From Bugula neritina (taxonomy: Eukaryota > Animalia > Bryozoa), in NCBI GenBank assembly GCA_964035545.1, contig OZ037768.1:7534741-7598740 (forward strand): a stretch of DNA of 64,000 nucleotides, in the 5' to 3' direction. Numbering within the stretch: the first letter of the stretch is position 1; the number at the start of each line of letters is the position of its first letter. The notes under the pieces were generated by a model. The model had not been told where the DNA came from. It saw only the letters and a list, made by a program, of their open reading frames with translations, and searched no databases. A program made the position numbers and the translations under genes. Of the stretch, positions 1 through 64,000 are shown piece by piece.

Positions 1-436
1 TTAACAGTTCCGTTTATAAACTCATTTTTTTAAATATATTTTAAAACTATTTAGGAATTCTTAATTTTTATTTTTCATTCAACATTTTGATTTTCCAGCC
101 GGAAGGACTATCTATTAAAATATTGTGTTAAAATATTGGTATATTATATTACACTCCATATTATTATTCTGATTTACATCTAGAGCCAATTTGTATGCTT
201 TGAATAACATATTGTCCTCTCCTCACCCTAATGTGTTCAAACTGCCAAATGCTCAAAGATTTGATTATTTGCAAAACAAAGTGAAAGTTGTTGAAGCGTT
301 GAGTTTTAAAAAACCAAAGTTGTTTTTTTTTACAATTGTAAAATACACATGAAGACTAGTTTACTGTTGAAATTATACTGTTCATATTTTGAAGAACGTT
401 CCCTTGAAGCATCAAGTCTCTGTTATTTGTTTATAG

Positions 437-1612
<1,176 letters not shown>

Positions 1613-2550
1613 ATGTAAAACTGAATCTAGATGATGATGTCATGGTGTAGCGCTCTAAAGTACACTAGTTAGTGGTTTCTACTTATTTATTCTAGTCATA
1701 AAAGATTTCAGTTGACTAAAAAATAGGCTTTCTTTTCTATATTTGCTCAATTTATTATATTATTATAACTATAAAATTTGAAATTAACATATTTTTAATA
1801 TTATTTGTATATTTTTAATGAAATTGCATTTGAAGTTTTTGAATGAAACTCGACATACTGTGCAATTTAGAATTTTATTTTAATAAAATCAATCTTAAAG
1901 TAAAATTTGCGAGAATGTTTGCATAAGAAAAAGATATTTAGGGAACTTTATAAACCCAAGTCATATTCTACATCAGCACATTCTTGGAGCTAGTTACCTG
2001 GTAATATGAGAAAAAAGTTATTCTATTTCTTGCAATATTCTGGTTCCTTCTCACCATCTTGTTTTCTGGTGCATTCCTAGCTGCTAAGTTGTATATAACT
2101 TCATTTTTAATATGAATACTAAGTTGCATTTTAAAAAATTTTAAAGCACAATTTTTTACAGTTGTATTAGGTTGCACGCAAGAGAGGATTTACTTTTGCA
2201 AACTAAATCAAAGTAAGTTGATGTGTTATTATGGCAGGCCATCACCTTGTTAGAAATTTATAATGTTTTATTGTATATAACTATGTTTCTTGTTAATTTA
2301 ACATTTTACTGGAAAGGATGATGATTTAAAAAACCACCATTATTCAAGTCATTCTTATAAACTGGCATTTTTTACAAATAGATTAAGTAAGTTGATGCAT
2401 TTTAAAATTGGGTGTAGATTTAGTGTAGTAGTAGACAATATACAACATATTTGAGATATTTTGAAAAATAGAGTACAGTTCTTGGTCATAATGATAAATG
2501 AATGAAACAAAATGATACAAGTAATAGAAAAGTTAAACAATTAATTTAGA

Positions 2551-2685
2551 TTTTCAAATAATATGGTATGTCAAGGACAATCATTGTCTATCCAATGAAA
2601 GTTGTACATGTATTGATCAAAAACCCATTGTTGAACCAAACGTTATTTAATGGATATTGCGATTTGTTCTGAAATACCTTAGCTG
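2551..2685 (+). promoter_or_regulatory. Putative proximal promoter/5' leader of orphan gene A; four boxes shared with gene B
   Basis: TTTTCAAAT(AAT)ATGGTA 2551-2568, palindromic GACAATcATTGTC 2576-2588, ACCCATTGTTGAACCAAACGTT 2623-2644 and AAATACCTTAGCTG 2672-2685. The same boxes occur in the same order upstream of the gene B ATG. Confidence 0.6.
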
Positions 2686-2710
2686 TAAATTTGAGCGAAT
2701 TTAGAAAACT

Positions 2711-5700
2711 ATGTCAAAGCAACTAGCGAAAACTTCTGATCCTCGTTCTGCCATGCCCATGTAAGTAAAATATTTTAAAGATGACTGCTTGTGTGCTTCA
2801 AATAATAACTAGTTATATTGTGAAGCTAGTTTGTCTAATACTAATAAAGCTAATATTTTGATATTTTTGGAGTTCGAAGGAATGTCTTGAAAATTGCACA
2901 AAGTAAGTGTATTGCAGACAAGCGCACTCTGTAAATAACTAGTATTGAATCCCTGACTAAACTGGAATCTAGTATTTAGTATAATAGAAATATTATCCAA
3001 CAGGTGCAAAGGCAGTGAGAGAGGAAATTCTCCAACTCTGGTTAAGCGTATAACCAGTGAGTCTTGTCACACTATTGAAGACTTCTCTTTTTGTGACGAT
3101 GAGTTTGAGGGGATCCTGGGGTTAATAGCTCAACGTTATGACTCTTATGATGTCATATCCTCTGAAGAGCAGGAAACTGGTTCGTTTTGAGTTGTTATAT
3201 CAGTATAGTTTCTACTGACATGTTTTGCTCACTCATAAACTAATTGAGGTGTATTTTTTTATTGAATATTTTACATTGTATTACTAGCTAATCAAGTGAC
3301 ATATTATTTCTGTGAACATAAAATATATTTCTTATTAGCTCCGCCATGTTTTCCTCTTCAATCCCTTATAACCTGTACCACGAGAAGTAACAGGGTGCAA
3401 CCTGTAGACTGGAGAGAGTAAGTATCTGTATATTCTGTCATTAACTTTATATGAGTATTTTGTTAGTTAGACTATGAGATATAATGTGACTGTATTTCTG
3501 TTATATCTAATAGGAAGGTGTTGCTTTGTTACTCTAATGAATGACAACTCAAATTATCACTATAATACTTTTTAACCCTTACATAGTGAATGAATAGCTT
3601 GATCAGTGTATTTTATGCCAGTTGTCAATGTAGAAATAGTCTTTCTGTAGATTATTATTATAATACTTTTTATATGTTATCTAGTGAATCCTCTGCCCCG
3701 CCCAGAAGTCAAGGTCAAACTGGTAGCCAGCTACTAGCAAACTTACCACCTTGTAAGAAGACCTGTGATGGCTATTTCTGTATCATAGAGGAAGGGATCC
3801 CTTTTCTTGCTGGTATGTCTTGTCAAGTTAATTTATCTGACTCTTCAGGTCATGTTGTTTCTGACCATTTGATTACAATATTCAACGTATCACCAGCATA
3901 CTACCAATTACACTCTGGGATCTACTCGGTATCACAACACCACAGAACAATGGTAATAATGAGTAATATGTAGAGCACAAATGAAACAAATCATGTAACA
4001 AGTTGTAAGATATTAGAGGTAATATTTTAGGTCCGAGTAGTTCTAGCAAAGGGGCTAGTGGTGAAATCAAGAGACAAAAAACTCTTATGAAGAAAGAGCA
4101 GAAGGAAAGTGGTAAACTAGTGAGTAAGAGGAAAAATGTCGCATTGGAGTGTTTATTGAAAGCAGGTAAACTTTCATACAACATGTGTAATTTTATGTTG
4201 TGAACTTATAGAATTTTTTTTTAACTTGCATGAGTATTAGTTTATGTAACTCTATCATTCACATGTTATTTCTATAGCTGGTTTAGAGTTGAAATTCACA
4301 TTCTTAGTGCAGCAGGGAATCATTATACTCCTTTGTTCTAAGAAATGCATAGTGCTTTTCAGTCTCCATATTTTAACTTATAAAAAACCTATATATGTAT
4401 AGGTGATGCTGGTGGTGCAGTAAATAGTGGTACTACACATGAGAAGATAACTACTGATGAGAAAGGAGAAGCATCTACCAGTAAACCATTCACCAAAGTG
4501 ACTACTTTGCCTTTATTATTGGATGGTAAATTATGTTTAATACTACTAATAGTACTAATATAATAATATGATAATATTTTTATATATTCTATGTTCTTAT
4601 ATATATTTATAACACTAAACCTTAAATTATGGAAAAAGGATAAATGTAAACGAAACAATTGTTGTAACCTAATTGTAATGAAAAAAATAATAATAAAAAT
4701 AATTAGTGGGGCAACTTAACTTTCCTCACTACCACTACTCTGTCATGCTACAAATTATTTCCAACGTCTGCTGATGATGAGATGTCTTTGCAGATTTAGA
4801 TCATTGCTCAGCTTTAAAGTTTTACTGGCTATACATGCATGAATCTATTTGACTGGCCATTAAAACTATAGAAGCTATGCAACTCTTTATTAAGAAAAGG
4901 ATTTTTAGTTTATTTATTTTTTATGTTTGAACTGTGAAAATACTGAGTAGCCTGAAAAAATTTTGTTTTGTTTCCATGTATTTCAAGGCATCTGCTATTT
5001 CACCTAAATATTTCTTTAGGAAAGGAGGTAAGATAGTGTAAGAGTTTAAAATATAGCAGTTGCTATATTCTAAACCATTGCACTATCTAGGTTTTTCAAC
5101 TAGCCCCACCCTCCCCTACATATTTTAACTCATAACAAACCTATATATGTATTACAGGTGATGCTGGTGGTAAGGCAGTAAATAGTGGTACTACACAGGA
5201 GAAGATAACTGCTGATGAGAAACAAGAGGCAACTACCAGTAAACCATTCACCAAAGTGATTTCTTTGCCTCCATTACTGGATGGTAAATTATGTGAAACA
5301 TTCTTAGTAGATCTTTATATATTCTATTCTGTAGCTGAGGAATACTTATATATTGTGGCATGCCTTGTTTCTACGAGTTATTTCTTGGCAGGTGGGAACT
5401 GCTCTGTAAGTCAACTGTTTACCAAAAGCACTCTTGGTAGATATGCTAGACAACAAAGAAAGACCATTACCATTAAAAAACATAACATTCAAGCAGAAGA
5501 TGTTGTTTTGCCTCCAACAACAAACAGTAAACTACTATTTAATTTAACTCTGTTTATGTCAGTTAATTAAAATTGTATTTAGTGAGATATTGAACAAATA
5601 ACATAATATATTCTCAATATTTTAGGCGTTAGAGCACCTGTAAAAGTATTTAAAGCTTGAACCATGTTTTGTGCTGACAATATATTATAATGTGATAACA

Positions 5701-8700
5701 TAAAGTGTCTTGTATAAGTTCGTAATGTGTTATCTTATATAATATTTTCTTGAAGTAAGACATTCCTACGTTATTATAAATGTTTCAATATTTGAATTTT
5801 TAGCTTATAATATATTTGTTAAATGACTATTTCACAGAAAAAGACATTGCTAAAAAGTGGAAGAGAAGAGCTTGCCGTAAAATGTCTCTCATTGTAGAGG
5901 AGACAACTACCAGTAAATCTCAAACTGGAAACTCTAAAACTGTTTCACCTTCACAAGTGAAAGGTAAACAATAAACTTTGCCTTGCCATTTTATTCTATA
6001 CATGTGGCTTGTTTCTTGATGAAATGTAATAATATCAAAGTTTTTATTTTTAAGCATCAAGTAGTTAAAATGTATCAGCTTTCTTTTGCATGACTTTTAT
6101 GATCTGATCATGACTTCTTCCTCAACATTCATGCTGTGATTTGAAAATCTACGAATTACTGTTAGAATGTATGACCAGCTTTATACTCAGTTTAAATCTC
6201 TGTAAAACGAGAAACAATTGTCACATATAATTTAAAACAGGTCACCATGATGCTAGTGAAGGAGATGATGCTAATACAGCTGTTTGCAAGGAGAAGAATG
6301 CTGCTGATAAACCTGAAAGTAGAGAGCAAAGTGCTATGCTGCCTTCTATAATTAATGGTAAACTCATATTCTATAATGATGTTAGCTTTTGGTGCTTATT
6401 TTTGTCTCATTTTGATGGGAATTATGTCATAATTTAATTTGATGCTTTCATTTATTATTAGTGAACTAGGCTGTGATTTGGGCAATAAATCCTCACTGAT
6501 GTCCTTTATTGTATTATTACTCTAACATTACACTGATTGGCATCATTTGACAGTAATTGACATCTATTGACATCAATTGCAAAACTTACATAATCTCAGC
6601 ATAAACATATATAAACAATATAAAAACTACAAACAGTTGTAATCCACAAAAGAGAAACAATATACTGTAATTAATATATATGACTTACTTATTTTTGCTC
6701 TCTTAACATTTCAACTAGTCCACTAGCACCAACTATTGCCAAGTGCCAAAGGTCTTTTAGTTAGCACTGGCTGTGCTGTAGAAAGCTTTTCTTTGTATGT
6801 TTTTGATATAGCTAAGGTAGCTAAGCAAACTCACACTAATTTCACTACATTTAGTGTTATTGATTGAAGCTTAGCATAATATGTTTTTTCCTTCATCGTA
6901 TATCGTTTGTATTCAACTATTTCACAGAAAAAGGCGCTGCTGAAAAGAGAAAGAGAGGAAGAGCTTGCCGTAAGATAGAGGAGGCAACTACCAGTAGATC
7001 TCCAACTGAAAATACTGAAGTTGCTCTTCCTACATTGGTGAAAGGTAGACAATAATTCTTGGGTTCTGATTTAATTCTATATATATAGTGACATGTTTAG
7101 CTATGAGATAGAAACTAGCAGGGGGACAAATGAATTTAATATTCATGCAACAAGAAAGTAAAATTTATGAAAAGTCTGTTTGAATGGCTTTGAATACCTG
7201 TTTATTAATTTTTCCTAAATATACATATCTTGATGGTGCTATTTTTTAAAGGATGCTTCTACTGAGAAAATAATGTATGACCTGCTTTGTACTAAACTTT
7301 AAGCACTAAAAGACATAACAGAACCAGGTCACTAATGTGTTGATGAAGCTATTGATGGAAGATTATGTTACATTTTTCGTCATAATATTGCTTATATTCA
7401 ACTATTTCCCAGAGAAAGACACTGCTAAAAAGAGAAAAAGGGGAAGAGCTTGTCGTAAGATAGCTCCTATTTTGGAGAGGAAAACAACCAGTAAATCTCA
7501 AACTGGAAACTCTAAAGTTACTTTACCTACATTGGTGAAAGGTATAAAGAATAATTCTTGTGTTGAAATTTTATTCTATACAAATGACTTGAAGAAATAG
7601 AAAATGGGACAATGTAGGTTTGATATTCAAACAACAAGTAGCTAACATTTGAAAAATTGTTTTATTTGCAAAGCTTATATGATCTAATCATTACTTGTTC
7701 CTCAACTTTGATTTTGCGACTTGTAGAAGTTTGTTACTGTGAGAATATACTCTGTTTTATTCACTGTAAAAAGAGATAGAACTGTCACATATAATTTACA
7801 ACAGGTCACCATGATGCTAGTGAAGGAGATGATAATAAAGCAACTGTTTGTAAGAAGAAGAATACTGCTGGTAAACCAAGACGTAGAAGGCGAATTCCCA
7901 TGCTGCCTGTTTTATTAGATGGTAAACACTTATGTAATAATTATGCTGCACGTCAGTGTTTATTCTTTTCTCATTCTCATGGGAATCATGTCAGAAGTTT
8001 GTCTGGTATTTCATGTTGTTGATTGAAGATTGCATTACATTTTGTTTTTTCAATATTGACTTTCTACATTAAATGTGCAATTTTGTTAACTAATCTTGTG
8101 ACTTTATATATTACTTTGAAACCATAAAATTACTTGAATTACTATTTGTTGATACACCTCCGGACTATAGTAAACTAAATATACTTTATTGTTGTTTTAT
8201 TCACAGATGAAAGTGATACCAACTCTGAGGTTGAAGCTGCTGCTAAGTCTAAACTGGAAGCCATTTTGGAAATGATTAAGAAAAACCGAAATATTATCAG
8301 ACTGCGTCCATTTAAGAATGGTATGAGTTTTGTAGTGTTGTTGACTTACAGCTGCTTCTACATATTTTAGTGTAGCTATGAATAAACCAGTTTATATATA
8401 GTATTGGCTATTGAATATAGGCTGAATGATTGCCATCATTTAGTGAATTTATTATCTTTTGACTTTCTACTACAATTTTTTGAATCCCAATTGCAAACAT
8501 ATACATTTCTAGGTACAATTGATAACAAGACTCGTGGGAAGATAACTTTTCTGGAGAAGAGACTAAAAACTGTCAGAAACTTCTCAAATAACTCAAGAAA
8601 TGTTCCTCATCTTCCATGGATCAAAAGTAAAGATCCCTTTTGTATTTATTAACTTAACATAACTGTTAAATATTTTTTTGGCTTGATTTACACTTGAACT

Positions 8701-11658
8701 ATTTGCTAGCATTTAAAACACTTTCATATTTAAATTTATAATATCGTGTGAACGTCAGTGCTCTCACCTAACATATTAATTTCTATATTTTCATTGACTT
8801 TTTTTAACGCAAATGCTAGGAAAACTAATAGTTACTGATTTCAAATCAACATTGATACAATTTCTGTTTCCAAACACCATAAATTTTCATTTGAACAAAA
8901 TATTTTAAAGCCGTATATTTTATTTTATCTTGGAAATATATCATTTTGAATATGTGTAACAAATGAGTGTAGTATTGACAAAATATGTTTGCTGTGTTAC
9001 AGTTGGCAGGATTCTTGGAACTCAGGTTTTCTGTAAGCCGAATGTTAAAATCACAAGAAACCAGTTGAAGAAGAATCCATGGCTAATTCATGACAGAAGA
9101 AAAAGAGAGCGGCTAGAGAATGTGCAGTTTTTCAGCTCCGATCTGGAAACAGCCACAACTTCTGACATGTGAGTATGTAGAGATGGTATGAGTCAGAGTA
9201 ATACTTTACTTGTAACAAGACTGATGTACCTGGAAGGTGTACACAGTATCGGTTGTACAGTTTACAGAGTATTCAATTCTGATACAAGCTCACTTACCAT
9301 ACATATGCCCAGTATAATATATATACTCAGTTTATAAAGTATCCAACTCTGCTGTTTATTTTATAGCGACTCACCCACTATATTACTGGTTGTTGTTTGA
9401 TAAACTCACACTTACTAATATTTATAGTAGAAGAAGTACCTCTCTGCCAGACACTCCAGTTTCCATCCATGATCTGTCATCTCTGTCACAGAATACCTCA
9501 GGTTCAGAATCTGTAGGATATTGTGAGTATTCTATTTTTAACACCTTTACCAGAACATAACTTTTAATACTTTACTTTAGCATAGCATTATACGTAGTGA
9601 TCATTAAGTATAGTTATAATATATAATTGTCTCAATTTGACTGAAGCTACTAACCTCTGTAGTTTCACTATGCCTGCACCTTACCTATCATTTCTTCTTG
9701 TCCTGCTAATTTGTCTTATAAATTTTTATCTTAAAGGTTAATGCTCCTTTCATGTACGGGTATCTGCCTACTGTATATAATGTAGTTTCAAACTTTTGAA
9801 AATCTTGCAAGTGGTTATAGAGCTAAAAAGTTTTTTTTAATATCTGTATGGCTGCATTATTGTTGCAATTTAATTTTGTTGCAATGTGTGTTATTATTTT
9901 ATAGCTGACAGAACGGTAACTTTGAAAAAACATGATGTCGTTATGGATCAACAATGTGGCAGGTAAACACATAATCTTCTTATATAATCTCTTGCACTGT
10001 GTAGGGTCAGTGTTGCTTGTAGATTGTAGCACTACCATAACAGATATACACATGTTTAAATTATAATAAGGAGTTTTCACACCTGTGTTATTTGCTTCAT
10101 GGGAAGTTTGTTTTACAATTTTGTTGTTGCCATATTATTTTATTGAATCCTTAAAATTAAAAAAACAATCTTTCACAGTGGATCAAAGCAAAAAGTTGTT
10201 AAGAGAAAGAAATTGAACCTCTCATGGCTCAGTGATTCAGAAGAAGACTCCGCCCACAAGATGGAGTCACTCACTACTCCAACTGCTCATCCACCTACTG
10301 CTGGAAATATCCAGATGGTGTATCCTATGAATGTGAAAACTATTGAAGTCTCTATCAAAATTCACAGTAAGTTTTTAGTTTCTATAGTAGCGTTACACAG
10401 TTGAGGTTATTTGCTTTTGAAACATTTTACTAGTTTATGCCACCCTTTATCATAGCATTATTATATTAATAAAATAAACAGAATATACATCTTTTCAGAT
10501 AGTTACTAATGCAACAGCATGGCTTTTCAATTCTTATTTGTAGAGCTTATGCTATGAAGCTCCATGTTTTACATCTTTGAAGGGCTAAGATTATATTTTG
10601 TCTTACATTATAGAGGGAACAAGATTTTCTTTTACAAAATGTTGTTTTATCACCTTCTCTCTTCTCCCAGAGCCACTTGCAGAGTGTGTGTATAAAACTA
10701 AACTAGTATGTAGTGTCTTCTCTGTTGTAGCTGAGTCAAACCCTTCCACTAGAATAGTTAACCAATGTGATCCAGCAGAGGGAGGGTAAGTTTCTGTGTC
10801 ATTATATTCAGAGTAAGTCACTAGCGGTTCAGTAACTTACTATGGTTTAGTTGTAGTAATTATTGTGTTGTTTATATTGTGTCTTGTGTTATGATGTGTT
10901 GATGTAGACTCTATCTGCTCTCTTAATAATTATATCATATAATATTTACAGGTCCACCACAATAGTACTCCCTCCAATAGAGATTAATGTGCAATCTAAT
11001 AGCACTAAATCAAAGTATGTATAATCTTAATTTGGTGAATAAGTTTTACGTTGTTAGCAAATGTTTACTTTCCTTTGTGTGGCTTTTAACATTACTGGCC
11101 TTATAGTGAGAGTATTTCCCAGACCTTTGCATAAGTTGTTATGTATTAATTATTGAACCAAAATTTACCAAACTCCACTATGTAGAAGATTTATTAATCA
11201 CATATTACTACTTTTGTGAAAAATTTTATAGATCAGCTCCTGTTTCTGATGATGGTGAGTTTGTAAATCTGTTAATTGTTGAATGTTGGTAATTTTAACG
11301 TTTAATTTTCTTTCGTTACAATTACTAATTTATTAAACCTTAGAATTATTTTTGAACTCATTTAACACAAATCTATGGTGACCCTCAACCCCTGAGGTCA
11401 ACTACCTGTCAGCCATGCTATGAGTCATTATGGTTGTTGATCAATAGAACAGATTCACTATGGTTACATCAAGTAACATATTTGTAGTGTATGTAACCTT
11501 TTCCTCCTGCTCTCTGTTGAGTTCTGTTAAGCCATTCAACTAGTAGAAACACTGCAACGTTGTTTTACTGTTTGTGTCTTTCTACAGGTTCTGGTGCTAG
11601 AGGCAGACTGTCAAAGTTTCAAAAATTTCTAAAAGTCATCAAATTGAAAAAATCATAA
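2711..11658 (+). CDS. Orphan gene A: ~854-aa Lys/Ser/Thr-rich, probably disordered protein built from duplicated exons
   Basis: 23 GT-AG exons chain without a stop (2565 nt): 2711-2760, 3004-3179, 3339-3417, 3685-3812, 4031-4165, 4403-4525, 5158-5283, 5392-5526, 5838-5963, 6241-6357, 6928-7044, 7413-7541, 7805-7921, 8207-8320, 8513-8626, 9003-9168, 9428-9522, 9905-9962, 10179-10366, 10671-10785, 10952-11014, 11232-11254, 11588-11658. Starts MSKQLAKTSDPRSAMPM, ends GRLSKFQKFLKVIKLKKS*. AATAAA at 12400. No domain recognised. Confidence 0.8.
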
Positions 11659-11850
11659 AACTTTATTTGTGTATTCTTTTTTTCTATTGCTCTATCATGT
11701 CTAATTTATTCTCACACAGTTCTGTATTATAATAACATAATTTTTTTACAATTCATTTTTGTATATTTAATTATTTTGGTTGCTGTTACTTTATTATTTA
11801 TATATTTTACTTTTAGGTTTACACTAGAATTATTTATGTTTTCAGGCATT

Positions 11851-12229
11851 TACATAGACTGGGTACCCATGTGTTTGGTGTCTGGGGGTTGGTGGACCCG
11901 GGAGGTGTGACGGACAGTCTGATAAATGTTCTCGGGGTAGGGATATCCTCCTTGATCTGTCACTTTCTTTTGCATTCAGTACTCATCACTGGCTAGATGT
12001 TACTATGCTTTGGCACAGTAATGTAGTGTAGCTTAGCTTCATGACTGACTATGAATCAGTCATTGCACACGAAATCCTACACGGCTGGTGTTTGTGTGCT
12101 GTCTGTATATTGGGGTGCTTTTCTCGCTGGGGTATCGCGGCCCTGACTCACATTTGGACGGCTGATCTTGATCACTGAACGGTTTCATCCTCTCTTTGTC
12201 AACTTACGCATGGGTGCACAGCCTATGTA
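11851..12229 (+). other. Structured 3'-UTR RNA element, copy A (long imperfect hairpin)
   Basis: 11851-11874 pairs with 12206-12229 (20 Watson-Crick, 2 G-U, 2 mismatches), with nested helices inside. 11867-12226 is ~90% identical to 43343-43701. Lies between the gene A stop (11658) and AATAAA (12400). Confidence 0.8.
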
Positions 12230-12901
12230 GTTTTAGTTTATTTATTTTATACATTTTATTTCGTGAAATCAATCTTTCAATAGTTTCAAAGTCTTCCTTT
12301 TTTTATTTACTGTAAATATATTTAATATTTTGTAGGATAATGTAGGACTGTATGAGAGTGAACTAGACATGATAGAGCTACATGCTGTTATCTTTATTAA
12401 ATAAATTTTATATCAACACTCCTATTTTGTGGTTTGTTGTCTGCTAATATTAAAACCGAAACTAAGACATAAAAGGAAAATAAAATTCCAGCTATTTCTT
12501 AAATTTTTATAATGAGATAGGAATTGTCTACTAGCCTAGTGCTAATGATTTTAAAGCAGTGTTAGTTTGCTAAATCGTATCAAACAAAATGTGTGGTTGA
12601 GAAATTATATTCGAATAATTTACACACCTTGTTTATAGTATACAAATTAAGACATTTATTTAATAATATAGAACAATTCTAGCACAATTAAAAAATATAA
12701 TAGACTTGATTAATTTTCACAAACGCAGAACTCATTTAAAACTGTTAGAAGCATATATATATGTATAGGCTATATACATATATATTAGTTTAAATGGATA
12801 CGCAATAAAAATAAATTTATATAAGAAAATCAGATAGGAAATTTGAAAAAAATCAATAAATTTGTAAAAAAAAGCTATAAAAAGTTTTGGTATGCTGATA
12901 T

Positions 12902-15900
12902 TCAAAGCTTCGATTTCTTATCAAATCGACTTGCACGCAGCTCGTCAACAAGTAGTTCTGGCTTTCCACCTTGCACCAACTCAGCCAGCATGTTGCCAAT
13001 CACAGGGGCCATCTTGAATCCATGTCCTAAAATTGGAGAGCAATTGAGTGGCCAATACAAGAATTCACAATGATATTGAATTGTACAGGTGGTACTATAT
13101 TGCATTTAGGTATTGACCTGGCATAAACCATGCCTGCTATTGTCAGTAATTGCTGATTTACATGTAGCTAAACACCTGTGGAGTTGTTTGAGTAGATTAT
13201 AGAAACGTGTGGCCGTAAAAAGTATTGCCAACAGGCATCCAAACATCAGTTATTCTGAAAACAGTGAATACAGATTATAGACTACTATGGTGAGAATTAA
13301 TAAGAGCAGTCAGATTGAGTGATTGAAGTGCTGGCTTAGTAAACACAAGGTCAGAGGGTCAAATCCCGGTAAAGGCCATTTGTAACGTAAGGAAGAGCAT
13401 CTAATCACAATTGGTCTTTTGCCACAATAGAAAACAACTCCACAGTCTAATTTAATCTAGAATTCTCACTGTCTTGGAGACTAGATAAACATGTGAGAGT
13501 TTATGATGATAATCAATACCCAGGCCTACCTGAAAATCCTGCACCAAAGGCTATATTTCTATGTATTGGATGATGATCTACGATGAATTGGTTGTCAGGT
13601 GTGACCTACACAGGTAAAAAGAATAAACTGATTTATACAGCATTAAACATTTGAAAAGGATTCAAAGAAGAAAATAGTATTGCTATGAATGCACAATATA
13701 AAACAGGATATGTGAATGCAAATGAGAGAGGCTTTATAATATAAGTATTACACAAAAAATCTTTCTACTGATAAAAACCTAAGCAGGTTTACAACGAGTA
13801 TATTACAATTGCCATAACATGCTTTAATGTAAAATTAAAATTATCAGGTATTGAAATGAACTGCTACAAATCGGCAGCAAAAATGCACCAGACACACTGT
13901 TGTGGACTCATCATGTTTTCTTTAGAGTTTAGCTTCTACAAAACTTATATAGATGTCGCTACATCTTCTCTACTTACAGTGTACATGCACCTTTCTTTTA
14001 TTGCTGGTTCTGGCACCAAATATGGAAAAGTAGAAGTTACAAATTCTGTTAGTATTTTCAAATTCTTAGCTTCAGCTTTGCTGTCTGTATTATCTCTCAT
14101 GTCTGGACCATCACAGAGAACGCCATAGTGCAAGCATATCTTAACAAAATAACAGTTACACCATTCAGTCAAAACATTCAGCAAATTATCTCTATACTTT
14201 TACAGTATTTCAACTCAAGCTCTAAAATGAATAATGATATATGATATATATATATATGATATAATGAGGTGCAATTAGATAATTAATTAACTATTTGATT
14301 AATTAAAACGAATGTAAAGCTGATAAGAAAATTGCTATACAAAAACCCTTCACAACATGTAAAGTAAGCTGCAAGCAATAACAATGGGTCACGTAAATAG
14401 TAACTTCTAACTTAAATATTTTAGTAGCATTATAAACTCACGCAAGTTTATAGTCGCTATCCCTGTGAGAAACCCCTGATGGAAAGGGTTTTTGTTAAAG
14501 CGGGCTAAGGACTTATTCAGATGAGACACAGGAGCAATTATGGCTAGATGCTTTCCCTAACATCACCAATGGCCTTTGTCCGGCTCGAACCCATGACCTC
14601 ATGTTTACTAGGAAAAACGCTCTAACCCCTAGACCACGGGGGCGGGAGGGGAAGGTTTAGAGCATTTGCCTAGTAACTTATTAAAAATATAGTTGCACAT
14701 TTATACAGTCAACATCTACAAGCGTCTTTTTAATATCCATTGTCTCCTGAAGTTGTGTGCACAACTACTTTGACTATACTAGATATGCTAATCTAACAGA
14801 CCTACTATAGTACCTTCATTAGGCCATCGTATTCACTTGTTGGCATGCCATATATATCTGATATCTCGTCTAAAGATATAAACAGAGGAAGACTGCTGTG
14901 ATCAACTCCATTTCTAGCTTTCCAATAACACACTTGAATGGCCATAACCTAAAGCAACATCACAGTGTGACGTGATTACACGCTTAGATTTAGTCCGAAA
15001 AACATCTTATACACTAAACATACATGCTTTAAATAAATGCAAATGAATAACATATTTGCTAATCACAGTTGTTGACATAATAGCAAGTGGCTTGTGCATG
15101 AGTAAAATAGTGGAGTAAGTAAACACATAATGATATAGAACAAACTTGAATATCATTCCACGTTTGAATAAATTAACTGACTTGCAATGGCAAGCTGATT
15201 CCTAAATCTGAAAGAATCTCAGAAGACCAAGCACCACAAGTTATGACTAATCCTTTAGCTTGAAAGTCTCCTCTATCAGTATGAACAGTCACCACACCCC
15301 CTGTAAACCCAACAAATGTGAAATAGCCTGCACAAATAAACAATATAGCAAATTAAGGTTGAAGAAACAATATAATATTTTAGTATATGTAATGATACCA
15401 CAAAACATTATTCAAGGCAAACTTCTGTTGACTAAAACGTTGAGTATGACGCTAAGTTAACATATCAACACATTTGACCCCTAAAAACTTTTTCCACTCC
15501 TACCTGGTGTTATGCGCTGAACTTTACACATGTCAATAATTTCCCCTCCTCTCTTTTGAAACATTTTCTGCAAACAATAATGGCCCATGAAAAGCAAAAC
15601 TCCTGACGGGCTAAATTCAAACTATTCAGATTAATAATTAAGACAAGTTTTCTGTTAGTGTTATATCAGGTTATAAATATCTATAGTTGAAACTAAATGA
15701 TGATGCTACTATATGTAGTATGTTCAGAATGAAATCACAGTAAATACTAAAAACTGACTTGAAAAGCCATGACACACTTGTCAGCATACAGAATGCCAGC
15801 TGAAGAGTCGAAGCAAGCCTTTTCTTCTGCCGGGTAAGACATCAAAGGGTAACGCTTAGAGATCTCTGCAGAGTCTATAATTGGGACTGGCCCAGTGTTG

Positions 15901-16693
15901 TATCTCTGCAATGTCTTTTGAGTATCCACCAGCTCTTTATGCAATGTGGAAGTAGTACATAACAGGCCGGTGTGTCTATGTGTAATATAAATATATCACT
16001 ATTAAACTGTACATTCAGCGTGTTAGTGCCTTGAAATATGATACTCTTAATTATATGCTGAAACTTCAATGTATTCACATCTACAATTCAAAGAATTACC
16101 CAACACAACTAAGAGTTTCGGAACTTATATCAAGTGATGTTACCGTATTTGTGAAGAAAACTAACTTGAACAGTGTGGTTTCTGCTTCCTTCTCCAAGTC
16201 TTTCCACATGGAATTGCCTACAGCCATGATACTTCCGTTGAATTCTTCAGGATATGCTGTACGGGTGATACGACTGGCTCCGTGAGAGCTCCCTCTGGTG
16301 TGTGGTATTGGGAACTATGAAGTTAAGTTGCCGCATCAACTTGGAAGGTGGTTGAAGTTTATTTATTTTACACAGGACACAAATATATCTATCCTTTATA
16401 AAACTAAATTCTATCAGCATTTTTGGTATCATGTGCGAGCTTTAGTCATTACAAGTTCATTACCTACATAGTATTATTTTGTTGACTATATAGTATTATT
16501 GAGTAAAATATTTGAAGTACAAAATGCATTGGTCCGTTCACATTATGCCAGCAGAAAGCCATAAACTATATTAAAGCAAGCCATTCTTCTCAGTTACCTG
16601 TTCTAAAAGCAAAGTCTTCTTTCCTTCCTTGGCTAAAGCATAAGCAGTAGAGGAGCCCATCACCCCAGCTCCAATTACAATGTAGTCATACAT
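12902..16693 (-). CDS. PIPOX: Peroxisomal sarcosine oxidase / L-pipecolate oxidase, paralogue 1 (~380 aa)
   Basis: Nine exons: 16693-16598, 16314-16166, 15975-15759, 15567-15504, 15300-15182, 14948-14814, 14139-13978, 13605-13530, 13026-12902. Motifs: [17 protein letters not shown] (FAD-binding GxGxxG), [32 protein letters not shown]-terminal SKL (PTS1). Confidence 0.93.
13303..13510 (+). mobile_element. tRNA-derived SINE, diverged copy
   Basis: Degenerate B-box (GGGTCAAATCCC) followed by AAAGGCCATT...AGGAAGAGCATCTA...ACAATTG, homologous to the reverse complement of the copies near 14.5, 37.4 and 59.4 kb. The 3' half differs. Confidence 0.6.
14434..14640 (-). mobile_element. tRNA-derived SINE
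   Basis: ~200-bp dispersed repeat (ATCCCTGTGAGAAACCCCTGATGGAA...ACATCACCAATGGCCTTTGTCCGG...), also at 37342 and 59341. The minus strand carries the Pol III B-box GGGTTCGAGCC. Confidence 0.8.
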
Positions 16694-18399
16694 GGTGAAT
16701 GCAGCATAAACTCCCAGTCTTTTGAAACTGCCTGGCACAATCTGAAAACATTCCAGCTATCAAAAACTCTTTCCAGATATATTATTATATCATTAACATA
16801 ATGGTCTCAGAAATGTGACTATCATGTTATTTCCAAACTTTTATTCCAATAGTGATACTAGCTGGTGGTTATGGTGTAGGTAATATGACAACTATTAAAT
16901 CGAAGTTTATTGAAAAATACAAATTTTCACTTTCCATTATTCATTTAATCAATATGTATTGAGTAATACTGACTACAACTTTTTCTATGCTGAATTTATG
17001 CCAGTGGGCTCCTTAAAGAGTGTGGGAAGATAATTTCTCTTCAATAAAATTAAATCACCTTTAATACACTTAGCTTTAATAAACACATAATTGTAATTGT
17101 TAATCCAATCAACTTTTTGTAAACCATTTGATTATACCGTATACACTTGAAATAACCTGCCATGTAATCATGAAGACAATTTTAAAGAGTTCAAACACTT
17201 TTCATACAATTTGAGAAATAAATACAACTATATAAGGGCAAGAAATAAGAGCAGGCCAAAAGCTTAATAGCTACAAGTATAACGGCATGGTAGTTTTTGT
17301 AACCCCAGATGCTTTGGTGAGATGGGGAGGGCTACCAACAGAATCAGAATACATGCATAACTTACATAGGTTATGATTATTCCAGTTACTAGTCTCAGAA
17401 ATGGTACATCAATATGTACTCAGTAACTGCTAATAAAGTAATACCAACAGACACAGTGTCAGTGTGAGCAATAGTAATACAGTAATAATAATAGTAGGAC
17501 TATAACTATAAGACACGAATATAACATCAGTAAAAATACTTATAGCATCAGGCTCAGTACAACTCACAAGGTATAATTAATACTAAGTGGATCAATAACA
17601 CTAATTGTATAACATTAACTACATGTAAGTCTCTAAGCAAAAGGGTTACTGTTAGAGTAACTGCAAATATTTCTTTGCATGACTATGTGTAACTTACAGT
17701 CACCTCAACCTCAAGTCTAACATAGTTCTAAAAACTTGACAACTAAATATCACAGAAGCTATACTTATTTCATACTTCAGTAGACTAGATTAGTACATTC
17801 TAAGCCTAAGATCTAGGGCTAGCTAAGAGTAGGTCTAAACTCTTACGTTTAACACTAAGAGTAAGTCTAACAGACAACAGTCAAGAATGAAAAATGAGTA
17901 GGCAAAATGAAATTGAAAATCCTAATGAGTAATCATAATGGTAATTAAACCCATTATCAGTACCGTTATGATTTATTACCATCCATTCATACAGTAAGTG
18001 TAACTGCAATACCAATAGTAACTGTAAAACTAACCCAACTTTAAGTCAAACTCTGCATTAACTTTAAGTGTAACATTCACATTCAGTTTCACATTGAATT
18101 TGATACTCTTGCAGTTGCACCAAGTCTCACACAGCAAGTGCAACAGTGAATGCAATATCTATAAGCAATTTCAAGTTTGGGTTAAATAAGTGCAGGAGTT
18201 TGAAATTTTTGAGTTCATTAGAACTTCCAATTCTAAGCTTGAGAACTATTTATTGCATTTAATCACTACCAACCTGAAGTTGCTTATAAAGCTATTCAAC
18301 AAAATGTGTTCTAATTCCGTGGTATAAGTTCATGCATATAACTATAACAAGCAGCGAAACGGTTATTATTTCACTCGCAACGTGAAAGAGAGTTGTAAT

Positions 18400-18760
18400 G
18401 GAATGCTTGCTAGGTCATGATCTTTACCAAAGATCCTTAAAAAAGTTAGTTTGTTGTTTTTAATTTTTACGAACTATGTATTGTGCCTCGCTCAAAAAAA
18501 AATATCATGTTAGCTTTTTAAAGGCTAAGAGACGCCTTCTTTTAAAAAATCTGTTACGTCTGCAAGTTGCTCTGTTATCTGTACGTCTGCAAGGCGAAGG
18601 GTCAACTCGCCCAACCCCCATTTTATGATGTAAGCGCCGTAAAGACAGACGACTGAAATTTTGACTTTAGATTTTGTACTCACTTTCCAAGCAATAACCG
18701 GCAGTAGTTGATACTCATAATGGCAAAAACTTGCCAGTAAAATCTCTGGGTAAAGCTTTT
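18400..18760. promoter_or_regulatory. Probable bidirectional promoter of the two PIPOX paralogues
   Basis: Locally CpG-richer stretch between divergent genes, with a duplicated TACGTCTGCAAG. Candidate 5'-UTR donors at ~18750 (+) and ~18273 (-); acceptors at 19343 (+) and 16742 (-) lie just before each ATG. Confidence 0.45.
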
Positions 18761-18932
18761 GGTTTAACAACCAGTCACATTCACTGAATCTGGTGGTGGT
18801 GGTTCACAATTTCTCGCACTCATAATCATACTGATAGTGATAGTCAATAGTGATAGTATTACTATTACTATTACTATTACTATTAGTAATGGTCGTAGTC
18901 CTGGTAATACTGATAGTGATTGGTTATTGTTA

Positions 18933-19021
<89 letters not shown>

Positions 19022-19098
19022 GTATTACTATAGTAGTATTACTATAGTAGTATTACTATAGTAGTATTACTATAGTAGTATTACTATAGTAGTATTAC
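18933..19098. repeat. (TAC)n microsatellite (~29 units) followed by a 14-bp minisatellite (AGTATTACTATAGT, ~5.5 units)
   Basis: Read directly from the sequence; explains the poly-Tyr and poly-Thr ORFs in the track. Confidence 0.97.
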
Positions 19099-19371
19099 AT
19101 TTACTGTGTAGTACTACTACTACTAGTAGTAGCATCAGCATGAATATCAGTGATAGTATAAGTAGTGTCTACATGAATTATAATTATAAGTTACTTGGTA
19201 AAATTTACAGCAAACTAACATGTCAATTAGCAAAAGTAGACAAAAACTCAGCGTAAAGCTCAAAGTTGATAATTCAGATTAGTAAAATTTGATGTGTTGA
19301 TTTTTTCTAAATTTATTCTTATATAGAACTTGCATATTTGTAGTTTAGCAAGTTGAAAGTGAGCCAGTATC

Positions 19372-20213
19372 ATGACCTCATACGACTATATAGTTGTTGG
19401 TGCTGGAGTGATAGGCTCTTCTGCAGCTTATGCACTCGCGAAGCAAGGAAAATCTACTTTGCTATTAGAGCAGGTAAGCAGGAATAGTATTTGGTACTAA
19501 CTACTATATTTACTATTATTTATATAATTGGAAAGCTTAAGTTTTATTTATTATACCTAGCAATATATGAACATGAAAATAAATTTCTTTATACAAGGAG
19601 ATGAATGTATTACATGAAGTAAGATGTTGCCTTAATGATGACGTTTTTTCCAGTGTATGTGTTCAATTTTTCTAAAAAGTGCTAGGTGTTGAAAGATTTT
19701 CAAGAATCTTGTGAGAATATGAGTTTCTAACCCTGTCCTTTGAGCAGATTAACAGAATTGAAACATAATAGAGTGTCTCCAATGCTTGTATTCACAATTT
19801 TAGCCCATGTTATTATATAATTTTTCTCTTTTCTCAAATTATCGTGCTAGGGAAGATTTGTGACCAGTTTTTAATATGATGTAATTCAATTTCTCAATTA
19901 GTATCTCAATGGTGGAATTTATAGCAAAAGTGAACATTTAAAACATGTAAAAGGTAAATTTAATGTGAAATTGTAAATACTTTTTTAAATACTATGATAT
20001 TGCCCTGAAAATTGTTGCAATGAAGTATTTCTCAAAAAACAAACTGTATTTTAATTGTCTAAAATCAAAATATTATTTTATTTTTGAACCTTTTTTGAAA
20101 TTGTTAATTTTTTGGGTTTAATTTCATCTGCCTTAATAGGGAATAATTTGCATAAAGGGTATGCAATTAGTATACTCTGTATTATATAATATCACATTTT
20201 TATATCTACTTTG

Positions 20214-20247
<34 letters not shown>

Positions 20248-23200
20248 TGCCTGTTTCATAACTGGGTAGTCTAAGCATTTTAAACATAAAACGTTTGAAA
20301 GTTTATCATGGTGTGTTATTCTAAACTTCTAGCTACAGTAAATCTGGGGCACAATTCTGATTTTCATAATATTGCTATTTGCTTTTTTTCTGTAATAATA
20401 TTAAAAGAATACAAATTACACCAAATTGTGATTCTAACAACTATTTTTCTGCTCTTCAAGTTTCCAATACCACATACAAGGGGAAGCTCTCATGGTGGAA
20501 GTCGTGTAACTCGTAAAGCTTATCGCCAGGAATTTCATAGTAAGATTATGATGAAAGCATATCCAATGTGGGAAACTTTAGAGAAGGAGGCCGGAGTTGA
20601 ATTATTCAAGTATGCACAGTGTATATTACTGTTTTTAGCTATTGTCTGTCTGTTGGATCTTCAGTAGTGTTTTTTGGTGAGTGAGGTGGCTTGTTTTGAA
20701 ATTTATGAAATAATATTTATTGTTCATTTTTGAGTACTTATTCAAATTGTCCAACTTCTCACCTTCCTGAAAATATTGGATGTCTGCTCCTGCAAGAAAA
20801 TTATTTTTTGACATTTTTTGTTTATCTGTTTATATAAAGAAGCAATACATTTTTATTACAGACAGGTGGGTATGCTGTCTACAACCCACTCCTACTATGA
20901 GGACCTCATCAAATATTTCATGACCGTCCAGAAATACTCCACCAAACAACCTAAACTGCTCAGTTCAAAAGATGTCTCCCAAATGTATCCCCTGATGACA
21001 TTTCTTGAAAATGAAGTGGCTCATATAGATGCAGATGCTGGCATTTTATATGCAAGCAAATGTGTGATGGCATTTCAGGTTTGTCACTTCATTGTATTTG
21101 TCCTAAACGTTGCATTGTTTGTACTATAGCCATATTAATCTCCAACTACACAATTTTTTTTAATATTTACCAAATGTTGTTTGATGTAACCAATATTTGT
21201 AATGATTGTATTAATTAGTGCTTACCTAATACTCTACTCCCTCCTTTTTATTATTCCTTCAAAACAATCACTATTAGTCTAGGCTAGTCAATCATTAGGC
21301 TGGGTTTGTAAGGATCTTATCCATCATAGTCCTGAGTACGCCTCGCATGCTACAAATCTGTATTTAGCCCCCAAGAGCTCCAATTGCTATGAATATTTTT
21401 GCTGAAGTGTTTCACATCTTAGTCAACTCTTTATTTTATTTGCCTTTTTTTATATTCTCCCGGTAATTATTAGAGAAGCTTTGTTAGGGAGTTAAGCTCA
21501 TCAACTATCTTAACATCGTCTCCTTATTTATTGCAGTCACCATGACAAATGGTGATCCAGTGATTTTCCTAGAAAAATTCCCCCTCATTCTCTATCTTAC
21601 AATCTTTTTTATGATTACTTAATATTTTATTATTGACAATAATTATTCTTATAGTGATTAATACTAATAATTGACAAAGGCCACAAGTCAGAATAAACAG
21701 AGCTGAGTTCAAGTCATGTTGATTCAAGTATTGGTGAAGTGCTGGCTTGAGTTTTTAAATTTTGTAGATTTCAATCAGTTTGCTATAAACATAACAAGTT
21801 GACTTGTTTACTTGATTGACTTGATTCAAATTGTTTTTAAGCTATTGAAATTGGAGATGTTGAAATAAAATTATTTAATATGGCTCATTCAGCAATATTT
21901 CACTAGGGTTCTTCTTGCACCTACTTAGAGAAGATAACTTCAACATATAAATGTTCCATAAGAGACTTCGAAAAAAAGTTTATTTAGGCTACTTTCCTAC
22001 TCTTACTAAATCCTTCAATACTTTATATAACTGCCTATTAGACCCAGGAAACTAAAGACTGAAATATTGTTGTAGTTTTGTGCACTGCTAAGTGAGGTGT
22101 TATTGTATACACCAGCATATCTAACTATGAGGTTATGCGAAGAACGGAAATAGTTCACGTTTGTAAAGAATTGTATTGGAAGTCTAATTAGATACAATCA
22201 AAATTATCAATAGTAGCAAAATAATACAATATAAAAAATGGTTACACAAGGTTGGCTTAATCTATCTGGCAGTTATCCTCCAACTAAGGCTTGGCGCCAA
22301 AAGGCGCTGTTTATATCCAAGGGTTGGTCCTGATTGGCCAGTGTAGGGCTCCCCCAGTATCGCTAGTGCCGCATGGGATCGCGGCATTGCTAAGGAAGTT
22401 GTAGAAACTTTTATGCTTCATAATACAATACAAGTACTTAGGTAGGGGGTACTGGGGGGTATACTTCCCACAGCCACTACAAGGCAGTCAATCAGCTCGC
22501 TTCGTTTACTTGTTGCTATTTTCTTGCTGACTTAGCATTGAACTTTGTGTTTTAGAAAGTATTCCTCAGCAATGGAGGTGTGATTAAAGATAACTGCAAA
22601 GTGCGAAGCATTACACCAGGTATTCAGTATTAATAATTTGGGTAATTGCCACTATCATATGTATTTGTGAGTCTGAGTTAGTATCTGAGGAGCAGAATTT
22701 AATATTGTCTCGGCCTTGCTATTACCTATATAATAATTACTTATAATGTGTTTTAGGAGATACGGTGACTGTACACACTGATGATGGAGACTTTAAAGCA
22801 AAAGGGCTTGTATTAGCTTGTGGTCCATGGTCTTCTGAAATACTTTCCAACATTGGAGTTTTCTTACCTTTGAAGGTGAGTAACCTGTATAGAAACATTT
22901 ACTTTGTTCTCTTCTACAAAGTTATCTTGGACTTAGTTGTCATGAATTGAAAGAAAAGTTTTGTTAACTTGAAGCTGTTTTTGGCAATATTGTCACCCTT
23001 GCATTTGTAGATACAAGTTCAGTATTCAAACAAATTTATACTCTGCTTTGTCATTGTTGCCTACTTAAAAATAACTTGTTTGAAGGGGAATAGCCATGCA
23101 ACATAGTAAAATAGCTATAAGGTTCTATTTGTTTAATTATTTTACGTAGACTGAGACTGTTGACGTGTGCTATTGGAAGGAAAAACCTGGGTATGATCAT

Positions 23201-24732
23201 AGCAAACTACCAACATTTGTTTCTTTGTTTGAAAATTACAATATCTATGGACTTCCACCATCTGAATATAATGGATTAATGAAGGTAAAGTATGTACAGC
23301 TCTGAATGAGATGTGATCATTATACTTACTTACTTACTTTCAGCTGATACGTACCATCATTATTATTACATCATATTTCATTGTAATTATAATACCTACA
23401 TGTACACTTTCAATAGGTATGTGTATAATTACTTACTTACAGCTTATATTACTTTACTTTAGTTTATACATTCCTAATATGTGTTGATGAACTTGCAGTG
23501 TATCATGTTAAAATAACAGTAAATACAGCATGTTAGCAAGTTTTAATGTCCAAGTCTTTTATAGCTTCAAGCAGCTACTGCCAAGTATCAGCCAGTTTAA
23601 ATCCATTAAATATTTTTTCAAATCAAGTTTCAAACACCGGAGTTCTATCTTTAAAAAAAGGGTTAAAAGGTGCCTGCTTAGTTGAACTCAGTTGTGTTTC
23701 CAACTTGACGGCTAAAATTTGTTAAGCTTCCATTTCAAGTAAAAACTGTTTTAAAAATTACTTTACCTAATCTAATTTAAAATTTTAAGATTTTTTTATA
23801 AAGCATAATTTCTTTGACAACTTCAATGCTGATTTTTTTATTTTGTGTTTCTGCTAAAGCTTGGATATTTTACAATATGTAGTATATACCATTCAACTTA
23901 TATTTTTGTTAAACTGAGCATTGTTACATTAGAAAAAAATATCCTTGTTGATGAATATATTCAACATATTCCATATTTGAGACTGTAATCTACAAGAGCT
24001 CAGTATGTTTCACATTTGCTTTCCCTCGTTTTCTTTTACTCACACTTGTGGTTCTGTAATAGATAACTCTGCATGATAGTGTACCGTGTGAAAGTGCTGA
24101 CACTAGAGACATCACTGATGATGAGCTGGAAGCTAGAAACCTGGATAAACTTAAGAAATATGTTGCTTCTACTTTTCCTCACTTAATTCCTGAACCAGCC
24201 ATAAGAGAGCGATGCATGTACACTGTAAGTACAAAATGAAATTTTGTAAAGTGAGAATTATAACAGCCTTTTGGTCCAAAATATGACAACTTCAAGTCCT
24301 GCTGGCTATATTCTGTATGTGGGATGTTTAAGAATTAAAATATAAGATCAATCAACTTTTCTTATTTAGTTATAAAATAGTAACATAGGTATTGTAAAAC
24401 TTTTCAATTAATGGCAGTGTGTTAGTGTTCAATTGTTTTGTAGATGACACCAGATACTGTTTCTATTATTGACAATCACCCAACATACAAGAATATAGCA
24501 TTTGGTGCCGGATTCTCTGGTATGTTCTGTTTATTGAATATAAGTTGAATGTTTTGAGTGTTCTCTCTATTTTGAGCCATCCAGCCATGTGTTGGTTTCT
24601 GTTTCAGGTCAAGGGTTCAAATTGGCACCAGTTGCGGGCAGCATGTTAGCTGATTTGGTGCAGAATAAAACACCAGATCTACTTGTTGATGAGATGAGAG
24701 CAAGTAGGTTTGTCACTAAATCTAAACTTTAA
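19372..24732 (+). CDS. PIPOX: Peroxisomal sarcosine oxidase / L-pipecolate oxidase, paralogue 2 (~382 aa)
   Basis: Nine exons: 19372-19473, 20461-20609, 20862-21078, 22556-22619, 22757-22875, 23150-23284, 24063-24224, 24444-24519, 24608-24732, with the same intron positions as paralogue 1. GAGVIGSSAAY, RGSSHGGSRVTR, ERCMYT, GAGFSGQGFKLAP, C-terminal SKL. Confidence 0.93.
20215..20245. repeat. (TA)n microsatellite
   Basis: Read directly from the sequence; intronic. Confidence 0.95.
22349..22469 (-). ncRNA. Degenerate HDV-like ribozyme, probably the 5' end of an RTE-type retroelement
   Basis: Minus strand shows P1 GGGAAGU/ACUUCCU (opening G-U wobble), P2 CCCCCAGUA/UACUGGGGG, P4 UGCCGC/GCGGCA and J4/2 GCGA in HDV double-pseudoknot order. 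The P3/P1.1 region is decayed and interrupted by ~30-35 nt of AT-rich sequence. Confidence 0.55.
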
Positions 24733-26183
24733 TTCATTTTGTTATTCTGTTTTTTCCTAACCTAAGTTCAAGTTATTGATGTCACACTTGGTTTTGATTG
24801 CCTATAACATGTTTTATTTTGAGTTACAGTTATTTTTATACTTCCTTTGGAATTATTTTAAGGTAATTAATTTATTTAAAATTTCATTGTTTTTGATAGT
24901 TTTTATTTGTTTTGATTCAAACTATAAATGTTACCTAACTTAATTTTTAATGTTTTACCTCCTGTCCTACTTCTTTACTATTACTTGTTGTTTTCCATCA
25001 ACATTGTTGATTATTATTTTATAACTATAATAATATATAATTGCTGAAGGCTAAATTTTTTGCAACTCATGCAAAGTCACATCATTTTGAAGTAAATTAC
25101 AAAAAGTAAATTCTAAAAGATTTAAACACAAAATGTTAATTTTGTAATATGCCCATCTGGTGTTTGATTGAAGTTACTGTTACTGGCTGCTTTTTGGAAC
25201 AGACTAGCTCTGTGTGGTTCACTACTGCTCTTTGAAATGTTCAGCTTTCATTATGAATACTAAAATAAGATGAAATCTTCTTGAAGCTTATCATTAATAT
25301 CTGTTAGCCAATAAGATTATCCCAGGATTTATTATTTAGTATCCATAAATAATTTTTTTAAATAACTTAGTGTTGTGATAAGATACAGCCAGTGGGGCGG
25401 AACCATCTCTCCCATAGCTGGAAGAGATACAACTGATTATTATCATTATCAAATCAGAGCTAGTTGCATGCTTTTATCTTATTCTCTTTCATAATAGGCT
25501 GGTTGCTGCACACGTTTAATCTCGTAATTTTTTAGCTAAAATGCTGGGTTGACCATTTTGCCATATGGTTACTAATAATTTTATGTAAATGTATTATGTT
25601 ACCTTATGCATCTTGTATACTTAGAGCCTTGAAAATTCTTTTTAAAAAATCACCTTGTTTTTATCTTAAAATTGTGCAATGGCTATTTGGGTTAGATGAA
25701 ATCCTAAAATACTAATTTTTGTACAAAGTAGTGGGTTGCAAAAAATTAACATGCCATTGAATAAATTATTGTGATTACCAAATTAACTTCTTATAAATGT
25801 GAGCTGATTATCTGTAAAAAGTGCCTAGTCATCACTATGCAACAATGACTTTATCTTTTGTTTACATTATTTCAATGCAAATGCTTATTAGCTCTCAAAC
25901 AATGATTGTTTGTCTAGCATATTAGATTGGAAAAAGCAGAGTCATGATATGTTATGGATGCCATCCAATATTTTATCAACAGCTTAATATGGAATAGCTC
26001 AATAGCTGACCTATTTACTAAACTAAACATTCTCAATATAACACTTTCATTAAAAGAGTGTGTAGTACAGCCATTGTAGAATTTATATTCAACTAAAACT
26101 ACAGGTCATAAAAGCAAGTTGTTGCATATTTTGTCTAAATTCATATGAATGTTTAACTATTTGCATTGATGTCAAGATGAGTT

Positions 26184-27830
26184 TTAGAACTGAGTTTCTG
26201 GACGAGATTTTAAGTAGTTGGCAATGCATTCTTGTTCAGCAAAGTTCTTCTCTACTTCTCGGACAGCTGTACATTCTGCATTGGGCTCAATTTGGGCTAC
26301 CTTGCAGTACTCAAGGATGCTGAACACTGCTGCATCACCAATAGATGCCTGCAAAAAAGTTAAATTACCGTATTCTCAATTTATATGCAGTTACTGAATG
26401 TATGAATTGTATTAAGCTAGCAGCTACTAAAACTTCACAAAGTGTTTTTAAAACGAGAATCTGGAAAAATTGGATAAACTTTTTAGGAGTACTGCCACAT
26501 TTGGTCTTGAATAAACAGCAGAAAATGGGGAAAATAGTTTTGATGTTTGTATATCAGCACATGAAACATGTATAATAGCTTATAAAACAGTATCTTACTT
26601 TTTCACCAAGCAAAAACTTTCCTCCTTTCACTTTAACAAGCACTTTGTTAAGACCTCCTACAGCAGAATGTATTTTCTCATCAGCAGCAGCCTGCAAAAT
26701 GCAACTTTGGATGTAGGTGAGCAGTGTGCAGCCTTGTAAAAGTTTTAGTTTTGATCTAAATAATTGTCTATGCATCAAATATTGCTTGTTACATAATGGA
26801 TCCATCTCCTAGCAGGAAATATCTGTTGATGCTAAACAGTGTATTTGTTGATTTTTAGTTTCGAAACTAAATTTACTGTAACAGGTTTTTATTAGTTAAA
26901 TAATACTAGTCTATAATAATGTAATTATAGCTGTCTCAAGTACAAGTTTTGTTCTTATGTCTCAAAAACTGTACCTTTTCTTCTTCAGTCTTGGCTCTGA
27001 ACATTTTCCCAATGATTGCATTAATAACTTCATTGCAGGATTCAATTACCATGTCACATGCAGTAGCCTCACAGTTGCTGCTTCCATACAAACCTAAATC
27101 AATGGAAACTTGTTTGTAAGATGGTGTCTGTGTATTACTACTTTATAGGCCAATGCTAATATAGTTAATAAAAGGTGCCTTATTATAAAACTGGAGTTAT
27201 CAAACATTTCATGTTTCCAGTAAAATTTAAAGCTCCAAGCAATGTACTCATGTTTATGATAGTATCTCACCTGTTTCTCTTGCTACATGTCTAGCAATAG
27301 CCATGCTTTCACAGATCTGTTGTCCATCAACCTCTAAGATTGGCAGTTGGCCTTTAAGGGTTGCTGTGCAACAAAAAAAAGTAAACCAACATAGTTTGGG
27401 CTCTGGAAATAGTCTCTAATGACAAGGTCATAATTGCTTATCACTTTTATGCTGATGTTACCTAATTGCTAATGATTGTCAACCAACATGGCATCTCTTC
27501 AAATTTTGCTCATAATATGCTCAATAATTTCTAGTATATAAAATTAAATTATTAATTAATAAAATTTTAAAACTCTTTTCTAGTTATAATACTTTTAATA
27601 TTTTGCTTGATGCTTGGAACTGTTTTTTTGTGTAGATTTACTGTATAGGCAGAAAAAGCAAAAACTGACATATCTAAATAGGAATGATGAAACTTACAAT
27701 CCTTCATGGCTTTGAACTCATCTCCAGTAAGCCGGCAGTCAACATACTTCTTGCCAGCTTGAGCAAAGAGCAACCTAGTCAGTTCAGCTCTTCCTCGAGC
27801 ATTGAAGTAGGTCAGTTTCATTTCACTCAT
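26184..27830 (-). CDS. Glutathione S-transferase, sigma class (~200 aa)
   Basis: Five exons: 27830-27698, 27363-27271, 27093-26975, 26691-26599, 26348-26184. MKLTYFNARGRAELTRLLFAQAG (catalytic Tyr), TPKGQLPILEVDG...ESMAIARHVARETGLYGSS, GKFLLGEKASIGD, YLKSRPETQF*. Confidence 0.93.
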
Positions 27831-30800
27831 TTTTGCTTTCCCTAAAAGAAGTTTATTAAATTTTATTTTTAAATAAAAGTAATTCAAGTAGAGATTTTAG
27901 GTATAAAAGACTTACATTGTGAATAAAAATTAAGCGAGTCTAAGTTTTTTTTATGAAGCTAAATGACTGTAAAAACTACTAAAACTTACATAAACAAACT
28001 TCGTAGAAAACAAATGCTATACTTGCAGTATCAAAGTTCCTTACCTGGTATTACTATTCTGCCTTGTATTACTATTCTGTCTTAAAGTTTCGCTTAGAAT
28101 GCCGGTTTACTATAGTTTATCAGCTTATATATAAATGCAGATATTTGCACAAAGTCTGTTTACATAGAACCTGGGGGGCGTATTCACCCAAGGAGCCTAT
28201 GATATGATATCTAAGGAGCATATATGATAGTCAATAATTTGCTATCAACGGGGTTGTACATAGAAAATCTGAATGCTCATAAGATGAGAAGGCATAATTG
28301 TATTCATAACCTCATTCATGACAAAGCTACTCCTAAAGAGTAAAGTTATCACTATAAATGACTAGCAACTAGCTTTATCTATTGAAAATTGGCCTCACAT
28401 TGCTAAAGAAAAGCTTATCAAGTGCATCGTGAACACATATTTTGGTTTATTAGGCTATTATATCTTAGGTGTTGAACTAATATCTGGGTCATCTATGAAT
28501 TATTTGTGTCTAATATCATTGCCCTATCTTACTGCATAAAATAGTTTTATCAGAAGTGAACATATTTTAAAAAAGAGAGGAATAAAAGTTTTGTATTATA
28601 TGCATATATAATATTGTCTAAAAAAACTGCTCAAATTTTTATAAGATGTAACATTGTAACATCTAGACTTGGCCATATTTTACTTTTATATCTATGATGT
28701 TATATTCTTGTCGAAGCTATCCTAGACAGTAGTAGATGTAAACACACCTTAAAACTCTGTGCTGTTAAAAAGTTATAGTTGAAAATTACCAGTTTTATGC
28801 ATAAATTTTTCCTCTTTTATTCTCATGATTTTAAGAGCTTAACTTTCAAATACATAGGTGATCATCAGCCATGTACTAATATTTCGAAAGAACAAGTAAC
28901 ATTGATTTTATTTCAAAGTGTGCTCATGCGATCAAAGTTGACTTATGCAAAAGTTTAGATAGTAATTTTATTATCATAGCTTATGCAAACAATATTTGGT
29001 TTGGTTTAAAATAGATAAATTTTAATGGAGATAGAATCACAAATATAAGATATGATAAAACTACTCGGCCAAATTCACCCTTAAGTAAACAGTGTATGCT
29101 TGAGATCTGAGTATAAAGTAACAGATATACACAATAAAATAGTCTGAAAATCTGTAACGATTTCATTTATAATATATTTAATAAGTTAACTTCTAGGGAC
29201 ATTAGCTTTTCTTATATTCAGTGTTGAAAAGTTAAGGTGGCCCTTTAAAGTATTTTAAATAAACAGGGTTAGTAGAAAGTGAAGAGCAGCTGTTTTCCTA
29301 GTTGGTGTAAAATTAATGGGCAAAACTATTATAGAAATTGTTTCTTACACCACTAACCATTTAGTTGCATATTTCTAATTGTAACTCTGAGCTGTTATGG
29401 TATAACATTCGTATCTAATACATACTTTACCTTCTGGTAACACACTTCAATTTACAACATTTCTAAAATAAGCTATTAATTGTTTCTCATGTTTATTGTA
29501 TTAGACTTTTGAAATTTTCTTTTTAGACTTCCAGTTACACCAATAAATACTGTGCTGAAGTTCCACAAAGCTTTCTATTCTTCATCTACTTCCTGCATTG
29601 TTGAATTAAGCAAAGAATATCTAGATTTGATAAATATTGGACAATAGTTAGTTAGATTTTAGGTGCACTATAAACTATTTGTAGCCGGTTATGAGGCACT
29701 AATTAGCAGAATATCATTCAAAGTAAGTATGCCATACCTAAGTTTTTTTTCAGCAGGAAATGTTCACATACACATACAATATAGCAGACTGGTTATAGGT
29801 ATTTCAAGGTAACCTGGTGAAACCTGTAATATATTTAAACAGGCCCAATTCAGCCTTATAGGTGACCTGTATAGGCGAATTAAAGGCATAATATTTCAGT
29901 AAATTCATTGAAAATTTGTGGGGAAACAGAAGAGTTATGTAGCATAGCTGTTTAAGTTTATATTGTGTTCATAAAGTGTGCAAAAACTATATGCATGTTG
30001 ATCATTTGTGATGACTGTTCTTTTTAGTGCAACAAATCTTACGAGTCTGTATATATTGAAATTCTTTACTAATGCCAAATTAAGACCTAGCTATCATTCC
30101 TGGCTACAGTTTGGTATCAGTTGGCAGAGGTTATAAATCACAGTAGTCAGGTCTTTGTGATCAATTAATCGTGTTTAAATCTTATTAGTTATTATATACG
30201 TATGCAAGTAAAAATTAATACACAGTTGACCATGTTTAAATATGCAAGTAAAAATTTGTGTTTACATAGGCTTGAAAACTTCTTACGTTTATTAAAAGAT
30301 GACAACTCCGGCTGTTTTAGAGTAATATTCTTTTTGTAGCTGTGTAAATTACATTGGTTTTCACATTTAAGTGAAATTCACGTATTTTAACTATATTCCA
30401 TTTAATGTTTAAGTGTATACGTTCTTCCCTTTTAGTTTCCAGACATGTTTACTGAGTAAGGTATTATTTCTTTTATTTATATGTTTGAAGGAGGCTTCAT
30501 GATTATTATATCTAGTTTTGAAAGTTGTTGAACAAGGTCTGATGTAGGATTGGCAGAGTCGCTTATATATTTCTAGATGGTACTTAGATATTTATTGTGC
30601 GACTTGTAGTTTCGTGCTTTTAGCTCTTCTAGCACTCATCGGGCACATTGGAAATTTAAATTATTACATTAAGTAATTCAACAAGTGAAACACAATATGC
30701 AAATCAGGGAATGGTTGTTAGGTTATTAGGCTATTAAATATCATGTAGTATATATAATTGTTGAGTTTTCTGGTTACATAGTAGGAGTTTGTTTGAATGT

Positions 30801-32039
30801 TGACAGGTTGATAGTAGTTCATTCCTTTTGCTTAATGTGCACATGTTGGACTTGTATAAAATAAAAATGACATTCCCATAGGCACAGATTCCATTGTTTG
30901 GTAATGCTATTGTATGAGTTTGGTTCTTTATATTATATTTAAAGTATCTCAACTTATAACTTGAGTCGCCAAACTTCTGCTAGCCGATATTTAAATAAAA
31001 GAACTTTTTCCATATCTGCATCAACCTTTGCACAGTAGATAAAATTATGGCTAAAAACATATATATGCATGTGTTCAGATTAAACGGTTATTGAAACCAT
31101 TACATGCTATTACTTACTTTTCCAGATTGGTGTTGCTTTTTATTTGGACTTGCTGTTTAGTAACTGCTTAGTACAGAATTATGCAGGTTATGTTGTGCTA
31201 TGGAGTTTCAGTTCCATTAGATATTTGGTGCATGCTTTAATGAGAGAAGTTGCATTGGAAGAAGGCGTGAATTTGTTATACTTTGCTATAAATAATTTAT
31301 ATTACATATAAATTAAATTAAAATCTGCAACAAATTGAGAAATTATTGAATTGGTGGTGGAAAGACATTAGGTCTGCAAAGGGAAATAATGTTGAAATTA
31401 CTTAGTACTTCGTAGTACCTCTTTGAGGTAGACTAATACGCATGATCTCACTTGGTACATGAGAATATGTAAGGTGTAGGCCTACTAGACATGTTGTTAG
31501 TTAAAGACTAAAGGATTTTAGTATTAATAGAATACTTAAATTTACAGTTTTAAATCCTTACTTCAGAAAGTTTTAAACAAATTATAACTTCAGACAGCAT
31601 ACAAACACCAGCCATGCATAGGATTTTGTGTGCAACAATAACTGAATCAGTCTTAGATTCTGTTTTAATATAAGCAGGCAAACCATAAAGTAAGAGTATT
31701 GAAATATGTGTTTAGCCTATTTAATAAAAAAAATAATATGTAGCTTTTTACAAACAAAAAAAACCATAGCACCTATAATAACAGTCAAAGAATATGTGGA
31801 AATAACACATTCAATTTCTAATATACAACAATTTAGACATTTTATTTTATGTATGCAAGGTAAAAACAATAAATGTCGAGTGTTCCATGAAAAGACATTA
31901 TGACATTAGTGCGATCAAAGTTTTTATATAGACTTGATGCTTTAAAAATACTGAGCATTAGATAGTTACAACACAATAAAGGATAAAAGAACCACAGGTA
32001 AGTTTACAGAATAAACAAATTATTTTCAACAGAATAATA

Positions 32040-32830
32040 TATCCTTAAAAACTTAACTATAGAGTAACAAAGTAACATTTGGCTCTATCATGTCTAGTTC
32101 ACTCTCTTACAGTTCTACATTATGCTACAAATTATTAAATATAGTTGTAGTAAATAAAAAATGAATTTTGAAAATATTGACATGTTGAAGAAAATAAATT
32201 AAGATATTGAAACAAAATAAACTAAAAAATACATAGGCTTTGCGCCCATGCTTGAGTTACCAAAGAGAGGATTGAGCTGCAATAAGAGAATGTCTTTCTA
32301 TCTGTGCAGTAATGTATTGTATATTTATTTACATGAGGTGAACTCAATGGAAGAAGGAATATTAAAATAAAAAGAGCTTGCACCCATGTTTAAGTAAATA
32401 AAAACATACAATTTCGCCTAATTCAGATTATACATACTTTGATTGAGTGTTAACATTCAGCTCTGTGGGAGGGAGTTTGATTGCGGTGGACCAGTAACAT
32501 AAGACTTCACAAGATTAAGAATATATATACTTTGACTAAGTGTTAACACATTGCACATTTAGCTCTATCAGAAGTAGTCTGATGACTGTGGTGGACCTGT
32601 AATTTATATTATACAAGGAGTGAAAAAAAGTCTTAAAAATAATGCATGAAGAATTTGGTGAACACACCGGTGTTCAGGTTATATAAATGCATGAAAATAT
32701 AAATAACCTGTGTTAATAACATACAATTTCACCAAATCCAAATTATACATACTTTCATTGAGTGTTGACAGAGGGCACATTTAGTTCAATCAGAGGGATT
32801 CTGATGGTTGCGGTGGACCTGTAAATATTA
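32040..32830 (-). pseudogene. Relic third member (C) of the orphan A/B family
   Basis: Three tandem copies (~32818-32753, ~32596-32531, ~32491-32438) of gene A exon 10952-11014 with its intron flanks; two carry in-frame stops and one has a mutated acceptor. They are followed by a gene-B-like 3'-UTR piece (32395-32271) fused to a gene-A-like 3'-UTR piece (32272-32082). Confidence 0.75.
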
Positions 32831-35439
32831 TATAAGGACTGAAAAATAATCTTATAACTAATGCATGAATAAATTTGGTAAGCGCGTCAGTTTAGGTGTA
32901 ATAATAGCATATATATAGCCTATATGCAGTCTGGTAGGCAAATACTTAAGTAGCAGCAACAAAAAGTGAAATTAAGTAAAACAAATAATGAAAGTAAATT
33001 TTATTAGCGTAGTGCAAAACTGTGTGAGAATGCAGGAGACATGACTAAGCTATAAACTAATTAATGGTTAAAAAATAATTTTTTTTTTACTTTTTTGAAC
33101 CTGCATAATTGCTTTTAATATTTATAAAATTGTAGGTGGCTTAAATATGCATGATTTATATTCACTCATAACATCTACTTGCATTTTGATAGGTAAATAC
33201 TTAATAACAGTAGCAAAAAATCAACAAAATTTGAGTTGGATTATATTATTATAATACAGAACAAAGTCATGTTTAACAAATTATTTAAATTAGTTCAACT
33301 TGTTGTAGTGTCTGCGTCTTTTTACTAACTCAATATTTATCAAGCTAGTCAGTCAGCTTTGAGAATTGATACAATAAAAGGATATTGACAACAAGTGAGC
33401 TGATGGTTTCAAAATTAAAAGAAATGCATGCGTTACCGTTACTGATACTTGACATTTCTCTACGGCAGATAGTTTGCCCATAGTTATTTTCTCATCTTTA
33501 TAGAAACCAATACTATTGTAATTAAATGGGTAGAAGCAATAGGACTTGGCTGTCATGTAAGTGCTAAATTAGCTGAGTTTAAACAAAACTTTATAAGCTT
33601 TACCAGCATTGGTGATGTTCTGCAGTTTTTCAGTAGCAGGAATAATAAACTAACAGAATATGCATGACTTTGTAACACAATGTAAGGATTTTTTAGTTTT
33701 AGCAATTAAAACTACATGGTACTGTCCTATCAGTTTTATAAGAGTAACTGATCAACTAATATATTATATGGGCCAACCCAACAGTATGTATTTGTGGATG
33801 TATACCCAATTAACCTAGTGAAATGTAAGGCATTTTATTAAAGTTAAATAAATGCTATTTTATTATAAAAAATACACAACTATAATAGGGCAATCAAGGA
33901 AATTGGTAGCCAGCATGCCTTAATCACCGTGGTGCAGTTGTTACAGTATTATTATGACGTTAACTCCTTCTGCAGGTAAATGTTGAGTAGTTTTTTTATT
34001 TAGTTTTTTGGTCTAAATGAATTTTTATTCTTCTGTTAGGGTTTGTGTTTGAAATGCAGTTAGTTTGAAGGTGAAACACATTTAGACCTACTCTAGGTGG
34101 TTTCATTTTACAACTACTTTTAGGCCAATGCTTTCAAATAAAGAAGAACCTGTTTTAGCATGTTTGCATAAATTGGTGTCATTTTTGTGGTGGGTGACAA
34201 GGTGGTTTGTCTAAATAATAGGTAGTTTGTTATGCCATAGTCATTATTTCTTTAAAACTAAAAGTTTATATGTATAATAATGATTAGTTTTTTGTAGACC
34301 TTCTTGTTCTAATTGTATATATAATATATATAAATTTACTAGTGGAAGTTTAGAGCCATGTTAATTGTTACATAATTAGTAACTCTGTGAAGATTGAAAT
34401 AGCAGCTTCATCATTCATTCTAGATACACTTTGTTTCCAATTGAACCATTCTTATTCACTAGTTTCTACAGAACTGGTTATTCTCAATCATTGATAACAA
34501 AAAAACTTAGTAGTTTATTTTTCTAATAAAAAACTCTTATATAGCGGAATCAGTTTTCATCATTTTTTAAATAGACCTGTACTCAAAATTCGCCACCTAT
34601 ACCTTGAATTTTTTCTTTTCCCAATACTTCATATAGCTGTAAGACTGTAAGAATAGCTCCCTGCAGCAAATAGGATATTGTATTGTTTGCAGGTTATATC
34701 AAAGTTATAGCAATTAAACTGAGTTATTTATTTCACTGTCTGAGTCAGTCTAGTGTTGCCAACAGACGTGTTTTCAGCTTTTAAAGATGTATCAAGTTCT
34801 GATTCAGTTTGCATACTTCCCATCTATAATACTTGCATATCAATTTTTAACTCTAGCAAAACAGTAGACCATAGCCTACCCACTGACTGTGATATATTCA
34901 CTGTCTTTTATTCGAATGATATTCTGCTAAAACCCATCAAATGTTCAACAAAGTTTATTATAACAACATGTCTTGTTACTCAATGTATTTATTACCTTAC
35001 TTATAAGGAATATTGTATTTTAACTTTTGTAAAAAAATAAAAATAGGTTATGCTCATTTTTATATACGATGCAGTTGTGGCAATTATTGTTGAATGCTTT
35101 TAGTATGCTACATTTGGCCATTATCTTTTAATGTATAATTTATGTGCAATAAATACCCCAAAAACTAAAACTAAAAGGTTTTATATTTATTTAGAGCAGA
35201 AATTAGTATAATTACTACAATCTGTAACAGCCTCACTAACGAACAAAAGATGGAATGACATAGTTCTCATTGGCTATTCTTTAAAGCATTGAAATGAAGG
35301 TGATGTGCAGTGATATGGTACTAAACTCTTGTAATTTGTTAACAAGCGATTTGTTATATAATAAACAAATTAATTATTTACAACTTGCAAAATTGTATAA
35401 TCAAAAATATTTTTAATTGAGTAGCTAAAACAGCAACAT

Positions 35440-35552
35440 TTTTCAAATATGGTAATAATCATGCATCACCTAGACAACAATTGTTCACTCACCCATTGTT
35501 GTTCAAAACGTTGGCTGAGCATTTCATGTTTGATAGAGAAAATACTTAGCTG
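35440..35552 (+). promoter_or_regulatory. Putative proximal promoter/5' leader of orphan gene B; four boxes shared with gene A
   Basis: TTTTCAAATATGGTA 35440-35454, GACAACAATTGTT 35473-35485, ACCCATTGTTGTTCAAAACGTT 35491-35512 (19/22 identical to gene A) and AAATACTTAGCTG 35540-35552, with the same box3-to-box4 spacing as in A. Confidence 0.6.
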
Positions 35553-35608
35553 ATTTTCTTGATATTGCTATTTGCTGCTTACAAAGCTGTTACTCGTGTA
35601 AACTAATT

Positions 35609-38600
35609 ATGTCTGAGAGAATTCCTACGGTCACTTCATCTAACCTGGAGGCTTCTTCCAGAGCCCCTACTCCATGCTCTGAAGCTGATGTCATCGAGGA
35701 AAGCATTGTGCGACTTCCCTCGCCAAAGGAGATGGCTTTTGAGACTTCGGAGAACATTCTCTTTGAGAAACTGCCTCTTGTTTCCAGTGGTATGAATATT
35801 CATTAATGCTTCTTTGTAAAGTTTAAAACATGTATTTCTATATTTTTAATTGGTATACCGTAGGTATTTAGTTGTGCAACCAAATCTTTAGAAATTTCTA
35901 GTATTTGCTTTGAATATATATATACCCAGCGGTTTTTGTATTTCTCGGGTATTTTAAAAAATCTTTCAAATAATTTATTTTATAATTTGCGTGTGCAATG
36001 AAACTTTACACACACTTCGCTGCCAAATTCACTCCTGTGAAGGTCTTATATGTGTTTTCAAAACAAGCTAGTGATTCAGCCAAATTTCAGCAAAAATCTG
36101 CACTAGTTTGCCTTCTGCTTTTTCAATGGGAAGTAATTTGTTCTAATAAATATAAGAGGTGCTCCAGAGCTTAAGTAGGGGAGCTGATGATCCATAGGTA
36201 GTGTCTCTTTAGGCTCTCATGTCTTGCATCTTTGGGCTTACTTTTCTGATCCACAAAAGTTAGCCCACTCATTCATGTCTGCCATTTTCACCAACATAGG
36301 TTGACTGGTGTATAAGTAGACCCATTAATTTAGACCTCGAAGCACTAATTAATTTGGTTTAGTTGAATCAGCACTATGGAAAGCTTTGGTGCATTAATTT
36401 TGTATGTGATCTTGACAAGCCTGGGGCTCCAGTCTTTACTACAGGGACTTACAGGCTCAATTGGCACTCAAACCTGCAAGGTCTCAGCTCTAACTCTAAC
36501 TACCTTATAAACTGACCTTGGTTGTTTCAGCAAACTCCACCAATTAGCCCCAAAAGGCTAGCAGCTTCTGCTTGTCTTCCAGGGGTGGATAATGCCAATC
36601 TTCTCATAATTATCAATAATAATTAGCTTCTGGTGACTGCTTTAGGTATAATCCTTTGCCCTGATCAAACAATTCTTCTGTGGAGAGTTTATTCTCTGCC
36701 ATTGTCCATCTCTTTTTTCTTTGCCAGTCTATCTGTCAAATTTGGTGTTTATTTTGTAATAATCATGTGCGTGCGTGCGTGTGCTACTTATGATAGCTTA
36801 ACTTTAAATAAACAGAACATTAGCTTAGAAACTGTTCTAGGCAAATGACATGAGCCAATAAACTCTAAAGACTTTCCACATTTTATTCGAATCTGATTTT
36901 GCATTTACATCTTCAACCAGTTTCATTACATTTATATTTTTGTTTGATTTTAATAGTGCAAGTATTTTATACTATATATATTGGAGTCATTAATTTACAA
37001 TGTTGTAGCTGAAGGTGAAAAGAGTGCTGAAGTGCAAGATTCTAAGGCTGGGAGAAGCAAAGTGTAAGTATAATTATATGTAATATATTCTTTAATATCT
37101 GATTGCTACTTTTTACTCCATAAGCTGTATTTAAGCATGCTTTAGCTAGTATGGAAAGGCTTTTAATAATTTGCTGCAGGAATGCACTCAAGAGAAGAAT
37201 GCAGAATGCGAAGGAGTTTGGCGATGAGCTTGAGAAGAGCCAATCGTTTGAGGAAGATTCCGATGTTTCTGAAGAGAAACCTGTAACACCTGTGTTGTCT
37301 AATGGTGAGCAGAATATATATCTGTCTAAAAGCTCATCCAATTTTATAGCCACTATCCCTGTGAGAACCCCTGATGGAAAGGGCTCTTTTAATCTGGCTG
37401 AAGACTGTTCAGATGAGGCACATTCAGAAACAATTATGATATTCCGAACATCACCAATAACCTTTACTGGGATTCTGAACCCATGACCTCATGTTTACTA
37501 AGCCAACCTCTACCACCTAGAACATGGCTGCTCTCTCAGAATATATGCTTTCATAGTATATGGTTAAACTTTAAACATATAATAATCGTTTTATAATCTT
37601 TTGAGTAAGTAGAAAATATGTTTCTTACTAAAAACGGCTTGCCTTGTGATACTGTAATAATTGTATGAACTGCATAAGGAAGTTTATTATTTGGCTTTTC
37701 TTGCAGAAGAAGGCTGCACCAAGAGCTCTGCTCAGGGCAAGCAGTGAGTATGCGTATAGGTTACTTGGTATGGTAAACTCTATAATTTAGTATAAGTTTC
37801 GAGTTATGGTATGCTTTGCTATATATAAGATGCAGTATATTTTGTTTAAAAATTTGCATATATGCAAAAAAATAAATATTTCGCACCAGTTGTAAAACTA
37901 TTTTTTCGTTGTTCATCTCGTTTCATTTCGTTCTAGCAGAAGTGTGCTGAAAAGCAGATTGGGAAAAGCCATGCAGTTTGGAGAAGAAGTGAAGAGGAAT
38001 GTGAATGATAATGATGCTGTGCCCAAAACTGACCAACTGATGGCCAGTGACAATGTTACTATGTCTCCATCTAGCACTAGCCCTATGAAGGATGCCTTAC
38101 TTGAAAGTACGGTTGTAATTTTAATATTGTAATAATTGGTTTGTTTTATGTTGTTCAGGGAAGTTTGTGAGTTTTAGTTCTGTCTCGTTCATCATATTAT
38201 CATTTCCTTCTGTTTAAATTAAACTTTTACATTACAAAATGGTGCGCGAAACTGGGGAGAAAAAAAGAAATTTGTAGCTACATAAACAAAAGTAATTCAA
38301 CTCATAAATTAAGTAATAGAACTTTGAGGAATCATTTTTTTCATCCTTCACAATTCATCCTGCATCATGGTCAAATTTGTAGTGTTTCTATTTATAGTAT
38401 ATTTGCACCGCATCACTTTAAAATTTGATACGTGCATAATGAAAGAAAGTTTATGTTAAAAACATAAAGCAAATAATTGTGTGGATCTGTAACTTGTGGT
38501 AATTTGAAATATAGTACTTTGTAGATGATGAAACTGTTAAAATATTAAAATGACGTTTTAAAAAATTGTATATTTTATAGAGAGCGCATCAAAAGCTTTC

Positions 38601-41600
38601 ATTGCGTCTAAGAAGGAAACTAGTTGTGGAGAATCTAAGATGTGAGTTTGGCATACTTTATTGTAATTTTTTCAATTGTTCAATTGACTCAGACACTTAA
38701 TGATGCATATAAAGATTTTCCATGTCATTTCATTGTGAAATACTTCCAAGTCCAATTATTCTGCGGTACTTGCTGCAGGAGTGAGTCACAACACGAATTG
38801 ATGACAGAGTTGAATGAGCAAGAACCAATCAAAGATCTGATTGCTGATGCAGAGATGGAAGATGATGCAGAAATTCCCGAGGAGATTGTTACCATTTCCT
38901 CCAAGACTGCTAAACCTCTAGAGCTATCGCATGCTTTAAATGGTAAAACTTTAACTTCCATATTGGTAAGAAATAATAAAGGTGTTGCTGCTGTATTGGC
39001 ATTGTAACTAATAATGTAGCTTTTAACTGCATTAAGCTTTGGTATGTATTTCAATTTCTCACAATCCCAATGTATCCAGATGTGAAAAGCAACAAGAGAG
39101 TTGCTTCGGCCAGAGTGGGTAGACTGAGACCACTCAGGAAATTGTCCAACGATGTGAAGTTGGAAGATGATGCAGAAATCCTTGAAGATACCATGGACAT
39201 CTCTCCTAAGACTGTTAAGCCTGTAGAGCTCTCACCTGTTTATAATGGTATAACTTTACTTTTTATTCTTTATTTTATAACAAATAGCAAATCATTTTGT
39301 TATTGTAATTAACTGTTCTGAATTTATGTATATGTTTCATATTTACTGAAAGAGTTTGAATGTATCCAGATGTGAAAAGCAACAAGAGAGTTGCTTCAGC
39401 CAGAGTGGGTAGACTGAGACCACTCAGGAAATTGTCCAACGATATCGAGATGGAAGATGATTCAGAGATTCCTGAAGAGATCATGGACATCTCTCCTAAG
39501 ACTGCTAAACCTGTAGAGCTCTCACCTGTTTCAAAAGGTGTCATTTTAATTTTTATGCTGTATTTATTAAAAAAGATTTTGTTGTTGCATTGGTGTTGTA
39601 ACTTATCTTACTTTATATTTCATAGCCAGTGAGTGGTTGTTGGGGCACCACAAATGAGTTGAAAAGCTCCCCCCAATTCTCCCACCACCCCCCCCCCCCC
39701 CCCCGACTGCCGGCCTTTCACTTTTCTCCAGATAGTGTTGAGAGTAATATGGTCTACTCTTGGACATTGTCTTTACAACGTTTCCTCTACTTTCTTTATC
39801 CTTGACTTTCTGATATCATCCTTTGAATAATGGTGTTTTCAAGGTCATGTGATCTTGTAATATGCTCATACCATTTCAGTTTAAGTGAGGAGGTTATTAT
39901 AGCATGCAAAGCCCTTTAGATTTGGTTTGGAACTAGCTTCTTCATTTGTCTGTATGGTATTTTTGTATAACGTGAAAAATGTTTGGTACCATCTTATTTC
40001 CAAGGCTTAATTGAAGGTCAGCTGTGAGCCCAATCAGTTGGATAAAGAAGGCTGATGTCAAAAGAATTGCAGTAGTCTGATTTTGTGCTTGCTGATAGTT
40101 TTGTCTTTCCAGGTGATGAAAGTCCTTATCACTAGTTTGTGGTCACTTTCTATGTCTCCCATTCAAAAGGTTCTGGTTTTGGCAATATTGATATTCTTTA
40201 CCATAATGTAATCCATTCAGGGTGATGTTCTAAGTCTATTTCTTATGTGTAAACAGACAAGTTTGATTGCCAGAATGAGGCTGTGAACTCCAAAAGTCAT
40301 AATCCATTGTCATTGGTTGTTGGTGTAGCTAATAATGTAATCAGTGTTTTTGAACTTAGGTGTGTATTTCACTTGTCCTGAATAAGTTTTAATGTATCTA
40401 GGTGTGAAAAGCAACAACAGAGTTGCTTCAGCCAAGATGGGTAAGCTGAGACCACTCAAGAAGTTGCCCAACCGTGTGAAGTTCGAAGATGATTCGGAAA
40501 TCATCGAAGAGATCATGGACATTTCCCCTAAGGCTACCAAGCCTCTAGAGCTCTCGCCTGTTTCCAATGGTATAATCTTACTTTTAATTTTTTTTGTTTC
40601 TGCGTTGGCATTGTAACTAAGAATAATTGTAATTAAATGCTTTGAACTTATGTATGTATCTCATATTTACTGAAAGAGTTTGAATGTATCCAGATGTGAG
40701 AAGCAACAAGAGAGTTGCTTCAGCCAGAGTGGGTAGACTGAGACCACTCAGGAAATTGTCCAACGATGTGGAGTTGGAAGATGATGCAGAAATCTTTGAA
40801 GAGATCATGGAAATCTCTCCTAAGGCTGCTAAACCTGTAGAGCTCTCACCTGTTTCTAATGGTATATATAACTTTACTTTCTATTTTTTATAAAAAATAA
40901 AAAAGAATTTGTTGCTACATTAGCAGTGTAACTAATCATTGTAATTAACTTTTTTGAAATTATGTACTTATTTCATGTTTTCTGAAAGATTCTTAATGTA
41001 TCCAGATGTGAGGATTAACAAGAGAGTTACTTCAGCCAGAGTGGGTAAACTGAGGCCACTCAAAGAATTGTCCAACGATGTGGAGGTGGAAGAGGATGCA
41101 GAAATCCCAGAGGAGATTGTTAACATATCTTCTAAGACTGCCAAATCTCTAGAACTCTCGCATGTCTCTAAGGGTATGTCTTAACTTTTTATTTTTTATA
41201 AGAAATAAAAAAATTGTTGCCAAATGGTGGTGCATAATAACTTAGAAACTTAGTTCACTTAAACTCTAAATTAAATGTTTGTAATTCGATATTAAACTTA
41301 CTTTTACAGAGCGAGTCCTTATGTATCCAGATGTGAGGCGCAACAAGAGAGTTGATTCAGCAAGATCGAGGCAGTAAGCCTGTTTTAAATTATTTATTTT
41401 AGTATCTTTAGGTTAACATCTTCAGCTAGTTGGCTAATTAGTAAGTTACTGAAAGTTAAAAAAGGATTTAACAATTCACCCTTTTCCTTATATATGTTTT
41501 TGCATACAGCCGGTATAAGTAATTGAAATTGTGATTTTTATAACAATGAAATTGTGGTGGTTACAACAATAGACTCACTATAAACCACACCCATCATTTT

Positions 41601-43148
41601 ATAGATTTTAAATATAAAACTTGCATGTGCATGCTTTTATTAAAACCTATGTTTATTGTTATCAAATATGTATGCATGCTACCCAATAATACGATGTCTG
41701 GTAAAATATACTAGCTTTGGCTAATTTCTGTTTCTTAGCGCCACATACGGTAGTAATACTAATGATAAAATGTTGTATCTTAGGAAAGTAAAGCCCATTC
41801 ACAAGATGAATTCTGATATTGCTACAATACCAGAGGAAAAGGATGTACTCTCTGAAAGTCCTTGGTCTTGTAAGCATCACATAATTTTTCTTTTTACAGA
41901 GTAAATTGCTGAAATATAATTACTGAAACATTGCTTAGCTCTGTTGTGTGTGACTATGAAACAATGTTGTCTGGTAAATTCCGTAAAACTGAAATATACT
42001 GATAGGCAAATGCAGAAATGACTAAAATGAGCTGTATACATGATCTGTGAATTTTTGTTAAGAGTTGTAACGTATTTAATTCTAGCTGACAGTCCATTGA
42101 GAGTGTCCTCGGCAAGCATAACCAGTACTAGGACACCTGACATGTAAGCACTTTTATTATATTCAAAGAATTGTAACAACTGCTGTTATTTATTATGTAC
42201 AATAATGTCTGTATACTTTAAATAAAGTTTCTAAAAAGATGCAGCTTTTTTAAATTGTGAAGTTATTTATTTTATTGCAAAATTAACTGCGCATCACCTG
42301 TTGCTTGTTTTCACAGAAATAATATTATCCAGATGCTCATTGTGACACTGTTTTTGCTTTTAGTAAACCTAGTGATGTTCTTAGAAGTCCTACACCAATT
42401 GATATGGACACCACATGGCTTAGTAAACAGGAGAATGCAACCATAACAAGAATATCTCCTTCTATAAATTCCATAGATGGTAGAGAAGATGGCCACCAGG
42501 TCAAAACAAGTAATGCAGTGAAACCAAACACCAATTTTCAGAGTAAGATTAACTATTAATGTTTTGACTTTTTTACACACCTGTATTTTTATACCACAGA
42601 AATATTATTATGACAGTTTAAATCTTTTCTAGCTTCTGATATTTATATATTAGTTGAAAATATTATTTTCAAAATCGGTGCTTTTAAGTGCCCTTTGCCG
42701 CCTGCTTATGTTATTTGTTTTTACATATTTTTAGAAGTAAATAAAAGCATTTTCTTGCATTTAAAAGACATTCAAACTTCAATTTTAAAATACGTTAAAA
42801 TTGAACGGCAAGGCTAATCATATAAAATATATACATGCTTTAGTATTTTTTCTATTCTCACTTATCTCCGCTTTGTCCTGTTCAGGTAGCGGGATATACA
42901 TGCTTTAGTATATTCTTCGTAAATGTTGATACATTTATTTTTGTTTATTAGGTTCTGGGGATCTTGAAATTATTGGTAAAAGTGTTCTTTCTAAACCTTT
43001 CCCCCCACAAAGACAGGCCAATAAATACTTGCAACAGCCTTACATTCCACGACCACCAAAAAATGCAGAAGTAAACACTGTTGCTAAAGCTAACCGTGAA
43101 GCTTTGAAAGCGATTAGACTGAAAAGAATGAAAAGGCAGGCAAAGTGA
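35609..43148 (+). CDS. Orphan gene B: ~729-aa charged repeat protein with five 56-aa exon-encoded repeats
   Basis: In-frame chain (2190 nt): 35609-35789, 37009-37063, 37180-37304, 37707-37743, 37937-38106, 38581-38641, 38779-38942, 39080-39247, 39370-39537, 40402-40569, 40694-40861, 41006-41173, 41310-41373, 41784-41869, 42333-42542, 42952-43148. Possible extra exons 41510-41518 and 42086-42143; structure near 42.1-42.3 kb is ambiguous. Ends EALKAIRLKRMKRQAK*. AATAAA at 43802. Confidence 0.75.
37342..37535 (-). mobile_element. tRNA-derived SINE, diverged copy in a gene B intron
   Basis: Homologous along its length to 14434-14640 and 59341-59545. Confidence 0.75.
39625..40310 (-). mobile_element. 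Decayed 3' fragment of an RTE-clade LINE
   Basis: Minus strand ~39882-39750 reads KLKWYEHITRSHDLENTIIQ...RKRCKDNVQE*T, resembling the RTE ORF C-terminus (LKWYGHVTRS.GLAKTILQG...KRWEDNIKEWTG), then a GTGGTGCCCCAAC tail. It enlarges this intron to 864 nt versus 122-144 nt for sister introns. The upstream boundary is approximate. Confidence 0.7.
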
Positions 43149-43300
43149 CTTATTTTAATTTATTTATTTATTTTTATTTTAAATTATAATTTGCATATTT
43201 ATATATTATCTTAGTTTTTACCAAACTCATTTGTGAATTTTTTACGTTTATTTTTTTAGTTGAAATACCTTCTTGTTTTCCAATAGCCCAATAGTAGATT

Positions 43301-43732
43301 GAAGACAGCATGTGCTCAGAGATGAAAGAATAGAATGAATATCCATGTGTCTGGTGTCTGAGCGTTGGTGGGACCGGGAGGTGTGACGGGCGGTCTGATT
43401 AATATTTTCGGGGTAGGGATAACCTCCTTGATCTGTCACTTTCTTTTGCAGTCAGTACTCATCACTGGTTAGATGTTGCTATGCTTTGGCAGAGTAATGT
43501 AGTGTAGCTTAGCTTCGTGACTGACTATGAATCAGTCATTGCACACGAAATCCTACACGGCTGGTGTTTGTCTGCTGCCTGTATATTGGGGTGCTTTTCT
43601 CGCTGGGGTATCGCCGCCTGACTTATATTTTGATGGCAGATCTTGAGCGCTGAATGGTTTCATTTTCTCGTAGTCACCTTAAACATGGGTGCACAGCCTA
43701 TTTAATTCTGAACTGAGTACATGCTGAACTTC
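43301..43732 (+). other. Structured 3'-UTR RNA element, copy B
   Basis: 43343-43701 is ~90% identical to 11867-12226. It is closed by a B-specific stem, 43306-43319/43713-43726. Lies between the gene B stop (43148) and AATAAA (43802). Confidence 0.8.
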
Positions 43733-45595
43733 CCCTCCCATATTCCTTTACAGTTTAGTTTCATTTTAATTTTCCTTTTTTCATTGAGTTTACATCATGT
43801 AAATAAATATACAATACATTACTGCACATATAAAAATGCATTCTTTTATTGCAGCTCAATATATTATTTTAGCTTTTGTCAATTTTAAATGGTGAAACTT
43901 GAAACATCTTTCTTTGTCATAATTAATCACAACAACTCTTAGTTTCATATACAGTTTCCACTGCTAAATGAGCGGCAGTTGATGAGATCATAAATGTATT
44001 TGCTTAGCAAAAATATTTATTTAGTTGGAACTATTTAATTGACTCGATGATTTGTAATAAAAAATAATGATTAGGCTTACAAAATAAACAACAAAAGTAA
44101 TATAAAAATTTAATATAACCTATAAATTTTAAGAAATGTAAATTGATTATGTGTTGTTGCTGGAATTGGTTAATAGCTTACCTTAAATGTTAAGGGTTTG
44201 AAATGTTTGAATATAAATTAATATCACAAGCAGAAAAATACAACAAAGGTTTGCTCAACAATAATATGTTCATTCATTTGTAATGGCTAGCAAAACTCTG
44301 AGCATTTATATATAAAACATGTAAGTAGAAAAATATAAGTAGAAGCCTAAAGGATATTAGTACATTGCACAACACTTATGAAATATACAACTACAAAAAA
44401 TATGTTGATTGATCTTCAAACGCCTCAGCGATAGTCTGTGTACAAATCAAAATACAAGTATCAATCCAACAAACATTATAAATTACATCTTTCATATAAA
44501 TAAATAGGCTATGGCCACAAGGAACGGATTTCTGAACGAACCATTATCGGCAAAAAAGGCTGTTTTGTGCGGATTTCATGTCAAAATGCTGCCAAAAGTT
44601 TCTGCGGTAATGATCTAATTGGCTGATCCTTATTAAGTTTTACATTATCCTTACAAATTGTTGAGAATAGCAAGTGAGATTTCAAAATGAAAGCATGTAT
44701 GAAAGGGCAGTAAAGCTATTGGCAAATACAACAGGTTACTTGAGTTTCATTTCCACACCATATTGCATGTGGTTTCTAACATGAAATTCCGCTTCATGTG
44801 ACCCTAGTTTTAGACAGCAGCATAGCACGTTGCTGAGCAATATGCTAGAGCTATGTTACAGCTATGATGTATTTAGACTAAAAATAGATTAGCATAATCT
44901 ACATGTTACTACAAAAATACCAAATTTAATACTAGAGCTCAATACAAAAATAATTCAGCGTTTTTTAATTCTTTTCATCTAGTAGCAATGTAACTTAAAA
45001 TAAACTTTAAACAAGTCAGTGTCAGTAATGAGTTGGTTACATGTTTATTGGCACCTCGACTTTGAGGACTACGTCATCAAGATGAAATGACAAAATCAGC
45101 TCCACAGGCCATATTACATCTGTAAAATTCCATGTTACTCCGCCTTTACTTGTAGCTAATATAGTTTACTGGTGGCTACAATAAATAACACAGAGTACTG
45201 GCTCATTACATAAACAACAATAACTGATAGAATTATACATTTTTATTATCTTAATAAGTTACAGTAGTACATAGTTCCATATCTGTTAGAGAATATTTTA
45301 TTTAATTCTAGTCAAATGATTTAGTGTGGCTATGGCTTCAGCCAAATTGAACTAAACTAAACTATCTGCCCTCTGATTGGCTAATTTTGTGTAGTAACTT
45401 GAATAAAAGACAGAAACCCTATCAGCAAGTAAATATAAATGAGGAAAGGAGAAGTGAACACATTGTTTTTCTCACAGATTAACAAGATAATGCACACACA
45501 CCCATAGTTTAAGCAGTTGAAAAAAGCTGGTAGTGTAACCATGCTTCCAAAATAAAAGGTAAGTCACATAATGGACAAGTTAGTTAATCAATGCC

Positions 45596-48500
45596 TCAGT
45601 AAGTCTCTCTTACCCTGGTCTTAGTCCGGGTTTTAGGAGGGAGAGGAGGGATAAAGTCTTGAGTATTGTGTGTTGCAACATTGCTTGTACTTATAGTTGA
45701 GCTTCTAGTTGAATTCTACAAAAAAAAGACAGTGTTATTATTATAGTCTCAAACCAGCTATACATTTATCAACACCCAACATTGACTGTGGAAATAATGC
45801 CAATTTCCACCAAATGTCTGTGTCAGGAGTTATTTTCCCAATGTTTTTAGTAAGTATCACAAAATGTTGGGAAATTTTACAGAAAATATTGATAACCAGT
45901 TTTAATGGCATCACAATAGTGGGCTATTCGGGCTATTGGTTAATCTCAAAGTAATATGATTCATTGTATTTCAAAATTTAATAAATGATGAATTATTCCA
46001 ATAAATTTATTATATTAAAGGGAGCTGCTATTTTTAGAAACAAAAAACCAACATCATGAATCATTCTACTGTAAGAAATATTTTTTAAAATAATAGAAGA
46101 CGCAACGAAAATATGATAATGTTTTAATAAATAAACGAAATATTACTAACAGCGGTCACTTGCTGAAGTGGGGGTTGTCTGCCCTTCATATCCATGTAGC
46201 TTGCAGGTGAAGGCTGTGTGGGTGGGGTAGGATGACCAGATGTCCAAAGTTCGCCATAATCTGGTCTGGCTACATCTTGCTGGCCACAAGGTTCAGTGAG
46301 CAAATGATTCCAGTTGGACAACGGAAGCTGTGAGAGAAATAATAACCACATAAATGAAAGGGTATGTTATAAAAGTGAAACATTCCTATATTTGTAATTC
46401 CTGAAGAAAATCAACTAAAAATTTATAATGCAGTAAATTTAAAACAGATTTGTGACTATTAGCGCAGAGCCTAGCATATACATTTCATTATAAATGTTGA
46501 TTATAATACTTGAGCTAATATGTTATTATTGTATTTTGTGATATGAAGTGCTTGTTTACTAACAAGATTAAAGACTAAAAGAACAATGTAAACTCCAATC
46601 ACGTGATGATGACAGAGGTGCTCCGAGAGGAAACTGGAGAAACTTACCTTCTGGTGATACTTGACCAGATCCTCCAGAGTCTTGTGCACCTTCGGTTCAC
46701 CGACAACCACGTACTTGTTACTGGGGGTCGGGTCAACCATATAATGGCGACAGCGAGTTTCCGCTCTGAAACAATACAGCATGCCATTGGCAGCAGGTGG
46801 ACACGTATTTTGAAATGAAAATAATTTATTTGAAAACCCCACATTTTGATGAGTTTTTATTCAACATCTATATAACCATACACATATGTATAATAAATAG
46901 AGAATATGACTCTGTGGCTGAAAACGACACCTACCTAAATGTTAGAACATAGCCGAGTCTTTTCTCACTCAGTCTTATCATAAATGAACCAACAGATTTC
47001 AACAACAGCATTTTCTCTGCCTTCCTGAAATGGTAGATTTAATATATGAATTTAGGATAGCGAAAAAGCCAAATGTTATAAACTTTTTACTTACGCAAAA
47101 TAAAAATTTCTTCGCAAACAAATCAGCGGTTAGTTTTTAAAAGTTGACCATGTAACCATTCACTAAAACCAACAGTATTTAGCAAAAACCTTGTGACCAA
47201 CAGCTGACAACTTACGCTCTAGGTATTATACCGTGAAACCATTCATAGGGTCTTTCACTGAAAGGTTCTAATAGTTTCTGCAGCTGTGATGTTTGAAACC
47301 ACTTGACTGTAGTATTTCTAGCGCCAACTGGACCATACAGATTAGAGAGAATCTCAGCTCTGTGTGCCATTGAATAATCGTCTTCTATGATCTCGTCATC
47401 TTCAGCCATTCCATTGTATCCCAGCTGACTAAACCTTTCCTGTAACATTGTCAGTACAAAACTACTACCTTAACACAAACTTGTTACATTACTACGTGAA
47501 AATATTACAAACACAACACGAAATATGAATGACAATGATTTTCTTATATTTCCAAAAGTAGAACAAGCCTTGCATTAGAGTGGACTAGCTGGTAACATTT
47601 AAAATACAATAATGCTTTAGTCATTTTACTTGTCAAGGTGAAGCTGTAAGAGTACATCTTCTTATTGAATACAAATCCCAAGTTCTTAGTACGGAAAGTG
47701 TAGTTTTGATAAATGCCAGAATCAGTAAAGCATCAAGTACAAAAAATTTAATCAATTTAAACAGAACTACCGAATTTCTTTGCATGAATTGAAAAGTTAT
47801 GTCAAAAGTTTCGAATAAAATTAGTAGTCAACCAAGACTATCGCTTAATTTAATCTAATTTTTGATTTTTTTAAACCCAACAAGAAAATAATTATTAAAT
47901 GTTTATAGTGGCATTTTATTGCTTTGATATGTAACATTACACATGACATAGAAATTTCAGGCAGTTGAAACACATAGACTTAACTACTTTCTCAGGTATA
48001 AACCAATTAAGAATACCATAACAGTTACGACCGATACCCTGTACCAACCCCACCAGTTAGGTTTACCAGGGAGCCTGCTGTAACAACGCCACCAACACAT
48101 CAAGGAAGATAATAACACCAACTGCTACACCAAACAATAAGCTTGACCATGTATTACAGGCACGTGAGTAATGCTGAGGTAAATGGTGGTTAAAAGTTAA
48201 CAAACATCTCAATTTTTGTATTGCTATTTTCAAAGCTTCTTCTTTTAGCCATAGAAACCAACACTAAGTTATGCATTGAAGGTTGGTTCTAGGCTTATTG
48301 ACAACCACCACCTGTTTGTCTTCCATCTAGACACATTTCATTCCATTAACACTTACTTCTACAGAAGATAATTTTAACATCTTAGTGTTTGGGAAAAACT
48401 TCAAAACCTTTAAGCTATCAACAGTAGTCTTTGCCCCTTTCTTTAAAAACTCACCACACACCAACCCTTTCCAAGTTGATTCACAGATATGCAGAAGCTT

Positions 48501-51500
48501 TCAGGAGGACACAAGTCCCAGCAAAATAGATGAATGGGATGAGGAGATTGGGACAGAGGTTGGACATAACAGACAATATTACCTGAAGTTTTAATTGATG
48601 CAGCTCATGAAAACTGTGAGCTAAAATCCTACTAAGTCTTGGCTTAGTACGAATTTCCTGCAAGTAAGTTACTGCAACTATTGTCAGTATTCATACTCAA
48701 CATAACAAATCAACATATCCTAGTCATATTATGCTGAAGCTGGTCATAAATGTTTAACTAAACTTACAACGAATGACTGACATCGATTGTCGCTGTATAT
48801 ATTTCTAAGAGAGGCTGTATGATTGTGTCGTAGCTGAGGTTTAAAATCTGTTGGAGAGCGTACAGCGGGTGGTAGTGGTGAAGGGCTGGGTAATAAGGGT
48901 AATACTGGCAATGGATCTTGGACTGATCTACTTGGTCTTCTTACTCGTGGAATTGGTAAGTCATTTGGCTCAACTATAAACAAAGAAAATCTTAGCTTAC
49001 GCCTGCAATGGATTCATTAAACTTAGCAATTTAATAGGTAAGAAGTAAGTACATTTAGTCAGCCCAACAATTAACTTACTTATTCAATTAAAAATATTAA
49101 TTTTATTGTTTATATGAGAAACATTCATGGATATAATGAATTAATATATTTCTCATTGAGCTTAAAACTTTATTACCGAGAATATTGTTCATAGCATTAA
49201 CAGTAATGTGAGTGTGTCACATTACATGAATGTGTCACATTTCATGAGTGTGTCACATCACATGAGTGTGTCACATCACGCAAGTGTGTCACATCACATG
49301 AGGGTGTCACATCACGCGAGTGTGTCACAAGAAGACGGTACTCACTGGACACACTGCCGACAGAGTATGTGGAGAGTCGCTGAGGTTTCACAGGTCGAGC
49401 AGGTCTGTCTGAGTCGGCAGGAACGGAATTCAGTGGAACTGAGTTTAGCTGTTTAGTCACTAGACTGACGGCGTGTTTCCTTTCAGCTTCCGCTGCTGCT
49501 TCGGCTCTTTTCTCACCTTCATATTATAAAATGGCTGAACTGGTTGCATAGAAACATTATAAAGTTGGTTTATGCTACCATGGAATATTAGATACCATTG
49601 ATTTACAAATGATACACAAATCCTTGTTTTCTAAGAAATCCTCAAGGGCATACAACTCACCAGCCTTCCTTTCACGTTCCTTGATTTCATGCTGAATAAC
49701 TACAGTCTGGTTAGTGAGAAACAGCTCGCTATTAGTCTGTATACCCAACAAGAAGTTCTTCACATATACCTTGTGTTGTTCAGAAACTTCTCTTAGCCTG
49801 TGCACATACTTTCTAGCCAAGAAGCCACGCGCCACTAGAAATACAAACTATTACACCTGCAGGCAACAGCTACGCAAAACAAATTAAAACATTATTATTT
49901 TTACAACATATAAGATTGAAACTTTGCACTATAAATTCAAAGGTTTGGAAAATATCTTGGTATAACAAGAAACATCTTTTTTTCTAGAAAAAAACACACA
50001 ATTTATAATTTTCAAGTTACTCAAATAGTAATTATCAGATCTACAACTAGCCAAACATACCAGCCTGAAGTGTGACGGTAGCCCCAATAACAGCAGATAA
50101 ATCTTTAGCCAATACTTCTGCATGGTGGTGTTTCAGAAACACTTTGGTTTTACTAAAACAACGTAAATGAAATGTTGATACAATTTTATGACTAACTGGG
50201 CTTAACTAACCCTGTCCATGCATAAATGTAATCCATATTTAAAATAACCATCAACTAGTGTGATTAAAACATTTGCTTGAGTTGGGGAAAAAATAACCAA
50301 TGTAACATGTACCCGATGTGCCAGTTTGTAAGATTGGCTTTACGTAATATTTGTTTGCACGTTTCTCCATCTATTGGCACATCCGAGTGGAGAATGAGGG
50401 GTTTGTATGTGCTAATGAAGTCAGGGATCAAAGGTCGGAAGGCGTAGCCATCTCTCCTGATCTGAACTGTTTGCAGCATGCCAGTATATGAGAGCTGCAA
50501 GATTACGTGCACAGACAACTAAACTTAGTGATACAGAAAACATGTGTTATACATAACGTAGGCTATACATAACACCAATCTAAGCACAATATTAATTCAT
50601 TTTACTCAGCTATTATAAAAATATGAAAGTCATTAGCATATACCAAAATGATGTGGAATATTAAAGCTTTAAACCAAAACTGTTGAGGCAAAACCATACT
50701 ATTTTTGTATATTAATTCATCGAAAAACTATCAACATATTTGAATTATAAATATAAGGACTGATTGCTAAAGACTTCATCAATAAGCTTTATATATATCG
50801 AGGACACAACTCCTCTAGTTATGTACAATTATCAAGATAATAAAATTTATTTTTTGGATGTTTTTATAAAAGCTCACCTTTAAAAGCGGTGAAACATAAA
50901 CATCAATTATAACACTTAAGTAGGCTAGAAAACACAATTTTTGTTGATGAGAAATACACAAATATTAAGAAAATGATGAGATTTAAACAGCATTAGTTGT
51001 ACTCTAATAGTAATAGTTGATTTGGAATCACAATGACTACTATAGAATTGACTAGACTATACTAAAGCAATAGTAAAAGAGTATTGCACCAAATGTAAAA
51101 CTGATCCTAACTCACTTGAGATAAGATGTACTTATCATCAAACTCTCCTGCCAGCCGACTAGCATTTGGTTTGAGACATCTTATGAAATGAGGGTTTGCT
51201 TTTGACATCTGCCTGATGAGCTCCTGGAGGGAGTTCTGTAGAGACATAGGGTATAGTCATACATATATATAGCACTTAGTTAGTATAAGATGAAGAAAAT
51301 AAAATGCCTTTTAGCAGGTCTTGAGCTCTTATTGCTATGTGATATAATCCCTCATCCATTAAACTATCAGACCAACCACAAGGAAAGGAAGCCTGAATAG
51401 TAAGCATGGTAAGTTCACACTACTCTGTGGATCCTTAACATAAATTCATGGCACTCTGCTGGCACAAATACTGTACATACAATTTATGCTTGTACATCCA

Positions 51501-54500
51501 TATATGAACATACACTTACCATATTATCTGCTTGTTTAACTACTGTTGGTCTACTATAAATTCCGTCATATATCCGTACAGTATGGTGTCAACGCTAGAC
51601 TAGTAAAGTTGTAAAGCATTTACTCAGCAACTAAAGATGGGGAAAATACTCGTATAAAAACAAGAATATTAGAGAATTCTCACCTTGAACTGAGTTCCTA
51701 CAGTTAGCTTTTTAGAGTTTGAGGGTGCAGAAGTAAAAGGCCGAATTGGTTGCTTCTGAAATTGTTAATTGATTGTGCATTTACATCCATGAAATTGTAA
51801 AAATTGATAATTTCTATATTCACACAAGAGAACCTTCTAAAATGCTACTAATTAATCAGAATAGTCATATTAAAAGTTGCTCAACCAGCCATGTTTCACT
51901 CACTAAACCTAGTGCATGCACAAACTACTATAGAAAGCAATATTCATTAGCTCATTGTATTTGATAAAATCTACGATGTACAGTCCACTAAATTATCAAC
52001 GTTTTAACAACTGTTGGAGGATAAATTAAAGCTTTTCCCAACATTTAATGTTACCAATAAATTTTCATCTTTAATTTTGTAATTAAAATAGAAATATGTT
52101 AGTTACCACCACCACCACTACAACAGCTGATCAACATTATTAATGAATTGGTTACCACAAAGCTCAAAGCATTTCGTTACCCCAATCTCTTTACGTGCAT
52201 AAGAGAAAGGCTCATAATTAATATTCAATGTGATTATATTTATAGTGCTGTGTGCATTTATCCTTAGATTAGTTTACTAAAGTTATAACATGCTAATTTT
52301 TACCTCAAATGGTGATCTAAATAAGTCCTAAAATAAACAATGGTTTAGCAAAAGTACATTAACCAACAAAGTATAAAATGCAACATATTTTACTACGGGC
52401 AAACCTATGAACACACTTGTATTAATACGAGGTGACACTTACTGCAGTGACAGATTTCCTAGTTCTGTTCTGTAGTGCTAAAGTACCGGTCCTCGTTATG
52501 TTACCTACAATACGAGTCCCACATAGAGTAGTAGAAGCACTGCAACACAGTTCAGCAATTCTATGACATCACAATCTACCTAAACATTATATTTAGCTGT
52601 CATGCAATTTCAACATGTAGTTAACTGATATCATAGCAATTTATAACTGATGGTAACAGAAACAGACAGATGCAGATAAAAAAAATAAGAGTTGATCTAA
52701 GAACTTGTTAGTCGCACCACAAATACAGTGAACTTACCTTTGAATATTGTACGTAGAAGTAAGTTGCTACTTTGCTTGAGCATGTTCATTAGAGAAGGAG
52801 GGATAGTGTCTCTATTCTTCTCCAACCAGTTCTTCACGTCATACGTGACGTGCCCAGCATAATGCTGTATTGCAAACCTCGGCGTGCGGGCAGCTCGTTG
52901 TTTTTTGTAACATTCGTGAGACGACAGGTTTTTATTCAGTTTGTCAACGAATGATGCATCAGTACCCTATAAAATTCATTATTATGCATTGCTTAATTTA
53001 TGTTGTGTAATAGTAATTAAAGACTTGCAGTTTAGTGTTTAGTACAAGCTAAATATTAGTATAAATTGAAGCCAATAAAAATGTGCTAATAGTGGAAGTT
53101 TCTATAATTTAATCGCAGTAGTTCCAGGAATCAACATTATCAAATACATTGGACACTGCATAGGAAATATCATCAATCAAGAGACGTTTCCATTGCACAC
53201 GTTTTTGAAAAAAAGTCAATCAAAGTACCATTTTTAAAACTAAATTTTTGAAATAAATTTGTGCGATTATAACTTTCTAGCCGAATATTTCGATCTTTGT
53301 AAATATAATATAGTTGATTATATTAATCAGCAGAAATTATAGCTTGAGGTTTCAACAAATTATTAATTTTATCTACAACAAAAAGTAAGGGTTGTGCAAA
53401 CTAGACCCGCATACTTTCCACTAGGCAGCACCACTTACTTGTGGGAAATGACTCTCCTCATCTAAGAGAGCTAGAATGCCCATCTTCTTGAGGAAGAGAT
53501 CAAGGAGAGGCTGGTTGTCTGAGTAAGATATGTGTGACCATTTTATACCTTCAGATTTGTACTCTTCTTGCTCCAGACTGAAGATGTGCTACACGTGAAA
53601 TCAAAACACTTTATAAGTGTTGTGAAAATTACAAGAAAACTTTCATGAATATATTATAATACACATATATGTTATTCACAGCGTATATCTGTTAGAACTG
53701 AATAACTTGCAACCATAAAGTCTTGATAATTAAAAATAAATTGAGGTTGGGCAGAGCCTCCCCCCCTCTTTACACGATCAAAAATTTAGGCCAAAACTCA
53801 CCTCATTAAAGAAGTATTGCAGATGCTCATTAGCCAAGTTTATACAAGCTTGTTCAAAACTATTGGATGCAAAATTTTCAAAGCCAAAAATGTCTAAAAT
53901 TCCTGCAAAATAAACATCAATAAAAGTTAAATTGAATTAGTGAATATGAATTTACAAACAGAGTAAATCAAGCCCTCCACGTACCTATTTCTAATTGGTC
54001 AAATGATCGCTGATCTGGAGACAGCCTTTGGTTGATTTTATTGACAATCCAGCTAAACAGTCTACCATATATTACTTTGGCCACTGCATCTCTTGCATCT
54101 ATAACATTTCAAAAACAGACTTTAAATTACAAACTTACAGAAACAAGTTTATAAGGCAAAGTAGAAATCATCTTCCCTTGATACTATAGTTACAGACTAA
54201 ACAAGAGGAGGCAAACCTTCGGCCTGAGTTCGGCTAAAATTGATGATGATTTGCTCTCCCCGAGTGCTGTTGGTGAGACGCGTTAGACACTCTTGCAGGT
54301 CAGCGGGCTTCACACCAAACAAGTGAGCGGCAGCGGCCAGGTCATCAACTTGAGACACTCCAACTCGTTCACTGTTTACCTTGTCAGCAAAGTCTATATT
54401 ACCCACAGAGAGTACGCCAGACAACACAGCAAGCAGGTCGTCCTGCTCCTAGAAAGAAACATGGAAATACTGAATATGATGATCATACGAGGTAGGTGCA

Positions 54501-57500
54501 GTAATGGAGAAGTTGAGAAAAGCCTGTGTTCTAGATTAGAAATGGAGCAAAAGAAGTTATGTTCTCGCAAGAATTTCAACCCGTGTCCCAAACCAAAATT
54601 TACCAATAAAATTAAAGAACTTAGGCTATCTCAATTTCTCCACTACTGCTCCTAAAATAATTTTTTTAAAAATATTTTAGTCTCACTTGGCTTTTATCTC
54701 CCAAGCAGCCTTTAAATGATATGAGAGTGTGTTGAATAAACCAACCTAACACAGAGAAAGTTACGAATCAGTAGCGTATAGTGGGTCATTTGGAGAATTG
54801 TATTTTACAGAAAACATTGACAAATCAAATTAGCTTCATTTTCCATAAAAACATAATATACCCAACACCCCAGCATTCCCTTTTTATTACAAAGCAAATT
54901 ATCACAAAAACATGTACAATTTATGTATTTCCCTTTTCCTATAGACAAAACAGACAGCTACCCAAGCAATAAGCAACACTTTGGTGTCCCTATTCCCCAA
55001 CAACTTTTCCTTGTGTATTCAATAACTAGTGATTATAGGAACAATAGTTTACATGAGGAGACAATGAATGATTTGTCTGAAAGCAGTCAATATTACTCAT
55101 TGAATACAAACAGTCAGTAAAAACGAACTTGCTTATTGTAATAACAGGCCCATTGTGGAAGTAGTAAATATTCATGCAAATTGAAGCTATGACATAACAG
55201 TATAGCAAAATGCAGCTAGCTCTGTATGCTGAGACAAATGATAGAAATACCTCTTCAGAAAAGCCAACCAAGTCCATAGCATTCTGTAGCTGCTCAAATC
55301 TGTTTTGGTAGAAAGTGGCATCAGCTGTCTGATCACATGACTTGGTGTATCTGCAGGGGGGGATAAAACTAAACATAAGTGGGTATTGCATTATTTCAGG
55401 ATAAAGACGCAATGTTCTGCTGCAGACATAAGATATCAGGTGACAACTAAATGGTGGAATTGTGAACGTAACACACACAAAATATTTACTAATCTTTACC
55501 CTAATAATTTTGAAAACATCAAATTACTAAATTATACACAATTACAGTTATAAGCATAATAAAACCTCAAATATGATAGCATTTTTCGCTCAATTTAAGC
55601 ATAATTCCGATCTGAAGTGAAATCTTACTTTCCTTAATAATCAACATATAGCATTTTACAAAAATACATAGAATAGAGGGGCATCTGTCTTTCAACCTAC
55701 TAAATCATCACCAACAGAGAAGTGAGGTCTTCCACTCACATAAATTTGTACTACTGACATGGCCTTGCTTAAATTATATGGTTATACAAGGACTCGGAAA
55801 ATTTGCAATGAGATATGAAAACTAGGGATAAATTATTCACTGAAAAAGGAGGCTGTTATGACAATTGTTATCAATATTATTTGTGTAGAAAAAAATGACT
55901 TTACAGCACATCACTTATGATCGAATTAGACACTAAATAAAACTGTAAATGTTTTAAAGCTGTGGGTACACAACTTCTGATATACCATAACATAATGTGC
56001 CAATATTATTTGACACATAATGGTGATAGCAAATCTCCTTTCAATTGAACATATAAATAATGCTAACCTATAATTTTCATGGCTGCCAAGTTTGAATGTC
56101 TTGCGCTGTTCCTCACTGCATCCGGCAAACATGTAGTTGAATATATGAAAGTTGGCATCTCCTGCGTTTTGATGGACAACTCTGGATTTCTCCAAGAGAT
56201 ACTCACTTATTTTGGCTCCCACCACTATCAGTAGATAATACACACATTATAGTGTGTAAAACATTTCAAATTTCTATGGGACTAAACATGACACATTATA
56301 GTTTAGTAGTACGTATGAGTTAGTAGTGTGTGTGAGTCACTGTTAGTAGTATGTATGAGTTAGTAGTATGTGTGAGTTAGTAGTATGTGTGAGTTAGTAG
56401 CATGTGTGAGTTAGTAGTATGTATGAGTTAGTAGTATGTGTGAGTTAGTAGTATGTATGAGTTAGTAGTGTGTATGAGTTAGTAGCATGTATGAGTTAGT
56501 AGTACGTATGAGTTAGTAGTATGTGTGAGTTAGTAGTATGTGTGAGTTAGTAGTATGTGTGAGTTAGTAGTATGTATGAGTTAGTACGTAGTATGTGTGA
56601 GTTAGTAGTATGTATGAGTTAGTAGTGTGTATGAGTTAGTAGCATGTATGAGTTAGTAGTACGTATGAGTTAGTAGTATGTGTGAGTTAGTAGTATGTGT
56701 GAGTTAGTAGTATGTGTGAGTTAGTAGTATTGTGAGTTAGTAGTATGCGTGAGTTAGTAGTATCTGTGAGTTAGTAGTATGTATGAGTTAGTAGTATGTC
56801 CTAGTAGTTTTGCTGAGGTGGAAGGGATGACATGCATGACTCATACAATAAGAATAGGCAAAAATGTTGATTTGCCACTTGAAGCTTGCCAACGCCACAC
56901 CCATTGAATAAATTGTACCATTACAGTATTGGTATTAATAAACTTCCTTTTTTGGAACAATTAAAATTGCAATGCCAAACACAATAAACATGTATTATAG
57001 TAGACCAGGACTGCGAGCACACACAGAGTAGGCTGTACCTAATCTACTCTCTACTGTGCCCTTGATACTAACTACTGACAAATGAAACTCAACCCATGTA
57101 CCATGTTTATACATTGTTTAAAATAATGACATAACTGTCACATGTGTTTAGCTTGTAGCAACACTCAGTTTATAACAGATAGCCTGAGAACCTACTTCTT
57201 GTATATTACATAGTATTAAGCTGTGGTATAGTCAGTAATAACTGCTTGATTTAATTAGTAAATTATTTAGTAAATTTTGTGATTTGGTGAAAAAAGTTGA
57301 AAAATCAGAAATAGAAATCTGGCACTAAAACTGTCTATTTAACAGAATGTGCATAAAATGAGACTCAAAGCATGCAGTTCGTGGTGTGGAGAACTTAGAG
57401 CTGGTTTGTTTATAACCTAGGCCTATATCCCTCCCTGTAGGACCTGATGTTAATTGTTTTGGGGGGGGGGGGGGGAGGGGCTCAAACCATGCTGGCAACA

Positions 57501-60453
57501 TAACCTAAGGGTTTCAAAGTAGCACAGGAGCAGTTTTGGCAGATACCCATTCAAATATGTATTTTATAGGATTCAGAGCAACCTGCCTAACACAGTCTAT
57601 GCTAGTGTCATTGAGTGTCATGCTAGACAAGTGCCTCCATCCACCAGACTGTAGCAGCTTATAATAAAAAAATGGGTCACTAAAACAAAGGTTTTCTATC
57701 CAAAAACAGTCCAGAAAATTCTAAAAGATGTGGTGACATTGTAACACACAGTTCTTGCATAAGTGTCCACAAGTAGAACAAAGAACCCAATAATGGTGTT
57801 TAGTAATGATTATTTAAATGGGTTATTGACTGCTATAATATAGAATCCTGAAGAGAAATTTCAATATGATGAGATCATCTCTACGAAAATATAAAACAAA
57901 GAGCCCAGTCCCTAGCCTAAGCTCTCATCCTTACAAAGTCTCATATACGGCCTTACTAGAAAATTTTGGAAGATGGAAATACACCAGCAGCTTCAAGTTG
58001 ACTAAACTCTAAAGTATCAGTCTGAAAATGCTAATTCTAGTTGAACGTAGGTAAAGAGTAAGTAGCTAGTCCAAGTAGGTAAAGATAGAAGCTGCGGAAA
58101 TAACTATGTATACTGTGTAGTATATCCTATCCCATTAATAGGCAAAAGAATGAGACTGCCATCTAATATATAATACGACATGCTAGTGACATGTAGTGAC
58201 ACATATGGATGTTTGTTCTGTAGGATATAAACACTAGTATTATTATTAGTAATAGTGTGAACACAACTAATTACCTTTGCCTGAGTGAAATAACAACTGT
58301 ATATATTTGCCAAATCTACTAGAATTCTCATTGATGACTGTTTTAGCATTGCCAAAAGCTTCTAGCAGGGGGTTCACCTGTAATTAATATGACACAGGTC
58401 AACAAAAAGCACAACACAGAAAAAAGCTCTATCTACACTACTAGTTTCTTATGCTACAACCTACCAATAAAATCTGCCACAGTTTACGTTTTTTTTGCAG
58501 AATTCGCCACAGGTTACAGTTACATGTAAAAGCTGCTATAGTTTACAGGTATTTGTAGGATTTGCTGCAGTTTATAGTTACTTGTAGGAGTTGCTGCAGT
58601 TTACAGTTACTTACAGAATTTGCAGCAGTTTCTCACCTGTAGAATCTGCTGCTCTAGCTGAGTATTGCCATTACACAATTCGATAATTTGTTTCACTACA
58701 AGTTTAGTGCTCTCCGTCTTTCCAGCGCCACTTTCCCCACTACAAGATACCAGATGTCTAGTTATGAAGAGTCAAGTACAAGAACTGCTGATAGACTAGA
58801 AAACTTCTATTAAATAGTGAAGGTATGGGATGATGTCTATTGGGTCCCAAACTGAAACTCTAAATCCATAAATAGAAACTTGAGCTAAGGGAAAAACAGC
58901 CTATATGAGTATAAAGTATGCAATAAATTATCACAAACATAAGACTGTTTTTTAATCATGAAATAAAAACTAAAATTACATAAAGTGATAGCAGCCAAAC
59001 TAGCATATCTATATGACAGTGCTAAAAGTATGTTATTACATCACACTCTAAGTGATTTAATGGAAGCCATATGCAACATCATCTAGATAATAGCATGTTT
59101 ATACACCCACATCAGCTTTTACAGCTGGTCAGGAATTTAGAACTTGTAGCAAGTAGTATGCTGCCGACCTTATGACTATACACTGACTGTGAGGGTCAGC
59201 ATCATACTCTACTCCCAGCATGCATTTGTAAACATGAGACGCAGTAGCATAGATATGTGGAGGCTGTTCGGATAGTTTAGCATTCTTGTATGCTAGTGCT
59301 GTCTGTAAAATACAATATGTATATTAAAAACTTGTAAAAAAAACTCACGTAAGTTTATAGTCACCATCCCTGTGAGAAACCCCTGATGGAAGTGTTTTTG
59401 TTAAAGCGGGCTAAGAACTTATTCAGATGAGGCACAGGAGCCATTATGACTGAATGCTCTTCCTAACATCACCAATGGCCTTTGTCCGGGCTCAAACCCA
59501 TGACTTCGCGCTTAATAGGCAAACCCCTAAACCATGGTTGCTCCCTAAAAGCTTGTAACAATTGCAATATTTCCTGGTCAGCTCACCTGAACTACTGTGA
59601 CTAAGCATTAATTAAAACACTACACCTGTAATCAAAGTACTGTTATTTATCTCCATTGCATTACAAAGCAAACAAGATAAAGCAGGCACGAGCACACATA
59701 CTCCAGGAAAAACTAAGTGCTGTTAAGGAAATTGGAAAGTTACAGTAAGAAATAGGAGCTGAGGTGTATAAATACTGTGCAGGTAAATCCTCGACAAAAC
59801 AAAAAAAAACTCGATAGTAGAAAACACACCAATTGTTAACAGCTTGTAACACATATATTGTGAAATAATAGAGGACAAACCTTTTTTCCATAAATATGAA
59901 GGTCTTTCAAAGGGTTCACTGCTATCAATATATCCCCGACATAGGTCTAGGAGATAAAAGGATATCGGAGTTAAGCTAATGTATTTATAGACATAAAAAT
60001 AGTAAAGTCAGCAGCAGTTAGGCTGCTGTTTATTGATTAAGTAAAACTATAAGTTTCCTCTTTCTTTAATTTTCAAAAAGCATCAATGGGACTATTTATA
60101 AGAACATGAATAACTGACAAATTCTTTTTTTACAAGAATATAAATACTTAGATTTTACAGTTTGCATAAAAACATCAGTGCATCTGTAAATTCTATACCA
60201 GAGTATCAGTGTTGAATTAAAACCATCATTTTTAACTTAAGCAAAAGCTCACTTTTGTGTACGCTGAATGTAAAAATCTGCCATAATTAGACATATATAA
60301 ACACAAAGACATTCTTACATAGATTTCATCGTTCAGATATCTAGCTTTCAACTCAATGAGTATTCTATTTTCATCTAGCTTGGAGAGTTCAGCAAGATTA
60401 TCTGTAGCTCCAACATCTCTCCAGCAATATGAGAGCCGGGGATTGTGGGCCAT
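45596..60453 (-). CDS. Unconventional myosin: motor, one IQ, Pro-rich linker and SH2 domain (class XXVIII-like)
   Basis: About 26 exons. [11 protein letters not shown]...[12 protein letters not shown]-loop GESGAGKTE (~58713-58739), [12 protein letters not shown]...NSSRFGKY (58274-58377), [65 protein letters not shown] motif [14 protein letters not shown]2 [14 protein letters not shown]...GSFMIRLSE...CRHYMV...[10 protein letters not shown]. No N-terminal kinase is seen, which argues against myosin III. The exact last exon is uncertain (a tiny terminal exon near 45119 is possible). Confidence 0.88.
49206..49329. repeat. 18-bp minisatellite (ATGAGTGTGTCACATCAC, ~7 copies), intronic
   Basis: Direct tandem repeat lying just inside the intron that starts at the donor at 49345. 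Confidence 0.93.
56304..56799. repeat. 17-bp minisatellite (GAGTTAGTAGTATGTRT, ~29 copies), intronic
   Basis: Head-to-tail tandem array with variant units and no spacers. Confidence 0.97.
58496..58631. repeat. Degenerate ~31-bp tandem repeat (GCAGTTTACAGTTACTTGTAGGANTTGCT-like, ~4 copies)
   Basis: Recurrent CAGTTTAYAGTTAC...GTAG(G/A)A motif within a myosin intron. Confidence 0.75.
59341..59545 (-). mobile_element. tRNA-derived SINE in a myosin intron
   Basis: Closely similar to 14434-14640, including the AAACTCACG.AAGTTTATAGTC end. Confidence 0.8.
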
Positions 60454-62934
60454 ATTACTACAACTATAGTAACTGATTTTACAATTAATTCCAAAATAAA
60501 TTTATAATCAAAACTCTTACACAGCATTCAAAAAATCATAAATGAAAATATATGTTTAATTCAGTTATATACATCTGCCTAACAAGTAAAACATTTTGAA
60601 CAAAATAAATTTATTATCAAAATTTCAAACGTCAAAAAAGTATAAGTTGTTTTATATGTTTAGATTAAAGTAAAAAGGAAGCAAGTGGGAATACATATAT
60701 CAACTTAGAGCTGAGTAAGTAAAATGAATTTTGTGGTAAAAATTTGCAATTGTAACGAGTACTTGCAACTCTACACATATGAGAAACTGAAATAATCTAT
60801 GACTAGTAAAACAGGGTAACTTTTATAAACTTTATTGCAACTAGCTACTGTGAACAACTGTGTTTAAAGTTCAAATGTATGAGTATACCTAAATATTGGC
60901 AGTATGTTTAGACGTTAGATCAACATATGAAAACAATGCCAACATCATTAGCTAGAAAAACTCTTTTCTATATGCACCAGTAGATGAGATAATAAAGTAG
61001 AATTTTAATGTAAAGAATTCAAGGCATTCAAAGTGCTTCAACCATAAAGTAAAAGAAAACCACATTTATTTTTATAACAACTGTTGGGACATTACATATG
61101 AGCTTGAAAAGCGTTTCCTAATTAATTGTAGCTTTACTTGTATTATCATAGCTATGTTAGCTACATTATGTTTTTTCTACAATGATTCTGACTACTACAA
61201 AATAGCTAACTTTTTAGACTGTTCTATAAACCCAACATTTTCTATTATTCACTTCACTTATAACTTAACTCAAGACTTAACATTTATAACTATCTCCTTG
61301 CTCCTTTCTTTCAGTCTGCGACAATAAACACACATATACATATATATTAAAACACAACAACTAAATGTACCTAATGCTTTATATCGTGTTGGTTTATTGT
61401 AAAAGCCCGGTGAAATTCTATGCGGTTACTCATTAAGAGGTATCTTGTATTGTAAAATGATTTTCATTTACTAGTTGCAATACGGTTGCTACTATAATAG
61501 TTTTCTGATTTTAGATTATTGCAAAAAATGTTTTCAATACAGGTTACTGTTAATTTCTAAGTAGGAATGAGCACTCTTCATGCAGTAACAAACTATACAG
61601 CTTTATCATCCTAATATATAAATATGCTTTAAAAATGTTTGCATTTTAGTTCTGATAACTACATTTTAAAGCAAGAGTTACGTTGATTTTAAACATTTTT
61701 TTCAATTTTGTTGCAATATGCTGCATTGGTGGCAATTCGTCTGTGATTCCAAAAGGTTAGAAAAGGTCACTGTTGCTACTTACTGTTATAGGTTACATCA
61801 ATATGCTTATACTGAATCATAAAACCAAAATAAGATTCTGATTATTACAAACCAAAATTAAAACTGGAGCCAATTTCAAATCAATCTAATCAAAAACAGC
61901 TTTCGAATAAATAGCAACAGCATGTGTAATACTCATTGCAGTATTTAGTATCCAACAGGCATTTTTAGTTTGAGGTAACTGTGAAATGGCAATATTAATA
62001 TTAAAAAGGTTTTCAATTGGAAATTGGTATTAGAGACCATATTAATCATTAACGTACACATGGGTAGTCCTAAATTACTAATTTTGTTTCTTCTCATGAG
62101 ACTGATTTATCAGATTAAAAGTCAGCAAGTAATGGTCATTACAAATGCCTATTAAATTTCATTAAATTGGAAAATTGAACGAAAACATTAATATGATTGC
62201 ATTCCTCAATCATGAGAAATATATGAGTATGAACTATAAACTAAATATATATCAGATAGGAAAAAATAATTAGGTTTCAATAAAAAAACACATTGGTTCT
62301 AAATCAATGAAGTAACTTATTTTAAAAAAAACTTAATTCTCACTTATTTTTAGTAGTGAAAATTGGAAATCTTCTTAGTCCAAACTAAACAATAAACTCA
62401 TTACAATATAAACATATTTTAGGCAACTTATGATCTTAGCATCAAAAAATACTAAAAGTTTAACATGTGAGCTTTTAATAATAATGCAAACTTATCTGCC
62501 AGCCTAGTAAAGTACTTTTGTCATGCTAGGCAATTGCCTCTAATCAATGAATGCCTTTGAAATACTGTATCAATGATCAACCAGAAATCAAATGAAAATT
62601 AGGTCTTGAGATTTAATAAAATAAAACATCTATACGAATGAAATTAACTAAAACTACATCAATTAAAAAGTAGACATATGAACTTTAAATTATAAGGGTA
62701 AAATTTTTGAGACAAGGTCATTGCAAACTATATTTTGAGAATATAACTAATGTTTAATCATCCTTTTGCACAACTATTATTTATAAAATTGAGAGCAGAA
62801 TTTTCAAAATAAAATGATAAGAAATTTCAATAAGCAATTTCAATATAAATAATAATATAATTTTATAAATATTAAATTAGATCTGATATTGATTTTCATT
62901 AATTTAAATTTACATTATACTATTACTTGGTTGG

Positions 62935-63530
62935 CTTTTGTGTGTTAAAAGCAAATAGATATTTAGGAATGACCAAGAGATCTTTTTACACCAGAAATCT
63001 AAAATACTTGATAAAACTTTACAAATGACTTTTAAAACCGCATTTGGAATATGCTGTACCTGCTTGATCATCAAGATTTTTGAACGGCACTAGACTTATA
63101 AAAGGAGTTCAGAGAAGTTTCACTAAAATGCTGAGTGAAGGTAAAGAGCTGGATAATGCTGAATGTAGAACAACTAAAATGTATCATCTTGACACACTGG
63201 AGGTCAACAGAATTAGATGCCATCTTCTACAGGCTTTTAAAGTCATCGAAGGATTTACTTTTGTACTTTCAAGGTACACACTAGAGTGCATAAGTTAATG
63301 CTTAGCAAGCAATATCAATATGCAAGAACTATTATGGGGAAGCAATTTTTCCCTTGAGTGGTTGACTGTTGGAATGCTTTACCATAACCTGTAGTAGAAC
63401 AAGATGCTAAATCTATTCTTTCATTTAAATCTAACAATTAAATTTAAACATACAGTTACACTTACATGGAGTGTTACAGAAGTTGAATATGTAACTGGCT
63501 TTCTCTCCGGGTCCCTTAGCCCACTCATCA
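62935..63530 (+). mobile_element. Decayed 3' fragment of a CR1/L2-group LINE
   Basis: PHLEYAVPA*S...IKGVQRSFTKML...LDTLEVNRIRCHLLQAFKVIEG matches the post-RT C-terminal motif of CR1-group ORF2 (PHLEYA..W...LE.VQRRFTK...LE.RR.RGDLI..FKI), with stops and frameshifts. Confidence 0.8.
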
Positions 63531-63599
63531 AAATAGTCTAGAAAGAGTGGGTTTTAGTATAAATTCAGTATAACAGATTACTAACCCAGTCTCACTAAC

Positions 63600-64000
63600 C
63601 TAAGCATTCAATTTCGTAAACAGATTGAGAATATTCAATTTCAATTTTAATATCAATATGATTATGAATATCAAATTGAATTTGATATTCATATTGAATT
63701 TGATATTCATATTAATCTTGGATATTGAATTTTTATTTACCTCGTCATTATGATTATCACTTTTAACTTTAAGTTTATGGTTATCATCATGATTTTGATT
63801 AATATTATCACTATGATAATCAAAGCTTGTGATATTAATAATAATATTTATTTGATATTCCTTTTCACTATCAATAATCAATATGAATATGAATACCATA
63901 TATTTATAATTTTATAATTATATTCATATTGATATTGTAATTGTTACACTTAAATTAAAATTTTAATGTTTAACTTTATACTATACTAATAGTAAGTAAT
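63600..64000. repeat. AT-rich low-complexity tract with 6-bp periodicity (ATATTC/ATATTG/AATTTG)
   Basis: Read directly from the sequence; explains the Ile/Asn-rich ORF 63600-63899. Confidence 0.75.

Follow-up and report, generated by a model that had tools for sequence, protein, structure and literature searches.

Localization elements in 3′ untranslated regions (3′ UTRs) often belong to mRNAs for disordered, rapidly evolving proteins of the germline or of patterning, and the 16-mer of VSG 3′ UTRs has the role of a control motif. The RRE, RcRE, and RmRE elements are long stems of 350 to 500 nt with a branched apex; they occur on intron-retaining RNA, together with an Arg-rich protein from the same unit. 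To our knowledge, most localization elements are less conserved than near-total sequence over 380 nt, and we know of no localization or translation element that forms a near-identical 380-nt module common to paralogs with unalignable proteins. Long fold-back RNAs are also known from Drosophila, where the arms of hairpin RNAs (hpRNAs) are homologous to their target genes (PMC10317233).

Here, we describe a family of protein-coding genes of Bugula neritina whose tightest constraint falls on a structured RNA and not on the encoded protein. The family consists of A, A2, A3, B, the divergent member D, and decayed pieces; each of the 5 intact members ends in one ~380-nt 3′-UTR element, referred to here as the rod. 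The rod represents an RNA family that Rfam does not contain, and the genes provide a small, testable system for how orphan genes inherit a posttranscriptional program. A described cis-regulatory RNA in Bryozoa was not found in the literature.

Two neighboring genes with unalignable proteins

Genes A (2711 to 11658) and B (35609 to 43148) lie 24 kb apart in the window, by which we mean the whole 64-kb stretch of DNA analyzed. As the original prediction had it, both lie amid ordinary conserved genes (WD40, DAO/PIPOX-like, GST-like, and myosin/SH2 neighbors). Both model as stop-free reading frames, and the introns in both models are GT-AG only. The features of the two genes are as follows:

2551 to 2710, plus strand: upstream region of A, with boxes TTTTCAAATA, GACAA..ATTG, CCAAT, CCCATTGTTG..AAACG, and TAC(C)TTAGCTG
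2711 to 11658, plus strand: coding sequence (CDS) of A, a 23-exon, stop-free model of 834 aa (pI 9.7), disordered, with several K/R clusters
4031 to 8626, plus strand: 11 phase 1-1 exons of A; three exon types among them have been amplified locally
10952 to 11024, plus strand: exon 21 of A with a read-through stop (...SKYV*), an alternative terminal exon with a ~1.4-kb 3′ UTR that retains the last two introns
11588 to 11658, plus strand: last coding exon of A in the spliced form, with a short basic/aromatic amphipathic tail
35436 to 35608, plus strand: upstream region of B, collinear with that of A minus a ~29-nt CCAAT segment
35609 to 43148, plus strand: CDS of B, a 17-exon, stop-free model of 737 aa, disordered and S/T-P rich
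38779 to 41173, plus strand: repeat array of B, with one partial and five full 168-nt phase 1-1 exons (the latter spanning 39080 to 41173), found nowhere but B in the genome
42952 to 43148, plus strand: last exon of B, with a basic amphipathic helix at its end

The lack of alignment between the A and B proteins, previously judged by eye, was borne out by a Smith-Waterman score of 69 (versus 63 ± 10 for shuffles), and the two exon arrays share no nucleotide similarity. Both proteins fall outside the known families, as had been supposed: no homolog outside Bugula was found in Pfam, in sets of 5.8 billion and 1.8 billion proteins, or in the ESM Atlas, with B searched as single exons only. Full-length searches used public proteins, and the A and B models were searched exon by exon; Pfam gave nothing for the exons or for the public full-length proteins. 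Two non-Bugula matches, both to long repetitive proteins, were dropped because they lacked a credible alignment. Public proteins that match the A type are EB796_022472/3, 022477, 022480, 022491, and 009614. AlphaFold and ESM models of family proteins are of low confidence (AlphaFold pLDDT of 36 for the paralog P0009), and the proteins are intrinsically disordered and probably nuclear.

The middles of these genes change as exons and exon doublets that preserve the frame are gained and lost. The order and number of phase 1-1 exons in A differ in each copy and isolate, and exons 3 and 4 of A form a skippable 1-2/2-1 doublet. Middles built of phase-1 symmetric exons, as originally described, are found in both genes (11 such exons in A, 5 of 168 nt in B, in arrays unlike each other), but about half of the exons belong to 1-2/2-1 doublets. 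To call the protein or its middle freely evolving was an overstatement. The proteins are under purifying selection at a dN/dS of about 0.35 (single-copy exons, 0.33 to 0.41 in A and 0.35 in B; repeat exons of B, 0.30), and only the repeat exons of A come near neutrality (0.64 to 1.2).

The C termini do not unite the family. The last coding exon of A is open in 7 of 7 A-type copies, as ..K[LF]Q[KN]F[FL].., and the hydrophobic moment of its tail is in the top 2% of windows. The PIP-box of PCNA-interacting proteins reads Q-x-x-hydrophobic-x-x-aromatic-aromatic at the C terminus; A-type and D tails show hydrophobic-x-x-F[FL]K spacing but no conserved Q, B lacks the spacing, and an amphipathic helix fits equally well. 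The proposed LKxI[KR]LK[KR] ending is present in A and B (and in 27 of 1,000 shuffles) but absent from A2, A3, and D, and in B the motif lies 5 residues before the end. Of the last exons described as beginning ag|GTTCTGG, that of A is an alternative terminal exon, as judged from unspliced RNA contigs over 10951 to 12060 and from three public models that end in the exon 21 read-through.

Upstream homology between A and its paralogs begins at about 2551, and copies in the second assembly are 94 to 95% identical. The B upstream region differs from that of the ortholog L042, in which every B splice site is kept, at 1 of 173 nt, and introns differ at 8.8%. The four promoter boxes thought to be shared by A and B are indeed collinear, although the likeness is patchy. 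Their local score of 37 was reached by 7 of 3,000 random windows, 4 of which are apparently true paralogs, and the p value of the match is therefore about 0.001. A promoter HMM detected no further promoter in 263 kb of sequence. The CHR-like and CCAAT boxes are weak evidence because such hexamers are frequent by chance (0.66 and 0.41 per 200 bp, respectively); CCATTGTT is rare, at 0.01. Since the upstream region of D has a weak, partial likeness to an A3-type promoter (a level reached by 20 of 2,000 random windows) and none to that of B, the RNA element marks the family more than the promoter does.

A structured 3′-UTR RNA in every intact member

The elements downstream of A (11854 to 12232) and B (43330 to 43707) align over 379 nt at 89% identity (E = 3e-140), close to the ~360 nt at ~90% of the original prediction. 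The rods and their closing stems are as follows:

11689 to 11729, plus strand: 5′ arm of the A-type outer clamp, about 39 bp
11853 to 12232, plus strand: rod copy A, 380 nt, about 130 bp paired, 25 G-U pairs, forked apex
12338 to 12378, plus strand: 3′ arm of the A-type outer clamp; RNA contigs stop at 12368 to 12377, and a candidate poly(A) signal, ATTAAA, is at 12396
43306 to 43726, plus strand: rod copy B (43329 to 43707) with its 14-bp B/D-type outer stem (43306 to 43319 paired with 43713 to 43726)

Rod A folds with a minimum free energy (MFE) of −149.6 (z = −5.4), and its longest helix is 12 bp. Across copies, 25 to 31 G-U pairs stand against 0 to 2 A-C mismatches, and the sense fold beats the antisense fold by 37 to 58 kcal (45 kcal for copy A). 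The ends form an imperfect inverted repeat, CATAG...CTATG, with TA/TG flanks, from which pairing extends outward as copy-specific stems. The same rod is thus closed by differing outer stems, the A-type clamp and the B/D-type stem, and differences between B and D1 in the latter are compensatory. A candidate AATAAA lies downstream of rod B at 43802.

BLAST and a covariance model retrieved 9 to 10 rod copies genome-wide, all within family loci or debris, with F, G1, G2, and P as orphan partial copies. Genome BLAST gave no match outside the family at E ≤ 0.001, and a covariance model of the apex scored 150 candidates without finding an additional copy. The Rfam 15 covariance models gave 0 matches to the rod at the gathering score and two chance matches at E ≤ 10; ARAGORN found no tRNA, and a conserved open reading frame in the element was not found. 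A 20-mer scan of metagenomes returned a single match, 21 nt long, isolated, and attributable to chance, in a contig of 55% GC. Hammerhead, C/D box, 7SK, SRP, and telomerase-template candidates were dropped by eye, as a workable motif order and Rfam support were both absent.

The rod lies in sense, 3′ of the stop codon, in A, A2, A3, B, and D, as well as in four A-type genes and B of other isolates. A-type spliced transcripts and the rod are present in RNA contigs of four studies, and an unspliced contig (10951 to 12060) joins exon 21 to the rod, confirming for the A type that transcription runs through the element. Introns near exon 21 are covered in 4 runs, and upstream introns have zero depth. 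In the A type, the rod is therefore part of mature mRNA, in sense and past the stop codon, and it presumably is in B and D as well. Because their identity to A is mostly 85 to 95%, the RNA contigs derive from other isolates or paralogs. Run X6 gave a depth of 215 for the exon contig and 31 for element contigs, contig depth being a poor measure.

The case for a single family comprising A and B, as originally predicted, hence draws on the shared structured RNA and the homologous upstream region and has lost the family-wide C-terminal motif. There are ~10 rod copies rather than hundreds, always in sense 3′ of the stop in intact members; A-type transcripts include the element; and neither protein falls in a known family. 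Two diverged isolates carry A, A3, and B in synteny and with open reading frames (the automatic sA and sA3 models each have one frame shift), and the C4 cluster has 2 full copies in one isolate and at least 3 in another. The family, known to date only from the Bugula neritina complex, has spread by DNA-level segmental duplication with introns kept. Between A and B lies one decayed piece:

31591 to 33044, minus strand: pseudogene mosaic P, a scramble of an A-type UTR piece, three copies of exon 21, a B-type downstream piece, a rod 3′ end, A3-type downstream sequence, and a rod middle fragment

This piece had been taken for a dead third member. It does mix A-type and B-type parts, but it is scrambled and on the minus strand, and neither promoter nor 5′ exons were detected in it; P is a trace of ectopic exchange.

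Selection on the pairing and sequence of the rod

Strong purifying selection holds the pairing and the sequence of the rod alike. Against a between-isolate background of 7% in exons and 9 to 14% in introns (8.8% at B, 13.7% at A), rod A differs from its ortholog at 6 of 380 positions (1.6%; p = 3e-17 against the intron rate), rod B at 11 of 378 (2.9%), and the B/D-type outer stem at 0 of 28; the 5′ arm of the A-type clamp differs at 3.6%, versus 13.7% for introns. The rate of change of the rod is 3 to 8 times below that of neutral DNA, and in A the RNA is slower even than nonsynonymous sites (0.016 versus a dN of 0.048). Transitions in the rod keep pairs in 23 cases and break them in 8 (Fisher p = 0.006), with a background asymmetry of about 1.1 to 1.4; double-sided pair changes number only 8 because the copies are so similar. 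Variable sites make up 32 of 122 unpaired and 51 of 258 paired positions, and the center varies least. Such conserved loops and apex fit a structure read by protein rather than a Dicer substrate.

Slow change and pair-keeping changes therefore place the rod under RNA-level selection and set it apart from a fold-back transposon (MITE). A MITE relic, or a mobile cassette inserted in or carrying the family genes, would account for the terminal inverted repeat with its TA/TG flanks and for the orphan partial copies, but we consider this very unlikely. Only 9 to 10 copies exist, rather than many at unrelated sites in random orientation, folding is strand-asymmetric, and the gene ends showed neither a common border resembling that of an element nor a target duplication. 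The cassette alternative raised in the original prediction is further disfavored because two diverged isolates share the orthologous position and A-type rods have remained different from B-type rods. The rod as a current mobile element is largely refuted; it may have arisen long ago from a transposon and been domesticated since.

Among family copies, the rod is 89 to 96% identical, and the proteins of the genes that carry it align barely or, by now, not at all. Gene conversion by itself, with no special function of the rod, might explain why D2 is 3.4% from A though their introns are unalignable, and exchange has occurred, given that 50 of 105 site pairs fail the four-gamete test and that P exists. 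Nevertheless, rod A is nearer its ortholog (1.6%) than its same-genome paralogs (2.4 to 4.6%), A-type and B-type rods are 11% apart in each of two isolates, and changes keep pairs. Gene conversion may contribute, but the ortholog comparisons refute it as the sole cause, which makes this explanation highly improbable.

Proposed function of the rod

The function of the rod is approached here through its structure and conservation. Our preferred reading, to which we give about an even chance, is a segmentally duplicating orphan family that carries a cis-acting, protein-bound mRNA control rod. The rod would most likely act in cis by docking RNA-binding proteins, namely, Staufen-type double-strand binders and apex-specific factors, and would govern mRNA localization, storage, or translational timing in one cell type. 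The CCAAT, CHR-like, and Sox-like boxes hint weakly that these might be proliferating cells or the germ cells of the original prediction, which also took the family's mRNAs to be co-regulated. Counting against the reading are the degree of sequence conservation over 380 nt, beyond that of most known localization elements, the small number of double-sided pair changes, the origin of most RNA contigs in other isolates or paralogs, and the lower depth of the element contigs in run X6. New copies would survive only if they retained the rod and the upstream boxes; the ends would thereby define the family, and the low-complexity protein would drift under moderate constraint.

An unlikely alternative is that the rod is a trans-acting RNA cut from the 3′ UTR, either a hairpin-RNA or miRNA-like small-RNA precursor or a stable noncoding RNA, that selection acts chiefly on this RNA, and that the protein genes are hosts. 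Conservation beyond that of nonsynonymous sites, a long G-U-rich fold-back with sharp borders, and a 96% identical rod on gene D, whose protein is nearly unrecognizable, would suit such an RNA. Bryozoans have kept siAGO, but DICER2 is missing (PMC11114477). Moreover, the helices are short, conservation peaks at the apex, and an Rfam match is absent; the rod arms do not derive from the family CDS, antisense matches to the A and B CDS or 5′ regions do not exceed those of shuffles, and neither does self-targeting of family mRNAs.

It is also possible, but unlikely, that the rod represents a new class of self-contained RNA module and the real unit of selection, either released to act in trans or bound by the family's basic proteins in a Rev/RRE-like loop that would control the two terminal isoforms. 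Bugula would then host the rod in several genes, beneath which disordered proteins diversify via exon shuffling.

Quite unlikely, in our estimate, is a selfish or conflict system, whether a wtf-like driver and suppressor or Rev/RRE-like autoregulation in which an Arg-rich protein would balance the terminal isoforms through its own rod. Dispersed copies, a copy number that differs between isolates (2 versus at least 3), many decayed pieces, the two alternative C termini produced by intron retention, the Arg/Lys clusters, and a wtf-like architecture (PMC5478263) would all be in keeping with it. However, single-copy exons show no excess amino acid change (dN/dS of about 0.35), both of the diverged isolates keep A, A3, and B open and in synteny, and Arg-rich clusters are few in B.

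Comparison with known systems

Like wtf (PMC5478263), the Bugula genes form a dispersed multiexon family with a near-identical noncoding flank (the 288-bp conserved_up in wtf) and diverging coding regions; both systems also differ between isolates, undergo ectopic conversion, and produce two isoforms from each gene. However, wtf genes encode spore poisons and antidotes and their conserved block is upstream DNA, whereas the Bugula block is a structured 3′-UTR RNA and its proteins are soluble-type and disordered. A link to LTRs was not seen, and Pfam and database searches, which gave nothing outside Bugula, revealed no homology to Wtf proteins.

Trypanosoma VSG genes (PMC5698767, PMC8051951) are likewise a variable protein family whose mRNAs have a conserved 3′-UTR element in common. 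Theirs is a short linear motif on the surface-antigen mRNAs of hundreds of genes, and the Bugula element is a 380-nt rod on five intact genes of intracellular type. Within the part of the source that bears on them (PMC6920530), the human core duplicons NBPF/Olduvai and NPIP offer a parallel in lineage-specific segmental duplication, copy number variation, a shared core, two structural gene versions, and intragenic repeat amplification. That part describes no ultraconserved UTR RNA, several of those genes are positively selected, unlike the Bugula genes, and there is no sequence homology.

Drosophila hpRNAs (PMC10317233, PMC10292708) resemble the rod as long fold-backs on polyadenylated, spliced transcripts in a dynamic, multicopy setting. 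Their arms derive from target genes and they require Dcr-2, whereas the Bugula host is coding, target homology was not found in the A and B CDS and 5′ regions, and Bryozoa are without DICER2. The likeness of the rod to the RRE, RcRE, and RmRE is one of analogy only: the Bugula gene is cellular, retroviral sequence was not seen, and an Rfam match to the RRE is absent. The elements of bicoid and Xenopus Vg1 and the oskar stem-loop (PMC3964905) are, like the rod, structured cis elements in 3′ UTRs; these serve single genes, whereas the Bugula rod is a module across paralogs.

Gene models and coding sequence

Two gene models in the window, which lies at G000:C4:7534741-7598740 of the 216,009,554-bp assembly, are stop-free with all introns GT-AG:
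2711-11658, plus strand: gene A, 23 exons, 834 aa
35609-43148, plus strand: gene B, 17 exons, 737 aa

Gene A RNAs are spliced, since RNA contigs from four studies carry at least 8 predicted junctions with GT..AG joints (e.g., 7042>7411, 9522>9905, and 10366>10731) and depth is zero in three intronic bins in every RNA run. Most of these contigs, at 85-95% identity to A, derive from other isolates or paralogues, and the contigs cover the A type; support for B comes from its orthologue, which keeps every splice site at a dN/dS of 0.30-0.35, so that B is taken as a real gene. B repeat number is equal in two isolates, and one orthologous repeat exon lacks 32 nt in contig L042 but is apparently full-length in L044. 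Homologous proteins come from a second B. neritina assembly (GCA_010799875.2), where they are listed as hypothetical. Measured against the window genome, this assembly and a pair of JGI contigs show a dS of ∼0.12; we take them to come from a different species within the known B. neritina cryptic-species complex, so that they serve well as outgroups.

When spliced models were queried exon by exon, family proteins had neither a Pfam hit nor any credible homologue beyond Bugula. Their residues are ∼69% disorder-promoting, and the predicted fold of a paralogue (P0009) has a pLDDT of 36 (Atlas, 0.34). As originally noted, the A and B proteins do not align better than shuffles. The supposed free evolution of the middle exons, on the other hand, was not borne out: single-copy exons have dN/dS values of 0.33-0.41, and A repeat exons alone approach or exceed 1, a value inflated by best-hit pairing among repeats. 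Phase-1 symmetric exons describe this middle only in part, as about half of the exons are 1-2/2-1 doublets. Doublet exons 3 and 4 of A are skipped in three public models, and middle exon content differs in every A-type copy. Exon 4 could also continue via a 36-nt in-frame intron and positions 3849-3952, so that a short isoform would end at a stop near 3970; these 104 nt (within 3813-3970) lie outside the main frame, yet four other A-type copies conserve them at 93-97%.

The last exon thought to be shared is open in its spliced form in all copies, but the terminal exon is alternative, with exon 21 read-through (...SKYV*) present in RNA and public models. Rather than the proposed LKxI[KR]LK, the common feature of last exons is a basic-aromatic amphipathic tail. 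In A (window 11588-11658), A2, A3, and D, the C terminus follows a hydrophobic-x-x-F[FL]K pattern, absent from B, that is reminiscent of PCNA-binding boxes of a non-canonical kind or of a membrane-binding helix. B has 19 S/T-P sites, twice the expected 8.7; many fall in repeat exons (window 39080-41173), where each lies beside a basic and an acidic patch, possibly forming a phospho-regulated repeat.

Elsewhere in the window, PIPOX/DAO-like genes form an inverted pair (12.9-16.3 kb, minus strand; 20.4-24.7 kb, plus strand) with exons 72-80% identical, and a short-period tandem repeat (56303-56799) lies inside the myosin gene region.

Family members

A genome-wide BLAST search with the 3' element (hereafter the rod) returned 10 matches, and a covariance model gave 9 at the same places. 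Besides A and B, the loci are as follows:
A2: C4, 50-60 kb away, minus strand, full paralogue with introns and open frame
A3: C2, full paralogue with introns and open frame
D: C4:5326033-5330945, 12 exons, 329 aa
D1: adjoins D, duplicated terminal fragment
F: rod 3' half, in both assemblies
G1/G2: shortened rod copies (76%) beside a decayed A-type promoter
P: window 31.6-33.0 kb, minus strand, mosaic with A- and B-type pieces in scrambled order

P matches the dead member originally noted in mixing A and B parts, but is scrambled and on the minus strand. The D N terminus aligns with that of A (score of 52 versus 23.5±3.9; 0/1000 shuffles), and D repeats the A terminal exon pattern (55 nt phase 1-2, phase 2-2, 23 nt phase 2-1, last exon phase 1). 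Full A-type genes number at least three in the second assembly against two in the window genome, each with a terminal rod in the same orientation. The family has undergone DNA-level duplication and exon gain and loss.

At decayed locus G (G000:C2:20,560-20,568 kb), a 3.9-kb tandem duplication holds two shortened rods; both precede, rather than follow, the first two exons and promoter of a degenerate A-type copy. Upstream of the F half-rod, L012:2221-3595 (G000:C4:7467.2-7468.6 kb) holds about ten ∼130-bp tandem units with a TPR-like reading. Retrotransposon-like fragments (RTE-type by eye; L024:6940-7180 and L025:5450-6970) directly follow the D1 and D2 rods.

The 3' UTR rod

RNA contigs confirm that A-type transcription runs through the rod, as the original prediction required. 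The A copy (11853-12232) folds into a single rod of ∼130 bp whose apex carries two hairpins (MFE, -149.6; z, -5.4); the B fold is less stable relative to its background (z, -1.3 to -1.9). In each of the six full copies, the sense-strand fold is 37-58 kcal/mol more favorable than the antisense one, with 25-31 G-U pairs and 0-2 A-C mismatches. Neither this sense bias nor the G-U excess is expected of a decaying DNA palindrome, although the folding algorithm itself favors G-U. The A rod and its orthologue are unlike at 6/380 sites (1.6%, versus 7.6% in exons and 13.7% in introns; p = 3e-17), the B rod and its orthologue at 11/378 (2.9%, versus 6.6% and 8.8%); between paralogues A and A3, the values are 3.7%, 16%, and 27%. 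Among Watson-Crick pairs, pair-keeping transitions outnumber pair-breaking ones 23 to 8 (p = 0.006), with significance lost (p = 0.08) when B and D1 are left out, against a background bias of ∼1.1-1.4. Double-sided pair changes are few (8), unpaired sites are mostly invariant too, and variation is least at the center. Outside the rod, an A-type clamp of ∼39 bp (11689-11729 : 12338-12378) and a different 14-bp outer stem in B and D are each conserved between isolates. Both sense-strand structure and sequence of the rod are therefore under selection.

That gene conversion alone explains rod likeness is highly improbable. The D2 rod differs from A by just 3.4%, and the four-gamete test fails for many site pairs, a result that recurrent G-C/G-U toggling can also cause. 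However, the other isolate's A orthologue (1.6%) is closer to A than any same-genome paralogue, and in both isolates ∼11% separates A-type from B-type rods. These patterns require purifying selection, to which conversion may contribute.

The rod contains no conserved ORF, and a 69-aa gene publicly annotated over it (L037:20330-20582, second assembly) is therefore probably an artifact. A tandem array with an 846-bp period (G000:C2:1,007,859-1,045,093 and beyond) matches a rod 13-mer with one mismatch and probably represents an unrelated array, either a satellite or RNA genes.

With about even confidence, we read the rod as a putative cis element: RNA-binding proteins would dock on it and set localization, storage, or translation of the family mRNAs. 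A trans-acting RNA is a less likely reading; against the coding and 5' sequences of A and B, the rod gave no antisense match better than shuffles, and its conserved apex and loops, short helices, and lack of target homology (no genome match at E ≤ 0.001 beyond the family) argue against a Dicer substrate, as does the absence of DICER2 from Bryozoa (PMC11114477). A conflict system or Rev/RRE-like autoregulation appears doubtful, and a transposon relic very unlikely.

Upstream region

The promoter boxes originally noted in the same order stand insofar as the upstream regions of A, A2, A3, G, and B can be aligned in collinear fashion across ∼160 nt, but the A-B match is modest (p ∼0.001). D shares with A3 only a weak CCAAT..TTTACA segment (20/2000). 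Because only 1/173 sites differ between isolates, the B upstream region is strongly constrained; part of the upstream region may be 5' UTR. The boxes, which we take to resemble CHR, CCAAT, and Sox sites, hint at proliferative or germline expression, weakly so because CHR- and CCAAT-like boxes are common by chance.

Comparison with known systems

The rod has no Rfam match and is undescribed there and in the literature that could be searched. The rod-bearing family is a well-supported, lineage-restricted finding with a putative function. VSG genes have shared 3' UTR control; the Bugula family resembles them in this respect and is not a VSG member. Nor is it a member of wtf (PMC5478263), with which it shares a conserved flank and a variable multi-exon body. 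Core duplicons (PMC6920530) likewise do not include the Bugula family, and their architecture works alike.

Follow-up and report, generated by a model that had tools for sequence, protein, structure and literature searches.

Introduction

Long double-stranded RNA (dsRNA) within the 3' untranslated regions (UTRs) of animal mRNAs, as formed by inverted Alu pairs, the ADAR-edited hairpins of C. elegans and Staufen sites such as that of the bicoid 3' UTR, is bound or edited by dsRNA-binding proteins. In Drosophila, hairpin-RNA (hpRNA) loci that give rise to endo-siRNAs have long, near-perfect stems, the arms of which derive from the target genes. Transcribed hairpins may also be MITE-derived: a MITE in the 3' UTR of rice Ghd2 represses translation (PMC5338036), and the MADE1-derived mir-548 genes encode MITE-derived miRNA hairpins (PMC1784062).

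The subject of the present analysis is a hairpin element from the bryozoan Bugula neritina that resembles each of these systems in part. It lies in a stretch of 64,000 nucleotides, referred to as the window (C4:7534741-7598740), and was followed through a genome of 216,009,554 bases in contigs C1-C9. Like the animal 3' UTR dsRNAs, from which the working mode proposed below is taken, it is a mismatch-interrupted, imperfect duplex of more than 100 pairs in a 3' UTR, but unlike inverted-repeat pairs it is one compact, self-contained hairpin common to several genes, and is known from sequence and RNA contigs. With Drosophila hpRNA loci it shares a long transcribed inverted repeat and a setting of lineage-specific, fast-evolving, clustered genes, whereas its helices do not exceed 12 pairs and its arms match no other gene. 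MITE-derived 3' UTR hairpins of the Ghd2 and MADE1 kind are, like the element, a few hundred bases long, end in terminal inverted repeats, are transcribed with the host and form a long hairpin, and both they and the element would be expected to act in cis on the host mRNA. Those families, however, are dispersed in hundreds to thousands of near-palindromic copies with target-site duplications, while the element has about ten clustered copies with arms only ~59% alike as DNA, and G-U restores their pairing solely on the mRNA strand.

Fold and transcription of the element

The minimum free energy (MFE) fold of the + strand of the best-characterised copy, copy A (Table 1), has 131 pairs involving 262 of its 379 bases (69%), 25 of them G-U (19%), at -148.4 kcal/mol, and its longest uninterrupted helix is 12 pairs. 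It is a nearly unbranched rod ending in two apical hairpins (columns 147-174 and 176-232, the latter enclosing 191-213), and the centroid has about the same structure. The original prediction, folded by hand, had described a rod with a forked apex, and all of its listed helices, including both apical hairpins, recur in this fold. None of 100 dinucleotide shuffles folds as well (mean -115.3; z -6.5), and the sense strand is clearly the better folder, the - strand reaching -103.1 kcal/mol (z -3.5) and retaining only the terminal stem and the apical hairpins. The competing local helix noticed earlier is also real (columns 51-64 with 106-118), and substitutions at columns 54, 62 and 64 leave it paired; RNAalifold favours it only when a truncated copy (L007) and one with a deletion (L005) are added, and the rod predominates in the copy A ensemble. 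A conformational switch operating through this helix is speculation. No Rfam family was matched within 10000-14000 (cmscan, E up to 1) apart from a single chance CRISPR-repeat hit outside the element, nor was any match to the element found in the phage collection searched. The element contains no conserved open reading frame, a 45-codon candidate at 12041 being set aside since its ATG is present only in copies A and L002.

Table 1. Positions of the element, its copies and adjoining features. Plain ranges refer to the window, columns (cols) to the aligned element, and identities to copy A.
Feature	Position	Strand	Description	Basis
Element copy A	11851..12229	+	379-nt rod-like hairpin, forked tip	fold and shuffles, RNA contigs
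Parts of copy A	cols ~1-146; 147-232; ~233-379		left arm; two apical hairpins; right arm	
Gene A last coding exon	11588..11658	+	stop TAA 11656-11658, 192 nt upstream of element	translation, contig-supported joint ~11588
Gene A 3' UTR outer stem, left arm	11689..11730	+	42-nt inverted match, 83%; ~120 nt T-rich spacer before rod	
Gene A 3' UTR outer stem, right arm	12337..12378	+	RNA contigs stop here (12368-12377)	
Element copy B	43328..43704	+	89.1% identical; structure degraded	
Left outer extension of copy B	43301..43327	+	CAGCATGT... motif, common to L004/L005; pairs with 43705-43727	alignment, blastn extents
Right outer extension of copy B	43705..43727	+	...ACATGCTG motif, common to L004/L005	
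Decayed element fragment (cols 213-255)	31591..31635	-	inside degenerate third family member	
Decayed element fragment (cols 337-379)	32230..32272	-	followed by sequence like gene A downstream flank	
L002	C4:7477450	-	97.6% identical	
L003	C2:14756866		96.3% identical	
L004	C4:5331031		96.6% identical	
L005	C4:5322560		95.4% identical; 29-nt deletion	
L007			truncated copy	
L008, L009			decayed copies, 288-292 nt	

Transcript evidence for gene A, the spliced gene upstream of copy A, comes from Logan contigs of four public runs over 9300-13200. GT..AG splice joints on the + strand (9522/9905, 9959/10176, 10366/10731, 10784/10951, 11014/11232) delimit a series of small exons (9431-9522, 9905-9959, 10176-10366, 10731-10784, 10951-11014, 11232-11254), with the last exon starting at 11588. 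One contig (X6 record 22, 11591-11948) carries the last splice joint and then runs unbroken into the element, another (X4 record 19, 11877-12368) passes through it, and a third spans 12119-12373; the stretch 12444-12836 is covered by none of the four runs. Since the spliced last exon is continuous with the element in one contig, the element belongs to the mature 3' UTR of gene A and is present there, as part of a spliced + strand transcript, in the orientation in which it folds. A 3' UTR location had been claimed for both of the orphan genes that carry the element in the window, and for gene A the RNA contigs bear this out; for gene B the location is read from sequence only. Loose contig ends at 11813/11817, considered as an alternative upstream exon, are absent from the window and match a 10-nt insertion of an L003-type paralogue. 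Mismatches in the contigs, from which partial editing is dropped, show no excess of A>G (15, against 16 T>C, in X1).

The 3' UTR of gene A also contains a 42-nt outer stem, about 110-120 nt from the rod on either side, which is found in A and L003 and is not recognisable in L002. Downstream, - strand exons at 12902-16078 belong to what we take to be a sarcosine/pipecolate-oxidase-like (PIPOX-type) gene, which ends in the peroxisomal signal SKL and is convergent with gene A, their 3' ends lying ~500 nt apart; it stops near 12902 and does not overlap the element.

Copies, flanks and host genes

The element occurs at ten places genome-wide, about six of them good copies and four decayed, and five of the ten fall in a 113-kb cluster (C4:7.465-7.578 Mb). 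L002 and L003 carry gene A exons and flanks and are, hence, gene duplicates. In blastn, their homology to L004, L005 and B ends exactly at the element boundaries, whereas B, L004 and L005 have a further 25-30 nt per side in common, which make an additional outer stem. L008 and L009 combine a gene A-type upstream spacer with adjacent outer flanks of the B/L004 type, a mixture that points to a larger 3' UTR unit with old homology and counts against independent insertions. They were also considered as a source of covariation and rejected, the rod having been lost in them (-79 and -70 kcal/mol on the two strands).

The host genes themselves give few points of contact. Nine exon translations from genes A and B, searched singly, matched no Pfam family, and exon-by-exon tblastn among genes A, B and the L004/L005 gene revealed no protein similarity outside the gene A family. 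Last exons nevertheless have features in common in every context, namely the phase in which they open, a G-(S/A)-G or G-A-K at the start and a lysine-rich tail at the end, which may hint at distant paralogy of the host genes, in a stretch too short for a test. The orientation of L004 and L005 relative to a putative transcript is presumed from an upstream open frame that resembles a last exon.

Copy B begins 179 nt past the stop codon of gene B (43146-43148), with an AATAAA near 43802. The original prediction counted some 35 differences between copies A and B and held that several keep pairing; the number is in fact 41, but the pair-keeping changes are there, with A-U to G-U in both apical hairpins (columns 152/169 and 191/213) and a compensatory G-C to A-U change at columns 78/301. 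The fold of copy B as a whole is no better than that of its shuffles (z -1.4); ten of its pairs are broken, nine by transversions. This copy is decaying and its structure is not conserved.

Several other repeats were noted in and around these loci. Gene B (38852-41365, +) includes a tandem array of five or six 290-312-nt units, in each of which an exon-like frame encodes a repeated module of ~60 residues (MYPDVKSNKRVASARVGRLRPLRKLSND...) matching no Pfam family. At 42826-42905, a segment of ~50 nt lies between direct repeats of ~18 nt (ATATACATGCTTTAGTAT); candidate matches to it number over 130 in the genome, at 87-98% identity, and it resembles a tiny high-copy insertion with a long target duplication. 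The - strand at 30500-33200 holds a degenerate third family member, with three tandem segments like gene A exon 5 (~32441-32815), the two decayed element fragments of Table 1, and stretches like the downstream flanks of genes A and B. A tandem array with a 17-nt unit, in at least 21 overlapping register copies and with strong positive GC skew (+0.21), occupies 56264-56781, and a 100-nt direct repeat, 91% identical and possibly a short interspersed element, occurs 45 kb apart at 14484-14583 and 59390-59489. Outside the window, a 5'-truncated LINE-like reverse-transcriptase fragment (L015:9579-9900; G000:C4:5331579-5331900), with more than 110 genomic copies at 87-97% identity, was considered as an empty-site test for L004, but it starts ~170 nt downstream and does not adjoin the element. 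A 21-nt tandem repeat (CATAGACTGTGTACCCACCAC) at L028:3019-3124 (G000:C3:10813282-10813400) has a unit like the element's terminal motif and is otherwise dissimilar.

Pairing on the mRNA strand

Aligned as DNA, the two arms of the element match at 84 of ~142 positions (~59%). The transition mismatches between them are, on the + strand, 21 G-U and one A-C (binomial p 1e-5), which amounts to 21 wobble oppositions on the + strand and one on the - strand, and U-U oppositions outnumber A-A by 15 to 1. The G-U asymmetry, put forward originally as a sign of selection on RNA, is therefore strong, and argues for constraint on the RNA strand and not on a DNA palindrome. The sense strand of gene A is generally T-rich (AT skew -0.14), so that mutational skew could add to the excess of both G-U and U-U.

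Substitutions among copies offer a second view of the same constraint. With changes taken as independent events against the majority consensus, and each column change counted once, since a single event may reach several copies by conversion, single transitions in Watson-Crick pairs of seven copies kept pairing on the + strand (as G-U) 19 times and on the - strand (as A-C) three times (p 0.0009), a count independent of ancestral state; in unpaired columns the matching classes (C>U and A>G versus G>A and U>C) number five and eight (Fisher p 0.007 against 19:3). On the same counting, stems show 43 single changes, of which 24 keep the pair, against ~30% expected at the transition/transversion rates of the loops (p 0.0003; p 0.025 with a transition share of 0.67). 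Pair-breaking changes on the mRNA strand are under-represented.

The consensus of the five full-length copies in RNAalifold is again the rod (132 pairs, -140.6). Covariation, by which the structure was to have been checked, is weak: only three pairs, two in B (columns 3/377 and 78/301) and one in L005 (98/280), are altered on both sides and still paired, and in RNAalifold the contribution of covariation is close to zero (-0.2) because the copies are 87-98% identical. The + strand outperforms the - strand relative to shuffles in A (z -4.7 with 40 shuffles, -6.5 with 100, versus -3.4), L002 (-6.0 versus -3.0), L003 (-3.4 versus -1.9), L004 (-5.8 versus -1.5) and L005 (-5.2 versus -3.2), but not in the degraded B. 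Both B (z -1.4) and L003 (z -3.4) have lost pairs and four further copies are wrecks, which means that the constraint is not uniform.

Conservation and gene conversion

Between A and L003, divergence is 3.7% in the element and ~17% in the 40 nt directly upstream (seven positions); by 100-nt bins, the element is 94-98% identical and the adjoining flank bins 71-76%. The best-conserved coding exon of the gene A paralogues has 84% protein identity. The element is, then, the best-kept part of this gene pair, and evolves at a rate several times below that of the neighbouring UTR, and more slowly than the top coding exon. RNA contigs from other strains point the same way, with differences at 2/251 and 1/106 nt inside the element (0.8-0.9%), where the contigs may be collapsed across several copies, and at 6-8.6% in the flanks.

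Structural constraint alone is insufficient to explain this, since the loops of the element are conserved as well as the stems. Gene conversion accounts for a demonstrable part of the uniformity among copies: L002 has A-sister flanks, yet six of its nine differences from A are common to copy B, 100 kb away (p 1e-4), which indicates exchange between the copies. The copy tree is star-like around A, at 2.4-4.6% for five copies. Conversion alone could keep the copies alike; such homogenisation seems to act side by side with selection against changes that break pairs.

Origin of the element and alternative readings

These properties also bear on a reading in which the element is the relic of a low-copy, non-autonomous inverted-repeat transposon in a 3' UTR, either a Tc1/mariner-like MITE with a TA target or a foldback element; the hairpin would then be a by-product, the copies would be kept alike by palindrome-promoted gene conversion, and the G-U excess would reflect a mutation skew linked to transcription. 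We regard such a relic as possible, if rather unlikely. The element does end in terminal inverted repeats (TACATAGACTGGGTACCCATGTGT and the reverse-complemented 3' end agree at 21 of 24 positions), gene A family members have a TA at either end of it, homology between contexts stops precisely at the element ends, and the dissimilar proteins of genes A, B and L004/L005, the star-like tree, the conversion among copies and the equal conservation of loops and stems would all be expected. The flanking TAs, however, pair mutually and lie inside shared sequence, which leaves no clear duplication: the flanking bases read TA...TA in the gene A family, TG...TA in L004/L005, TG...TG in L008 and GA...TA in B, in each case within shared homology and mutually pairing. 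There are only ~10 copies, clustered instead of dispersed, and three of them share flanks by segmental duplication, while L008 and L009 join the flank types of different contexts, as expected of old homologous UTRs. No empty paralogous site was found in the genome, and no family or autonomous partner with the same ends. A pattern search with the terminal 19-mer gave matches with 0-1 mismatch only in the known copies and at one unrelated site, and looser matches have no inverted partner within 3 kb. Beyond the ends, the arms agree as DNA at only ~59%, and the 19:3 transition bias, absent from the element's unpaired columns, is one that general mutation skew does not explain. Membership of a known MITE family with target-site duplications had been named as one of the outcomes that would refute an RNA-level reading; no family sharing the ends came to light and no duplication is clear. 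The few clustered copies, the missing empty site and wider family, and the shared TAs do not support a typical MITE. Origin from a single inverted-repeat insertion, possibly MITE-like, is possible.

An improbable alternative is that the element is a small-RNA precursor, of the hpRNA endo-siRNA type or a miRNA-like cluster, which enzymes of the Drosha or Dicer type would excise from the 3' UTR, destabilising the host mRNA as well. A long hairpin transcribed on the sense strand would suit this role, conservation over the full length, loops included, would suit small RNAs of fixed sequence, and MITE-derived miRNA genes are known (PMC1784062). But the helices have at most 12 uninterrupted pairs, with 19% G-U, pre-miRNAs would need longer hairpins than the apical two, Rfam yields neither a miRNA nor any other family, and RNA contigs traverse the entire element, so the mRNA is at least partly uncut. 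Searches of the whole genome and the window for sequences like either arm returned only copies of the element, which leaves no target of the hpRNA type. The analogy with hpRNA loci drawn at the outset consequently breaks down on two hallmarks of such loci, a near-perfect duplex and arms homologous to a target gene, neither of which the element has.

That a rod RNA replicon of viroid-like or retrozyme-like type might have been captured in 3' UTRs as DNA, to give the element, is barely credible, for although an unbranched rod of ~380 nt, 69% paired and with many small loops and a competing branched conformer, has viroid-like architecture, 10000-14000 holds no ribozyme or other Rfam family (E up to 1), the copies are single without tandem arrangement, and their flanks were duplicated together with the element.

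Possible function and significance

The explanation we lean towards, tentatively, is a long, imperfect RNA hairpin, transcribed and specific to the sense strand, that forms a conserved module in the 3' UTRs of a few bryozoan-specific genes, most of them clustered, and that is selected as a cis-acting dsRNA platform. Interruption at least every 12 pairs, together with the richness in G-U, fits a protein platform better than a dicing substrate. In such a scheme, the rod would be read in cis by dsRNA-binding proteins, perhaps of the Staufen or ADAR type, and the bound proteins would set the localisation, stability or translation of the mRNA, while the rod, its helices limited to 12 pairs by frequent mismatches, would make a poor substrate for dicing. 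The module would most likely have started as an inverted-repeat insertion, possibly MITE-like, in an ancestral 3' UTR, and may have spread by gene duplication and conversion.

A bolder version of the platform reading, which we consider unlikely, would make the element a self-contained RNA-structure cassette of viroid-like architecture, under selection on the mRNA strand and the most conserved part of a fast-diverging cluster of bryozoan orphan genes. Conversion would move this cassette among 3' UTRs, where it would serve as a shared post-transcriptional handle, acting on localisation or translation through dsRNA-binding proteins, of a kind undescribed in lophotrochozoans.

Should the element be a mere transposon relic homogenised by gene conversion, the case would be an ordinary one. 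If the rod is a selected module, this gene family keeps its non-coding tail far more strictly than its proteins. The locus would then be a clean natural case of an inverted repeat turned RNA structure, in which one-strand G-U saves the pairing while the DNA palindrome has decayed, and it would provide an entry to dsRNA-based control of mRNAs in bryozoans, a phylum with almost no RNA biology.
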